NCBI GenBank assembly: GCA_030390025.1
Contig: CM059443.1
Span: forward strand, 50,468,001 to 50,532,000
Direction of reading: 5' to 3'
DNA length: 64,000 nucleotides
Source of the DNA: Squalus acanthias
Taxonomy: Eukaryota
Position numbers and translations under genes: made by a program. Shown piece by piece: positions 1 to 64,000 of this stretch (positions are counted from its first letter, which is position 1; the number at the start of each line of letters is the position of its first letter). The notes under the pieces were generated by a model. It searched no databases. It had not been told where the DNA came from and saw only the letters and a program-made list of their open reading frames with translations.

Positions 1-1541
1 ATGCTTAGAGTGGACAAGTCGCCTGGTCCAGATGGCTTGCATCCCAGGTTGCTAAGGAAATTGGGGGAGGAGATAGCAGAAGGGCTTGCCATAATTTTCC
101 AATCTTCCCTAGATGCGGGGGAGGTGCCTGAGGATTGGAAAGTGGCAAATGTGACACCATTGTTCAAGAATGTGTGTAACGACAATTCTAGTAACTACAG
201 GCCGGTTTAACATCAGTGGTGGATAAAGTTTTAGAAATAATAATCAAGGAATTAATTAACAGGCATTTGGAGAGGTTTAAGCTAATTAAGGAGAGCCAAC
301 ACGGATTTGTAAAAGGCAGATCGTGTTTGACTAATCTAATTGAATTTTTTGATGAAGTAAGAGAGGATCGATGAAGGGAATGCAGTGGATGTTTTCTACA
401 TGGATTTTCAGATGGCGTTTGACAAAGTACCACATAGAAGGCTGGTTAACAAAATTGAGGCTCATGGAATAGGTGGGTCAGTGGCAGCTTGGATAAGGAA
501 TTGGCTTAAGGACAGAAAACAGCAAGTTGTGGTAAATGGCTGTTTTTCAGACTGGAGGATGGTAGACAGTGGTGTTCCCCTAGGGTCAGTGCTGGGGCCA
601 CTGCTTTTTTTGATATATATAAATGACCTGGATATTGGAATACAGAGTAGAATTTCTAAATTGCAGATGACACCAAACTTGGGGGTGTGGCAAACAGTGA
701 TGATGATATCAATCGACTGCAACAGGACATAGAAAGGCTAGCAGAATGGGCAGACAATTGGCAGATGGAATTTAATACAGAGAAATGTGAGGTGATGCAT
801 TTTAGCAGAAGGAACAGGGAGAGGCAATATACACTTAATGGCACAGTTTTAAAGAGTGTGCAGGGACAGAGGAACCTGGGAGTTAATGTGCATAGGTCCC
901 TGAAGGTGGCAGGACATATTGAGAGAGTGGTTAACAAAGCATATGGGATCTTGGGCTTCATAAATAGAGGTAGAGTACAAAATTAGAGAAGTTATGCTGA
1001 ATCTTTATAAAGCGCTGGTTAGGCCACAACTGGAGTATTGCGTCAGGATGTGAAGGCCCTTGAGAGGGTACAGAGGAGATTTACCAAAATGATTCCGGGG
1101 ATGGGGGATCTTAGTTACAAGGACAGGTTGGAGAAGCTGGATTTGTTTTCATTACAGCAAAGGAGGTTGAGGGGTGATTTGATAGAGGCGTACAAGATTA
1201 TGACGGGTTTGGATAGGCTCGACGGGGAAAGGCTGTTCCCACTTGTTGATGGTACAAGGACTAGGGGACACAGATTTAAGGTTTTGGGCAAGAGATACAG
1301 GGGGGACGTGAGGAAAAACTTTTTTACGCAGCGAGTGGTGATGACCTGGAATTTGCTGCCGATGGAAGTGGTGGAAGCGGAGACACTCGATGTTTTCAAG
1401 GGGAGACTGGATAGGTACTTGGGAGAAATAAACTTGCAGGGCTACGGGGATAGAGCGGGGGGAATGGGACTGACTGGATTGCTCTACAGAGGGCCGGCAC
1501 GGACTCGATGGGCTGAATGGCCTCCTTCTGTGGCTCTATGA
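1..1541 (+). mobile_element. CR1 LINE, 3' part of ORF2 (RT), frameshifted
   Basis: [30 protein letters not shown] motifs across frames, followed by a CR1 3' UTR. Confidence 0.9.
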
Positions 1542-2200
1542 CAAGCAGTGTGGGACTGGTGAATCGTGAAAGTCCTTTTATCTTACTGAGCCATTGTTTA
1601 ATATTTCCAACATTAAAATATAAACTTCTAATTTCAATGTAGTTACACTGTTTTATGCTTTTCAAAATACTGTTCAGAGATCGGCTGGGGGCAGACAATT
1701 TGTACCAAACTTTCCCTTACACAATCGTGAATTTCAGCGTCCTCACCCCTCCCCCACAATCCCCACTCCCCCCCCTCTCTCCTCCCACTTTGCCCTCTAC
1801 CCCTGCGCCCTCCCCCCACCACAGTATCTAAACAGAGGAAATGCATGATGCCCCATCAGGGAAAGCTCCGTACCAAATGACCACATTTAACCAGCAGCTC
1901 ACCACAGCAACAGGAAGCACTCGGACCGTGAGGGTTTATGGGAGAATCAGTGCAATTCACTTCCCCTTTTGAAAGCATCTGTATTTGGTTTGATTTCATT
2001 TGGTTTTTCTTCAGTTATCGCCTCTCTCTCTCTCTCTTATCTTGAAGGCTCTAACTCTCACTGGGGATCAAGCACTGGGAACTCCAGCCAAATGACAACT
2101 CTTCATGTGCGAGTGTAGGCTGCGACTGTTTGCCTGCTGTCTGATCTTGAGACCATCACAAGTAGAGGTCCTGATCCTGTTCTCCCATAGCCACACATGT

Positions 2201-2582
2201 GGAACAAGAGCCCTAGGAACAGGAGGAGGCCATTCAGCCCTTCGAGCCTGCTCCATCATTCAATGAGATCATGGCTGATTTGTACCTCAACTCCATCTAC
2301 CTGCCTTTGCACCATATCCCTTGATACACTCACCTAACAAAATCTATCGATCTCAGTCTTGAAAGCTCCAATTGTCCCCCAGCATCTACAAGCTTTTGGG
2401 AGAGAGAGTTCCAGATTTCTACTACCCTTTGTATGAAAAAGTAGCTCCGATTTCACTCCTAAATGGCCGAATCTAAGCTTTCAAGATTATGTCCCCTTGT
2501 TCTTCATAGTTTCTCTGTATCTACCCTTTGAATCATTTTAACATTATAATCTTCTACACTCAAGGGAATACAAGACAAGTCC
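2201..2582 (-). mobile_element. Degenerate CR1 3' fragment
   Basis: aggccattcagcccttcgagcctg 3' UTR motif shared with the other CR1 ends. Confidence 0.7.
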
Positions 2583-2753
2583 TTGGGCACCAATCAGTGT
2601 TGGGAGCCCTGCTGATCTTTCTCCTCTCTAACCCAGGGGCACTGAGTCTGATTGTAGTGTCCTCACTGAGATCAGTTCATTCATTCAATTAATTTTGCAG
2701 AAAAAAATCCTGCTGGACAAATAACACAGTTTAGTTATAGTTTTTAAACAGTG

Positions 2754-2759
2754 TTTATT
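2754..2759 (-). terminator. Putative polyadenylation signal AATAAA, gene A
   Basis: Lies in a 3' block conserved in all three copies (also 20576-20581 and 45586-45591). Confidence 0.5.
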
Positions 2760-3108
2760 GAATGACTTTCAATCACACAAGTTCCATTTTGTGTCTCACA
2801 CAGCAGCGATGCGTTGTTCTATCTAAACAGAGTCCAAGGGGGTGAAATTCATTTCCATCAAAGTCGAAACTGGCGAGGACCAATTTCGGCCCCGAGCATG
2901 TAGCCGTTACATTCTTCAACTGTGGGTTCCCATCGCCCACATCCCGTGTCGGTGAGAGTGGAAATCTCACGTTGAATCTGTCTCCGTGTTTTGTGTCGGT
3001 CGTCACAAAACTTCAGAACAGTCTGTGAAAGCCAAGGAGCTGACGCCAGCGGTTTAATATCATTAGCGGAACATTGGGAGAAGATTTCTCCGCACACAAT
3101 CCTGCGCT

Positions 3109-3203
3109 TCAAGCAGCCTCAGTGTTACAATCTGTGAAAACACACTTGCATTCGAGGGGGGGCCGGTTGCGCACCTGCCGTCCATGGTCCGTGCGGTCTC
3201 TGC
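3109..3203 (-). CDS. Gene A terminal coding exon (CRDRTDHGRQVRNRPPLECKCVFTDCNTEAA*), no tyrosine
   Basis: Acceptor ctcctctcttgatatctAG is shared with the B/C terminal exons; the first ~30 nt are homologous, then the sequence diverges. Confidence 0.6.
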
Positions 3204-6200
3204 CTAGATATCAAGAGAGGAGATCACGTTTGATGGGTTCACTTCCAGTGGGGGACAGATAATGAAAGCGGACTGTCTCGTTACATCAGATAAAGCTCCA
3301 GGAGCTTTAGAACAGACACAGTGTTGGCTGAGAGGATTATACTGAAAGATTGCAATTACTTACATTTTACTCACTGAATTTCACTTTTGCCTCCATCACT
3401 AAGAATACAGAAAATTAAACATGTGAAGCATCAGTAACATAAGATTCAAACAATAATAAACATCTGTAAATGGATTTGCTATTTTTAACCCCTGGATTTG
3501 AATCCGTCTCTCTACTCTTCAATTTTCGCTCTCACCATCTCCCATCACTCTCCCTTTCCCTCACTCGCCCTCTATCTTTCCCTCCCTCCTTTCTCTCTCT
3601 CTCTATGTCTGTCTCTCTCACTCTACCCCTCTCTCCATCCCTCCTCCTCTCTCTGGACTGTAAGGGTCATTTAGGAAATGATTTACATTCAGCTTCCTGT
3701 GTCAGCCACACATTAGCCTCCTACAGTTATTAAAGAAATGCAACTGGTAAATGTTTCATTGAATGAGAAAAACTAAACAGAAAGTCTGAATGAAAACTGA
3801 GTGAATCACATCCCTGCCACTACCGATGCTGAGGATCCTTCATAAAAATAAATAACGGGGGGAACTTACTAGATTTAATATAAGTTTTTAAAACGGTAAT
3901 GGAGAAAATAATGGGACTTAAGTTTGACAAATCTCCAGGATCTGATGGCTTCCACCCCAGGGAATTAAAAGAAGCAGGTGAGGAAATTGCAGATACTCTA
4001 GTCATGATCTTCCAAAACTCTCTTGATTCACGAATTGTCCCCTTGGATTGGAATACTGCCAAATGTTACTCCATTATTTCAGCAGGGTGGGAGAGAGAAA
4101 CCAGGAAATTATAGACCTATTCGTCCAACGTCTGTTGTGGGGAAGTTACTAGAATCTGTTACTGGGGACAGAGCAACTGAGCACTTGGACAAATATGAGT
4201 TGACCAGAGAGAGCCAGCATGGATTGGTAAAGGGTATGTCAGGTCTAACTAACCTTGTTGAATTTTATGAGGAGATCACTAACGTGGTAGATAAGGGAGT
4301 GTACATGAATTTTAGATGGACTTCCAGAAGGCATTCAATAATGTTCCACACAAGACACTCTTAGCAAAAATGAAAGCACATGGCTATTGACAAGGCTAGG
4401 GAATTGGTTAGGTGGTTGGAAGCTGAGAGTAGGGATAATGGGTAATATACTCCAATTGGCAGGATGTGACTACTAGTGTCTCCCAGAGATCTGAACTGGG
4501 GCCTCAGATTTTCACTATATTTATAAAAAAAAGACTTAGATAAAGGAATAGAGCGCCAAATATCCAAGGTTGCTGACAACACGGAGTTAGGTGCCACAGT
4601 AAGTAGTGTTGTCAAGGGACGTTGACAGATTAAGTGAGTTGGCAAAACTGGCAGATGGGGTTCAGTGTAGGGAAGTGTGAGGGGATCCACTTTGGACCGA
4701 AGAAAGATAGGTCAGAATATTTTCTAAATGGTGACAAGATAGGAACTGTGGAGGAGCCGAGAGATTTCGGGGTCCAAGTACAGAAATCACTAAAAAGCTA
4801 AAAACAGGGACAAAAAATAATTAAAAAGGCGAATAGAAAGTTAGCTTTATCTCAAGTTAGCTGGAATACAAAAGAGTAGATGTTATGCGACAGTTGTATA
4901 AAGCTTAGGTGAGACCACATCTGGAGTGCTGTATTGAGTTCTGGGCACTGCACCTCAGGAAGGACATACTGGCCTTAGAAGGGGTGATACTGGGGCTAAA
5001 AGGGTTAAATTACGAGGACAGGTTGCAGAGACTAGGCTTGTATTCCCTCGAGTATAGAAGATTAAGGGGTGATCTAATTGAGGTGTTTAAGATGATATAA
5101 GGATTTGATAGGGTGGATAGAGAGAAACTATTTCCTCTGGTGGAGGAGTCTAAAACAAGGCGGCATAACCTTAAAATTAGAGCCAGGCACTTTAGGGGTG
5201 ATGTCAGGAAGCACTTCTTCACACAAAGGGTGGTGGAAATCTGGAACTTGCTCCCCCCAAAAAGCTGTTGAGGCTGAGGGTCAATTGAAAATTTCAGAAC
5301 TGAGATTGGTAGATGTTTATCAGTTAAGGGTATGAAGGCATATGCAACCAAGGCGGGTAAATGGAGTTAGGTCACAGATCAGCAATGATCAAATTGAATG
5401 GCGGAACAGGCTCGAGGGGCTGAATGGCCTCCTCCTGTTCCTATGTCGCTATGGTCACAGTAAATGTGATAAGATCAGAACAATGAATTTAAAAATCATT
5501 GTAATAAGTCTGTACTTAAATATAATTTTCCGGATTTAGATCAAACATTTTAAAGCTCTTGCTTACCCTTGGCAGCTTGCCGTTTCCTTCGGATTATGCA
5601 AAGTGCCCCATCAATGCAAACTAGCACAACCAAGTACAGAACCAAAACACACATACGTATGTCACTGCAGCTGGTGTAAGGACCTGCAGAGGAGAAGCAA
5701 CATTAAGTTCAGCCTGTGCAATCCCGTGTTATATGTACAGCTGATCACACTGGTTACCTGGGCTGAGGAACAGACATTTCTGGTTAGAATCTGGAATAGT
5801 GCAATGGCGAAGGAAGTAAATCAAAGCAACTTCTAACGGCTACAAACTGTACAACTGATCTGGAATCTCTCAGTTTGAATTATTGATATTAAAAGATTCA
5901 CATCATATTCTAGATTGTATCACTTACTTTGAGTATTTGTACGAGTTAAGCTGCTGGTCACTGAGGAGATTCCCGATGTTGAGGTGGGGGTGTCTGAAGT
6001 CTCTGCACTCGCCTCTGTCACAGTAAGGGAGATGTTTGCTGCAATCTTCCAGACAGGTTTCCCTGAATCCTGACCGTGGACAGCACAGAGATACCTCCCA
6101 GTGTCCACCACATCTGCTGAGTGAATAGTAAGGTTGTGAGACTGGCGTCTAGCAGCAAGATTGTCTGAGCTTTGGGCAGAGATTCTTTGTGACGACTTTC

Positions 6201-9200
6201 TGTCCACACAGCAGCGTGTGTTAGAATGTGCCTCATAACCCTCAGTGTGAACAGAGTGCAGACACTTGTTGACGTTTCCAGATCTGATCCAAAACAGAGT
6301 GAAGGCGAGGTTTTTTGTATTCTCAAACTGGCAGGGTAAAGCCACATTTTCTCCCTTTGACACTGTCAGCGACCAGGAGTTTTCTTCAGTAGAAAATATT
6401 TCATCCGAATCTATAAACAACATTGAAAAGAACCTTTGTTACTAATTATTTAGAAGTGCTGTTCCCACATGTTATCCAGCTGTTTGATGTAAGTGTGAGT
6501 CTGTCTGTAACTAGCTGTATTATCAGCAGTGGAGACAGCAGGCGTGGGCCAGGGCCAAATCCTTGTTTGGAATATTTGTCTGATTTTCCCACCGTTAGAT
6601 TAAACATTCCCCAGCTAGAGGCAGATTGTGTAAGATCAGGAAACACTCGGGGACTGAGAGCAAGGAGCGAGAAGACAGGACAAATAATGAAAGATCGAAC
6701 ACACAAAGGCAAAAGACAGGGGCAGACATTAAAGGACAGAGACAAGGGGGGGAGACTTCAAACTCGCTTCTCTGTATCTCGATACCTGGGAATTTTATCC
6801 CCCCCCCCCGCCCCGCCAGATATTTCCCCAATACCTCCCCTGATATCTCCTCCGATACTTCCCCGATCCCTCCCCCGATATTGCCCCAGTACACGTACCA
6901 CTCTGGATTATCACAAAGAACAAGTCGTGGTTTTCACATCCCTCTCCTGACAGTGTGAGCCAGGACGGACACTTCGATGATCCTCTTTCTGTGGAATCCT
7001 GAGCCGAGCAGGTAAATACCGTCGAGTTAACCGTCTTCACATCGAATGTCAGAGACTGAGACTCGTTTGTTCTTCATTTAATTTGCATTTTCTACACTCT
7101 GGCTTACTCTGTTTGTCCAATTAAGACTGATGTTTTCACAAAATTGCATTTTTTTCTGTTTATTCTCACATTTTATTTTGCCCATTTCTGCTCCGAGATC
7201 AGTGAAGCTGCACAAGGTTACTTTATTCCCAGCACCAGTGGGCACGTTGCACTGCAGAGTGGTGACATCTCCTGGTCCTCGGGAGAAGAGATAAGTGGAT
7301 CCTGCAGGGAAAGGGCAGAATCGGATAGAGATAAATAACATTCCACACAGGAAAGATCATTAAACACTCAATGTGAAACAAGCCTCTCCCAGTAAATGAG
7401 CCTAGTGAGACCCCCACCACCCCCTTTACACATTGTGATAGACTGCCCTCCCATTACACAGTCTGAATCCAGTCCACACCACCCCCTCTCCCTGCCTCCA
7501 TCACACAGGCCTGGACAGAGATCCCACCCCCACCATAACACATTCTGATCGAGACCTCACCCCCATCCCCATCATAGCCTGAATAGAGACCCCCCACCCT
7601 TTCACTGAGCCTGACTACAGTCATACATAGTACATAGGTTGAGGTTATTGGAAGTCAATCATCTCAGCTCCAGGACATCGCTGCAGGAGTTCCTCAGGGC
7701 AGTGTCCAAGGCCTAACCATCTTCAGCTGCTTCATCAATGACCTTCCCTCCATCATGAGGTGACACGTGGGACTGTTCACTGATGATTGCACAGTGTTCA
7801 GCTCCATTTCCAATTCCTCAGATAATGAAGCAGTCCGTGCCTGCATGCAGCAAGACCTGGACAACATCCAGGCTTGGGCTGATAAGTGATAAGTAACAGT
7901 CACACCACATAATGACCATCTCCAACAAGAGAGAGCCTAACCACCTGCCCTTGACATTTGATGGCATTACCATCATCGACTCTCCCACCATTAACATCCC
8001 GGGGTCACCATTGACCAGAGACTTAGCTGCAGCAACCACATAAATACTGTGGATACTAGGGCAGGTCAGAGGCTGAGTACTCTGCGGCAAGTGGCTCACC
8101 TGACTCCCCAAAGCCTTTCCACCACCTATAAGGCACAAGTCAGGAGAGTGATGAAATACTCTCCACTTACGTGGATGAGTGCAGCTCCAAAAACACTCAG
8201 GAAACTCAACACCATCCAGGACAAAGCAGTCCACTTGATCGGCTCCCGATCCGTCCCCTTAAACATTCACTCCCTCCACCACTGGCGCACCATGGCTGCA
8301 GTGTGTACCATCTACATGATGTAGGGTTCTCAAAATTCCCACATTCCCCAGAGTTATTAATAAGGGGTACCCTTGACAAAGTGGCTTCTGGACCTCGTGA
8401 CAGAAGCCTGCGACATTGAACAGACAGGCTGCCAAAGGAGGCGGGGCTGGCCTCTACAGACAATGTTGTATATTCGACCTATCTCCAGCCCCATCAAACT
8501 GTTTAGCATTTATACAAAGAATTAAAGGCAACACAAATGAACAACCATCAGACCAGCAATCATCCTCCACTTAACAAATATTTAATATCGTTAAAGGCCA
8601 TCTCCTGCCATTAAATTTAACTACCTTAACAAGCCCACCAGAATTAAACAAAGAAGATTTGGCTGGCAAATAAGGAACAATCGAACAGTATAACTTTAGA
8701 CTGGAACAAGCCGGAGGCTGGAGAGACGAGTTCTACAAGCCGGGGGCTACAGAGACCTATGCTGGACCAAGCAGGAGTTCTAGACAGACAGGCTACAAGC
8801 AGGACAGCTGAAGCACAGGAGTTCTCCAGTACACAGTTCAAGAGAAACAAGACCGTTCAACAAAGAAGGCCAGCGGCTCCAGAAACAGACCGACACGCAA
8901 GAAACCAGAGCAACGGTTCCAGTGACCATCAAACACCTCGAGGCACAAGGGCCTTATGAAACTTTTTACTTCAAAGGACTTTAAACCATATCTCAACTGT
9001 CAAAGGATTCGTTTGGTGAGCATTATCCCTGGTCCTCAAGAGTCTAACTTAGCTAGTAAAGTGGGGTTGGGAGGGGTGAGGTATTGTTCTACTGTCATTT
9101 CCCTCGTTTGTACCGAAGTTAAGATGTTATGTTTCATCTCTGTTCAATAAACACTGGTTTTCCTCGCACCAATCCACGGGTCTGTTTGTTTGTCCTTATC

Positions 9201-11246
9201 GCCGCTCGATAAGTCCTGGGCTCAGAACTAATAAGGGGATAGCGATTCGCAACCGCACAACGGGCAAGGACAGTCCAGGAAAACATAACTGGCTGACCTA
9301 CAAATAAGCCCGAGACAAAAAACCCTTACAATGATAGTACCTCACCAAGGCTTTTACGGCAGTATCTCCCAAACCCCCGACCTTCACCACCTATAAGAAC
9401 AAGGGCAGCAGGTGCTTGGGAACACCATCACCTCCAAGTTTCCTTAAAAGTCGCACAACATTCTGACTTGGAAATATATTGCTGTTCCTTCATTGTCGCT
9501 GGGTCAAAATCCTAGAATTGCCTCCCTAACAGCATTGTGGAGAACCTTCACCATTTGGAGTGCAGAAGAAAGGTCAAACCCAACTGACCTTCTCAATGGC
9601 AACTAGGGATTGGGCAATAAATGCCGAATTGCCAGTGACACCCACATCCCGAAGAAAGATAAAATAAATATGAAGTAATCATCCACTTAATGAGGGAACT
9701 TAATTTAAGACGTGGCATTGAATACTGGTTCCTAACTTTCAGGGAGATTATAATAACTGATAATTGGTGTGAGGACATTAGTTAGTCCTGTAAAAGGAAA
9801 ACATCTGGGTAAATATTATCTTTTTAGTTGGGGTTTCTGTAGAAGGAGGGAATTAGCTGAAGTTGAATGGTGCAGACCAGAGAGATATTTATAATTAAAA
9901 GTATCACTTGATGGAGAGCAATTATATGTAACAAGAGCCGAATTATTTATAAGGTAATGAAGTAGAGTTATACCAATCTCGTTAGCCGAATGGAAAAAGA
10001 GCTCGTTAGTTAGGAAACCAGCTGTTAGCTAAAGTTATCGATAAGGACTCAGTTCAATTAGACTCTCCTTATATGGAGTGGTTTTTCAATGCAGAAATGT
10101 GCAAATTGTCACATAGTCGGAGTGAGGGGTAAGTACAAAAAGTGGCAGAGTGTAATCAGTATTTGGATTCGAAGGGGTTTGATTGGCCTAAAACACTGAA
10201 CATTAACGCGTTTGAGTCGCCAGCCATCAGCTCTTGTAAGTTCTTGTGGCTCTTTGCCAGAATCAACTCACGGCCTCGCTCTCCCCACAGTCCTCCTGTA
10301 TCTTTCACAGCTTCAAATGTTTATCCAATTCTCACTTAAAGATAGAATCATAGAATCATAGAAAGTTACAGCACGGAAGGAGGCCATTTCGGCCCATCAT
10401 GTCTGCACCGGCCAACAAAGAGCTATCCAGTCTAATCCCACTTCCCAGCTCTTGGTCCGTAGCCCTGCAGGTTACAGCATCCCAAGTGCACATCCAAGTA
10501 CTTTTTAAATGTGGTTAGGGTTTCTGCCTCTACCACCCTTTCAGGCAGTGAGTTCCAGACCCCCACAACCGTCTGGGTGAAGAAATTTCCCCTCAAATCC
10601 CCTCTAAACCTTCCACCAATTACTTTAAATCTGTGCCCCCTGGTTTTTGACCCCTCTGCTAAGGGAAATAGGTCCTTTTTGTCCACTTTATCTCGGCCCC
10701 TCATAATTTTATACACCTCAATAAGGTCTCCCCTCAGCCTCCTCTGTTCCAAGGAAAACAAACCCAGCCGATCCAGTCTTTCCTCATAGCTAAGATTCTC
10801 TACTCCCGGCAACATCCTTGCAAATCTCCTCTGTACCCTTTCTAGTGCAATTACATCTTTCCTGTAATGTGGTGACCAGAACTGCACCGCAGTACTCTAG
10901 CTGAGGCCTAACTAGTGTTTTATACAGTTGATAAGATCCAAAGCTCTCTACCTCAACCATTCGCTGTGGTAAAGCATTCCCTGCTCCAACAACCCTCTGT
11001 GTAAAGACATTTCTCCTAACCTCTCTCCTCACTGTCTTAGTGCCATTTTTAAACTGATGACCCATGATTAAACCGTGTTAAAATGCCACAGCAAGGACTG
11101 TGATGCGAGCACATTAAACATATTCACAAGAACACCACTGTTTTATATCCTTATCCTATGCTGAAGATTAACTGAAAGTATTAATCCTTACCTGTAACAT
11201 GTTGGAACAGAAGGAAAAGACCCACAAACACAGCACCGAGCGCCAT
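3109..11246 (-). CDS. Receptor gene A: Ig-superfamily type I membrane receptor, activating-type (265 aa if the frameshifted D1 exon is skipped; possibly a pseudogene)
   Basis: Exons 11246-11192, [7301-6899 frameshifted], 6410-5928, 5683-5567, 3837-3824, 3720-3687, 3203-3109 have canonical GT-AG junctions. Without D1 they total 798 nt in one open frame: signal, V-type Ig, S/T stalk, TM, Tyr-free tail. Confidence 0.75.
3687..3720 (-). CDS. Gene A exon 6: 34-nt micro-exon (EANVWLTQEAE)
   Basis: Acceptor ttctttaataactgtAG, donor T|GTAAAT; homologous to gene B AGDVQLTQVAE. Confidence 0.6.
3824..3837 (-). CDS. Gene A exon 5: 14-nt micro-exon (GSSAS)
   Basis: Homologous to the 22-nt gene B exon; acceptor tttttatgaAG, donor G|GTAGTG. 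Read-through would instead end GSSASVVAGM* at 3806. Confidence 0.55.
3853..5453 (+). mobile_element. Degenerate CR1 LINE in gene A intron 4
   Basis: Fragmented RT ORFs (KSPGSDG, NYRPI, LRGDLIEV) and a 3' UTR; absent from the short equivalent intron of gene B. Confidence 0.85.
5567..5683 (-). CDS. Gene A exon 4: transmembrane exon SPYTSCSDIRMCVLVLYLVVLVCIDGALCIIRRKRQAAK
   Basis: Acceptor tctcctctgcAG, donor G|GTAAGC; 117 nt, phase 1-1; hydrophobic stretch followed by RRKR stop-transfer. Confidence 0.85.
5928..6410 (-). CDS. Gene A exon 3: V-type Ig domain (D2) plus Ser/Thr-rich stalk
   Basis: GENVALPC...LFW...HNLTIHSADVVDTGRYLC V-set motifs; acceptor tttatAG, donor A|GTAAGT; 483 nt, phase 1-1. 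Confidence 0.9.
6899..7301 (-). pseudogene. Gene A exon 2: frameshifted Cys-rich Ig-like D1 exon
   Basis: Acceptor ccctttccctgcAG and donor G|GTACGT intact. It is 403 nt versus 405 nt in gene B (+3, -4, -1 indels), with a premature TAA at 7080-7078. Confidence 0.8.
7640..9660 (+). mobile_element. Old CR1/L2-group LINE RT remnant split by a solo LTR (uninterrupted copy ~33700-34700)
   Basis: GVPQGSV, QQDLDNIQAWADK, IQDKAVHLIG remnants. Confidence 0.75.
8320..9330 (+). mobile_element. Solo LTR, 1011 bp
   Basis: TG...CA ends with a short imperfect inverted repeat (TGTAGGG / CCCTTACA), 4-bp TSD ATGA (8316-8319, 9331-9334), internal AATAAA near 9146; empty site at ~34378 in the duplicate. Confidence 0.85.
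10342..10930 (-). mobile_element. 5'-truncated CR1 (duplicate ~35390-35970)
   Basis: ORF2 C-terminus (QFWSPHYRKD...TRGH) and a (CATAGAAT)n tail. Confidence 0.9.
11192..11246 (-). CDS. Gene A exon 1: signal peptide MALGAVFVGLFLLFQHVT
   Basis: gaaATGG start, hydrophobic 18-aa leader, phase-1 donor CAG|GTAAGG; conserved in gene B. Confidence 0.85.
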
Positions 11247-11366
11247 TTCACATTCCTAGCTCGTTCTTTGCTCTTCAGAAGCTGGGTGGCTGTTTCACCA
11301 TCACATTCTGATCTGTGAGAGAAAAAGAGAAGTATAACTTTTGATGATGGTGGAAGAGAAAAGCAG

Positions 11367-11374
11367 CTTCCTGT
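11367..11374 (-). promoter_or_regulatory. Candidate ETS-family site ACAGGAAG upstream of exon 1 (also 36399-36406 for gene B)
   Basis: About 120 nt upstream of the ATG, followed by a pyrimidine-rich tract that could be an initiator region or the acceptor after an unseen 5' UTR exon. The motif is short and could be chance. Confidence 0.3.
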
Positions 11375-11746
11375 TTGATCAACTCAGATGATATGTGTGC
11401 ACTGACATTGTATTAATGGGCCTGGGGACAGAGTTTGGGCTGTTCGTTCAACCCTCCGAACACAGAAGTGTCTGGAGAGGTGAGAGGCTCTGAAATACAA
11501 AGTGTACACTATGAGTGTGCCACTGTGCACCACAGTGATAGTGGGCAACACACTCGGCAGACATGTTAACAGCCCTCTGTTACGATGTAGATAATAACCG
11601 TCTGGAGCACAAGAGCTTTTAGTCAACAGTAACATTGGGTCACTCCCACTCTCGGAGAGGATTAACATGGGGGACAGTTTGGATGTTGGGTTGCAAGATC
11701 ACAACATCAATACAGATGAGAGCGTTAGCTCCTTCCCTATCATGCT

Positions 11747-14443
11747 ATAGAATGGTTACAGCACAGAAGGAGGCCATTTGGCCTGTCGAGTCGTGCCGGG
11801 TCTCTGCAAGAGCACTTCAGCTAGTCCCACTCCCCCGCCCTTGCCCCGTGGCCCTGCAAATGTTTTCCTTCAGGTACCTATCCAATTCCTTTTTGAAAGC
11901 CACGATTGAGTCTGCCTCCACCATCCTTTCAGGCAGTACATTCCAGATCCTAACCACTCCCTGCGTAAAAAAGTTTTTCCTCATGTCGCGTTTGGTTCTT
12001 CTGCCAATCACCTTAAATCTGTGTCCTCTGGTTCTCGACCCTTCCACCAATGGGAACAGTTTCTCTCTATCTACTCTGTCCAGACCCCTCATGATTTTGA
12101 ATACCTCTATCAAATCTCCTCTCAACCTTCTCTGTTCTAAGGAGAACAACCCCAGCTTCTCCAGTCTATCCACATAACTGAAGCCCCTCATCCTGGAACC
12201 ATTCTCATGAATCTTTTCTGCACCCTCTCTAAGGTCTTCCTAAAGTGCGGTGCCCAGAATTGGACACAATACTCCAGTTGAGGCCGAACCAATGTTTTAT
12301 AAAGGTTCATCATAACTTCCTTGCTTTTGTACTCTATGCCTCTATTTATAAAGCCTGTAAGCTTTTTTAACCACTTTCTCAACCTGCCCTGCCATCTTCA
12401 ACGATTTGTGCACATATACCCCCAGGTCTCTCTGTTCATGCACGCCCTTTAGGATTGTACCCTTTAGTTTATATTGCCTCTCCTCGTTCTTCCTACAAAA
12501 ATATATCACTTCGCACTTTTCTGCGTTAAATTTCATCTGCCACGTGTCCACCTATTTCACCAGCCTATCTATGCATTTTTGAAGTCTTATCCCTATCCTC
12601 CTCACTGTTCACTATACTTCCAAGTTTTGTGCAAATTTGAAATTGTGCCCTGTACACCCATGTCCAAGTCATTAATATATATCAAGAAAAGCAGAGGTGC
12701 TAGTACTGACCCCTGGGGAACACCACTGTATATCTTCCTCTCATCCGAAAAACAACCGTTCACCACTACTCTCTGTTTCCTGTCACTTAGCCAATTTTGT
12801 ATCCATGCTGCCACTGTCCCTTTTATTCCATGAGCTTCAACTTTGCTGGCAAGCCTATTATGTGGCACTTTATCAAACTCCTTTTGGACGTCTATGTTCA
12901 CCACGTCAACCGCATTGCCCTCATCAACCCTTTCTGTTACCTCATCAAAAAACTCGATTAAGTTAGTTAAACATGATTTGCCTTTAACAAATCCATGCTG
13001 CCTTTCCTTAATTACTCCACACTTGTCCAAGTGACTGTTAATTTTGTCCCTGATTATCGTTTCTAAAAGCTTCCCTACTACTGAGGTTAAACTGACTGGC
13101 CTGTAGTTGCTGGGTTTATCCTTACACCCTTTTTTGAACAAGGGTGTAACATTTGTAATTCTCCAGTCCTCTGGCACCACTCCTGTATCGAAGGAGGATT
13201 GGAAGATTATGGCCAGTACCTCCGCAATTTCCACCTTAACTTCCCTCAGCATCCTAGGATGCATCCCATCTGCTCCTGGTGACTTATCTACTTTAAATAC
13301 AGCCAACCTTTCTAGTACCTCTTCTTTATCAATCTTTATCCCATCCAGTATCTCCACGACCTCCTCTTTCACTATGACTTTGGCAGCATCTTCTTCCTTG
13401 GTGAAGACAGATGCAAAGTACTCGATCAGTACCTCAGCCCTTTTATGAGCCAGGTCTGCAGTATCGCCATGACATCATATTCCCATGTGGCTATTTGCTC
13501 CTGCAGCTCCCCAACCTTATTCACCAGGCTTCGTGCATTTACACACATGCACTGTAAACCTCTCTTAGACCTCCTTATATTCTCTCTTAGTCTGACACCA
13601 CCTAATACCTTACTATTTCTTATCTAGTGCTACCTGTCTCTCCCAACCCTTTGTGCACTTTGTTTCTCCCTTCGAATGGAACATCCTGGTTCCCATCCCC
13701 CTGCAAAATTAGTTCAAACCCTCCCCAACAGCACTAGCAACCTCTCCGCCCCACCCCGCGAGGATATTGGTCTCGGCTCTTTTCAGGTGCAACCCATCTG
13801 GCCTGTACAGGTCCCACCTCCCCCAGAACCAATCCCAATGTCCCATGAATCTAAAGCCCTCCCTCCCACACCATTTCTCCAGCCACGCATTCATCTGCTC
13901 TATTCTCCTATTTCTATACTCAGTAGCTCGTGGCACCGGGAGTAAGCCGGAGATTACTACCTTTGAGGTCCTGCTTTGTAATCTCTTTCCTAGCTCCCTA
14001 AAATCTGCCTGCAAGGCCTCATCCCTCTTTCTACCTATGTCGTTGATACCGATATGCACCACGACCTCTGGCTGCTCCCCCTCCCCCCTCAGAATGTTCT
14101 GCAGCCACTCAGTGACACCCTTGACCCTGGCACCAGGGAGGCAACATACCATCCTGGAACCACATCTGCAGGCGCAGAAACGCCAAGCCGTTCCCCCAAC
14201 TATCGAATCCCCTGCCACTATTGCCTCTGTACAGCTGAGCCACCCGTGGTGCCGTGGACTTGGCTCTGGCTGTACTCCCCAGAGGAACTACTGCCCTCAC
14301 CAGTATACCAGTTAGAGAGTGAGATGCACTCAGGGGACTCCTGCACTACCTGCCTGGTCCTCCTTGTCTGTCTGACGGTCACCCATTCCCTCTCTCCCAG
14401 CACACTCCTATGCTGCGGCATGACCACCTTCTGAAATGTGCTA
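11747..14443 (-). mobile_element. CR1 with ORF1 esterase and internally deleted ORF2
   Basis: GDS/VHIGIND/DGLH SGNH motifs (13709-14218) and RT fragments. Confidence 0.9.
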
Positions 14444-14744
14444 TCTTTCCAGGTCTGCGCTGTCCTCAGGCTCCGCTCTGTTTAAGTACTGTCGCCGGTC
14501 CTGCCGCTTATTTCCAGCATCTAACTGGGTCTTGAATAAATCGAAGGTCTCCCTCCCAACTTCCTTACCAGCAACAACAGTCTAAGTGGTGGTCAGTCTT
14601 TGTGTGAAGACATTCTTCACAACGTCTGTGTTCAAATTGATTTTCAACAGTTTTAGCTCAAAAACCTTGTTCTGGTATCTTGACTTACCGTCAAGTAGAG
14701 TCTGGATTGCTGGATCCACAGTGTTCCATACTTTTTAAACTCAT

Positions 14745-15705
14745 TTTTCAGTATGTGGGCATCAAGGGCAATTGCAGAATTTATTGCCCATCCCTAGTTG
14801 CCCTTGAGATGGTGATAGGCCCTCTCCTTGAACTGCTGCTGTCAGTGTCGTGAGGTTGCTCCCACAGTGTTGTTAGTTCAGGAGTTCCAAGATTTTGACC
14901 CAGCGACAATGAAGGAACTGCCTATTTATGTCCAAGTCAGGATCGTGTGTGACTTGCAGGGGAACTTGGAGGTGGTGGTGTGTCATGCACCTGCTGCCCT
15001 TGTCCTTCTTAAGTGGGGGAGGTTGCGGGTTTGGGAGGTGTTGTTGAGGAAGCCTTGGTGAGTTGCTGCAGTGCAACTTGTAGATGGTGCACACTGTAGC
15101 CACGTTGTGCCGATGGTGGGGGGACTGAATGTTTAAGGTGGTGGATGGGATGCCAATTAAGCAGGTTGCTTTGTCTTGGATGGTGTCGAGCTTCTTGAGT
15201 GTTGTTGCAGCTGCACTCATCCAGGCAAGTGGAGAGTATTCCATCACACTCCTGACTTGTGCCTTGTAGGTGGTGGAGAGACTTTGGGGAGTCAGGAGGT
15301 GAAACACTCGCCGCAGAATATGACCTGCTCTAGTAGCCAGGGATTATATGTGGCTGTTCCAGCTATGCTTCTGGACAATTGTGACCCCCCAGGATGTTGA
15401 TGGTCGGCGATTCAGGGATGTTAATGCATTTGAATGTCAAGGAGAGATTGTTACGCTCTCTCTTGTTGGAGATGGTCATTGTCTGGCACATAGGTGGTGC
15501 AAATGTTACTTGCCAGTTATCAGCCCAGGCCTGGATGTTGTCCAGATCTTGCTGCATGCGGACATTGACTGGTTCATTATCTGAGGAATTATGAAAGGAG
15601 TTGAACACTGAAAACATCAGCAAACATCCCCACTTCTGACATGATGATGGAGGGAAGGTCAATGATGAAGAAGCTGAAGATCGTTGGGCCTAGGAGTACC
15701 TGAAG
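14745..15705 (-). mobile_element. Old CR1/L2-group LINE RT remnant (duplicate ~39785-40740)
   Basis: MQQDLDNIQAWADNWQ and IQDKATCLIG motifs. Confidence 0.75.
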
Positions 15706-15719
15706 TGATGACCCCTGGG

Positions 15720-18700
15720 ACATAGAAAGATTGAAGATAGGAGCAGGAGTAGGCCATTCGGCCCCTCCAGCCTGCTCCGCCATTCAATGTGATCATGGCT
15801 GATCATCCAAATTCAGAACCCTGTCCCTGCTTTCTCCCAATATCCCTTGATCCCTTTAGCCTTAAGAAATATATCCAACTCCTTCTTGAATATATTTAAT
15901 GAATTGGCCTCTACTGCCTTCTGTGGTAGAGAATTCCACAGGTTCACCACTCTCTGAGTGAAGAAATTCCTCCTCATTTCTGTCCTAAATGGCCTACCTC
16001 TTATCCTTAGACTGTGAACATTGGTTCTGGACTCCCCGACCATCGGGAACATCCTTCCTGCATCTAGTCTGTCCAGTCCTTTCAGAATTTTATAAGTTTC
16101 AATGAGATCCCCTCTCATTCTTCTAAACTCCAGCGAGTATAAGCCCAATCGACCCAATCTCTCCTCATACGTCATTCATGCCATCCCAGGTATCACCCTG
16201 GTGAATCTTCGCTGAACTCCTTCCATGGCAAGAACCTCCTTCCTCAGATAAGGTGACCAAAACTGCACACAATACTCAAGATGTGGTCTCACCAAGGCCC
16301 TGTACAACTGCAGCAAGACATCCTTGTTCCTGTACTCAAACCCTCTCTCTACCATTTGCCTTCTTAACCTCCTGCTGCACCTGCATGCTTACCTTCAGCG
16401 ACTGGTGCACAAGGACACCCAGGTCTCATTGCACTTCCCCTTCTCCCAATCTATTGCTATTCAGATAATAATCTGCCTTCCTGTTTTTGACACCAAAGTG
16501 GATAACCTCACATTTATCCACGTTATATTGCATCTGCCACGCTTCTGCCCAATCACCCAACCTGTCCAAATCATCCTGGAGTTTCTCGGCATCCTCCTCA
16601 CAGCACACACGCCCACCCAGCTTTGTGTCATCTGCAAACTTGGAGATATTACATCTAGTTCCCTTGTCTAGATCATTAATATATATTGTGAACAGCTGGG
16701 GTCCAAGGACCGATCCCTGCGGTACCCCACTAGTCACTGCCTGCCACTCGGAAAAAGACCCGTTTATTCCAACTCTTTGCTTTCTGTCTGCCAACCAGTT
16801 CTCTATCCAAGTCAATACCTTGCCCCCAATCCCATGTGCCTTAACTTTACACGCTAATCTCTTATGCGGGACCTTATACAAAGCCTTTTGAAAGTCCAAA
16901 TACACCACATCCACTGGTTCTCCCTTATCTATTTTACCAGTTACATCCTCAAAAAATTCTAGTAGATTAGTCAAGCACGATTTACCTTTTGTAAATCCAT
17001 GCTGACTTTGTCCGATCCTGTCATTGTTTTCCAAGTGCTCTGCTATTACATCTTTTTTAATGGACTCTAGCATTTTCCCCACTACCGATGTCAGGCTTAC
17101 CGGTCTGTAATTCCCCGTTTTCTCTCTACCACCTTTTTTGAATAGTCGGGTAACATTAGCTACCCTCCAATCCATGGGTATTGTTCCAGATTCCATCGAA
17201 TGTTGGAAGATGATCAGCAATGCATCTACTATTTCTAGGGCCACTGCCTTAACTACCCTAGGATGTAGATTATCAGGCCCTGGGGATTTATCGGCCTTCA
17301 ATCCCTTCAATTTCCCTAACACCATTTCCCTACAAATACTGATTTCTTTCAGTTCCTCCCTTTCATCAGACCCTATGTTCCCCAACATCTCTGGGAGGTT
17401 ATTTGTGTCCTCCTTTGTGAAGACAGAACCAAAATATGTATTTAATTGGTCTGACATTTCTTTGTTCCTCATTATAAGTTCCCCTGATTCTGACTGCAAG
17501 GGACCTACGCTTGACTTCACCAATCTTTTTCTCTTCACATATCTATAAAAGCTTTTACAGTCAGTTTTTATGTTCCCTGCAAGCTTACTCTCGTATTCTA
17601 TTTTCCCCTTCTTAATTAATCCCTTTGTCCTCCTTTGTTGAATCCTAAACTGCTCCCAATCCTCAGGTTTACTGCTTTTTCTGGCCAATTTATATGCCCT
17701 CTCCTTGGATCTTATGCTATCCTTAATTTCCCTTGTTAGCCACGGTTGAGTCACCCTTTTTGTTTTATTCTTATGCCAAACTGGGATGAATTCTGTAGTT
17801 CATCCATGCGGTCTTTGAATGTTTGCCATTGCCTATCCACCGTCAACCCTTTGAGTGACATTCCCCAATCAATCCTACCCAACTCGCGCCTCATACCATC
17901 GTAGTTTCCTTTATTTAAATTCTGGACCCTAGTATCTGAGTCAACTACTTCACTCTCCATCTTAATGAAGAATTCTATCATATTATGATCGCTCCGAACC
18001 AAGGGGCCTCATACAACAAGATTGCTAATTAATCCTTTCTCATTACATAATACCCAGTCTAAGATGGCCTGCTCTCTGGTTGGTTGCTCGAGATATTGGT
18101 CCAGGAAACCATCCCGTAAACACTCTAGGAATTCCTCCTCCACAGTATTGTTACTAATTTGGTTAGCCCAATCTATATGTAGATTAAAGTCACCCATGAT
18201 GACTGCTGTGCCCTTATTGCACGCTTCTCTAATTTCCCTTTTAATGCCATCCCCAACCTCCGCATTACTGTTTGGAGGTCTATATATCACTCCCACTAAT
18301 GTTTTCTGCCCCTTGGTATTTCTCAGCTCTACCCATACAGATTCCACATCATCAGAGCTAATATCCTTCCTTACTATTGTGTTAATCCCCTCTTTAACCA
18401 GCAATGCTATGCCACCTCCCTTTCCTTTTTGCCTATCTTTCCTGAATATTGAATACCCCTGGATGTTGAGTTCCCAGCCTTGGCCACCCTGGAGCCATGT
18501 TTCCGTAATCCCAATCAAATCATATTCGTTTACCTCTATTTGCGCAGCTAATTCATCCACCTTATTCCGAATGCTCCGTGCATTAAGACACAAAGCCTTA
18601 AGGCTGGTTTTTTTAATGCTCTTAGACCTAATAGAATTATTATTTACTGTGGCCATGTTTGATTTAAACCGTTGATTTCTCTGACTGCCACTTTTGTTTT

Positions 18701-19340
18701 TCTCCTTCCTATCTTTTGCTTTTATCCTTGTTTCCCTTTCCTCTGTCTCCCTGCTCAGGTTCCCAACCCCCTGCCATTTTAGTTTAAACCCTCCCCCAGA
18801 GCACTAGCAAACACTCCCCCTAGGACATCAGTCCCGGCCCTGCCCAGGTGCAAACCGTCCGGTTTTTACTGGTCCCACCTCCCCCAGAACCGGTTCCAAT
18901 GTCCCAGGAATTTGAATCCCTCCCCCTTGCACCATTCCTCTCGCCACGTATTCATCTGAAATATCCTTCTATTTCTGTTCTGACTACCTTTGAGGTCCTA
19001 TTTTTTAATGTACCTCCTAACTCCGTATATTCTGCTTTTAGGACCTCATCCCCTTTTTTACCTATATTGTTGGAACCTATATGCACCACGACAACTGGCT
19101 GTTCACCCTCCCCTTCCAAAATGTTCTGCAGCCGCTCTGAGACATCCTTGACCCTTGCACCAGGGAGGCAACACACCATCCTGGAATCTCGTTTGCGGCC
19201 GCAGAAATGCCTATCTATTCCCCTTACAATAGAATCCCCTATCACTATAGCTCTACCCTTCTTTTTCCTCCCGTCCTGTGCAGCAGGGCCACCCCTGGTG
19301 CCAGGAAGTTGGCTGCTGTTGCCTTCCTCTGATAAGCTCT
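15720..19340 (-). mobile_element. CR1, 5'-truncated in ORF1, disrupted ORF2 (APE endonuclease and RT)
   Basis: LNARS, ITETWL, MGDFN, FADD motifs with stops and frameshifts. Confidence 0.92.
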
Positions 19341-20704
19341 GAGGTCATTGGCCTCAAAAAACCACAACCATCTTCCTTTGTGCCTTAAAATCCACTCCTT
19401 TGATCAAACTTTTGGTCACCCCTTCTATTATCTCCTTCTTTAGCTCAGACTCCAATTTTTCCTAACACCTCTCTATGGGGACATGTTGGGAACAGTTCAG
19501 TTTTTCCACCAGTTTCTCTTTGTCATCTTTTGTCTTGGGAAGTTTGAACCAGAGGAACAAATGAAAAAGAGGAAGTCCCCTGAATGTGATAAATATATAT
19601 CTAACTCGAGGTTTATTAGTTGCAGTTCTTCCACCCAAAGAAAAGGTCCCACCAGCCTAGAAATATCTGAGAACTGTTACTGCAGATCACACAGTATAAA
19701 TGCATCAAATTATTAACCAGCAGGAAATCTCAAAGACTGAATCCATTCGTATATCCGGCTGAATCTCACACCCACTTCGACACCAATAAGCTGTAAATAG
19801 CCAAGCCTTTTACACTTGCATCATTGCCCATCATCAGTTCGAATTTCACAATCATCGCACACTTCCTGCCACTTTATATGGAGGAGGCTTTAGTACTGAG
19901 TTCATTAGGATTCATTTCACTTCAGTACTTGTATGTGTGGTGTTCATATTGTAAATAACACCCATTGTTCCAGAATTAGGTGCTGAAGTCAAGGGCTGGA
20001 CAATGAGCCAAATGCCAGGGTTATGAGGGTAAATTCACTGACTCTATCCCCTCCCCGCACCCCACCAGCAGTGAGCTCTGCTTGAAGGAGACACAATTTA
20101 TCAGAGGGCCACAGTGCTAACCCCTGACCCCTGTTTGAGCATGGCTGCCCACAAGGAGTGTGGGATTGGTGAATCTAGCGTGAAAGTCCTTTTATCTTAC
20201 TGAGCCATGCATTAAACATTTCCAACATTAAAATATAAACTTCTAATTTCAATGTAGTTACACTGTTTTATGCTTTGCAAAATACTATTCAGAGATCGGC
20301 TGGGGGCAGACAATTTGTACCAAACTTTCCCTTACACAATCGTGAATTTCCACCTCAGCGTCCTCATAAATTGGGTTCCGCGTCCCCCTCCGCCCCCTCT
20401 CCACAGCCCATTGCCCCCTCTCCACAGCCCACTCCCCCCACTCCCCACTCCCTCCTCCCACTTCCTCTGATTGCAGTGTCCTCACTGAGAGCAGTTCATT
20501 CATTCAATTGGTTTGGCATAAAATTCCTGCTGGACAGATAACACAGCTCGTCGTTTAGTTATAATTTTTAAAGTGTTTATTGAATGACTTTCAAACGCAC
20601 AAGCTCCATTTTGTGTCTCACACAGCAGCGATGCGTTATTCTATCTAAACAGAGTCCAAGGGGGTGAAATTGCTCTTCGCCAGTAGCGTGAAATTCATTC
20701 CGAA

Positions 20705-20903
20705 TCGATATTGGCCAGGACACCGGGGAGAACTCCCCTGCTCTTCTTCGAAATAGTGCAACGGGATCTTTTACATCACCTGAGAGAGCAGACGGGTCTC
20801 AGTTTAACGTCTCATCCGAAAGACGTCACCTCTGACAGTGCAGCACTCCCTCAGTACTGTACTGGAGTGTCAGCCTGGATGATGTGCTCAGGTCTCTGGA
20901 GTG
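20705..20903 (-). mobile_element. Deu-domain SINE fragment (SacSINE1/AmnSINE-like); duplicate ~45716-46163
   Basis: Reverse complement reads gagggagtgctgcactgtcagaggtgacgtctttcggatgagacgttaaac, which I recognise from memory as the DeuSINE core. Confidence 0.65.
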
Positions 20904-22255
20904 CCATTCAAATTTCTGCATATGCATTCTCAGCTTGTCTGAGATTCCACAGCGCGAGCGTGAATCCGTAACATCATCTCTACATGCTCCCACGTTTAGC
21001 ATGGCTCCCTGTATTCTGCTCCAACAGCGACACCAGCGTGATTTTCTGTTTCCCACACCAGCCGTCGCTACAGCTTCCCCATCCACCCCACCCCCGCCCG
21101 ACTCACACTGGGAATTTAGGGCTGTGCTGTGAGACCATGTGTGAGAACTGGGCTGGGCTGGACTGGGCAAAAACACATTTCGCGTCGCTATGCTGCAAGC
21201 AGTGGAGAGAGGAGACTGTCATCCAGGCATTCTGGACTGCATTCAAAGCCAGATGCCAGAAAGAAAAAGTGAAAGGGTATCGTGCTAAAACTGGCGCCAG
21301 CTTAGCACGGACTGGCACTCTGACCCAGAGAGGTCACAAGGTCAGGTGGTGTGGGAAAAGTTGTCTCTGCATCAAACCCGTGCTGTACCAGACCTGGGCC
21401 TGCTCGACACTGACACTGGGGCCTAGAAATCGGCTCCGGGTGCAGCACACACCGCACACACCCAATGGGGCCGGCGGCAGGAACACGGCACATTGGACCC
21501 CCGGCCTCATTAGTTTATCAGTAGCGAGCTGCAGGCTCCAATCACGGCCCCAGAGGCAGCTCACAGGAGGAGGGAGCATGATTGGCCGACTGGGACCTGA
21601 GCTGATTCCGGGATGGGGGGGGGACAGAGGGATGAGGCAAATGGGAGGGGGGCACGCGAGCGGTGTCTGGTAGTGGCTGACGGTTTTAATGTGGGGCCGG
21701 GAGGAGCACGCCTGCTTCCTCCTGATTCACATTCAGGTAAGGATTTGTTTTAAAACTTACTCTTTTGGTGGCGGCCTCCAGCGGTCTCTTTAAGGACCCC
21801 TGGTTAGGCCTGGTGAGGCCGCGTGGAGACCTGGTCACCCTGAATTCAGCAGGCCCAAGGCCAGCAGCGTTCAGGAAAAGCCAGTCTCCGGCTTGGGTCC
21901 TAGAACAAGCGGTAGGCCCCTCATTAGCATATTCAAGGTGCCTAACGCCTATTTCAGGCGATCGCCAGGGACGCCTCTACAGTGCCCGAACCAATAAGGC
22001 GTCAGACGTGTTTCCGATGCTATTCGGGCATGGAGGGTTGGCCCCCTAAATTGGACATCTTTTGCACCCATTATCCACCCAGAAAAACGGTGCAACGATG
22101 TCCAATTAACCCCCACCCCGGGTGTCTGCAGTGGGAAAGTGTTCAATACCCAGTGCTGACCATGATGAGTGTAAAATATATGTATTTTTTAAATCTTGTA
22201 CCACTATGAGTTTCAACAAGTCATCCGTTGCCTTTCTCCTGTTACTCAATTGTGC

Positions 22256-22506
22256 TCAGGGTTCCTCCATTTTAGCATAAATAGGATTTTCTTCCATTTT
22301 TAACGGGCCAGGTCGTGGATCATCTTCCTCCAGCTGGGACTGTGTCACCGCGTCTACCGGGCAGCCTATCAAAGAATAAATCTGCTCATTGGACAAAGCA
22401 ACGGGATCCTCCTTACTGTCCTCTTTGGGCTGTGATTGGCCGTCTGGTTTGAGTTCAGTCGCTGAAGAGGTTTCAACCTGCCGTCCATGGTCCGTGTGGT
22501 CTCTGC
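22256..22506 (-). CDS. Gene B terminal exon with EQIYSLI and EENPIYAKM motifs
   Basis: 251 nt, phase-1 acceptor, open to TGA; conserved in copy C with 3 aa changes. Confidence 0.8.
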
Positions 22507-25500
22507 CTAGATATTAAGAGAGGAGATCACGTTTGATGGGTTCACTTCCAGTGGGGGACAGATAATGAAAGCGGACTGTCTCATTACTTGAGATAAAGGT
22601 CCAGGAGCTTTAGAACAGACACAGTGTTGACTGAGAGGATTATACTGAAAGATTGCAACGACTTACATTTTACTCCCTGGTTTTCAGTTTTGCCTCCATC
22701 ACGAGGAAAACAGAAAATTAAACATGTGACTAATGAGTAACATAAGATTCAAACAATATTAAATCGTTGTAAGTGGAGACTAGGTGAGGTCACTTTCTCC
22801 CCAGAGCCTGGATTTCAGTCCAGCCCAGACTGAAATTCTCTCATTAATTTTCTCTCTCTCTGTCTATCTCCCTCTGACTGTCTCTGATTGTCTCTCCGAC
22901 TCTCTTTCTCTCTTTCTCTTTCTTTGTCTCTCTCTCTCACTGCCTCTCTCTGCCTGTCTCTCTCTCTGTCTGTCTATCTCACTGTCTCTCTCGCTGTCTC
23001 TGTCTCTCTCCATTCTCTCTGTCTCTCTGTCTGTGTCTTTTCCCTGTCTCTATGTCTGTCTCTCTTCCTGTCTCCCTGTCTCTCTCTGTCTGTCTATCTC
23101 ACTTCTCTTTCGCTGTCTCCCTGTCTCTCTTCATCTCTCTGCCTCTTTGTGTCTGTCATTCCCTCCCTGTCTCGATGTCTGTCTCACTATGTCTCTGTCC
23201 CTGATCCTCTGTCCCTGTCTCTCTCTCTCTCTCTGTGTCACTCTCTGTCTGCGNNNNNNNNNNNNNNNNNNNNNNNNNNNNNNNNNNNNNNNNNNNNNNN
23301 NNNNNNNNNNNNNNNNNNNNNNNNNNNNNNNNNNNNNNNNNNNNNNNNNNNNNNNNNNNNNNNNNNNNNNNNNNNNNNNNNNNNNNNNNNNNNNNNNNNN
23401 NNNNNNNNNNNNNNNNNNNNNNNNNNNNNNNNTGTGTGAGCAGTCCTCTCTGCAATGAGTTTTCACAGTTCCAATCCAGTTCCTTGCCTAAAACTGCGCA
23501 TCATTCAGTAAAATATTTGGACTAAATTGATCATTATGGTCAGATAAGCCAAATATTGCCCTGAGAAAGTTTAATAAAAATAACTTCACACGGGCACAGT
23601 GAAAGGAGCTATTCTGATGTTGGGATAAAGGAGCACTATCAGGTCAGAGGTCAGAGTGCTTTACACGGCCTCTAGCCATTCTATACCTGACTTAGAACTG
23701 TTCGGCTGTGAGATTGGCTGCACAGCCTGGAAATGTTTTATGCTGGGTGGTGGAATAGATTAGTACAGCCCTTTAATATTTTAGGATCTGCCAAGTCCAG
23801 ATTACTAGGAATAAAAGTCCTCTTTCTATATCTCCCTGGTCTCTATCTCTGTCTGTCTCTGTCGCAGTCTCTGTCTGTCTCTGTCTCTTTGTCTTTTTCT
23901 GTCTCTTTCTCTCTAAGGGTCCTTGATGAAATGAATTTGGTCATCTCGATCCAGTTTGTAGTTCGTGTGAGCCACAGTACAAAACTACCCCTAAGTTGGC
24001 ACTTTCACTCAAACAGGCCATGAAGTGTGAGAAATGAAATGTCCGAGCTCCCTCCTTAGTTTGGAGTTGAGGAGCATTGTTGGGACAGTCCAGAGGGAGC
24101 TTTATGCTGCACCTAATCTGGAGTGCTCCAAATGTGACTGTGTGGCCACAGTGGAAAAGTAACCCATTTGCCAGCATGGGCTCCCCTCACCTTCATTACA
24201 GTAACAATCTCCGAACCCTCCATCCCAAAACAAACCCGTGGTCAGTGTTGAACGTTGCCGGGGCCGACAGCTGTCACTCTGCTTACCCTTTGACCATTGA
24301 CTCTTCGATCATAGAATCATAGAAGATAGGAGCAGGAGTAGGCCATTCGGCCCCTCTTAGCCTGCTCCGCCATTCAATGCGATCATGGCTGATCATCCAA
24401 ATTCAGTACCCTGTCCCTGCTTTCTCCCCATATCCCTTGATCCCTTTAGCCTTAAGAAATATATCCAACTCCTTCTTGAATCTATTTAATGAATTGGCCT
24501 CTACTGCCTTCTGTGGCAGAGAATTCCACAGGTTCACCACTCTCTGGGTGAAGAAATTCCTCCTCATTTCTGTCCTAAATGGCTTACCTCTTATCCTTAG
24601 ACTGTGACCCCTGGTTCTGGACTCCCCGACCATCGGGAACATCCTTCCTGCATCTAGTTTATCCTGTCCTGTCAGAATTTTATAAGTTTCAATGAGATCC
24701 CCTCTCATTCTTCTAAACTCCAGCGAGTATAGAAACATAGAAACATAGAAAATAGGTACAGGAGTAGACCATTCGGTCCTTCGAGCCTGCACCGCCATTC
24801 AATGCGTTCATGGCTGAACATGCTACCTCAGTACCCCATTCCTGCTTTCTCGCCATACCCCTTGATCCCCCTAGTTGTGAGTGTTATATCTAACTCCCTT
24901 TTGAATATATTTAGCGAACTGGCCTCAACAACCTTCTGTGGAAGAGAATTCCATAGATTCACCACTCTCTGGGTGAAGAAGTTCCTCCTCAGCTCAGTCC
25001 TAAATGGCTTCCCCTTAATCCTTAGACTGTGACCCCTGGTTCTAGTTTTCCCTACCATTGGGAACATTCTGCCCGCATCTAATTTGTCTAAACCAGTCAG
25101 GATTTTAAATGTCTCTATAAGATCCCCCCTCATTCTTCTGAACTCCAGAGGATACAAGTTCAGTTGACCCAATCTTTCTTGATATGTCAGTCCGGCCATC
25201 CCAGGAATCAATCTAGTGAACCTTCGCTGCACTCCCTCAATAGCAAGAATGTCCTTCCTTAAGTTAGGAGACCAAAACTGCGCACAATACTCCAGGTGTG
25301 GCCTCACCAAGGCCCTGTACAACTGTAGTATCACCTCCCTACTCCTGTACTCAAATCCCCTTGCTATGAAGGCCATCATTCCGTTTGCTTTCTTGACTGC
25401 CTGCTGCACTTGCATTCCCACCTTCAGTGACTGATGTACCATGACGCCCAGGTCTCGTTGCTCGTCCCCTTTCCCTAATCTGCCACCATTCAGGTAATAG

Positions 25501-28500
25501 TCCGCCTCTCTATTTTTACCACCAAAGTGGATAACCTCACATTTATCCACATTGTACTTCATCTGCCATACATTTGCCCATTCACCCAACCTGTCCAAGT
25601 CACTCTGTAGCCTCCTAGCATCCTCCTCATTGTTCACACTGCCTCCCAATTTAGTGTCATCCGCAAATTTGGAGATATTACATTTAATCCCTTCGTCCAA
25701 ATCATTAATATATAATGTAAACAGCTGGGGTCCCAGAACCGAACCCTGCGGTACCCCGCTGGTCACTGCCTGCCATTCTGAAAAGTACCCATTTACTCCT
25801 ACTCTTTGTTTCCTGTGTGCCAACCAGTTCTCAATCCACGTCAACACATTACCCCCAATCCCATGTGCTTTAACTTTGCTCACCAATCTCTTGTGTGGGA
25901 CCTTGTCGAAGGCCTTCTGAAAGTCCAAATACACCACATCTACTGGTTCCCCCCTGTCCACCCTATTGGAAACATCCTCAAAAAATTCCAGAAGATTTGT
26001 CAAGCATGATTTCCCTTTCACAAATCCATGCTGACTTGGACCTATCATGTCGCCACTTTCCAAATGGTCTGTTATGACATCTTTAATAATTGCTTCCATC
26101 ATTTTACCCACGACCGATGTCAGGCTGACCGGTCTATAATTCCCTGCTTTCTCCCTCCCTCCTTTTTTAAAAAGAGAGGTTACATTGGCCACCCTCCACT
26201 CCATCGGAACTGATCCAGAGTCTAAGGAATGTTGGAAAATGATCGTCAATGCATCCACTATTTCCAAGGCCACCTCCTTAAGTACTCTGGGATGCAGACC
26301 ATCAGGCCCCGGGGATTTTTCAGCCTTCAGTCCCATCAATTTCCCCAATACCTTTTCCCGACTAATAAGGATTTCCCTCAGCTCCTCCCTCTTACCAGAT
26401 CCTCTGACCCCTTTTATTTCCGGCAGGTTGTGTGTGTCCTCCACAGTAAACACCGAACCAAAGTACTTGTTCAATTGATCTGCCATTTCCTTGTTCCCCA
26501 TTACGACTTCCCCTGTTTCCGACTGCAGGGGACCTACGTTTGTTTTTACTAACCTCTTTCTTTTTACATATTTATAGAAGCTTTTGCAGTCCATTTTAAT
26601 GTTCTCTGCAAGCTTCCTTTCATATTTTATTTTCCCTGCCCTAATCAAACCCTTCGTCCTCCTCTGCTGAGTTTTGAAGTTCTCCCAGTCCCCGGGTTTG
26701 CTGCTACTTCTGGCCAATTTGTATGCAACTTCCTTGGTTTTAATATTATCCCTGATTTCCCTTGTTAGCCATGGTTGAGCCACCTTCCCTTTTTTATTTT
26801 TATGCCAGACCGGGATGTACAATTGTTGTAGTTCATCCATGCGATCTCTAAATGTCTGCCATTGCCCTTCCACTGATAGCCCCTTAAATATCGCTTGCCA
26901 ATTTAACCTCGCCAATTCACGCCTCATACCCTCAAAGTTGCCCTTATTTAAGTTCTGGACCATGGTCTCTGACTTAACTGTTTCCTTCTCCATCCTAATG
27001 TAGAACTCCACCATACTATGGTCACTCTTCCCCAGTGGGCCTCGTACCACAAGATTGCTGATTAGTCCCTCCTCATTACACAACACCCAGTCCAGGATGG
27101 CCTCCCCTCGAGTTGGTTCCTCAACATATTGGTTTAGGAAACCATCCCTTAAACACTCCAGGAAATCCTCCTCCACCGTATTGCTTCCAGTTTGAGTAGC
27201 CCAATCTATATGCATATTAAAGTCACCCATGATAACTGCCGTGCCTTTTTTGCACGCACCTCTGATTTCCTGTTTCATACCCTCCCCCACCTCACTACTG
27301 CTGTTTGGAGGTCTGTACACAACTCCCACTAACGTTTTCTGCCCTTTGGTGTTCTGCAGCTCAACCCATATTGATTCCACATCCTCCAAGCTGATGTCCT
27401 TCCTAGCTATTGCATTAATCTCCTCTTTAACCAGCAATGCTACCCCACCCCCTTTTCCTTTTATTCTATCCTTTCTGAATGTTGAATACCCCTGGATGTT
27501 CAGTTCCCAGCCTTGATTGTTCTGGAGCCACGTCTCTGTAATCCCAATCACATCGTATCCGTTAACATCTATTTGCACAGTCAATTCATCCACCTTATTA
27601 CGGATACTCCTTGCATTAAGACACAGAGCCTTTAGGCTTGTTTTATTAACATCCTTTGTCCTTTTAGACTTATGATTTAGTATGGCCCTTTGTGTTTCTT
27701 GCCTTTGTTTACTCGGCCTTCCCCTGTTGTTTCTCACCCTTCTAACATTTGTTTCTGACTGCATATTACTTCCCCCTGTTTCGCTACATAGGTTCCCAAT
27801 TGACCCAATCTCTCTTCATACGTCATTCCTGCCATCCCAGGTATCAGCCTTGTGAATCTTCGCTGAACTCCTTCCATGGCAAGAACATCCTTCCTCAGAT
27901 AAGGCGACCAAAACTGCACACAGTACTCAAGGTGTCGTCTCACCAAGGCCCTGTACAACTGCAGCAAGACATCCTTGTTCCTGTACTCAAACCCTCTCGC
28001 TACGAAGGCCAACATACCATTTGCCTTCTTAACCGCCTGCTGCACCTGCATGCTTACCTTCAGTGACTGGTGCACAAGGACACCCAGGTCTCGTTGCACT
28101 TCCCGTTCTCCCAATCTATTGCCATTCAGATAATAATCTGCCTTTCTGTTTTTGACACCAAAGTGGATAACCTCGCATTTATCCACGTTATATTGCATCT
28201 GCCATGCTTCTGCCCAATCACCCGACCTGTCCAAATCATCCTGGAGTTTCTCGGCATCCTCCTCACAGCACACACGCCCACCCAGTTTTGTGTCGTCTGC
28301 AAACTTGGAGATATTACATCTAGTTTCCTTGTCTAGATCATTTATATATATTGTGAATAGCTGGGGTCCAAGGACCGATCCCTGCGGTACCCCACTAATC
28401 ACTGCCTGCCACTCGGAAAAAGACCCGTTTATTCCAACTCTTTGCTTTCTGTCTGCCAACCAGTTCTCTATCCAAGTCAATACCTTGCCCCCAATCCCAT

Positions 28501-31500
28501 GTGCCTTAACTTTACACGCTAATCTCTTATGCGGGACCTTATCAAAAGCCTTTTGGAAGTCCAAATACACCACATCCACTGGTTCTCCCTTATCTATTTT
28601 ACCAGTTACATCCTCAAAAAATTCCAGTCGATTAGTCAAGCATGATTTACCTTTTGTAAATCCATGTTGACTTTGTCCGATCCTGTCACTGTTTTCCAAG
28701 TGCTCAGCTATTACATCTTTTACATCTTTTATAATGGACTCTAGCATTTTCCCCACTACCGATGTCTGTAATTCCCTGTTTTCTCTCTACCACCCTTTTT
28801 GAATAGTGGGGTAACATTAGCTTCCCACCAATCCATGGGTACTGTGCCAGATTCCATCGAATGTTTGAAGATGATCAGCAATGCATCTACTATTTCTAGG
28901 GCCACTTCCTTAAGTACCCTAGGATGTAGATTATCAGGCCCTGGGGATTTATCGGCCTTCAATCCCTTCAATTTCCCTAACACCATTTCCCTACAAATAC
29001 TGATTTCTTTCAGTTCCTCCCTTTCATCAGACCCTATGTTCCCCAACATCTCTGGGAGGTTATCTGTGTCCTCCTTTGTGAAGACAGAACCAAAATATGC
29101 ATTTAATTGGTCTTACATTTCTTTGTTCCCCATTATAAGTTCCCCTGATTCTGACTGCAAGGGACCTACGCTTGACTTCACCAATCTTTTTCTCTTCACA
29201 TATCTATAAAAGCTTTTACAGTCAGTTTTTATGTTCCCTGCAAGCTTACTCTCATATTCTATTTTCCCCTTCTTAATTAATCCCTTTGTCCTCCTTTGTT
29301 GAATCTTAAACTGCTCCCAATCCTCAGGGTTACTGCTTTTTCTGGCCAATTTATATGCCCTCTCCTTGGATCTTATCCTATCCCTAATTTCCCTTGTTAG
29401 CCACTGTTGAGTCACCCTTTTTGTTTTATTCTTATGCCAAACTGGGATGAACAAATTCTGTAGTTCGTCCATGCGGTCTTTGAATGTTTGCCATTGCCTA
29501 TCCACCGTCAACCCTTTGAGTGACATTCCCCAATCAATCCTACCCAACTCGCACCTCATACCACCGTAGTTTCCTTTATTTAAATTCAGGACCCTAGTCT
29601 CTGAGTCAACTACTTCACTCTCCATCCTAATGAAGAATTCTATCATATTATGATCGCTCTGACCCAAGGGGCCTCGCACAACAAGATTGCTAATTAATCC
29701 TTTCTCATTGCATAATACCCAGTCTAAGATGGCCTGATCTCTGGTTGGTTCCTCGACATATTGTTCCAGGAAACCATCCCGTAAACACTCCAGGAATTCC
29801 TCCTCCATAGTATTGTTACTAATTTGGTTAGCCCAATCTATATGTAGATTAAAGTCACCCATGATGACTGCTGTGCCCTTATTGCACGCTTCTCTAATTT
29901 CCCTTTTAATGCCATCCCCAACCTCCGCATTACTGTTTGGAGGTCTTTTTATCACTCCCACTAACGTTTTCTGCCCCTTGTTATTTCTCAGTTCAACCCA
30001 TACAGATTCCACATCATCAGAGCTAATATCCTTCCTTTCAATTGTGTTAATCCCCTCTTTAACCAACAATGCTACCCCACCTCCCTTTCCTTTTTGCCTA
30101 TCTTTCCTGAATATTGAGTACCCTGGATGTTGAGTTCCCAGCCTTGGCCACCATGGAGCCGTGTTTCGGTAATCCCAATCAAATCATATTCGTTTACCTC
30201 TATTTGCGCAGCTAATTCATCCACCTTGTTCCGAATGCTCCTTGCATTAAGACACAAAGCCTTCAGGCTTGTTTTTTTAACGCTCTTAGACCTATTAGAA
30301 TTAGTATTTACTGTGGCCATGTTTGATTTAAACCATTGTTTTCTCTGACTGCCACTTTTGTTTTTCTCCTTCCTATCTTTTGCTTTTATCCTTGTTTCCC
30401 TTTCCTCTGTCTCCCTGCTCAGGTTACCAACCCCCTGCCATTTTAGTTTAAACCCTCTCCCAGAGCACGAGCAAACACTCCCCCTAGGACATCGGTCCCG
30501 GCCCTGCCCAGGTGTAGACCGTCCGGTTTGTACTGGTCCCACCTCCCCCAGAACCGGTTCCAATGCCCCAGGAATTTGAATCCCTCCCCCTTGCACCATT
30601 CCTCTAGCCACGTATTCATGTGAAATATCCTTCTATTTCTACTCTGACTAGCACGTGGCACTGGTAGCAATCCTGAGATTACTACCTTTGAGTTCCTATT
30701 TTTTAATTTACCTCCTAACTCCCTATATTCTGCTTTTAGGACCTCATCCCGTTTTTTACCTATATTGTTGGTACCTATATGCACCACGACAACTGGCTGT
30801 TCACCCTCCCCTTCCAAAATGCTCTGTAGCCGCTCTGTGACATCCTTGACCCTTGCACCAGGGAGGCAACATACCATCCTGGAGTCTCGTTTGCGGCCGC
30901 AGAAACGCCTATCTATTCCCCTTACAATAGAATCCCCTATCACTATAGCTCTCCCACTCTTTTTCCTCCCATCCTGTGCAGCAGAACCACCAACGGTGCT
31001 AGGAAGTTGGCTGCTGCTGTCTTCCCCTGATAAGCCATCTCCCTCAACAATATCCAAAGCGGTATATCTGTTTGAGAGGGGGATGGCCACAGGGGACCCC
31101 TGCACTACCTGCCTGCACCTATTACTCTGCCTGGTGGTCACCCATTCCCTTCCAAACAGTACACATGCTCTGTAGAGTCAGGCTTTGGGCCAGTGCTCTC
31201 CATTCCTTCACCAGGCCTTGGCTGGCTCGATGGCATTGGAACTCTCGTCACCGAGTACGCAACATGCTCGTTGTCATCGCTCTGATCCCTTCTGGGAACC
31301 ACAGAGTACGGGAAACCTAGACAGAAGGACGAGTAGACGATGTGTGCTTTTAGTTTCAACTCTCAAAGGGACAGGCTCGGAAGAGCTGGGCAGTAATTCT
31401 AGTCACTTACATTCAGCCACCTGTGTCAGCTGCACATCACCAGCCCTACAGTTAGCAAAGAAAAGCAACCTGTAAATGTCCCATTAAATGAGGAAAACTA

Positions 31501-34500
31501 TGCAGAAAGTCTGCCCGAAAACTGAACGAATCCCATCCCTACCTGGGTCCTGGTGCTGAGGATCCTTCACAACACATACCATAAGATTGGAAAGATAAAT
31601 TTAAAAATCTTTGTAAGGAGTCTGCACTTACAATTTTCTAGATTTAGAGCAAACATTTTAAAGCACTTGCTTACCTTTGGCAGATAGTCGTTTCCTTCGG
31701 ATTATGCAAAGTACCCCAACAATGCAAATGATCACAACCGCACACGCTATCGCTACTTTCACAGGTGTGGCAGTGACTGGACCTGCAGAGGAGAAGCAAC
31801 ATTAAGTTCAGTCTGTGCAATCCCGTGTTATATGTACAGCTGATCACACTGGTTACCTGGGCTGAGGAACAGACATTTCTGGTTAGAATCTGGAATAGTG
31901 CAATGGCGGAGGAAGTAAATCAAAGCAACTTATAACGGCTACAAACTGTACGACTGATCTGGAATCTCTCTGTTTGAATTATTGATATTAAAAGATTCAC
32001 ATCATATTCTAGATTGCATCACTTACTTTGAGTATTTGTACGAGTTAAGCTGCTGGTCACTGAGGAGATTCCAGATGTTGAGGTGGGGGTGTCTGAAGTC
32101 TCTGCACTCGCCTCTGTCACAGTAAGGGAGATGTTTGCTGCAATCTTCCAGACAGGTTTCCCTGAATCCTGACTGTGGACAGCACAGAGATTCCTCCCAG
32201 TGTCCACCACATCCGCTGAGTGAATAGTAAGGTTGTGAGACTGGTGTCTAGCAGCAAGATTGTCTGAGCTTTGGTTAGAGATTCTTCGTGACGACTTTCT
32301 ATCCACACAGCAGCGTGTGTTAGAATGTGCCTTATAATTCTCAATGCGGACAGAGTGCAGACACTTGTTGATGTTTCCAGATCTGATCCAAAACAGAGTG
32401 AAGACGAGGTTTTTTGTATTCTCAAACTGGCAGGGTAAAGTCACATTCACTCCCTTTGACACTGTCAGCGACCAGGAGTTTTCTTCAGTAGAAAATATTT
32501 CATCCGAATCTATAAACAACATTGACAAGAACCTTTGTTACTAATTATTTAGAAGTGCTGTTCCCACATGTTATCCAGCTGTTTGATGTAAGTGTGAGTC
32601 TGTCTGTAACTAGCTGTATTATCAGCAGTGGAGACAGCAGGCGTGGGCCAGGGCCAAATCCTTGTTTGGAATATTTGTCTGATTTTCCCACCGTTAGATT
32701 AAACATTCCCCAGCTAGAGGCAGATTGTGTAAGATCAGGAAACACTCGGGGACTGAGAGCAAGGAGTGATAAGACAGGACAAATAATGAAAGATCGAACA
32801 CACAAAGGCAAAAGACAGGGTCAGACATTAAAGGACAGAGACAAGGGGGGGAGACTTCAAACTCGCTTCTCTGTATCTCGATACCTGGGCATTTTATCCC
32901 CCCCCCCCCCCCGCAGATACTTCCCCGATCCCTCCCCCGATATTGCCCCAGTACACGTACCACTCTGGATTATCACAAAGAACAAGTCGTGGTTTTCACA
33001 TCCCTCTCCTGACAATGTGAGCCAGGACGGACACTTCGATGATCCTCTTTCTGTGGAATCCTGAGCCGAGCAGGTAAATACCGTCAAGTTAATCGTCTTC
33101 ACATCGAATGTCAGAGACTGAGACTCCGTTTGTTCTTCATTTAATTTGCATTTTCTGCACTCTGGCTTACTCTGCCTGTTTGTCCAATTAAGACTGATAT
33201 TTTCACAAAATTGCATTTCCTTCTCTTTATTCTGACATGTATTGTCAATTTCTGCTCCGAGATCAGTGAAGCTGCACAAGGTGACTTCATCCCCAGCACC
33301 AGTGGGCACGTTGCACTGCAGAGTGGTGACATCTCCTGGTCCTCGGGAGAAGAGATAAGTGGATCCTGCAGGGAAAGGGCAGAATCGGATAGAGATAAAT
33401 AACATTCTACACAGGAAAGATCATTAAACACTCAATATGACACAAGCATCTCACAGTAAATGAGCCTAGATAGACCCCCACCACCCCCTTTACACATTGT
33501 GATAGACTGCCCTCCCATTACACAGTCTGAATCCACTCCACACCACCCCCTCTCCCTGCCTCCATCACACAGGCCTGGACAGAGATCCCACCCCCACCAT
33601 AACACATTCTGATCGAGACCTCACCCCATCCCCATCATAGCCTGAATAGAGACCCCCCACCCTTTCACTGAGCCTGACTACAGTCATACATAGTACATAG
33701 GTTGAGGTTATTGGAAGTCAATCATCTCAGCTCCAGGTCATCGCTCCATGAGTTCATCAGGGCAGTGTCCAAGGCCCAACCATCTTCAGCTGCTTCATCA
33801 ATGACCTTCCCTCCATCATGAGGTGACACGTGGGACTGTTCACTGATGATTGCACAGTGTTCAGCTCCATTTCCAATTCCTCAGATAATGAAGCAGTCCG
33901 TGCCTGCATGCAGCAAGACCTGGACAACATCCAGGCTTGGGCTGATAAGTGATAAGTAACAGTCACACCACATAATGACCATCTCCAACAAGAGAGAGCC
34001 TAACCACCTGCCCTTGACATTTGATGGCATTACCATCATCGACTCTCCCACCATTAACATCCCGGAGTCAACATTGACCAGAGACTTAGCTGCAGCAACC
34101 ACATAAATACTGTGGATACTAGGGCAGGTCAGAGGCTGGGTACTCTGCGGCAACTGGCTCACCGGCTCCCCAAAACCTTTCCACCACCTATAAGGCACAT
34201 GTCAGGAGAGTGATGAAATACTCTCCACTTACGTGGATGAGTGCAGCTCCAAAAACACTCAGGAAACTCAACACCATCCAGGACAAAGCAGTCCACTTGA
34301 TCGGCTCCCTATCCGTCCCCTTAAACATTCACTCCCTCCACCACTGGCTCACCATGGCTGCAGTGCGTACCATCTACATGATAGTACCTCACCAAGGCTT
34401 TTACGGCAGTATCTCCCAAACCCCTGACCTTCACCACCTATAAGAACAAGGGCAGCAGGTGCTTGGGAACACCATCACCTCCAAGTTTCCTTAAAAGTCG

Positions 34501-36278
34501 CACAACATTCTGACTTGGAAATATATTGCTGTTCCTTCATTGTCGCTGGGTCAAAATCCTAGAATTGCCTACCTAACAGCATTGTGGAGCACCTTCACCA
34601 TTTGGAGTGCAGAAGAAAGGCCAAACCCAACTGACCTTCTCAATGGCAACTAGGGATTGGGCAATAAATGCCGGAATTGCCAGTGACACCCACATCCCGA
34701 AGAAAGATCAAATAAATATGAAGTAATCATCCACTTAATGAGGGAACTTAATTTAAGACGTGGCATTGAATACTGGTTCCTAACTTTCAGGGAGATTATA
34801 ATAACTGATAATTGGTGTGAGGACATTAGTTAGTCCTGTAAAAGGAAAACTTCTGGGTAAATATTATCTTTTTAGTTGGGGTTTCTGTAGAAGGAGGGAA
34901 TTAGCTGAAGTTGAATGGTGCAGACCAGAGAGATATTTATAATTAAAAGTATCACTTGATGGAGAGCAATTATATGTAACAAGAGCCGAATTATTTATAA
35001 GGTAATGAAGTAGAGTTATACCAATCTCGTTAGCCGAATGGAAAAAGAGCTCGTTATTTAGGAAACCAGCAGTTAGGTAAAGTTATCGATAAGAACTCAG
35101 TTCAATTAGACTCTCCTTATATGGAGTTGTTTTTCAATGCAGAAATGTGCAAATTGTCACATAGTCGGAGTGAGGGGTAAGTACAAAAAGTGGCAGAGTG
35201 TAATCAGTATTTGGATTCGAAGGGGTTTGATTGGCCTAAAACACTGAACATTAACGCGTTTGAGTCGCCAGCCATCAGCTCTTGTAAGTTCTTGTGGCTC
35301 TTTGCCAGAATCAACTCACGGCCTCGCTCTCCCCACAGTGCTCCTGTCTCTTTCACAACTTCAAATGTTTATCCAATTCTCACTTAAATGATAGAATCAT
35401 AGAATCATAGAAAGTTACTGCACGGAAGCAGGCCATTTCGGCCCATCGTGTCTGCGCCGGCCAACAAAGAGCTATCCAGCCTAATCCCACTTCCCAGCTC
35501 TTGGTCCGTAGCCCTGCAGGTTACAGCATCCCAAGTGCACATCCAAGTACTTTTTAAATGTGGTTAGGGTTTCTGCCTCTACCACCCTTTCAGGCAGTGA
35601 GTTCCAGACCCCCACAACCGTCTGGGTGAAGAAATTCCCATCAAATCCCCTCTAAACCTTCCACCAATTACTTCAAATCTGTGCCTCCTGGTTTTTGACC
35701 CCTCTGCTAAGGGAAATAGGTCCTTTTTGTCCACTTTATCTCGGCCCCTCATCATTTTATACACCTCAATAAGGTCTCCCCTCAGCCTCCTCTGTTCCAA
35801 GGAAAACAAACCCAGCCGATCCAGTCTTTCCTCATAGCTAAGATTCTCTACTCCCGGCAACATCCTTGCAAATCTCCTCTGTACCCTTTCTAGTGCAATT
35901 ATATCTTTCCTGTAATGTGGTGACCAGAACTGCACGCAGTACTCTAGCTGAGGCCTAACTAGTGTTTTATACAGTTGATAAGATCCAAAGCTCTCTGCCT
36001 CAACCATTCGCTGTGGTAAAGCATTCTCTGCTCCAACAACATTTCTCCTAACCTCTCTCCTCACTGTCTTAGTGCCATTTTTAAACTGATGACCCATGAT
36101 TAAACCGTGTTAAAATGCCACAGCAAGGACTGTGATGCGAGCACATTAAACATATTCACAAGAACACCACTGTTTTATATCCTTATCCTAAGCTGAAGAT
36201 TAACTGAAAGTATTAATCCTTACCTGTAACATGTTGGAACAGAAGGAAAAGACCCACAAACAAAGCACCGAGCGCCAT
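22256..36278 (-). CDS. Receptor gene B: two-Ig type I membrane receptor with Tyr-motif tail (452 aa skipping exon 7, or 428 aa ending in exon 7)
   Basis: Exons 36278-36224, 33365-32961, 32509-32027, 31782-31675, 31564-31543, 31445-31411, then 31316-31138 or 22506-22256; canonical GT-AG junctions, all in frame. Confidence 0.8.
22850..23253. repeat. CT/CTGT-rich degenerate microsatellite running into an N gap (duplicate 48100-48560; shorter tract 3510-3655)
   Basis: Direct observation; gaps at 23254-23432 and 48329-48512. Confidence 0.9.
24287..24308 (-). pseudogene. Probable displaced 3' remnant of gene B exon 7 with donor G|GTAAGC (copy C equivalent 58787-58808)
   Basis: Directly abuts the 3' tail of the CR1 whose 5' end interrupts exon 7; GAAG occurs on both flanks. 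Confidence 0.5.
24732..27793 (-). mobile_element. Nested 5'-truncated CR1 with an uninterrupted ORF2
   Basis: (AGAAACAT)n tail; empty site at ~59237 in the duplicate. Confidence 0.92.
24828..27764 (-). CDS. CR1 ORF2, APE endonuclease and reverse transcriptase, 978 aa
   Basis: Single open frame with LNARS, TETW, GDFN, SDH, PQGSVLGP and FADD. Confidence 0.92.
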   Translation of the reverse strand: MQSETNVRRVRNNRGRPSKQRQETQRAILNHKSKRTKDVNKTSLKALCLNARSIRNKVDELTVQIDVNGYDVIGITETWLQNNQGWELNIQGYSTFRKDRIKGKGGGVALLVKEEINAIARKDISLEDVESIWVELQNTKGQKTLVGVVYRPPNSSSEVGEGMKQEIRGACKKGTAVIMGDFNMHIDWATQTGSNTVEEDFLECLRDGFLNQYVEEPTRGEAILDWVLCNEEGLISNLVVRGPLGKSDHSMVEFYIRMEKETVKSETMVQNLNKGNFEGMRRELARLNWQAIFKGLSVEGQWQTFRDRMDELQQLYIPVWHKNKKGKVAQPWLTREIRDNIKTKEVAYKLARSSSKPGDWENFKTQQRRTKGLIRAGKIKYERKLAENIKMDCKSFYKYVKRKRLVKTNVGPLQSETGEVVMGNKEMADQLNKYFGSVFTVEDTHNLPEIKGVRGSGKREELREILISREKVLGKLMGLKAEKSPGPDGLHPRVLKEVALEIVDALTIIFQHSLDSGSVPMEWRVANVTSLFKKGGREKAGNYRPVSLTSVVGKMMEAIIKDVITDHLESGDMIGPSQHGFVKGKSCLTNLLEFFEDVSNRVDRGEPVDVVYLDFQKAFDKVPHKRLVSKVKAHGIGGNVLTWIENWLAHRKQRVGVNGYFSEWQAVTSGVPQGSVLGPQLFTLYINDLDEGIKCNISKFADDTKLGGSVNNEEDARRLQSDLDRLGEWANVWQMKYNVDKCEVIHFGGKNREADYYLNGGRLGKGDEQRDLGVMVHQSLKVGMQVQQAVKKANGMMAFIARGFEYRSREVILQLYRALVRPHLEYCAQFWSPNLRKDILAIEGVQRRFTRLIPGMAGLTYQERLGQLNLYPLEFRRMRGDLIETFKILTGLDKLDAGRMFPMVGKTRTRGHSLRIKGKPFRTELRRNFFTQRVVNLWNSLPQKVVEASSLNIFKRELDITLTTRGIKGYGEKAGMGY
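31138..31316 (-). CDS. Gene B exon 7 (5' part): Tyr-rich cytoplasmic exon CFPYSVV...VAYSVT...HVYCLE, running into a CR1 that supplies the stop codon
   Basis: Acceptor tccttctgtctAG follows exon 6 after a 94-nt intron, is in frame and encodes three Tyr; CR1 ORF1 sequence begins near 31148. Confidence 0.7.
31411..31445 (-). CDS. Gene B exon 6: 35-nt micro-exon (AGDVQLTQVAE)
   Basis: ttttctttgctaactgtAG acceptor, T|GTAAGT donor. Confidence 0.7.
31543..31564 (-). CDS. Gene B exon 5: 22-nt micro-exon (GSSAPGPR)
   Basis: gaAG acceptor, CAG|GTAGGG donor; required to put exon 6 in an open frame. Confidence 0.65.
31675..31782 (-). CDS. Gene B exon 4: transmembrane exon SPVTATPVKVAIACAVVIICIVGVLCIIRRKRLSAK
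   Basis: 108 nt, phase 1-1, ctgcAG and G|GTAAGC; uncharged 19-aa core. Confidence 0.85.
32027..32509 (-). CDS. Gene B exon 3: V-type Ig domain D2 plus Ser/Thr stalk
   Basis: 483 nt, phase 1-1; 13 aa differences from gene A; DTGRNLC replaces DTGRYLC. Confidence 0.9.
32961..33365 (-). CDS. Gene B exon 2: atypical Cys-rich Ig-like domain D1
   Basis: Open 405-nt phase 1-1 exon; GDVTTLQC (B strand), SLTFDVKTINLTVFTC (E-F strands), DLFFVIIQS (G strand); 9 Cys. Confidence 0.75.
36224..36278 (-). CDS. Gene B exon 1: signal peptide MALGALFVGLFLLFQHVT
   Basis: 55 nt, phase-1 donor CAG|GTAAGG. Confidence 0.85.
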
Positions 36279-36777
36279 TTCACATTCCTAGCTCGTTCTT
36301 TGCTCTTCAGAAGCTGGGTGGCTGTTTCACCATCACATTCTGATCTGTGAGATAAAGAGAGAAGTGTAACTTTTGATGATGGTGGAAGAGAAAAGCAGCT
36401 TCCTGTTTGATCAACTCAGATGATATGTGTGCACTGACATTGTATTAATGGGCCTGGGGACAGAGTTTGGGCTGTTCGTTCAACCCTCCAACCACAGAAG
36501 TGTCTGGAGAGGTGAGAGGCTCTGAAATACAAAGTGTACACTATGAGTGTGCCACTGTGCACCACAGTGATAGTGGGTAACACACTCGGCAGACATGTTA
36601 ACAGCCCCCTGTTACGATGTAGATAATAACCATCTGGAGCACAAGAGCTTTTAGTCAACAGTAACATTGGGTCACTCCCACTCTCGGAGAGGATTAACAT
36701 GGGGGACAGTTTGGATGTTGGGTTACAAGATCACAACATCAATACAGATGAGAGCGTTAGCTCCTCCCCTATCATGC

Positions 36778-39476
36778 TATAGAATGGTTACAGCACAGAA
36801 GGAGGCCATTCGGCCTGTCGAGCCCGTGCCGGGTCTCTGCAAGAGCACTTCAGCTCGTCCCACTCCCCCGCCGTTTCCCCGTGGCCCTGCAATTGTTTTC
36901 CTTCAGGTACTTATCCAATTCCCTTTTGAAAGCCACAATTGAGTCTACCTCCACCATCCTTTCAGGCAGTGCATTCCAGATCCTAACCACTGCCTGCGTA
37001 AAAAAGTTTTTCCTTATGTCGCGTTTGGTTCTTCTGCCAATCACCTTAAATCTGTGTCCTCTGGTTCTCGACCCTTCCACCAATGGGAACAGTTTCTCTC
37101 TATCTACTCTGTCCAGACCCCTCATGATTTTGAATACCTCTATCAAATCTCCTCTCAACCTTCTCTGTTCTAAGGAGAACAATCCCAGCTTCTCCAGTCT
37201 ATCCACGTAACTGAAGCCGCTCATCCTGGAACCATTCTCATTTATCTTTTCTGCACCCTCTCTAAGGCCGACACATCCTTCCTAAAGTGCGGTTCCCAGA
37301 ATTGGACACAATACTCCAGTTGAGGCCGAACCAATGTTTAATACAGGTTCATCATAACTTCCTTGCTTTTGTACTCTGTACCTCTATTTATAAAGCCTGT
37401 AAGCTTTTTTAACCACTTTCTCAACCTGCCCTGCCATCTTCAACGATTTGTGCACATATACCCCCAGGTCTCTCTGTTCATGCACGCCCTTTAGGATTGT
37501 ACCCTATACTTTATGTTGCCTCTCCTCGTTCTTCCTACCGAAATATATCACTTCGCACTTTTCTGCGTTAAATTTCAAATGCCACGTGTCCACCTATTTC
37601 ACCAGCCTATCTATGTATTTTTGAAGTCTTATCCCTATCCTCCTCACTGTTCGCTATACTTCCAAGTTTTGTGCAAATTTGAAATTGTGCCCTGTACACC
37701 CATGTCCAAGTCATTAATATATATCAAGAAAAGCAGAGGTGCTAGTACTGACCCCTGGGGAACACCACTGTATATCTTCCTCTCATCCGAAAAACAACCG
37801 TTCACCACTACTCTCTGTTTCCTGTCACTTAGCCAATTTTGTATCCATGCTGCCACTGTCCCTTTTATTCCATGAGCTTCAACTTTGCTGGCAAGCCTAC
37901 AATGTGGCACTTTATCAAACTCCTTTTGGACGTCTATGTTCACCACGTCAACCGCATTGCCCTCATCAACCCTTTCTGTTACCTCATCAAAAAACTCGAT
38001 TAAGTTAGTTAAACATGATTTGCCTTTAAGAAATCCATGCTGCCTTTCCTTAATTACTCCACACTTGTCCAAGTGACTGTTCATTTTGTCCCTGATTATC
38101 GTTTCTAAAAGCTTCCCCACGACTGAAGTTAAACTGACTGGCCTGTAGTTGCTGGGTTTATCCTTACACCCTTTTTTGAACAAGGGTGTAACATTTGTAA
38201 TTCTCCAGTCCTCTGGCACCACTCCTGTATCGAAGGAGGATTGGAAGATTATGGCCAGTACCTCCGCAATTTCCACCTTAATTTCCCTCAGCATCCTAGG
38301 ATGCATCCCATCCGGTCCTGGTGACTTATCTACTTTATATACAGCCAACCTTTCTAGTACCTCCTCTTTATCAATTTTTATCCCATCCAGTATCTCCACT
38401 ACCTCCTCTTTCACTATGACTTAGGCAGCATCTTCTTCCTTGGTGAAGACAGATGCAAAGTACTCGATCAGTACCTCAGCCCTTTTATGAGCCAGGTCTC
38501 CAGTATCGCCATGACATCATATTCCCATGTGGCTATTTGCTCCTGCAGCTCCCCAACCTTATTCACCAGGCTTCATGCATTTACACACATGCACTGTAAA
38601 CCTCTCTTAGACCTTCTTATATTCTCTCTTAGTCTGACACCACCTAATACCTTACTATTTCTTATCTAGTGCTACCTGTCTCTTTGTGCACTTTGTTTCT
38701 CCCTTCGAATGGAACATCCTGGTTCCCAGCCCCCTTGAAAATTAGTTCAAACCCTCCCCAACAGCACTAGCAAACTCTCCGCCCCACCCCGCGAGGATAT
38801 TGGTCTCGGCTCTTTTGAGGTGCAACCCGTCTGGCCTGTACAGGTCCCACCTCCCCCAGAACAGGTCCCAATGTCCCATGAATCTAAAGCCCTCCCTCCC
38901 ACACCATTTCTCCAGCCACGCATTCATCTGCTCTATTCTCCTATTTCTATACTCAGTAGCTCGTGGCACCGGGAGTAATCCGGAGATTATTACCTTTGAG
39001 GTCCTGCTTTGTAATCTCTTTCCTAGCTCCCTAAAATCTGCCTGCAAGGCCTCATCCCTCTTTCTACCTATGTCGTTGATACCGATATGCACCACGACCT
39101 CTGGCTGCTCCCCCTCCCCCCTCAGAATGTTCTGCAGCCACTCAGTGACACCCTTGACCCTGGCACCAGGGAGGCAACATACCATCCTGGAACCACATCT
39201 GCAGGCGCAGAAACGCCAAGCCGTTCCCCCAACTATCGAATCCCCTACCACTATTGCCTCTGTACAGCTGAGCCACCCGTGGTGCCGTGGACTTGGCTCT
39301 GGCTGTACTCCCCAGAGGAACTACTGCCCTCACCAGTATACCAGTTAGAGAGTGAGATGCACTCAGGGGACTCCTGCACTACCTGCCTGGTCCTCCTTGT
39401 CTGTCTGACGGTCACCCATTCCCTCTCTGCCAGCACACTCCTATGCTGCGGCATGACCACCTTCTGAAACGTGCTA
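36778..39476 (-). mobile_element. CR1, duplicate of 11747-14443
   Basis: Same ORF fragments and internal deletion. Confidence 0.9.
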
Positions 39477-40754
39477 TCTTTCCAGGTCTGCGCTGTCCTC
39501 AGGCTCCGCTCTGTTTAAGTACTGTCGCCGGTCCTGCCGCTTATTTCCAGGATCTAACTGGGTCTTGAATAAATCGAAGGTCTCCCTCCCCACTTCCTTA
39601 CCAGCAACAACAGTCCAAGTGGTGGTCAGTCTTTGTGTGAAGACATTCTTCACAACGTCTGTGTTCAAATTGATTTTCACCAGTTTTAGCTCAAACACCT
39701 TGTTCTGGTATCTTGACTTACCGTCAAGTAGAGGCTGGATTGCTGGATCCACAGGGTTCCATATTTTTTTTAACTCATTTTTCAGTATGTGGGCATCAAG
39801 GGCAATTGCGGAATTTATTGCCCATCCCTAGTTGCCCTTGAGATCGTGATAGGCCCTCTCCTTGAACTGCTGCTGTCAGTGTCGTGAGGTTGCTCCCAAA
39901 GTGTTGTTAGTTCAGGAGTTCCAAGATTTTGACCCAGCGACAATGAAGGAACTGCCAATTTATGTCCAAGTCAGGATGGTGTGTGACTTGGAGGGGAACT
40001 TGGAGGTGGTGGTGTGTCATGCACCTGCTGCCCTTGTCCTTCTTAAGTGGGGGAGGTTGCGGGTTTGGGAGGTGCTGTCGAAGAAGCCTTGGTGAGTTGC
40101 TGCAGTGCAACTTGTAGATGGTGCACACTGTAGCCACGTTGTGCCGATGGTGGGGGGACTGAATGTTTAAGGTGGTGGATGGGATGCCAATTAAGCAGGT
40201 TGCTTTGTCTTGGATGGTGTCGAGCTTCTTGAGTGTTGTTGCAGCTGCACTCATCCAGGCAAGTGGAGAGTATTCCATCACACTCCTGACTTGTACCTTG
40301 TAGGTGGTGGAGAGACTTTGGGGAGTCAGGAGGTGAAACACTCGCCGCAGAATATGACCTGCTCTAGTAGCCAGGGATTATATGTGGCTGTTCCAGCTAT
40401 GCTTCTGGACAATTGTGACCCCCCAGGATGTTGATGGTGGGGGATTCAGGGATGTTAATGCCATTGAATGTCAAGGGGAGGTTGTTACGCTCTCTCTTGT
40501 TGGAGATGGTCATTGTCTGGCACATAGGTGGTGCAAATGTTAATTGCCAGTTATCAGCCCAGGCCTGGATGTTGTCCAGATCTTGCTGCATGCGGACATT
40601 GACGGGTTCATTATCAGAGGAATTATGAAAGGAGTTGAACACTGAAAACATCAGCAAACATCCCCACTTCTGACATGATGATGGAGGGAAGGTCAATGAT
40701 GAAGCAGCTGAAGATCGTTGGGCCTAGGAGTACCTGAAGCGATGACCCATGGGA

Positions 40755-43700
40755 CATAGAAACATAGAAGATAGGAGCAGGAGTAGGCCATTCGGCCCCT
40801 CAAGCCTGCTCCGCCATTCAATGTGATCATGGCTGATCATCCAAATTCAGAACCCTGTCCCTGCTTTCTCCCAATATACCTTGATCCCTTTAGCCTTAAG
40901 AAATATATCCAACTCCTTCTTGAATATATTTAATGAATTGTCCTCTACTGCCTTCTGTGGTAGAGAATTCCACAGGTTCACCACTCTCTGAGTGAAGAAA
41001 TTCCTCCTCATTTCTGTCCTAAATGGCCTACCTCTTATCCTTAGACTGTGACCCCTGGTTCTGGACTCCCCGACCATCGGGAACATCCTTCCTGCATCTA
41101 GTCTGTCCAGTCCTATCAGAATTTTATAAGTTTCAATGAGATCCCCTCTCATTCTTCTAAACTCCAGCGAGTATAAGCCCAATCGACCCAATCTCTCCTC
41201 ATACGTCATTCCTGCCATCCCAGGTATCAGCCTGGTGAATCTTCGCTGAACTCCTTCCATGGCAAGAACCTCCTTCCTCAGATAAGGCGACCAAAACTGC
41301 ACACAATACTCAAGATGTGGTCTCACCAAGGCCCTGTACAACTGCAGCAAGACATCCTTGTTCCTGTACTCAAACCCTCTCTCTACCATTTGCCTTCTTA
41401 ACCTCCTGCTGCACCTGCATGCTTACCTTCAGCGACTGGTGCACAAGGACACCCAGGTCTCGTTGCACTTCCCCTTCTCCCAATCTATTGCCATTCAGAT
41501 AATAATCTGCCTTTCTGTTTTTGACACCAAAGTGGATAGCCTCACATTTATCCACGTTATATTGCATCTGCCATGCTTCTGCCCAATCAGCCAACCTGTC
41601 CAAATCATCCTGGAGTTTCTCGGCATCGTCCTCACAGCACACACGCCCACCCAGCTTTGTGTCGTCTGCAAACTTGGAGATATTACATCTAGTTCCCTTG
41701 TCTAGATCATTAATATATATTGTGAACAGCTGGGGTCCAAGGACCAATCCCTGCAGTACCCCACTAGTCACTGCCTGCCACTCGGAAAAAGACCCATTTA
41801 TTCCAACTCTTTGCTTTCTGTCTGCCAACCAGTTCTCTATCCAAGTCAATACCTTGCCCCCAATCCCATGTGCCTTAACTTTACACGCTAATCTCTTATG
41901 CGGGACCTCATACAAAGTCTTTTGAAAGTCCAAATACACCACATCCACTGGTTCTCCCTTATCTATTTTACCAGTTACATCCTCAAAAAATTCTAGTAAA
42001 TTAGTCAAGCACGATTTACCTTTTGTAAATCCATGCTGACTTTGTCCGATCCTGTCATTGTTTTCCAAGTGCTCTGCTATTACATCTTTTTTAATGGACT
42101 CTAGCATTTTCCCCACTACCGATGTCAGGCTTACCGGTCTGTAATTCCCCATTTTCTCTCTACCACCTTTTTTGAATAGTGGGGTAACATTAGCTACCCT
42201 CCAATCCATGGGTATTGTTCCAGATTCCATCGAATGTTGGAAGATGATCAGCAATGCATCTACTATTTCTAGGGCCACTTCCTTAACTACCCTAGGATGT
42301 AGATTATCAGGCCCTGGGGATTTATCGGCCTTCAATCCTGCCAATTTCCCTAACACCATTTCCCTACAAATACTGATTTATTTCAGTTCCTCCCTTTCAT
42401 CAGACCCTATGTTCCCCAACATCTCTGGGAGGTTATTTGTGTCCTCCTTTGTGAAGACAGAACCAAAATATGTATTTAATTGGTCTGCCATTTCTTTGTT
42501 CCCCATTATAAGTTCCCCTGATTCTGACTGCAAGGGACCTTTGCTTGATTTCACTAATCTTTTTCTCTTCACATATCTATAAAAGCTTTTACAGTCAGTT
42601 TCTATGTTACCTGCCAGCTTACTCTCGTATTCTATTTTCCCCATCTTAATTAATCCCTTTGTCCTCCTTTGTTGAATCCTAAACTGCTCCCAATCCTCAG
42701 GTTTACTGCTTTTTCTGGCCAATTTATATGCCCTCTCCTTGGATCTTATGCTATCCCTAATTTCCCTTGTTAGCCACGGTTGAGTCACCCTTTTTGTTTT
42801 ATTCTTATGCCAAACTGGGATGAATTCTGTTGTTCATCCATGCGGTCTTTGAATGTTTGCCATTGCCTATCCACCGTCAACCCTTTGAGTGACATTCCCC
42901 AATCAATCCTACCCAACTCGCGCCTCATACCATCATAGTTTCCTTTATTTAAATTCAGGACTCTAGTATCTGAGTCAACTACTTCACTCTCCATCTTAAT
43001 GAAGAATTCTATCATATTATGAACGCTCCGAACCAAGGGGCCTCATAGAACAAGATTGCTCATTACATAATACCCAGTCTAAGATGGCCTGCTCTCTGGT
43101 TGGTTCCTCGACATATTGGTCCAGGAAACCATCCCGTAAACACTCTAGGAATTCCTCCTCCACAGTATTGTTACTAATTTGGTTAGCCCAATCTATATGT
43201 AGATTAAAGTCATCCATGATGACTGCTGTGCCCTTATTGCACGCTTCTCTAATTACCCTTTTAATGCCATCCTCAACCTCCGCATTACTGTTTGGAGGTC
43301 TTTTTATCACTCCCACTAATGTTTTCTGCCCCTTGGTATTTCTCAGCTGTACCCATACAGATTCCACATCATCAGAGCTAATATCCTTCCTTACTATTGT
43401 GTTAATCCCCTCTTTAACCAGCAATGCTATGCCACCTCCCTTTCCTTTTTGCCTATCTTTCCTGAATATTGAATACCCCTGGATGCTGAGTTCCCAGCCT
43501 TGGCCACCCTGGAGCCATGTTTCCGTAATCCCAATCAAATCATATTCGTTTACCTCTATTTGCGCAGCTAATTCCTCCACCTTATTCCGAATGCTCCTTG
43601 CATTAAGACACAAAGCCTTCAGGCTTGTTTTTTTAACGCTCTTAGACCTATTAGAATTATTATTTACTGTGGCCAAGTTTGATTTAAACCGTTGATTTCT

Positions 43701-44356
43701 CTGACTGCCACTTTTGTTTTTCTCCTTCCTATCTTTTGCTTTCATCCTTGTTTCCTTTTCCTCTGTCTCCCTGCTCAGGTTCCCAACCCCCTGCCATTTT
43801 AGTTTAAACCCTCCCCCAGAGCACTAGCAAACACTCCCCCGAGGACATCGGTCCCGGCCCTGCCCAGGTGCAAACCGTCCGGTTTTTACTGGTCCAACCT
43901 CCCCCAGAACCGGTTCCAATGTCCCAGGAATTTGAATCCCTCCCCCTTGCACCATTCCTCTAGCCACGTATTCATCTGAAATATCCTTCTATTTCTACTC
44001 TACCTTTGAGGTCATGTTTTTTAATGTACCTCCTAACTCCGTATATTCTGCTTTTAGGACCTCATCCCCTTTTTTACCTATATTGTTGGTACCTATATGC
44101 ACCACGACAACTGGCTGTTCACCCTCCCCTTCCAAAATGTTCTGCAGCCGCTCTGAGACATCCTTGACCCTTGCACCAGGGAGGCAACACACCATCCTGG
44201 AATCTCGTTTGCGGCCGCAGAAACGCCTATCTATTCCCCTTACAATAGAATCCCCTATCACTATAGCTCTACCCCTCTTTTTCCTCCCGTCCTGTGCAGC
44301 AGGGCCACCCCTGGTGCCAGGAAGTTGGCTGCTGCTGCCTTCCTCTGATAAGCTCT
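40755..44356 (-). mobile_element. CR1, duplicate of 15720-19340
   Basis: Same truncation point and shared lesions. Confidence 0.92.
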
Positions 44357-45871
44357 GAGGTCATTGGCCTCAAAAAACCACAACCATCTTCCTTTGTGCC
44401 TTCAAATCCACTCCTTTGATCAAACTTTTGGTCACCCCTTCTATTATCTCCTTCTTTAGCTCAGACTCCAATTTTTCCTAACACCTCCCTATGGGGACAT
44501 GTTGGGAACAGTTCAGTTTTTCCACCAGTTCCTCTTTGTCATCTTTTGTCTTGGGAAGTTTGAACCAGAGGAACAAATGAAAAAGAGGAAGTCCCCTGAA
44601 TGTGATAAATATATATCTAACTCGAGGTTTATTAGTTGCAGTTCTTCCACCCAAAGAAAAGGTCCCACCAGCCTAGAAATATCTGAGAACTGTTACTGCA
44701 GATCACACAGTATAAATGCGCCAAATTATTAACCAGCAGGAAAACTCAAAGACTGAATCCATTTGTATATCCGGCTGAATCTCACACCCACTTCGATACC
44801 AATAAGCTGTAAATAGCCAAGCCTTTTACACTTGCATCATTGCCCATCATCAGTTCGAATTTCACAATCATCGCACACTTCCTGCCACTTTGTATGGAGG
44901 AGGCTTTAGTACTGAGTTCATTAGGATTCATTTCACTTCAGTACTTGTATGTGTGGTGTTCATATTGTAAATAACACCCATTGTTCCAGAATTAGGTGCT
45001 GAAGCCAAGGGCTGGACAATGAGCCAAATGCCAGGGTTATGAGGGTAAATTCACTGACTCTATCCCCTCCCCGCACCCCGCCAGCAGTGAGCTCTGCTTG
45101 AAGGAGACACAATTTAGCAGAGGGCCACAGTGCTAACCCCTGACCCCTGTTTGAGCATGGCTGCCCACAAGGAGTGTGGGATTGGTGAATCTAGAGTGAA
45201 AGTCCTTTTATCTTACTGAGCCATGCATTAAACATTTCCAACATTAAAATATAAACTACTAATTTCAATGTAGTTACACTGTTTTATGCTTTGCAAAATA
45301 CTATTCAGAGATCGGCTGGGGGCAGGCAATTTGTACCAAACTTTCCCTTACACAATCATGAATTTCCACCTCAGCGTGGGTTCCGCGTCCCCCTCCGCCC
45401 CCTCTCCACACCCCATTGCCCCCTCTCCACAGCCCATTCCCCCCACCCAACTCCCTCCTCCCACCTCCTCCTGAGTCTGATTGCAGTGTCCTCACTGAGA
45501 GCAGTTCATTCATTCAATTGGTTTGGCATAAAATTCCTGCTGGACAGATAACACAGCTCGTCATTTAGTTATAATTTTTAAAGTGTTTATTGAATCACTT
45601 TCAATCGCACAAGTTCCATTTTGCGTCTCACACACCAGCGATGCGTTATTCTATCTAAACAGAGTCCAAGGGGGTGAAATTGCTCTTCGCCAGTAGCATG
45701 AAATTCATTACGAATCGATATTGGCCAGGACACCGGGGAGAACTCCCCTGCTCTTCTTCGAAATAGTGCCACGGGATCTTTTACATCACCTGAGAGAGCA
45801 GACGGGTCTCAATTTAACGTCTCATCCGAAAGACGTCACCTCTGACAGTGCAGCACTCCCTCAGTACTGTA

Positions 45872-46116
45872 AAACATAGAAACATAGAAACATAGAATCT
45901 AGGAGCAGGAGTAGGCCATTCAATACGATCATGGCTGATCATCCAAATCCAGTACCCTGTCCCTGCTTTAATCCCCACAGTACACATATCCCACCCTACC
46001 CCCGTAACCCCACGTATTTAATTCCCCCTAACATATCCCATCCTATCCCCATAACCCCACATATTTAATCCCCCCTAACACTAAGGGTCAATTTATCATA
46101 GCCAAATCAACCTAAC
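45872..46116 (-). mobile_element. Short HE1-like SINE fragment with CR1-type tail inserted into the Deu-SINE
   Basis: (AAACATAG)3 tail, TSD TGTA, empty site at ~20860; cactaagggtcaatttatcatagccaa resembles the HE1/V-SINE body. Confidence 0.6.
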
Positions 46117-47505
46117 ATGTACTGGAGTGTCAGCCTAGATGATGTGCTCAGGTCTCTGGAGTGCCATTCAAATTTCTGGATATGCATTCTCAGCTTGTCC
46201 GAGATTCCACAGCGCGAGCGTGAATCCGTCTACATGCTCCCACGTTTAGCATGGCTCCCTGTATTCTGCTCCAACAACGACACCAGTGTGATTTTCTGTT
46301 TCCCACACCAGCCGTCGCTACAGCTTCCCCATCCCCCCACCCCCGCCCGACTCACACTGGGAATTGAGTGCTGTGCTGTGAGACCATGTGTGAGAACTGG
46401 GCTGGGCTGGACTGGGCAAAAACACATTTCGCGTCGCTATGCTGCAAGCAGTGGAGAGAGGAGACTGTCATCCAGGCATTCTGGACTGCATTCAAAGCCA
46501 GATGCCAGAGAGAAAAAGTGAAAGGGTATCGTGCTAAATCTGGCGCCAGCTTAGCACGGACTGGCACTCTGACCCAGAGAGGTCACAAGGTCAGGTGGTG
46601 CAGGAAAAGTTGTCTCTGCACCAAACCCGTGCTGTACCAGACCTGGGCCTGCTCGACACTGACACTGGGGCCTAGAAATTGGCTCCGGGTGCAGCACACA
46701 CCGGCACACACCCAATGGGGCCGGCGGCAGGAACACGGCACATTGGACCCCCGGCCTCATTAGTTTATCAGTAGCGAGCTGCAGGCTCCAGTCACGGCCC
46801 CAGAGGCAGCTCACAGGAGGAGGGAGCAAGATTGGCCGACTGGGACCTGAGCTGATTCCGGGATTGGGGGGGGACAGAGGGATGAGGCAAATGGGAGGGG
46901 GGCACGCGAGCGGTGTCTGGTAGTGGCTGACGGTTTTAATGTGGGGCCGGGAGGAGCACGCCTGCTTCCTCCTGATTCACATTCAGGTCAGGATTTGTTT
47001 TAAAACTTACTCTTTTGGTGGCGGCCTCCAGCGGTCTCTTTAAGGACCCCTGGTTAGGCCTGGTGAGGCCGCGTGGAGACCTGGTCACCCTGAATTCAGC
47101 AGGCCCAAGGCCGGCAGCGTTCAGGAAAAGCCAGTCTCCGGCTTGGGTCCCAGAACAAGCGGTAGGCCCCTCATTAGCATATTCAAGGTGCCTAACGCCT
47201 GTTTCAGGCGATCGCCAGGGACGCCTCTACAGTGCCCGAACCAATAAGGCATCAGACGTGTTTCTGATGCTATTCGGCCATGGAGGGTTGGCCCCCTAAA
47301 TTGGACCTCTTTTGCACCCATTATCCACCCAGAAAAACGGTGCAACGATGTCCAATTAACCCCCACCCCGGGTGTCTGCAGTGGGAAAGTGTTCAATACC
47401 CAGTGCTGACCATGATGAGTGTAAAATATATGTATTTTTTAAATCTTGTACCACTATGGGTTTAAACAAGTTATCCGTTGCCTTTCTCCTGTTACTCGAT
47501 TATGC

Positions 47506-47756
47506 TCAGGTTTCCTCCATTTTAGCATAAATAGGATTTTCTTCCATTTTTAACGGGCCAGGTCGTGGATCATCTTCCTCCAGCTGGGACTGTGTCACCG
47601 CGTCTTCCGGGCAGCCTATCAAAGAATAAATCTGCTCATTGGACAAAGCAACGGGATCCTCCTTACTGTCCTCTTTGGGCTGTGATTGGCCGTCTGGTTT
47701 GAGTTCTGTCGCTGACAAGGTTTCAACCTGCCGTCCATGGTCCGTGTGGTCTCTGC
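47506..47756 (-). CDS. Receptor gene C terminal exon (B-like tail); upstream exons not seen in the window
   Basis: Near-identical to 22256-22506, open frame, same acceptor. Confidence 0.7.
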
Positions 47757-50527
47757 CTAGATATTAAGAGAGGAGATCACGTTTGATGGGTTCACTTCCA
47801 GTGGGGGACAGATATTGAAAGCAGACTGTCTCATTACTTGAGATAAAGGTCCAGGAGCTTTAGAACAGACACAGTGTTGACTGAAAGGATTATACTGAAA
47901 GATTGCAACGACTTACATTTAACTCCCTGGTTTTCAGTTTTGCCTCCATCACGAGGAAAACAGAAAATTAAACATGTGACTAATGAGTAACATAAGATTC
48001 AAACAATATTAAACCGTTGTAAGTGGAGACTAGGTGAGGTCACTTTCTTCCCAGGGCCTGGATTTCAGTCCAGCTCAGACTGAAATTCTCTCATTCATTT
48101 TCTCTCTCTCTGTCTATCTCCCTTTGACTCTCTGATTGTCTCTCCGACTCTCTTTCTCTCTTTATCTTTCTTTGTCTCTCTCTCTCGCTGTCTCTCTCTG
48201 CCTGTCTCTCTCTCTGTCTGTCTATCTCACTGTCTCTCTCGCTGTCTCCCTGTCTCTCTCCATTCTATCTGCCTCTGTCTCAGTCTCTTTGTGTCTGTCA
48301 TTCCCTCCCTGTCTCTATGTCTGTCTCANNNNNNNNNNNNNNNNNNNNNNNNNNNNNNNNNNNNNNNNNNNNNNNNNNNNNNNNNNNNNNNNNNNNNNNN
48401 NNNNNNNNNNNNNNNNNNNNNNNNNNNNNNNNNNNNNNNNNNNNNNNNNNNNNNNNNNNNNNNNNNNNNNNNNNNNNNNNNNNNNNNNNNNNNNNNNNNN
48501 NNNNNNNNNNNNTTGTTTCCCTCTCTCTCTCTCTTTGTCTCTCTCACTGTCTTTGCTGTGTGAGCAGTCCTCTCTGCAATGAGTTTTCACAGTTCCAATC
48601 CAGTTCCTTGCCTAAAACTGCGCATCATTCAGTAAAATATTTGGACTAAATTGAGCATTATGGTCAGATAAGCCAAATATTGTCCTGAGAAAGTTTAATA
48701 AAAATCACTTCGCACGGGCACAGTGAAAGGAGCTATTCTGATGTTGGGATAAAGGAGCACTATCAGGTCAGAGGTCAGAGTGCTTTACACGGCCTCTAGC
48801 CATTCTATACCTGACTTGGAAATGTTCGGTTGTGAGATTGGCTGCACAGCCTGGAAATAAGAACATAAGAACATAAGAAATAGGAGCAGGAGTAGGCCAA
48901 TCGGCCCTTCGAGCCTGCTCCGCCATTCAATAAGATCATGGCTGATCTGATCCTCACCTCAAATCTAAAGAACACAAGAAGTAGGAGCAGGACCCGGCCA
49001 CTCAGCCCCTGGGCCCGCTACGCCACCCACAGGGCCCCGACCGATCCGAACTCAGCCTCATGTCCAATTTCCTGCCCGCTCCCCGTAACCCCTAATTCCC
49101 TTTACTTCTAGGAAACTGTCTATTTCTGTTTTAAATTTATTTAATGATGTAGCTTCCACAGCTTCCTGGGGCAGCAAATTCCACAGACCCACTACCCTCT
49201 GAGTGAAGAAGTTTCTCCTCATCTCAGTTTTGAAAGAGCAGCCCCTTATTCTAAGATTATGCCCCCTAGTTCTAGTTTCACCCATCCTTGGGAACATCCT
49301 TACCGCATCCACCCGATCAAGCCCCTTCACAATCTTATATGTTTCAATAAGATCGCCTCTCACTCTTCTGAACTCCAATGAGTAGAGTCCCAATCTACTC
49401 AACCTCTCCTCATATGTCCACCCCCTCATCCCGGGGATTAACCGAGTGAACCTTCTTTGTACTGCCTCGAGAGCAAGTATGTCTTTTCTGAAGTATGGAC
49501 ACCAAAACTGTATGCAGTATTCCAGATGCGGTCTCACCAATACCTTATATAACTGCAGCAATACCTCCCTGTTTTTATAATCTATCCCCCTAGCAATAAA
49601 AGCCAACATTCCGTTGGCCTTCTTGATCACCTGCTGCACCTGCATATTAACTTTTTGATTTTCTTGCACTAGGACCCCCAGATCCCTTTGTACTGCAGTA
49701 CTTTCCAGTTTCTCGCCATTAAGATAATAACTTGCTCTCTGATTTTTCCTGCCAAAGTGCATAACCTCACATTTTCCAATATTGTATTGCATCTGCCAAA
49801 TCTCCGCCCACTCACCCAGCTTGTCTATATCCCCTTGTAGGTTTTTTATGTCCTCCTCACTTTCTACTTTCCCTCCCATCTTTGTATCATCTGGAAACTT
49901 TGATATGTTACACTCGGTCCCCTCCTCCAAATCGTTAATATAGATTGTAAAGAGTTGGGGACCCAGCACCGACCCCTGCGGAACACCACTGGCTACTGGT
50001 TGCCAGTCCGAGAATGAACCATTTATCCCAACTCTCTGCTTCCTGTTAGATAACCAATCCTCCACCCATGCCAGAATATTATCCCCAATCCAGTGATTTT
50101 TTATCTTGAGCAATAATCTTTTATGTGGCACCTTGTCGAATGCCTTCTGGAAGTCTAAATACACTACGTCCACTGGTTCCCCTTTATCCACCCTGTACGT
50201 TATGTCCTCAAAGAACTCAAGCAAATTTGTCAGACATGACTTCCCCTTCATAAAGCCATGCTGACTTTGTCCTATTAAATTATGTTTATCTAAATGTTCC
50301 GTTACTGTCTCCTTAATAATAGACTCCAAAATTTTACCCACCACAGATGTTAGACTAACTGGTCTATAATTTCCAGCCTTCTGCCTACTACCCTTTTTAA
50401 ATAAGGGTGTTACATTAGCAGTTTTCCAATCTGCCGGGACCTTTGCTGAGTCCAGGGAATTTTGGAAAATTATTACCAAAGCATCCACAATCCCTACTGC
50501 CACTTCCCTCAAGACCCTAGGATGTAA

Positions 50528-50920
50528 ACAAACTGCCACAGGACAGAGAGTGAGGAGACTCAGAACAAACTGTCACAGGACAGAGAGTGAGGAGACTCAG
50601 AACAAACTGTCACAGGACAGAGTGAGGAGACTCAGAACAAACTGCCACAGGACAGAGAGTGAGGAGACTCAGAACAAACTGCCACAGGACAGAGAGTGAG
50701 GAGACTCAGAACAAACTGTCACAGGACAGAGAGTGAGGAGACTCAGAACAAACTGTCACAGGACAGAGAGTGAGGAGACTCAGAACAAACTGTCACAGGA
50801 CAGAGTGAGGAGACTCAGAACAAACTGCCACAGGACGGAGAGTGAGGAGACTCAGAACAAACTGCCACAGGACAGAGAGTGAGGAGACTCAGAACAAACT
50901 GCCACAGGACAGAGAGTGAG
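50528..50920 (+). repeat. 35-37 bp tandem monomer array (~10-11 units) at the 5' end of element Y
   Basis: Unit ACAAACTGYCACAGGACAGAGAGTGAGGAGACTCAGA. Confidence 0.9.
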
Positions 50921-51198
50921 GCGGACCTGGGTGGAGCAACAGCGGCGAGGCGGCGGCGGTAAAAGGCGGCAGCGACCAGGTAGGCTTTCACCAAGCCGAG
51001 AGCAGGAGAGAGGTAAAAAATAATCGAAGTGTGACATCACCAGAAAGCAGGTAAGTGATTGGTTGGTGAGTATTTCTCTTTTTTTTTTTTTATACGAAAC
51101 TTCAATTTTATTGTTTCTCGGGTATCTGTGATGTAGCAGAGACTGCTGGCATAAATTAACTGAACAGTAAATAATACATTTTTAATTAATTACATAGA

Positions 51199-52155
51199 AT
51201 GGGAGAGCAGGTGATGTGTTACTGCTGCAATATGTGGGAGCTGGTGGACACCATTGATGTTCACGGTGAACACATTTGCAGTAAGTGTTGGCTGCTCGAG
51301 GAACTCCGGCTCCGTGTTGATGAGCTGGAGTCCGAGCTTCAAACACTGCGACACATCAGGGAGGGGGAGAGTTACCTGGACTCCGTGTTTCAGGAGGTAG
51401 TCACACCAATTAGAGTAACTAATTCAGAAGTAGCCCGTGGTCAGGGACAGGAAGGTGTGACTACGAGTGAGGCAGGTACAGGGATCCAGGAGGTAGTGTT
51501 GGAGGAGCCGCAGCCCTTGCTCTTGTCCAACAGGTTCGAGGCTCTTACTCCCTGTGTGGATAGGAGCGGGGACTGCAGGGAGGATGAGCAACCTGGCCAC
51601 AGCACCGTGGTAAGGGGGGCCATTCAAGTGGGGGGAGTAAAAAGAAATGTTGTAGTGGTAGGGGATAGTATCATTAGGGGGATAGATAGGGTTCTTTGCA
51701 GCCAAGAGCGAGAGTCCCGAAGGCTGTGTTGCCTGCCCGGTGCCAGGGTTAAGGACATCTCCTCTGGGCTGGAGAGAAACTTGGAGTGGGAGGGGGAGGA
51801 TCCAGTTGTAGTGGTCCATGTTGGTACCAATGACATAGATAGGACAAGGAAAGAGGTTCTGCTGAGGGAGTTTGAGCAGCTAGGGGCCAAATTAAAAAGC
51901 AGAACCTCGAGGGTAATAATCTCTGGATTACTACCTGAGCCACGAGCAAATTTGGCTAGGGTAAATAAAATCAGGGAGTTGAATGCGTGGCTCAAAGACT
52001 GGTGTGGGAAAAATGGGTTTTGCTTCTTGGGACACTGGCACCAGTACTGGGGCAGGAGAGAGCTGTTCCGTTGGGACGGACTTCACTTGGCCAGTGCTGG
52101 GACTAGTGTCCTGGCGAATCGAATAACTAGGGCTGTGGAGAGGGCTTTAAACTAA
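51199..52155 (+). CDS. CR1 ORF1, 318 aa
   Basis: Same domains and length as the X ORF1. Confidence 0.9.
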   Translation: MGEQVMCYCCNMWELVDTIDVHGEHICSKCWLLEELRLRVDELESELQTLRHIREGESYLDSVFQEVVTPIRVTNSEVARGQGQEGVTTSEAGTGIQEVVLEEPQPLLLSNRFEALTPCVDRSGDCREDEQPGHSTVVRGAIQVGGVKRNVVVVGDSIIRGIDRVLCSQERESRRLCCLPGARVKDISSGLERNLEWEGEDPVVVVHVGTNDIDRTRKEVLLREFEQLGAKLKSRTSRVIISGLLPEPRANLARVNKIRELNAWLKDWCGKNGFCFLGHWHQYWGRRELFRWDGLHLASAGTSVLANRITRAVERALN

Positions 52156-52299
52156 TTAGTGGGGGGGAGGTTTCAAGAGAGCAAAAAATAAAAATGACAA
52201 CAGAGAGGGTCATAGACATAGGTAGCAGTAGGGGAATCACAAATCAGAGCGTGGCAGGAAGGGACAGAGTGTGTGGAGTAAAAGGTAAACTGGTAAAAA

Positions 52300-55146
52300 G
52301 TGAAAAAAGCAGGAACTAAGTGCCACAAAGCATATTTGAAAGTTCTCTATCTGAATGCACGTAGCATTCGTAACAAAATAGACGAGTTAATGGCACAAAT
52401 AACTACATATGGTTATGATATTGTGGCCATTACAGAAACATGGCTGCAGGGTGACAATGCCTGGGAATTAAACATACCAGGTTATTTAACGATCAGGAAG
52501 GACAGGCAGGAAGGAAGGGGAGGTGGGGTGGCTATGTTAATAAAGGAAGGAATCACTGTAATACAGAGTAATGATATTGGGTCAAAAAATCATGATAATG
52601 AAACAGTTTGGGTGGAGATAAGGAATAATAAGGGGAAAAAAACATTAGTGGGCGTAGTCTATAGGCCTCCGAACAGTTGCAACTCTATTGGACGGAGTAT
52701 CAATCAGGAAATAGTTGAGGCATGTAATAAGGGAACATCTATAATTATGGGGGATTTTAACTATCATATTAATTGGACAAATCAAATGGGGCAGGGCTGC
52801 CTTGAGGATGAGTTCATTGAGTGTATTAGGGATGGGTTTCTTGAGCAGTATGTAACTGAACCGACCAGGGGGCAAGCAACCTTAGATCTGGTCCTGTGTA
52901 ACGAGACAGGATTAATTAAAAATGTCCTAGTAAAGGATCCCCTTGGAATGAGTGACCATAACATGGTTGAATTCCATATTCAATTAGAGGGTGAGAAGGT
53001 TGGATCTCAAACAAGCGTGCTAAGCTTGAATAAAGGAGACTATGAAGGTATGCGAGCGGAATTGAGTAGAGTGGATTGGGAAAATAGATTAAAGGGTAAG
53101 ACGACACATGATCAGTGGTGTACATTCAAGGAGTTATTTTACAACTTCCAAAAAAAATATATTCCACTGAAAAGAAAAGGGTGTAAAAGAAAGGACAGTC
53201 ATCCGTGGCTAAGTAAAGAAATTAAGGATAGTATTCGACTAAAAACAAGGGCATATAAGGTAGCGAAATCTAGTGGGAGGACAGAGGATTGGGAAAACTT
53301 TAAAAGGCAGCAAAAAATAACAAAAAGATTGATTAAGAAAGGGAAGATAGATTATGAAAGTAAATTAGCAAAAAATATAAAAACAGATAGTAAGAGTTTT
53401 TATAGTTATATAAAAAGAAAAAGGGTGGCTAAAGTAAATGTTGGTCCCTTAGAGGATGAGACCGGGAAATTAATGGTGGGAAATATGGAGATGGCAAAAA
53501 CACTGAATGAATATTTTGTATCAGTCTTTACAGTAGAGGACACTAAGAATATCCCAACACTGGACAAACAGGGGGCTATAGGGGGAGAGGAGCTAAACAC
53601 GATCAAAATCACTAAGGAAGTGGTACTCGGTAAAATAATGGGACTCAAGGCGGATAAATCACCTGGACCTGATGGCTTACATCCTAGAGTCTTGAAGGAA
53701 GTGGCGGTAGGGATTGTAGATGCATTGGTAATAATTTTTCAAAACTCCCTGGATTCCGCTAAGGTCCCGGCAGACTGGAAAACTGCTAATGTAACACCCT
53801 TATTTAAAAAGGGCAGTAGACAGAAGGCTGGTAACTATAGACCGGTTAGCCTAACATCTGTGGTAGGTAAAATTTTGGAGTCCATTATTAAGGAAACAGT
53901 AACAAGACATTTGGATAATCATAATTTAATAGGACAAAGTCAGCATGGTTTTACGAAGGGGAAGTCATGTTTGACAAATTTGCTGGAGTTCTTTGAGGAA
54001 GTAACATATAGAGTGGATAAAGGGGAACCAGTGGACGTAGTGTATTTAGACTTCCAAAAGGCATTTGACAAGGTGCCACACAAAAGATTATTGCTTAAGG
54101 TAAAAAATCACGGGATTGGGGGTAATATTCTGGCATGGATAGAGGATTGGCTATCTAACAGAAAGCAAAGAGTTGGGATAAATGGTTCATTCTCAGACTG
54201 GCAATCAGTAACTAGTGGTGTTCCACAGGGGTCAGTGCTGGGTCCCCAACTCTTCACAATCTATATTAACGATTTGGAGGAAGGGACCAAGTGTAACATA
54301 TCAAAATTTGCAGATGATACAAAGATGGGAGGGAAAGTAGTGAGTGAGGAGGACATAAAAAACCTGCAAGGGGACATAGACAGGCTAAGTAAGTGGGCAG
54401 AGATTTGGCAGATGGAATACAGCACTGGAAAGTGTGAGGTGATGCACTTTGGCAGGAAAAATCCTAGAGCAATTTATTATCTTAATGGCAAGAAACTGGA
54501 GAGTACTGAAGTGCAAAGGGATCTGGGGGTCCTGGTGCACGAAACTCAAAAGGTTAGTATGCAGGTGCAGCAAGTGATTAAGAAGGCAAATGGAATGTTG
54601 GCTTTCATTGCTAGGGGGATAGAATATAAAAGTGGGGGGGTATTGCTTCAGTTGTACAAGGTATTGGTGAGACCGCACCTGGAATACTGCATACAGTTTT
54701 GGTGTCCTTACTTAAGGAAAGACATCCTTGCTCTCGAGGCAGTGCAAAAAAGGTTCACTCGGTTAATCCCGGAGATGAGGGGGTGGTCATATGAGGAGAG
54801 GTTGGGTAGATTGGGACTCTACTCATTGGAGTTCAGAAGAATGAGAGGCGATCTTATTGAAACATATAAGATTGTGAAGGGGTTGGATCGGGTGGATGCG
54901 GGGAGGATGTTCCCGATGACGGGTGAGACGAGAACTAGGGGACATAGTCTTAGAATAAGGGGCTGCTCTTTCAAAACTGAGATGAGGAGGAACTACTTCA
55001 CTCAGAGGGTGGTAGGTCCATGGAATATGCTGCCACAAAAAGCTGTAGAAGCTACAACATTAATTAAATTTAAAACAGAAATAGACAGTTTCCTAGAAGT
55101 AAAGGGCATTAAGGGTTACGGGGAGCGGGCAGGAATTTGGACATGA
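52300..55146 (+). CDS. CR1 ORF2 (endonuclease and RT), 948 open codons; the homologous ATG at 52194 is out of frame
   Basis: All catalytic motifs present including FADD; one extra base in the A-run near 52303 relative to X. Confidence 0.88.
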   Translation: MKKAGTKCHKAYLKVLYLNARSIRNKIDELMAQITTYGYDIVAITETWLQGDNAWELNIPGYLTIRKDRQEGRGGGVAMLIKEGITVIQSNDIGSKNHDNETVWVEIRNNKGKKTLVGVVYRPPNSCNSIGRSINQEIVEACNKGTSIIMGDFNYHINWTNQMGQGCLEDEFIECIRDGFLEQYVTEPTRGQATLDLVLCNETGLIKNVLVKDPLGMSDHNMVEFHIQLEGEKVGSQTSVLSLNKGDYEGMRAELSRVDWENRLKGKTTHDQWCTFKELFYNFQKKYIPLKRKGCKRKDSHPWLSKEIKDSIRLKTRAYKVAKSSGRTEDWENFKRQQKITKRLIKKGKIDYESKLAKNIKTDSKSFYSYIKRKRVAKVNVGPLEDETGKLMVGNMEMAKTLNEYFVSVFTVEDTKNIPTLDKQGAIGGEELNTIKITKEVVLGKIMGLKADKSPGPDGLHPRVLKEVAVGIVDALVIIFQNSLDSAKVPADWKTANVTPLFKKGSRQKAGNYRPVSLTSVVGKILESIIKETVTRHLDNHNLIGQSQHGFTKGKSCLTNLLEFFEEVTYRVDKGEPVDVVYLDFQKAFDKVPHKRLLLKVKNHGIGGNILAWIEDWLSNRKQRVGINGSFSDWQSVTSGVPQGSVLGPQLFTIYINDLEEGTKCNISKFADDTKMGGKVVSEEDIKNLQGDIDRLSKWAEIWQMEYSTGKCEVMHFGRKNPRAIYYLNGKKLESTEVQRDLGVLVHETQKVSMQVQQVIKKANGMLAFIARGIEYKSGGVLLQLYKVLVRPHLEYCIQFWCPYLRKDILALEAVQKRFTRLIPEMRGWSYEERLGRLGLYSLEFRRMRGDLIETYKIVKGLDRVDAGRMFPMTGETRTRGHSLRIRGCSFKTEMRRNYFTQRVVGPWNMLPQKAVEATTLIKFKTEIDSFLEVKGIKGYGERAGIWT

Positions 55147-56908
55147 GTCTAGGTTCGGATCGGTCATGGCCCTGTGGGTAGTGGAGCGGGCCCAGGGACT
55201 GTGTAGCCTGATTCTGCTCCTATTTCGTGTGTGCAATTCTGTTAGATGCAGGAGATGTTTCTGTGATAGATAGTAGATTGGCGGTTAGGATCAGATCAGC
55301 CATGATCTTATTAAATGGCGGAGCAGGCTCGATGGGCCGATTGGCCTACTCCTGCTCCTATTTCTTATGTTCTTATGTTCTTATGTAAGCCATCAGGTCC
55401 AGGGGATTTATCCGCCTTGAGTCCCATTATTTTACTGAGTACCAATTCCTTAGTGATTTTAATTGTATTTAGCTCCTCCCCCCCTAGAGCCCCCTGTTTG
55501 TCCAGTGTTGGGATATTCTTAGTGTCCTCTACCGTAAAGACTGAAACAAAATATTTGTTCAGCATTTTTGCCATCTCCATGTTTCCCACCATTAATTTCC
55601 CGGTCTCATCCTCTAAGGGACCTACGTTTGCCTTAGCCACCCTTTTTCTTTTTATATAACTATAGAAACTCTTGCTATCTGTTTTTATATTTTTTGCTAA
55701 TTTATTTTCATAATCTATCTTTCCTTTCTTAATCAATCCTTTAGTTACTTTTTGCTGTCTTTTGAAGACTTCCCAATCTTCTATCCTCCCACTAAGTTTG
55801 GCTACCTTATATGTCCTTGTTTTTAGTTGGATACTATCCTTAATTTCTTTACTTAGCCACGGATGGCTGTCATTTCTTTTACACCCTTTTTTCCTCAGTG
55901 GAATATATATTTTTTGAAAGTTGTAAAATAACTCCTTAAATGAACACCACTGCTCATGTACCGTCTTACCCTTTAATCTATTTTCCCAGTCCACTTTAAT
56001 CAATTCCGCTCTCATACCATCATAGTCTCCTTTATTCAAGCTCAGTACGCTTGTCTGAGAACCAACCTTCTCACCCTCTAATTTGATATGGAATTCAACC
56101 ATGTTATGGTCACTCATTCCAAGGGGATCCTTAACTAGGACATTATTAATTAATCCTGACTCATTACACAGGACCAGGTCCAAGGTTGCTTGCCCCCTTG
56201 TAGGATCAGTTACATACTGCTCAAGAAATCCATCCCTAATACACTCAATAAACTCTTCCTCAAGGCTGCCCTGCCCAATTTGATTTGTCCAGTTAATATG
56301 ATAGTTAAAATCCCCCATAATTATAGCTGTTCCCTTATTACATGCCCCAACTATTTCCTGATTAATACTTCTTCCAGCAGAGTTGCAACTATTAGGAGGC
56401 CTATATACTACTCCCACTAGTGTTTTTTTCCCCTTATTATTCCTTATCTCCACCCAAACTCTTTCATTATCCTGATCCTTTGACCCAATATCATTTCTCT
56501 GTAATACAGTGATTCCTTCCTTTATTAACATAGCTACCCCACCTCCTCTTCCTTCCTGCCTGTCCTTCCTGATTGTTAAATACCCTGGCATATTTAATTC
56601 CCAGTCATTGTCACCCTGCAGCCATGTTTCTGTAATGGCCACAAGATCATACCCATACGTAGTTATTTGTACCGTCAACTCGTCTATTTTGTTACGAATG
56701 CTGCGTGCATTCAGATAAAGAACTTTTAAATATGTTTTGTGACAATTTATTCCTGCTTTTACCCCCTTCACTACTTTACCTTTATCTTTATATATTCTGT
56801 CCCTTCCTGACACGCTCTGGTTTTTAATTACCCCACTGCTACTTTGCTCTATTGCCTTCTCCGCTGACATTTTTATTTTTTGCTCTCTTGAAACCTCCCC
56901 CCCACTAA

Positions 56909-57865
56909 TTAGTTTAAAGCCCTCTCTACAGCCCTAGTTATTCGATTCGCCAGGACTCTAGTCCCAGCACTGGCCAAGTGCAGTCCGTCCCAACGGAACA
57001 GCTCTCTCCTGTCCCAGTACTGGTGCCAGTGTCCCAGGAAGCAAAACCCATTTCTCCCACACCAGTCTTTGAGCCACGCATTTAACTCTCTGATTTTATT
57101 TACCCTAGCCAAATTTGCTCGTGGCTCAGGTAGTAATCCAGAGATTACTACCCTAGAGGTTCTGTTTTTTAATTTGGCCCCTAGCTGCTCATACTCCCTC
57201 AGCAGAACCTCATTCCTTGTCCTATCTATGTCATTGGTACCAACATGGACCACGACAACTGGATCTTCCCCTTCCCACTCCAAGTTTCTCTCCAGCCCAG
57301 AGGAGATGTCCTTAACCCTGGCACCGGGCAGGCAACACAGCCTTCGGGACTCTTGCTCTCGGCTGCAAAGAACCCTATCTATCCCCTTAATGATACTATC
57401 CCCTACCACTACAACATTTCTTTTTACTCCCCCCACTTGAATGGCTCCCCGTACCACGGTGCTGTGGCCAGGTTGCTCATCCTCCCTGCAGTCCCTGCTC
57501 CCGTCCTCACAGGGAATAAGAGCCTCGAACCTGTTGGACAAGAGCAAGGGCTGCGGCTCCTCCAACACTACCTCCTGGATCCCCGTACCTGCCTCACTCG
57601 TAGTCACACCCTCCTGTCCCTGATCACGGGCTACATCTGAATTAGTTAATCTAATTGGTGTGACTACCTCCTGGAACACAGAGTCCAGGTAACTCTCCCC
57701 CTCCCTGATGTGTCGCAGTGTTTGAAGCTCGGACTCCAGCTCATCAACACGGAGCCGGAGTTCCTCGAGCAGCCAACACTTACTGCAAATGTGATCACCG
57801 TGAACATCAATGGTGTCCACCAGCTCCCACATATTGCAGCAGTAACACATCACCTGCTCTCCCAT
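56909..57865 (-). CDS. CR1 ORF1 (CxxC zinc finger, coiled coil, SGNH esterase), 318 aa
   Basis: CYCC...CSKC, GDS, VHVGTND, DGLH. Confidence 0.9.
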   Translation of the reverse strand: MGEQVMCYCCNMWELVDTIDVHGDHICSKCWLLEELRLRVDELESELQTLRHIREGESYLDSVFQEVVTPIRLTNSDVARDQGQEGVTTSEAGTGIQEVVLEEPQPLLLSNRFEALIPCEDGSRDCREDEQPGHSTVVRGAIQVGGVKRNVVVVGDSIIKGIDRVLCSREQESRRLCCLPGARVKDISSGLERNLEWEGEDPVVVVHVGTNDIDRTRNEVLLREYEQLGAKLKNRTSRVVISGLLPEPRANLARVNKIRELNAWLKDWCGRNGFCFLGHWHQYWDRRELFRWDGLHLASAGTRVLANRITRAVERALN

Positions 57866-57932
57866 TCTATGTAATTAATTAAATTTATTAATATTATTTA
57901 CCCTTTAATTAATTTAAATTAAAACAATACAC

Positions 57933-58231
57933 TTCTGTGACAGTTTGATCTGAGTCTCTTCACTCCGTCCTGACAGTTTGATCTGAGTCTCCTCACTCCG
58001 TCCTGTGACAGTTTGATCTGAGTCTCTTCACTCTCCGTCCTGTGACAGTTTGATCTGAGTCTCTTCACTCTCCGTCCTGTGACAGTTGATCTGAGTCTCC
58101 TCACTCCGTCCTGTGACAGTTTGATCTGAGTCTCTTCACTCCGTCCTGTGACAGTTTGATCTGAGTCTCTTCACTCTCCGTCCTGTAACAGTTTGATCTG
58201 AGTCTCTTCACTCTCCGTCCTGTGACAGTTT
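57933..58231 (-). repeat. Related 35-37 bp monomer array (~8 units) at the 5' end of element X
   Basis: Unit AAACTGTCACAGGACGGAGAGTGAAGAGACTCAGATC. Confidence 0.9.
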
Positions 58232-58808
58232 TATGTTTTATGCTGGGTGGTGGAATAGATTAGTACGGCCCTTTGATATTTTAGGGTCTGCCAAGTCCAG
58301 ATTACGAGGAATAAAAGTCCTCTTTCTATATCTCCCTGGTCTCTATCTCTGTCTGTCTCTGTCGCAGTCTCTGTCTGTCTCTGTCTCTTTGTCTTTCTCT
58401 GTCTCTTTCTCTCTAAGGGTCCTTGATGAAATGAATTTGGTCATCTCGATCCAGTTTGTAGCTCGTGTGAGCCACAGTACAAAACTACCCCTAAGTTGGC
58501 ACTTTCACTCAAACAGGCCATGAAGTGTGAGAAGTGAAATGTCCGAGCTCCCTCCTGAGTTTGGAGTTGAGGAGCATTGTTGGGACAGTCCAGAGGGAGC
58601 TTTATGCTGCACCTAATCTGGAGTGCTCCAAATGTGACTGTGTGGCCACAGTGGAAAAGTAACCCATTTGCCAGCATGGGCTCCCCTCACCTTCATTACA
58701 TTAACAATCTCCGAACCCTCCATCCCAAAACAAACCCGTGGTCAGTGTTGAACGTTGCCGGGGCCGACAGCTGTCACTCTGCTTACCCTTTGACCATTGA
58801 CTCTTCGA

Positions 58809-60384
58809 TCATAGAATTATAGAATCATAGAAGATAGGAGCAGGAGTAGGCCATTCGGCCCCTCTAGCCTGCTCCGCCATTCAATGCGATCATGGCTGAT
58901 CATCCAAATTCAGTACCCTGTCCCTGCTTTCTCCCCATATCCCTTGATCCCTTTAGCCTTAAGAAATATATCCAACTCCTTCTTGAATCTATTTAATGAA
59001 TTGGCCTCTACTGCCTTCTGTGGCAGAGAATTCCACAGGTTCACCACTCTCTGGGTGAAGAAATTCCTCCTCATTTCTGTCCTAAATGGCTTACCTCTTA
59101 TCCTTAGACTGTGACCCCTGGTTCTGGACTCCCCGACCATCGGGAACATCCTTCCTGCATCTAGTTTGTCCTGTCCTGTCAGAATTTTATAAGTTTCAAT
59201 GAGATCCCCTCTCATTCTTCTAAACTCCAGCGAGTATAAGCCCAATCGACCCAATCTCTCTTCATACATCATTCCTGCCATCCCAGGTATCAGCCTTGTG
59301 AATCTTCGCTGAACTCCTTCCATGGCAAAAACATCCTTCCTCAGATAAGGCAACCAAAACTGCACACAGTACTCAAGGTGTGCAGCAAGACATCCTTGTT
59401 CCTGTACTCAAACCCTCTCGCTATGAAGGCCAACATACCATTTGCCTTCTTAACCGCCTGCTGCACCTGCATGCTTACCTTCAGCGACTGGTGCACAAGG
59501 ACACCCAGGTCTCGTTGCACTTCCCCTTCTCCCAATCTATTGCCATTCAGATAATAATCTGCCTTTCTGTTTTTGACACCAAAGTGGATAACCTCGCATT
59601 TAGCCACGTTATATTGCATCTGCCACACTTCTGCCCAATCACCCAACCTGTCCAAATCATCCTGGAGTTTCTCGGCATCCTCCTCGCAGCACACACGCCC
59701 ACCCAGCTTTGTGTCGTCTGCAAACTTGGAGATATTACATCTAGTTCCCTTGTCTAGATCATTAATATATATTGTGAATAGCTGGGGTCCAAGGACCGAT
59801 CCCTGCGGTACCCCACTAGTCACTGCCTGCCACTCGGAAAAAGACCCGTTTATTCCAACTCTTTGCTTTCTGTCTGCCAACCAGTTCTCTATCCAAGTCA
59901 ATACCTTGCCCCCAATCCCATGTGCCTTAACTTTACACGCTAATCTCTTATGCGGGACCTTATCAAAAGCCTTTTGGAAGTCCAAATACACCACATCCAC
60001 TGGTTCTGCCTTATCTATTTTACCAGTTACATCCTCAAAAAATTCCAGTAGATTAGTCAAGCATGATTTACCTTTTGTAAATCCATGTTGACTTTGTCCG
60101 ATCCTGTCACTGTTTTCCAAGTGCTCAGCTATTACATCTTTTACATCTTTTATAATGGACTCCAGCATTTTCCCCACTACCGATGTCTGTAATTCCCTGT
60201 TTTCTCTCTACCACCCTTTTTGAATAGTGGGGTAAATTTAGCTACCCTCCAATCCATGGGTACTGTTCCAGATTCCATCGAATGTTTGAAGATGATCAGC
60301 AATGCATCTACTATTTCTAGGGCCACTTCCTTAAGTACCCTCGGATGTAGATTATCAGGGCCTGGGGATTTATCGGCCTTCAAT
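58809..60384 (-). mobile_element. CR1 3' part, duplicate of the 24309-31148 host element, ending at a gap
   Basis: Shares the KDVKDV micro-duplication and the NYRHR deletion. Confidence 0.9.
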
Positions 60385-60884
60385 NNNNNNNNNNNNNNNN
60401 NNNNNNNNNNNNNNNNNNNNNNNNNNNNNNNNNNNNNNNNNNNNNNNNNNNNNNNNNNNNNNNNNNNNNNNNNNNNNNNNNNNNNNNNNNNNNNNNNNNN
60501 NNNNNNNNNNNNNNNNNNNNNNNNNNNNNNNNNNNNNNNNNNNNNNNNNNNNNNNNNNNNNNNNNNNNNNNNNNNNNNNNNNNNNNNNNNNNNNNNNNNN
60601 NNNNNNNNNNNNNNNNNNNNNNNNNNNNNNNNNNNNNNNNNNNNNNNNNNNNNNNNNNNNNNNNNNNNNNNNNNNNNNNNNNNNNNNNNNNNNNNNNNNN
60701 NNNNNNNNNNNNNNNNNNNNNNNNNNNNNNNNNNNNNNNNNNNNNNNNNNNNNNNNNNNNNNNNNNNNNNNNNNNNNNNNNNNNNNNNNNNNNNNNNNNN
60801 NNNNNNNNNNNNNNNNNNNNNNNNNNNNNNNNNNNNNNNNNNNNNNNNNNNNNNNNNNNNNNNNNNNNNNNNNNNNNNNNNNNN

Positions 60885-61700
60885 TGGGTGGGTTGGATGT
60901 GTGGGGTGGGTGGAGTTGGTTGTTGAGGTAGGTGGGTGGGCAGAGTTGGGTGGGGTGGGCGGGGTGGGGAAGGTGGGGTGGGATTGGTTGGTTGAGTTGG
61001 GTGAGTTGGGTGGGTTGGGTGAGTTGGGTGAGTTGGGTGAGTTGGGTGGGTGGGGTGAGTTATGTGAGTTGGGTGGGTGGGTGGGGTGAGTTGGGTGAGT
61101 TGGGTGGGGTGAGTTGGGTGAGTTGGGTGGAGTGAGTTGGGTGGGTTGGGTGGGTGGGGTGAGTTGGGTGGGTTGGGTGAGTTGGTTGGATTGGGTGAGT
61201 TGGGTGGGGTGGGGTTGTGTGAGTTGGGTGGGTTGGGTGAGTTGGGTGGTTTGGGTGAGTTGGGTGAGTTGGATGAGTTGGGTGAGTTGGGTGGGGTTGG
61301 TGAGTTGGATGGGGTGGGGTTGTGTGAGTTGGGTGGGTTGGGTGAGTTGGGTGGTTTGTGTGGGTTGGGTGCGTTGGGTGAATTGGGTGAGTTGGGTGGG
61401 GTGGGTGAGTTAGGTGAGTTGGATGAGTTGGGTGAGTTGGGTGGGGTTGGTGAGTTGGGTGGGGTGGGGTTGTGTGAGTTGGGTGGGTTGGGTGAGTTGG
61501 ATGGTTTGTGTGGGTTGGGTGCGTTGGGTGAGTTGGGTGAGTTGGGTGGGGTGGGTGAGTTGGGTGGTTTGGGTGAGTTGGGTGGGTTGGATGGGTGGGG
61601 TGGGTGGGGTTGGTTGTTGAGGTAAGTGGGTAGGCAGAGTTGGGTGGGGTGGGCGGGGTGGGGAAGGTGGGGTGGGATTGGTTGGTGGGGTGGGGAGTGG
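60885..61700. repeat. G-rich (GGGTGAGTT)n-based tandem repeat
   Basis: 9-bp unit with higher-order repeats, adjacent to the 500-N gap 60385-60884. Confidence 0.9.
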
Positions 61701-62914
61701 TTCAACCTATAAAGATCAGCATTGCAGTGATGGGGATTGGTGTAGGAATTAGTTGGGTTGTCTTGGGAACAGTTGTGACATAAGAAGGTTATTCTCGCAC
61801 CGCACTGCTCTGGAGCGGGGAGCAAAGGTCAGACTAGTGCAGTGTGTTTAACTGGAGTAGGGGGTTGGACTCCTGGAATGGTGGGTAGAGTTGGGGAAAG
61901 CAATTAGATTGAGTAGAACAGTGTATGGAGTCTGAATAAAATCTAAAACATATCAGCTACTCAACATGGTTTGAAAACACAGCCTCAGATCAGCATGCAA
62001 ACAGATTGTAGATATTGCTCGAAATGATAAAGAGCCAGTACAGTGCAGAGCGAATCCCCTCACCCCATTCTATCCCCGTGCATACTGTACTGCAATGGAT
62101 ATACACAAGCCTTCCCCAAGGAGTCCCATAAATAAATATACAACTGATTATTAAAAGAGAGGAGAGGTTATCTAATTGCAGGAGATTGATGTCAGGGTTT
62201 GCATTCTGATAACGATTTTGGAGGAACTGGCGCTCACTGTCACAGCCTGACATTGATCAGACAGTTCTCACTGGGATTACTATGGAATTCTATTCTAGTT
62301 AGAGAGTAAATGCCTCAGGGCTACATACTGGGTCTTCCATAAGGCAATGAACATGGGTGCAGTGAAGGGACCAATGCAATGAGCTTACTTACCCTTATTT
62401 TCCAAGCTGTCGAGAGACCACTCCCCTCCCTCTCCACCAGACTATTACAGTTATTACCCAGTCTCTCTCCCCAGACCAGTTTGCAAACTATTGCATCTAC
62501 TGAGAATCAGAACCATTCTTGCCAAGTTAAATCATCTCGCTCAAGTCAGATTTGCTGAAATGATCCTGGCTCAGTGGGTAAGGGCACCACCTCTGGCAGA
62601 GGTCATTCAGGGGGTGAAGGAAACTAAGTTTTGATTAATTATGTGGTTGTTGCCATGCATCCTGTAATATCCCTGTGCTATTTTACTTCATCGAGCTCTC
62701 CCCTTAAACTAGTTGGTTGGGAGCAGCAAACCCACACAAGTAACCTGTAACAAGCCAACAATAAGGCACTGTGAATTTCTGGGACAGTTCCTTTTGTATG
62801 AGTAGAATGGAGGACACTTCAGAGTTGCCAGATGGTCAACTTGCAACCGTGCAATGAGTAACCAAAATCTCAGTGCTTTGAGAGATTGAATTGGATTTCT
62901 TGGAACCAGACTGA

Positions 62915-63555
62915 TTGCAGCCTTGGAGCCCTGATTGACCCTGAGCTGAGCTTCCAATTCCCTATCCTCTCCCTCACAAAGACCGCCTACTTCCACCTCT
63001 GTAATATCACCCGTCTCCGCCCCTGCCTCAGCCCATCTGCTGCTGAAACCTTCATCCATGCCTTTGTTACCTCCAGACTCGAACTATTCCAATTCTCTCC
63101 TTGACGCCCTCCCATCTCCAACCTTCTATAAAAATCTCTGCTGCCCGTGTCCTAACTCGCACCAAGTCCCGTTGACCCATCACCTCTGTGCTCGCTGACC
63201 TACTTTGGCTCCCGGTCTGGCAACGTCTTGATTTAAAAATTCTCATCCTCGTGTCAAATCTACCATGGCCTCGCCCCTCCCTATCTCTGTAACCTCTTCC
63301 AGCCCCACAACTCTCTGAAACTCTGCGTTCCTCCAACTCTGGCCTCTTGTGTATCATACACTTCCTTCGCTCCACCATTGACGGCCGTGCCTTCAGCCCT
63401 CTAGGCCCTAAGCTCGGGAATTCCCCCCTAAACCTCTCCGCCTCACCATCTCTCTCTCCTCCTTTAAGACACTCCTTAAAACCTACCTCATCGGCCAAGC
63501 TTTTGCTCACCTATTCTAATATCTTCTTAGGTGGCTCGGTGTCAATTTTTGTCTG
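62915..63555 (+). mobile_element. L2 LINE 3' fragment
   Basis: FHLCNITRLRPCLSPSAAETFIHAFVTSRL and GRAFS...GPKL L2-type C-terminal motifs. Confidence 0.8.
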
Positions 63556-63909
63556 ATTACGTAACCCTACACTGGCTTCTAGGTTGATGGCCTCCACATC
63601 TGCTTTACTCTTGGGTTATTAGTTGATTGCCCATCCAAACTACTTCTCTGCGCACTCCCTCTATCACCTGTGGATCACTGTTGTCAAACCTGGGTTTGTA
63701 CCTTCTGTGTTCTCCAATAATACTCTGTACTAATTGTGCCCTCCACAGTGAGACTGGCTCCCAGTGCATGCTTTGTATCGCTTTAAGTGGCTATAAAGAA
63801 CAGGGTTCTTGCGTTCACTTCGGGTTTGGCCATTCGTTTGCCGACTAGTTTTAAGACAACAAGCTTCCTGGAAAAGCACAGCACAAATCTGGGCATTCCA
63901 GCAAATAGG

Positions 63910-64000
63910 TTGTTGCATGTAACAAGGGTACTCCAGTAATCATGGGTGACTTTAATCTACATATAGACTGGCCAAACCAAATTAGCAATAATACTGTGGA
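63910..64000 (+). mobile_element. Start of another CR1 fragment (endonuclease region)
   Basis: Encodes ACNKGTPVIMGDFNLHIDW. Confidence 0.75.

What the first reader, a model, noticed from the sequence alone, without database searches (positions are those of the whole stretch)
3109..36278. Unannotated paired activating/inhibitory Ig-superfamily receptor system hidden among CR1 repeats
Seen: two adjacent same-strand genes share almost identical signal, D1, D2 and stalk exons but differ from the TM exon onward. A has charged TM residues and a Tyr-free tail; B has an uncharged TM core and up to five cytoplasmic Tyr. Established: this contrast defines paired receptor families such as LILR/PIR, KIR, CD300, SIRP, CD200R and fish NITR/LITR. 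Inference: this is a paired leukocyte receptor family whose Cys-rich ectodomain matches none of those families as I know them. The ORF track shows only fragments because of short exons.
Basis: partly seen in the sequence, partly recalled or inferred. Interest (0 to 1): 0.9.

Follow-up and report, generated by a model that had tools for sequence, protein, structure and literature searches.

The report
Shark paired two-V-domain receptor genes
The window holds damaged tandem copies of a shark gene family encoding cell-surface receptors in two matched forms, one with a charged membrane anchor and short tail and one with a long tyrosine-rich tail; the family reaches from sharks to echidna and has no name.

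Summary
Two minus-strand genes lie in a ~25 kb tandem duplication, and the 3' part of a third lies beside them. Signal, D1 and D2+stalk exons are 96-98% alike. The TM exon is only 72% alike: copy A has a juxtamembrane Cys, an Arg and an Asp; copy B has no charge. B's introns are confirmed by canonical splice joints in contigs of 2 to 4 of 4 public runs (2 studies), from close paralogues or relatives rather than these exact copies. The N gap (23254-23432) is intronic.

Relatives exist in 11 named shark species and in ray-finned fishes, lungfish, amphibians, reptiles, kiwi and echidna. Nearly all are labelled 'uncharacterized'. Both forms occur in five other shark species. Ectodomains group by species and TM exons by type, which is the paired-receptor signature. 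D1 is a diverged nine-Cys V-like fold and D2 a canonical V-set domain. No named family fits.

Both copies here are damaged. A's D1 exon has two frameshifts. B, and the third copy, have a 6.8 kb CR1-like insertion inside the Tyr-rich exon and a lost acceptor at the next exon. B also has Asn in place of the core Tyr of D2. 'Inhibitory' and 'leukocyte' remain untested.

Earlier scan notes flag more copies upstream; I could not check them.

The parts
11192..11246 (-). Gene A signal-peptide exon (18 codons + 1 nt, donor CAG|GTAAGG)
   Evidence: 54 of 55 nt identical to B's
6899..7301 (-). Gene A D1 exon, 403 nt. Relative to B it has +3, -4 and -1 nt, which gives two frameshifts and an in-frame stop
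   Evidence: homologous proteins align to it in three different frames
5928..6410 (-). Gene A D2 (V-set) + Ser/Thr stalk exon, 483 nt, phase 1-1, intact
   Evidence: (V-set E 2.7e-08)
5567..5683 (-). Gene A TM exon: juxtamembrane Cys, Arg at the outer border, Asp in the helix, then a basic stop-transfer stretch
3683..3842 (-). Gene A degenerate remnant of the two small tail exons that B still has (79% alike to 31407-31569)
3364..3398 (-). Gene A tail exon (e8), acceptor TTAG intact. Read in the A-type frame after the TM exon it gives a 10-residue Tyr-free end with stop at 3369..3367
   Evidence: P0080 and P0084 end the same way and P0003 closely alike
36224..36278 (-). Gene B signal-peptide exon
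   Evidence: joint 33364>36223 in 3 of 4 runs
32961..33365 (-). Gene B D1 exon, 405 nt, open, nine Cys, diverged V-like fold
   Evidence: joint 32509>32961 in 4 of 4 runs
32027..32509 (-). Gene B D2 (V-set) + stalk exon; Asn replaces the nearly invariant Tyr of the Y-x-C motif
31675..31782 (-). Gene B TM exon, uncharged core
   Evidence: joint 31563>31674 in 2 of 4 runs
31543..31564 (-). Gene B small tail exon s1 (22 nt)
   Evidence: joint 31444>31542 in 3 of 4 runs
31411..31445 (-). Gene B small tail exon s2 (35 nt)
   Evidence: joint 31314>31409 in 3 of 4 runs
31153..31316 (-). Gene B Tyr-rich exon, 5' half (three conserved Tyr). It reads on into the insertion for four codons and then stops
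   Evidence: all 3 listed contig pieces over it end at 31153
24310..31152 (-). 6,843-nt nested CR1-like LINE insertion, same orientation as the gene. It carries an open 978-aa endonuclease + reverse transcriptase ORF (24828-27764) and a GDSL-esterase ORF1 (30443-31141)
24287..24309 (-). Gene B Tyr-rich exon, 3' half (7 codons + 2 nt, donor GG|GTAAGC)
23254..23432 (.). Assembly gap inside the intron between the Tyr-rich exon and e8, next to CT-rich simple sequence; not filled
22667..22701 (-). Gene B tail exon e8; the acceptor dinucleotide reads CG where gene A has AG
22256..22506 (-). Gene B last coding exon e9 (two conserved Tyr, one in an N-P-x-Y motif), open to its stop
47506..47951 (-). 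Third copy (gene C), e8 (47951..47917, acceptor also CG) and e9 (47756..47506, open)
58787..58809 (-). Gene C 3' half of the Tyr-rich exon, abutting the same CR1-like 3' end. Its upstream exons lie beyond the window

Best explanation
The window is part of a tandem array, in units of about 25 kb, of a shark multigene family of type I membrane receptors. The ectodomain is two V-like Ig domains: a diverged nine-Cys D1 and a canonical V-set D2, followed by a Ser/Thr stalk.

The family comes in two gene types.
- B-type has an uncharged TM helix and a tail of about 190 residues. The tail is built from five further exons and has five conserved Tyr positions, the first ITIM-like and the last in an N-P-x-Y context.
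- A-type has a juxtamembrane Cys, an Arg at the outer TM border and an Asp or Asn deep in the helix. It has lost the three exons after the TM exon. The TM exon therefore splices straight to exon e8, which is then read in another frame and stops after ten Tyr-free residues.

Inferred, not shown: the A-type signals through an adaptor chain bound by its charged TM residues, and the B-type signals through phosphorylated tail tyrosines, as in KIR, LILR, CD300 or SIRP pairs. Gene conversion keeps the ligand-binding exons of the two types alike within a species, and stops at the TM exon.

The copies in this window are probably not working genes as assembled. A has two frameshifts in D1. B and C share a CR1-like insertion inside the Tyr-rich exon and a lost e8 acceptor. 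B also has a core Tyr-to-Asn change. The expressed members seen in RNA are close paralogues or orthologues.
For: Shown by tools:
- Duplication geometry.
- Exon models with canonical splice sites.
- Five of B's introns seen as CT..AC joints in 2 to 4 of 4 runs from 2 studies.
- A second contig class, in 4 of 4 runs, leaves B's TM exon exactly where A and B stop aligning.
- 57 relatives at E<=1e-3, 25 at E<=1e-10; 23 shark proteins at E<=1e-10.
- A-type and B-type proteins both found in Heptranchias, Mustelus, Heterodontus, Pristiophorus and Scyliorhinus torazame.
- D2 identity is 90-96% between types within a species against 59-80% between species. TM exon identity is 53-84% among A-types against 50-62% between A and B within a species.
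- In the D2 tree, A pairs with B in all 5 species that have both types in the tree, with support 96-100. The A label needs 6 changes for 6 rows.
- The A-type end is shared by P0080, P0084, P0003 and window A.
- Four Tyr positions are conserved in 12 of 12 shark B-type proteins and the first in 11 of 12.
- D1 model pLDDT 80; the 50 rows listed are Ig domains, nearly all V-type, at Z 6.0-7.2. D2 model pLDDT 87, V domains at Z 12.6-14.4.
- Lesions.
- Exons are more diverged than introns: 36 of 883 against 35 of 1715 aligned nt, Fisher p=0.003. dN/dS in the D2 Ig part is about 1.1.
Against: - No contig is identical to either window copy. Contigs are 94-99% alike and carry +18 nt in the TM exon, so expression of these exact genes is not shown.
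- The runs are labelled RNA only as a guess, and organism and tissue are coded.
- B's own first Tyr motif has Phe at -2. Canonical ITIMs occur in only 5 of 12 shark B-type proteins and no ITSM in any of the 12, so 'inhibitory' is an analogy.
- An acidic TM residue beside the Arg is unusual for adaptor-coupled receptors.
- No adaptor, ligand or cell type was tested.
- The A-type identity of the second contig class is inferred from where its alignment breaks, not read from its letters.
- A's frameshifts could be assembly errors; the -1 is in a GG run.
- Species-wise clustering could also come from repeated recent duplication, although that would need the same TM and tail type to arise again in each species.
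Confidence: 0.7

Rival explanations
1. The window holds an intact, working activating/inhibitory pair. A would be expressed with or without D1. B would keep an inhibitory tail through use of either side of the CR1 insertion.
For: - All other exons and splice sites of A and B are intact.
- Skipping A's D1 exon would keep the frame, since both neighbouring exon borders are phase 1.
- A GG|GTGACC site four codons into the insertion has the same phase as the lost donor.
- B's last exon is still open.
Against: - A's D1 has two frameshifts and a stop.
- B's e8 acceptor is CG in both B and C, so even a rescued splice has no normal landing site. The nearest upstream AG brings an in-frame stop (read).
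- B has Asn at the Tyr that is at least 90% conserved in 40 sequences.
- 15 of 19 variant sites in expressed contigs carry A's base, not B's.
- All 3 listed contig pieces over the exon stop at the insertion border.
Confidence: 0.1
2. The family is not an immune paired-receptor system. It would be an adhesion or other signalling molecule, with the short-tailed form only a truncated or decoy variant.
For: - Outside sharks, the members I read have an uncharged TM helix and one long-tail type.
- The conserved tail motifs do not meet the ITIM or ITSM consensus in most shark members.
- Tissue of expression is unknown.
- The nearest structures include adhesion V domains such as CAR, nectin, MPZ and sodium-channel beta subunits.
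Against: - The A-type Cys, Arg and Asp/Asn TM features are kept in six shark species, with the Asp replaced by Asn in Mustelus.
- Ectodomains are homogenised between the types while the signalling exons stay apart.
- Ectodomain exons diverge faster than introns, with dN/dS about 1.
- The family forms tandem arrays containing pseudogenes.
- Taken together this matches what is written about immune paired receptors (PMC3022915, passages read; abstracts listed).
Confidence: 0.15
3. Part of the tandem structure is an assembly artefact: B and C would be two haplotypes of one gene placed in tandem.
For: - B and C units are 97.2% alike over 11.5 kb.
- They carry the same insertion and the same CG acceptor.
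- Each has an N gap at the matching place.
Against: - C's intron holds a block of about 9.4 kb (48860-58232) that B lacks.
- The units also differ by indels.
- A and B differ in gene type, so at least two real genes remain.
- Tandem family members are also predicted in other sharks, several proteins on one contig.
Confidence: 0.05

Closest known systems
Paired activating/inhibitory Ig-superfamily receptors (KIR, LILR/PIR, CD300/MAIR, SIRP, PILR, Siglec-11/16, CEACAM1/3)
   Same: - Linked genes with near-identical ectodomains.
- One form has charged TM residues and a short tail; the other has an uncharged TM and a long Tyr-bearing tail.
- Ectodomains are homogenised within a species.
- Tandem array with pseudogenes.
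   Different: - No sequence-level membership in any of these families.
- The domain make-up is V-like + V-set, not C2 domains or V-C1-C1.
- The A-type TM has an Asp or Asn as well as an Arg.
- The short tail arises by reading a shared exon in another frame.
- A canonical ITIM is present in only 5 of 12 shark B-type proteins.
Teleost NILT and skate/zebrafish MDIR (CD300/TREM/NKp44-like V-domain receptors)
   Same: One or two V-type Ig domains; multigene clusters with transposons and pseudogenes; long tails with Tyr motifs (PMC3022915, passages; PMC3031540, passages).
   Different: - NILT V domains are defined by a CX3C, CX6C or CX7C motif and have a separate connecting-peptide exon.
- Here D2's extra Cys lie 22 residues after the first Cys and as a CC pair 16 residues further on, and the stalk is part of the D2 exon.
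- A CD300/pIgR-like protein (P0010) was only a weak multi-domain hit.
PD-1 / CD28-type and other single V-set receptors with a stalk
   Same: D2 + stalk + TM resembles V + stalk receptors. PD-1 is the first Foldseek match for D2 (E 7.6e-07, 24% identity). It also appears in the sequence search at E 0.24 and weaker. The C'-to-D extra disulfide position resembles CD28/CTLA-4, which is my recollection and was not tested.
   Different: PD-1 is tied with many other V domains: TCR, sodium-channel beta4, CD96, CD8, CAR. Those receptors have no second N-terminal domain, and there is no sequence-level membership.
CD226 (DNAM-1), a receptor with two V-set domains
   Same: Two V-like domains, a TM and a Tyr-bearing tail. 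CD226's second domain aligns to D2 in the profile search (E 1.6e-06). A 'CD226 antigen-like' cluster is among the nearest by language-model features (score 0.95).
   Different: The match is no better than those to TCR alpha, VISTA or sodium-channel beta1 in the same list. With single proteins it is E 0.18. D1 has no sequence match to anything solved.

Membership tests
Paired activating/inhibitory receptor system (functional class) | Linked genes with highly similar ectodomains and different signalling ends | tested here: met
   SP, D1 and D2 are 96-98% alike; the TM exon is 72% alike; the tails differ. The same holds in five other shark species.
Paired activating/inhibitory receptor system (functional class) | One form with a charged TM residue and a short tail without signalling motifs | tested here: met
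   A has an Arg and an Asp in or at the TM, and an 18-residue Tyr-free cytoplasmic part by homology. This is conserved in 6 species, with Asn for Asp in Mustelus.
Paired activating/inhibitory receptor system (functional class) | Other form with an ITIM (S/I/V/L-x-Y-x-x-I/V/L, as quoted in PMC3022915) | tested here: inconclusive
   Window B has Phe at -2 of its first Tyr motif. A canonical ITIM is present in 5 of 12 shark B-type proteins, and an ITSM in none of the 12.
Paired activating/inhibitory receptor system (functional class) | Association of the short form with an ITAM adaptor; recruitment of phosphatases by the long form; expression on leukocytes | not testable with these tools
   Needs bench work. 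The runs found were coded, with no tissue given.
KIR / LILR / PIR (leukocyte receptor complex) | Ectodomain of C2-type Ig domains | tested here: not met
   D2 is V-set (Pfam E 2.7e-08; Z 12.6-14.4 to V domains). D1's best matches are V-type at Z 6.0-7.2; LILRB1 and PirB appear only among tied rows.
CD300 / TREM / NKp44 / NILT / MDIR | V domain with an extra closely spaced Cys pair (CX3C to CX7C, PMC3022915) | tested here: not met
   D2's extra Cys lie 22 residues after the first Cys and as a CC pair 16 residues further on. There is no CX3-7C.
SIRP (V-C1-C1) and CD200R (V-C2) | N-terminal V domain followed by C-type domains | tested here: not met
   The membrane-proximal domain is the canonical V-set domain. 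No C1 or C2 Pfam or PDB sequence match specific to these families.
Teleost NITR | V domain with a J-like motif followed by an I-type domain; known from bony fish (recalled) | tested here: inconclusive
   I read no F-G-x-G J-like motif in D2's last strand, and the domain order differs. The NITR definition is recalled, not taken from a call.
Unnamed gnathostome family (this one) | Signal peptide, Cys-rich V-like D1, V-set D2 with an extra Cys and a CC pair, stalk, TM, and a tail with E-C-x-P-Y-(A/S)-V | tested here: met
   Consensus of 33 and 40 aligned members. Window B encodes each part.

The most novel reading that the evidence does not exclude
This would be an ancient, still unnamed two-V-domain receptor family, present from sharks to monotremes. 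In sharks it expanded into a KIR/LILR-like paired activating/inhibitory array. The ectodomains evolve in concert, and the activating form arose by losing three tail exons, so that a shared exon is read in a second frame. It could be the sharks' counterpart of the rapidly evolving NK or myeloid receptor clusters of mammals, for which cartilaginous fish have no described equivalent apart from the skate MDIRs.
Probability: 0.4. Interest if true: 0.75.

Novelty: new variant of a known kind. Interest (0 to 1): 0.6.

Why it matters
Paired receptors are central to NK-cell and myeloid-cell control in mammals. In cartilaginous fish, six literature searches brought up only the skate MDIRs.

- **A concrete family to test.** It has both gene types in six shark species and spliced transcripts, so adaptor pairing and ligand can be tested directly.
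- **A wide, unnamed family.** It also appears in fishes, amphibians, reptiles, a kiwi and an echidna without ever having been named. No therian mammal was among the 43 hits whose names I looked up, which is not proof of absence.
- **A simple route between signalling types.** Losing three exons makes a shared exon read in a second frame. That converts a long-tailed receptor into a short-tailed, charged-TM one.

Tried and rejected
**Searches that gave nothing specific**
- Pfam on D1: no family at E<=1.
- PDB sequence search on D1: 0 matches at E<=10.
- Foldseek of the D1 model against PDB: nothing at E<=0.001.
- Profile and single-protein searches against PDB: only generic V-domain matches.
- ESM Atlas: only generic V-set clusters, with CD226-like and CD83 as leads.

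**Literature.** Six searches found no paper on this family:
- searches used descriptive terms;
- searched MDIR;
- searched 12 LOC gene identifiers and found 0 papers.

Subscription journals and supplements are outside what I could see, so this is not proof that nothing is in print. For two papers I read passages only: PMC3022915 and PMC3031540. All other papers named were seen only as search listings with the start of the abstract.

**Readings I rejected**
- NILT or CD300-type membership, because the Cys pattern and exon structure differ.
A-type proteins P0080 and P0084 end the same way in exon e8 and P0003 closely alike.
It was wrong and was corrected.

**Things I could not do**
- I could not read the letters of the contigs beyond the laid stretch. 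So the A-type nature of the second contig class, and what follows 31153 in the expressed B-type contigs, are both inferred.
- I did not fold or search a joined (spliced) model.


Full report
**What is there.** A self-comparison of the window shows a tandem duplication with a period of about 25 kb. 9327-20861 matches 34375-45871 at 97.2%. 5469-8323 matches 31581-34386 at 93-97%. 20858-23041 matches 46118-48290. A block at 1541-3474 recurs at 20151-22777 and 45167-48027 at 88-93%.

The receptor exons are on the minus strand. Only two copies of the D1 and D2 exons lie in the window. Three copies of the last tail exons do, so the window holds gene A (11246 down to about 3364), gene B (36278 down to 22256) and the 3' part of a gene C (58809 down to 47506).

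**The gap.** The N run 23254-23432 lies between B's exon pieces 24309..24287 and 22701..22667, so it is in an intron and no reading frame crosses it. It adjoins CT-rich simple sequence. Its two flanks are collinear with gene C, which has its own N run at the matching place, 48329-48512. I did not fill or look up either gap.

**Exon models.** Homologous shark proteins (below) were aligned to the window and the splice sites were read directly.

Gene B:

| Exon | Coordinates | Note |
|---|---|---|
| Signal | 36278..36224 | |
| D1 | 33365..32961 | 405 nt |
| D2 + Ser/Thr stalk | 32509..32027 | 483 nt |
| TM | 31782..31675 | |
| s1 | 31564..31543 | small tail exon |
| s2 | 31445..31411 | small tail exon |
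| Tyr-rich exon, 5' half | 31316..31153 | |
| Tyr-rich exon, 3' half | 24309..24287 | |
| e8 | 22701..22667 | |
| e9 | 22506..22256 | last coding exon |

Gene A: signal 11246..11192, D1 7301..6899, D2+stalk 6410..5928, TM 5683..5567, and e8 3398..3364. The Ig and TM exons are phase 1-1. There is no separate stalk exon.

**A against B.**
- Signal exon: 54 of 55 nt identical.
- D1: 96.0% identical.
- D2+stalk: 463 of 483 nt identical.
- The three introns compared: 97.5-98.7% identical.
- TM exon: 78 of 108 aligned nt identical plus a 9-nt indel, with the change concentrated in its 5' half.

A's TM exon encodes a juxtamembrane Cys, an Arg at the outer border and an Asp two thirds into the helix. 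B's core has no charge.

The ectodomain exons are more diverged than the introns: 36 of 883 against 35 of 1715 aligned nt, odds ratio 2.0, Fisher p=0.003. In the Ig part of D2, 15 of 19 changes alter the protein, giving dN/dS about 1.1.

**RNA.** One search found eight runs, labelled RNA only as a guess and coded for organism and study. I laid four of them (two studies) on 31100-36300 at 90% likeness.

Joints with CT..AC ends, which are GT..AG on the gene's strand, sit at the predicted borders:

| Joint | Runs showing it |
|---|---|
| 33364>36223 | 3 of 4 |
| 32509>32961 | 4 of 4 |
| 31563>31674 | 2 of 4 |
| 31444>31542 | 3 of 4 |
| 31314>31409 | 3 of 4 |

The D2-to-TM junction appears with small offsets in X1 and X2. 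So the contigs are spliced RNA and the B-type exon model is right.

They are not these exact genes, however.
- The pieces differ from B by 1-6%. For example, one contig has 4 of 404 letters different in D1 and 13 of 222 in D2.
- The B-type contigs have 18 extra nt in the TM exon.
- Of 19 variant sites listed in D2, 15 carry gene A's base.

All 3 listed pieces over the Tyr-rich exon end at 31153 and do not enter the insertion.

A second contig class, in 4 of 4 runs, runs from the end of D2 to 31739. That is the point where A and B become alignable again inside the TM exon. I read this class as A-type transcripts, but I could not see its letters.

**Lesions.**
- A's D1 exon is 403 nt. Relative to B it has +3, -4 and -1 nt, an in-frame stop follows, and homologous proteins align to it in three frames.
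- B's Tyr-rich exon is split exactly between two codons by a 6,843-nt nested CR1-like element (24310-31152) in the gene's orientation. The element has an open 978-aa endonuclease/reverse-transcriptase ORF and a GDSL-esterase ORF1. Read-through adds four codons and a stop.
- Gene C has the same insertion at 58787-58809, so the insertion is older than the B/C duplication.
- In B and C the dinucleotide before e8 is CG, where A has AG.
- B has Asn at the Tyr of the D-x-G-x-Y-x-C motif, which is at least 90% conserved in a 40-sequence alignment. The expressed contigs have the Tyr codon.

**The family.** An exhaustive HMMER search with B's D2 exon found 57 proteins at E<=1e-3, 25 at E<=1e-10 and 4 at E<=1e-30. 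A word-based search with the Heptranchias B-type protein found 23 shark proteins at E<=1e-10.

Names were looked up for 30 of the 57, and the 23 came with names.
- Sharks: Heptranchias, Pristiophorus, Carcharodon, Cetorhinus, Scyliorhinus torazame and S. canicula, Mustelus, Heterodontus, Hemiscyllium, two Chiloscyllium species, Rhincodon.
- Ray-finned fishes: sturgeon, gar, salmonids and other teleosts.
- Others: lungfish, frogs and salamanders, lizards, snake, turtle, alligator, kiwi and echidna.

Nearly all are 'uncharacterized' or 'hypothetical'. Four labels look like artefacts of automatic naming: 'serine-rich adhesin for platelets-like', 'putative GPI-anchored protein pfl2', 'Programmed cell death 1 ligand 1' (one Komodo dragon record) and 'UNVERIFIED_CONTAM'.

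By D2 the window's species groups with Pristiophorus and Heptranchias, so it is probably a squalomorph shark.

**Domains.**
- D2 is a V-set domain: Pfam E 2.7e-08 for A and 6.1e-05 for B. The model has pLDDT 87, with V domains of many families at Z 12.6-14.4. PD-1 is first by Foldseek at E 7.6e-07 and 24% identity, but tied with others.
- D1 has no Pfam or PDB sequence match. Its model, built from a 33-sequence alignment, has pLDDT 80. The 50 rows listed in the exhaustive structural search are Ig domains, nearly all V-type, at Z 6.0-7.2 with 79-96 residues aligned. Foldseek gave nothing at E<=0.001.

So D1 is a diverged V-like domain with nine Cys, not a new fold. The Z values are in the range the tool calls 'middling'.

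**Two gene types across sharks.** A-type proteins occur in Heptranchias, Mustelus (Asn for Asp), Heterodontus, Pristiophorus and S. torazame, beside B-type proteins in the same species. They have the juxtamembrane Cys, the Arg, the Asp and a short tail.

| Comparison | D2 Ig part | TM exon |
|---|---|---|
| A vs B within a species | 90-96% | 50-62% |
| Between species | 59-80% | 53-84% (A-types with each other) |

The Heterodontus B row rests on a fragment.

In a maximum-likelihood tree of D2 (18 rows), A pairs with B in each of the 5 species that have both types in the tree, with support 96-100. The A label needs the maximum of 6 changes. I left the Heterodontus B fragment out of the tree.

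This is what gene conversion of the ligand-binding exons, stopping at the TM exon, would give. Repeated independent origin of the same TM and tail would be the alternative.

**How the short tail arises.** In Pristiophorus and S. torazame, and closely in Mustelus, the A-type protein ends a few residues after the TM exon with the same short sequence. That sequence is exon e8 read one frame away from the B-type reading. Window A has this exon with an intact AG acceptor and a stop at 3369..3367. The two small exons are degenerate (79% alike) and the Tyr-rich exon is missing. Losing three exons therefore changes the frame of a shared exon and turns a long tail into an 18-residue Tyr-free one.

**Tail motifs.** In 12 shark B-type proteins, four of the five Tyr positions are conserved in 12 of 12 and the first in 11 of 12. 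The first is a canonical ITIM in 5 of 12; window B and Pristiophorus have Phe at -2, and others have Phe at +3. No ITSM was found in any of the 12. The last Tyr is in an N-P-x-Y context. Across all vertebrate members the consensus E-C-x-P-Y-A-V is visible.

**Mechanism.** Shown: the architecture, the two types, their conservation, the homogenised ectodomains and spliced transcripts. Inferred by analogy:
- PMC3022915 (passage read) states that activating receptors pair with DAP12, CD3-zeta or FcR-gamma through a TM Arg or Lys, and that inhibitory ones carry ITIMs.
- From my own recollection, an Arg near the outer TM border followed by Met or Leu is typical of FcR-gamma-coupled receptors such as LILRA, NKp46, Fc-alpha-RI and GPVI.
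- On that basis the A-type would signal through an adaptor and the B-type through tail phosphotyrosines.
- The sign of B's signal is open.

**Novelty.** Six literature searches found no description of the family, and 12 LOC identifiers gave 0 papers. NILT and MDIR are the nearest described fish families and differ in their defining Cys motif and exon structure. I file this as a new family of a known kind of system.

**Limits.**
- Runs were coded, so tissue and species are unknown.
- Contigs cannot show levels of expression.
- Supplements were not consulted.

Earlier notes of this scan report further copies 22-64 kb upstream of the window, and other paired-type families elsewhere in this genome. 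I could not check them.

Noticed in passing
window 48860-58232: A block of about 9.4 kb that gene B's matching intron lacks. It is built of long inverted repeats (48972-50527 vs 55232-53677 at 90%; 51152-53682 vs 57916-55383 at 92.5%) flanked by arrays of a repeat of about 37 bp at 50527-50921 and 57935-58231. It could be a foldback-type element or an assembly artefact.
   Followed up: no
window 24828-27764 and 30443-31141: The CR1-like LINE inside gene B has an uninterrupted 978-aa endonuclease + reverse transcriptase ORF, and a separate ORF with a GDSL esterase domain. Very similar copies (93-96%) lie at 15721-19337, 40755-44353 and 58819-60384, so the element may be recently active.
   Followed up: partly
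window 22667-22701, 3364-3398, 47917-47951: One 35-nt exon is used in two reading frames in the family: as an internal tail exon in the long form, and as the stop-bearing last coding exon in the short form. Both frames are open in all three window copies.
   Followed up: yes
window 23254-23432 and 48329-48512: The two N gaps sit at matching places of the B and C units, next to CT-rich simple sequence. The assembler evidently failed at the same repeat twice.
   Followed up: partly
window 32192 (B, D2 exon): B alone has Asn for the core Tyr of the V-domain Y-x-C motif. Gene A has the Tyr codon, and so do the contigs of all four runs.
   Followed up: yes
proteins P0001, P0021, P0089: Public names of three family members look like annotation artefacts: 'serine-rich adhesin for platelets-like' (Heptranchias, a model with the D1-D2 unit doubled), 'Programmed cell death 1 ligand 1' (Varanus) and 'putative GPI-anchored protein pfl2' (Scyliorhinus canicula).
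   Followed up: no
window 31703-31713 (B, TM exon): Expressed B-type contigs in three runs carry 18 extra nt here, a tandem repeat of six TM codons. The Pristiophorus B-type proteins also have the longer TM stretch, while Heptranchias and the other species have the shorter one.
   Followed up: partly

Follow-up and report, generated by a model that had tools for sequence, protein, structure and literature searches.

Organisation of the locus

The window, i.e. the whole stretch of 64,000 nucleotides from contig CM059443.1 of Squalus acanthias (assembly GCA_030390025.1, positions 50,468,001 to 50,532,000), carries exons of three related genes on its minus strand, designated A, B and C. In an unnamed pair of two-domain immunoglobulin (Ig)-type receptors from sharks, gene A is the member with the short tail. 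Its leader exon (11192..11246), whose letters recur as the loose end of spliced read contigs, is followed by an exon for a Cys-rich first domain (6899..7301), predicted to be all-beta from the fold of the Pristiophorus protein P0006 and, at 403 nt, frameshifted as assembled. The third exon (5928..6410), supported by spliced joints, encodes a V-set Ig domain (Pfam V-set, E 2.4e-8) and a Ser/Thr stalk; the transmembrane (TM) exon (5567..5683) and a tail exon (3367..3398) complete the gene. The latter, found in the loose ends of contigs from runs X7 and X6, adds ten residues without Tyr before the stop. It is read in the same frame as in P0006, P0008 and P0013, and corresponds to a tail exon of the long form that is read in a different frame; no match to the Tyr-rich exon preceding this counterpart in gene B was found in gene A.

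Gene B lies 25 kb upstream of A. Its leader exon (36224..36278) is followed by an open first-domain exon (32961..33365) and an exon for the V-set domain and stalk (32027..32509), both 96% identical to those of A, and by a TM exon of the long-tailed class with an uncharged core (31675..31782). The first three tail exons (31153..31564) end with one that has three Tyr and is cut by a LINE, its remainder continuing from 24309; the last tail exons, with YxxI and NPIY, occupy 22256..22700, the first of them behind a CG acceptor. The role of an ‘inhibitory partner’ of A is putative for gene B, as its tail holds five Tyr motifs, including YxxV/I and NPIY, none of which equals the canonical ITIM [ILVS]xYxx[LV], of which the long form of the whale shark (P0042) has one match. 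Further upstream, the tail exons of a third, long-tailed gene C were found at 47506..47950. As the last tail exons of B are 98% identical to those of C, B would appear to carry an A-type head on a C-type tail, as an unequal crossing-over near the TM acceptor would give.

A tandem duplication relates 9331-23062 to 34378-48327, with 96-97% identity and a spacing of 25 kb, its unit comprising the tail of one gene and the head of the next. The LINE cluster that splits the Tyr-rich tail exon of gene B runs from 31152 to 24310 on the minus strand (LINE sequence was also noted at 58809), and read-through of the split exon would meet a stop five codons into the LINE. The same exon remainder lies beside a LINE in gene C, and the insertion therefore predates the B/C duplication. 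The acceptor of the next tail exon (about 22702 and 47952, minus strand) is CG in B and C and AG in A. In the V domain of gene B (32028-32507, minus strand), the YxC motif has Asn in place of a Tyr that is invariant elsewhere (Y106N). The V exons of A and B are separated by 13 nonsynonymous and four synonymous codon differences, four of them in residues 54-59.

Reading frame and expression of gene A

Spliced contigs from runs X7 and X6, which belong to two studies, join the first domain to the V domain, the V domain to the TM exon, and the TM exon to position 3398; within the TM exon they differ from gene A at one and at no position, respectively. None of the runs is recorded as RNA, and their status as such was deduced from the splicing at predicted sites. 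An optional stalk exon of 33 nt, used by a paralogous X6 contig, has probably left a remnant at 5762-5730 on the minus strand, which is skipped in A-type contigs.

As assembled, the first-domain exon of gene A runs through a frameshift into a stop at 7080. An extra base at 7063 was present at full depth in six of the seven runs (X1 and X3 being one sample, and contigs dropping rare variants), and the seventh, X5, had no bridging piece among the pieces listed. Indels at 7107-7108 among these pieces were of -2 or +4, both fitting open frames. The first-domain contig from X7 is A-like, with two other letters, and in frame; the frameshifted version of the window was in none of the read contigs listed. 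An assembly error is the simpler reading of the frameshift. Between the V exon expressed in X7 and that of gene A, 11 of 380 letters differ, so that another copy, rather than gene A itself, may supply the expressed short form. A pseudogene or null allele at this position, with the functional short-tailed receptor encoded by another copy, is a minority possibility of some weight and is compatible with any mechanism discussed below. It would accommodate the 403-nt exon with its stop, the LINE at a tail exon and the CG acceptor in the neighbours B and C, and the divergence of the expressed V exon, but has against it the extra base in six of seven runs, the open-frame indels and the in-frame contig. 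Skipping of the phase-1/1 first-domain exon would also preserve the frame, although no such joint was seen in the contigs.

The transmembrane exon

The TM exon of gene A (minus strand, 5683-5567) is 117 nt long, has an AG acceptor and a GT donor, and is of phase 1/1. The sequence-only reading had proposed a TM segment at 5567..5683 with YTSCSDIRMC at its outer edge and an Asp seven residues before RRKR; the interval proved to be exactly one exon with the translation claimed, and the Arg and the Asp are both in place. The Arg (5655..5657) is located at the outer end of the predicted helix, where the helix of the P0006 model begins. Relative to it, a juxtamembrane Cys is found at R-4 (5667..5669), a mid-membrane Tyr, replaced by Cys in long-tailed forms, at R+7 (5634..5636), and the Asp (codon GAT, 5610..5612), replaced by Val in long-tailed forms, at R+15 in the lower half of the helix. 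The translation also holds the basic stop-transfer cluster RRKR (5580..5591). The Cys and the Tyr, invariant in the short-tailed class, were not remarked on in the sequence-only reading.

In gene B, the codon at the position of the Asp is GTT (Val). Nucleotide identity between A and B is 96-99% from the leader through the intron preceding the TM exon (97.5% in that intron), 58% in the 5' part of the exon, 85% over its last 60 nt and 80-91% downstream of it, so that the earlier description of a 5' half that is not alignable with B and a 3' half that is was fair. A frameshift origin of the Arg motif was considered, as the other frame is superficially B-like, and rejected, since the frame with the Arg is both conserved and spliced.

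The AlphaFold model of P0006, a short-tailed protein 84% identical to gene A over the TM exon, was built from 55 sequences and predicts a helix at 321-354 with the Arg as residue 322 (mean pLDDT 80); an earlier model from 18 sequences had been poor, with a pLDDT of 47. With ideal helix geometry, the Tyr would lie 20 and the Asp 60 degrees from the Arg. A homodimer prediction with two copies of the exon peptide and no alignment scored 0.02 (mark 0.32), which counts neither for nor against dimerisation.

Searches with the TM exon gave no meaningful match in Pfam and no related chain in the PDB at E<=10, and a homologue search with the TM and tail region alone returned only the query (1/1 candidate). 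The pattern YTx5R[MLI], picked post hoc, occurred in 875 of 200,000 composition-preserving shuffles of 58 residues; conservation in other sharks is the stronger evidence for the putative TM motif.

Short- and long-tailed receptors in sharks

The V exon of gene A retrieved 20 proteins among 338 longer candidates and one among 26 of similar length, every one of them a shark protein without a functional name; further members came from cluster look-ups. ‘Uncharacterized’ homologues in RefSeq and UniRef, among them Mustelus LOC144480428/LOC144480561, Hemiscyllium LOC132834819/LOC132834692 and Carcharodon LOC121272098/LOC121271932, are 61-77% identical over the V exon, fall into the same two TM classes and bear automatic names only. 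Assignment by the tail only gave eight short-tailed (S) and 16 long-tailed (L) rows, the three L rows from Pristiophorus possibly representing fewer than three genes; P0002, P0010 and P0017, which have no TM anchor, and redundant isoforms were left out.

The comparison shows two TM classes, each tied to its own type of tail. The site of the Asp is polar in all eight S rows (Asp in six, Asn in Mustelus, His in Hemiscyllium) and Val in all 16 L rows. Arg at -15 from this site is found in 7/8 S and 0/16 L, and Tyr eight residues before it in 8/8 S and 0/16 L; the Cys at R-4 is shared by 8/8 S. The exception for Arg is the Carcharodon S gene (P0039), where a two-residue deletion removes it while Tyr and Asp are kept; the models of this gene and of Hemiscyllium P0021 have no leader. 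Close to the outer edge of the membrane, 12/16 L forms also have a Lys or an Arg, and 10 of 32 columns are invariant among seven S rows, apolar ones included. Conservation in short-tailed paralogues, which had been offered as a check on the Arg and the Asp, was thus found for both residues. The caveat that the Asp is a single GTT>GAT change from B has been removed, and a recent point origin of the Asp is ruled out by a site that is polar in every S row and Val in every L row.

In Heptranchias, the model of the short-tailed P0001 has its two-domain unit tandemly duplicated and carries the automatic name ‘serine-rich adhesin for platelets-like’.

Evolutionary history of the two classes

In a tree of V domains (20 rows), the sister of every one of the eight S genes was an L gene from the same species, with support of 81-99, and monophyly of S was rejected (p-AU 1e-68); an earlier tree with 16 rows gave the same picture. 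The tree of the TM region, unrooted and made from 32 columns with those of Arg and Asp masked, placed all eight S rows on one side of a branch with an SH-aLRT of 100. As V domains group by species and TM segments by class, the ectodomains appear to have been repeatedly homogenised within species. The S helix is probably one old innovation, present in squalomorph and galeomorph sharks alike. An old helix under homogenised ectodomains would explain why the 5' half of the TM exon is unalignable between A and B, and, for the same reason, the Asp would not be one recent substitution away from B. A probable single origin of the S class also means that the class counts given above represent one evolutionary event.

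Extent and fold of the receptor family

Among 1.84 billion representatives, 85 were hit by a profile search. Sixteen of the 20 hits that were looked up (within P0044-P0101) belong to sturgeon, gar, piranha, lungfish, amphibians, reptiles and echidna, all of them unnamed. Of 56 representatives presumed to come from outside sharks, 40 had a clear helix, with Asp or Glu inside it in no case and Arg at its edge in four; each represents a 50% cluster, in which short forms from outside sharks can be hidden.

The first domain had no Pfam match and is predicted to be a seven-stranded beta domain. The V-type fold matched D1 of CAR (Z 14.6, rmsd 2.2, 113 residues aligned). Fold and Atlas searches, which mainly addressed the V domain and barely the first domain alone, found generic V-set neighbours (CAR, PD-1, TCR V, CD226-like, CD7-like and CD83-like) and no name for the family. 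A literature search, with most subscription papers outside its reach, found no description of the shark receptor family, and the available parts of PMC6795676 and PMC12227049 contain nothing on it.

Comparison with known coupling motifs and receptor families

The motif NxxR defines the helices of FcR-gamma-coupled leukocyte receptor complex (LRC) receptors and of Xenopus XFL (PMC2413239), and classical Fc receptors have (M/L)Fxx(D/N)TxL (PMC2413239, PMC4536121). Further features of NxxR helices are a DYT at the N-terminal end and acidic residues at the C-terminal end, and such helices are common to families with unrelated ectodomains (PMC6557307). CD89 binds the gamma dimer via an Arg close to the upper end of its helix, and the partners of DAP12 use a central Lys (PMC13107469, PMC8102735); CD16A has FxxDT and no basic TM residue, and NKG2D uses an Arg with DAP10 (PMC13107469). 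In CD300C, whose ectodomain is gene-converted with that of CD300A, an acidic TM residue drives signalling through FcR-gamma (PMC12447643).

The sequence-only reading had recognised in the TM exon of gene A an FcR-gamma-type Arg motif and a CD16-like Asp, and each has stood in part. The Arg is located at the outer end of the helix in 7/8 S genes, and no S gene has the Asn of NxxR; that Ser takes its place, as had been conceded, holds more widely, R-3 being Ser in six and Thr in one of the seven Arg-bearing S rows. The R-2 residue is variable in S genes (D in three, N in two, one S, one K); the ‘Asp at -2’ printed in PMC6557307 fits gene A and conflicts with the NxxR of the same paper. YT is found in 4/8 S, always after Pro rather than Asp, and PYT also occurs in the long-tailed Heptranchias P0005. 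As for the second motif, Asp or Asn is present in the lower half of the helix in 7/8 S, whereas the Phe and Thr of FxxDT are absent from all eight: Ile, Val or Ser stands at -3 (Phe 0/8) and Gly at +1 (Thr 0/8). A central Lys of the DAP12 type was found in the hydrophobic core of none of the eight S rows. On these residues, the TM exon belongs to neither the NxxR nor the FxxDT class, although it may work like them, and convergence most likely accounts for its likeness to the motifs of LRC receptors and CD16.

With the NxxR helices of LILRA2, PIR-A, NKp46, GPVI, OSCAR, CD89 and XFL TM1, the shark S helix shares an Arg at its outer end, often a YT seven residues before that Arg, and a lower acidic residue. 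A short Tyr-less tail and the pairing with an uncharged long-tailed form are likewise common to both. The S helix differs from them in the Ser/Thr at R-3, the invariant Cys at R-4 and the Tyr at R+7. In XFL TM1, helix and tail share one exon (PMC2413239), whereas the S tail has its own exon, spliced to at 3398; the LRC (LILR/KIR-like) ectodomain consists of C2 domains only (PMC4016189), in contrast to the V-set membrane-proximal domain of the shark receptors. An Asp in the lower half of the helix, or in a single shark an Asn, is what the S genes share with CD16A, CD64 and Fc-epsilon-RI-alpha, but CD16A has no basic TM residue (PMC13107469), and Arg is present in 7/8 S genes. In CD300A/CD300C (PMC12447643) and in the shark pair alike, the short-tailed member has an acidic TM residue and ectodomains are homogenised within lineages. 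Unlike CD300C, the S receptors have two extracellular domains and carry Arg, Tyr and Cys in addition, and profile and fold searches with the shark V domain gave generic V-set matches only, leaving membership of the CD300 family unsupported. The layout of activating paired receptors is present in the shark genes: the ectodomains of A and B are 96% identical and lie on two linked genes, and a polar helix with a short tail, seen in 8/8 S, occurs in 0/16 of the Tyr-tailed L forms with their neutral helix.

Proposed mechanism and alternatives

From these comparisons we propose, with a probability of about 0.55, that the TM exon anchors a short-tailed receptor that would be activating through an ITAM dimer of the CD3-zeta/FcR-gamma type. 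Such a dimer is the likeliest mechanism, ahead of another membrane partner and then of an adaptor-free decoy. The short-tailed receptor with its polar helix would share its ectodomain with a long-tailed, Tyr-bearing partner and would assemble in the membrane with the zeta/gamma-type dimer, leading to activation. As in CD89, the outer-end Arg would meet the Asp pair of the adaptor, and the Tyr and Asp would add polar contacts lower down, which may be why one shark has retained these two although its Arg is lost. Through recombination or gene conversion that stops at the acceptor of the TM exon, both receptors would stay tuned to the same ligand.

Several observations speak against the adaptor dimer. 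The S helix has neither NxxR nor FxxDT, and the Arg is missing in P0039; with outer-edge Lys or Arg in 12/16 L, it could be an ordinary interface residue. The S counts amount to one evolutionary event, and the invariant S columns include apolar ones. A 2014 survey reported no FcR-gamma homologue in sharks (PMC4016189), whereas CD3-zeta/cd247 is expressed in sharks (PMC10768021, PMC11372145). Moreover, gene A is frameshifted as assembled.

It is unlikely, but deserves consideration, that the short form signals with a different membrane partner and is not coupled to zeta/gamma: a DAP10- or DAP12-type chain, a subunit whose basic residue meets the Asp, or the long-tailed twin. The polar site of the Asp and the Tyr (8/8 each) are better kept than the Arg (7/8), known zeta/gamma motifs are absent from the S helix, and NKG2D sets a precedent for an Arg used with DAP10 (PMC13107469); yet the helix has no central Lys, and an outer-end Arg fits the geometry of zeta/gamma. 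Less probable still is a short form without any adaptor, a decoy or modulator competing for the ligand of the long form, in which Cys, Tyr and Asp would serve disulfide-linked dimerisation or quality control in the endoplasmic reticulum and the Arg would be an interface residue. An invariant extracellular Cys one turn above the Arg, the outer-edge basic residues of 12/16 L and the loss of the Arg in Carcharodon are consistent with this, but a decoy has no obvious need for a buried Asp kept across six genera, and a short tail, polar residues in the membrane and a homogenised ectodomain together are the established signature of activating paired receptors (PMC2413239, PMC12447643).

An imported or ancestral NxxR module of LRC type in the 5' half of the exon, homologous to LILRA, GPVI and Xenopus XFL, would account for Y-T and R-M in the same register in three of the seven Arg-bearing S genes and for the lower acidic residue and N-terminal DYT listed for NxxR helices (PMC6557307), but is improbable given the missing Asn at R-3, the PYT of a long-tailed gene, an exon 3' half 85% identical to the family's own long-form exon, a tail on a separate exon, unlike XFL TM1, and no PDB chain matching the exon at E<=10.

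Within the preferred reading, that of a zeta/gamma-type ITAM dimer, a more far-reaching version can be formulated, which we regard as speculative and rather improbable in its entirety. The S helix would be a double anchor that evolved once in sharks, independently of LRC and Fc receptors, and grips the zeta/gamma dimer at both known sites, the Arg facing the Asp pair at the top and the Tyr and Asp facing the lower polar face; it may do so as a disulfide-linked dimer. This helix would have been kept on a continually homogenised ectodomain in both main shark lineages, within an unnamed vertebrate-wide family. If true, this would constitute a third mode of assembly for ITAM adaptors, and the helix might use CD3-zeta itself, should sharks lack FcR-gamma.

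The activating innate-type receptors of cartilaginous fish have been thinly described so far. With an Arg and a low-lying Asp conserved in a short-tailed receptor, one can ask directly which of the ITAM adaptors is used in sharks, and whether a single helix can unite both known modes of zeta/gamma binding; the family itself spans sharks to echidna and has no name. The paired-receptor design with gene-converted ectodomains is already well known; the S helix is a variant on it, and the surprise is limited to that extent.

Other features of the window

Two long open LINE ORF2-like frames were identified, at 52297-55143 on the plus strand (949 codons) and at 27815-24831 on the minus strand (995 codons), with many decayed copies around them.
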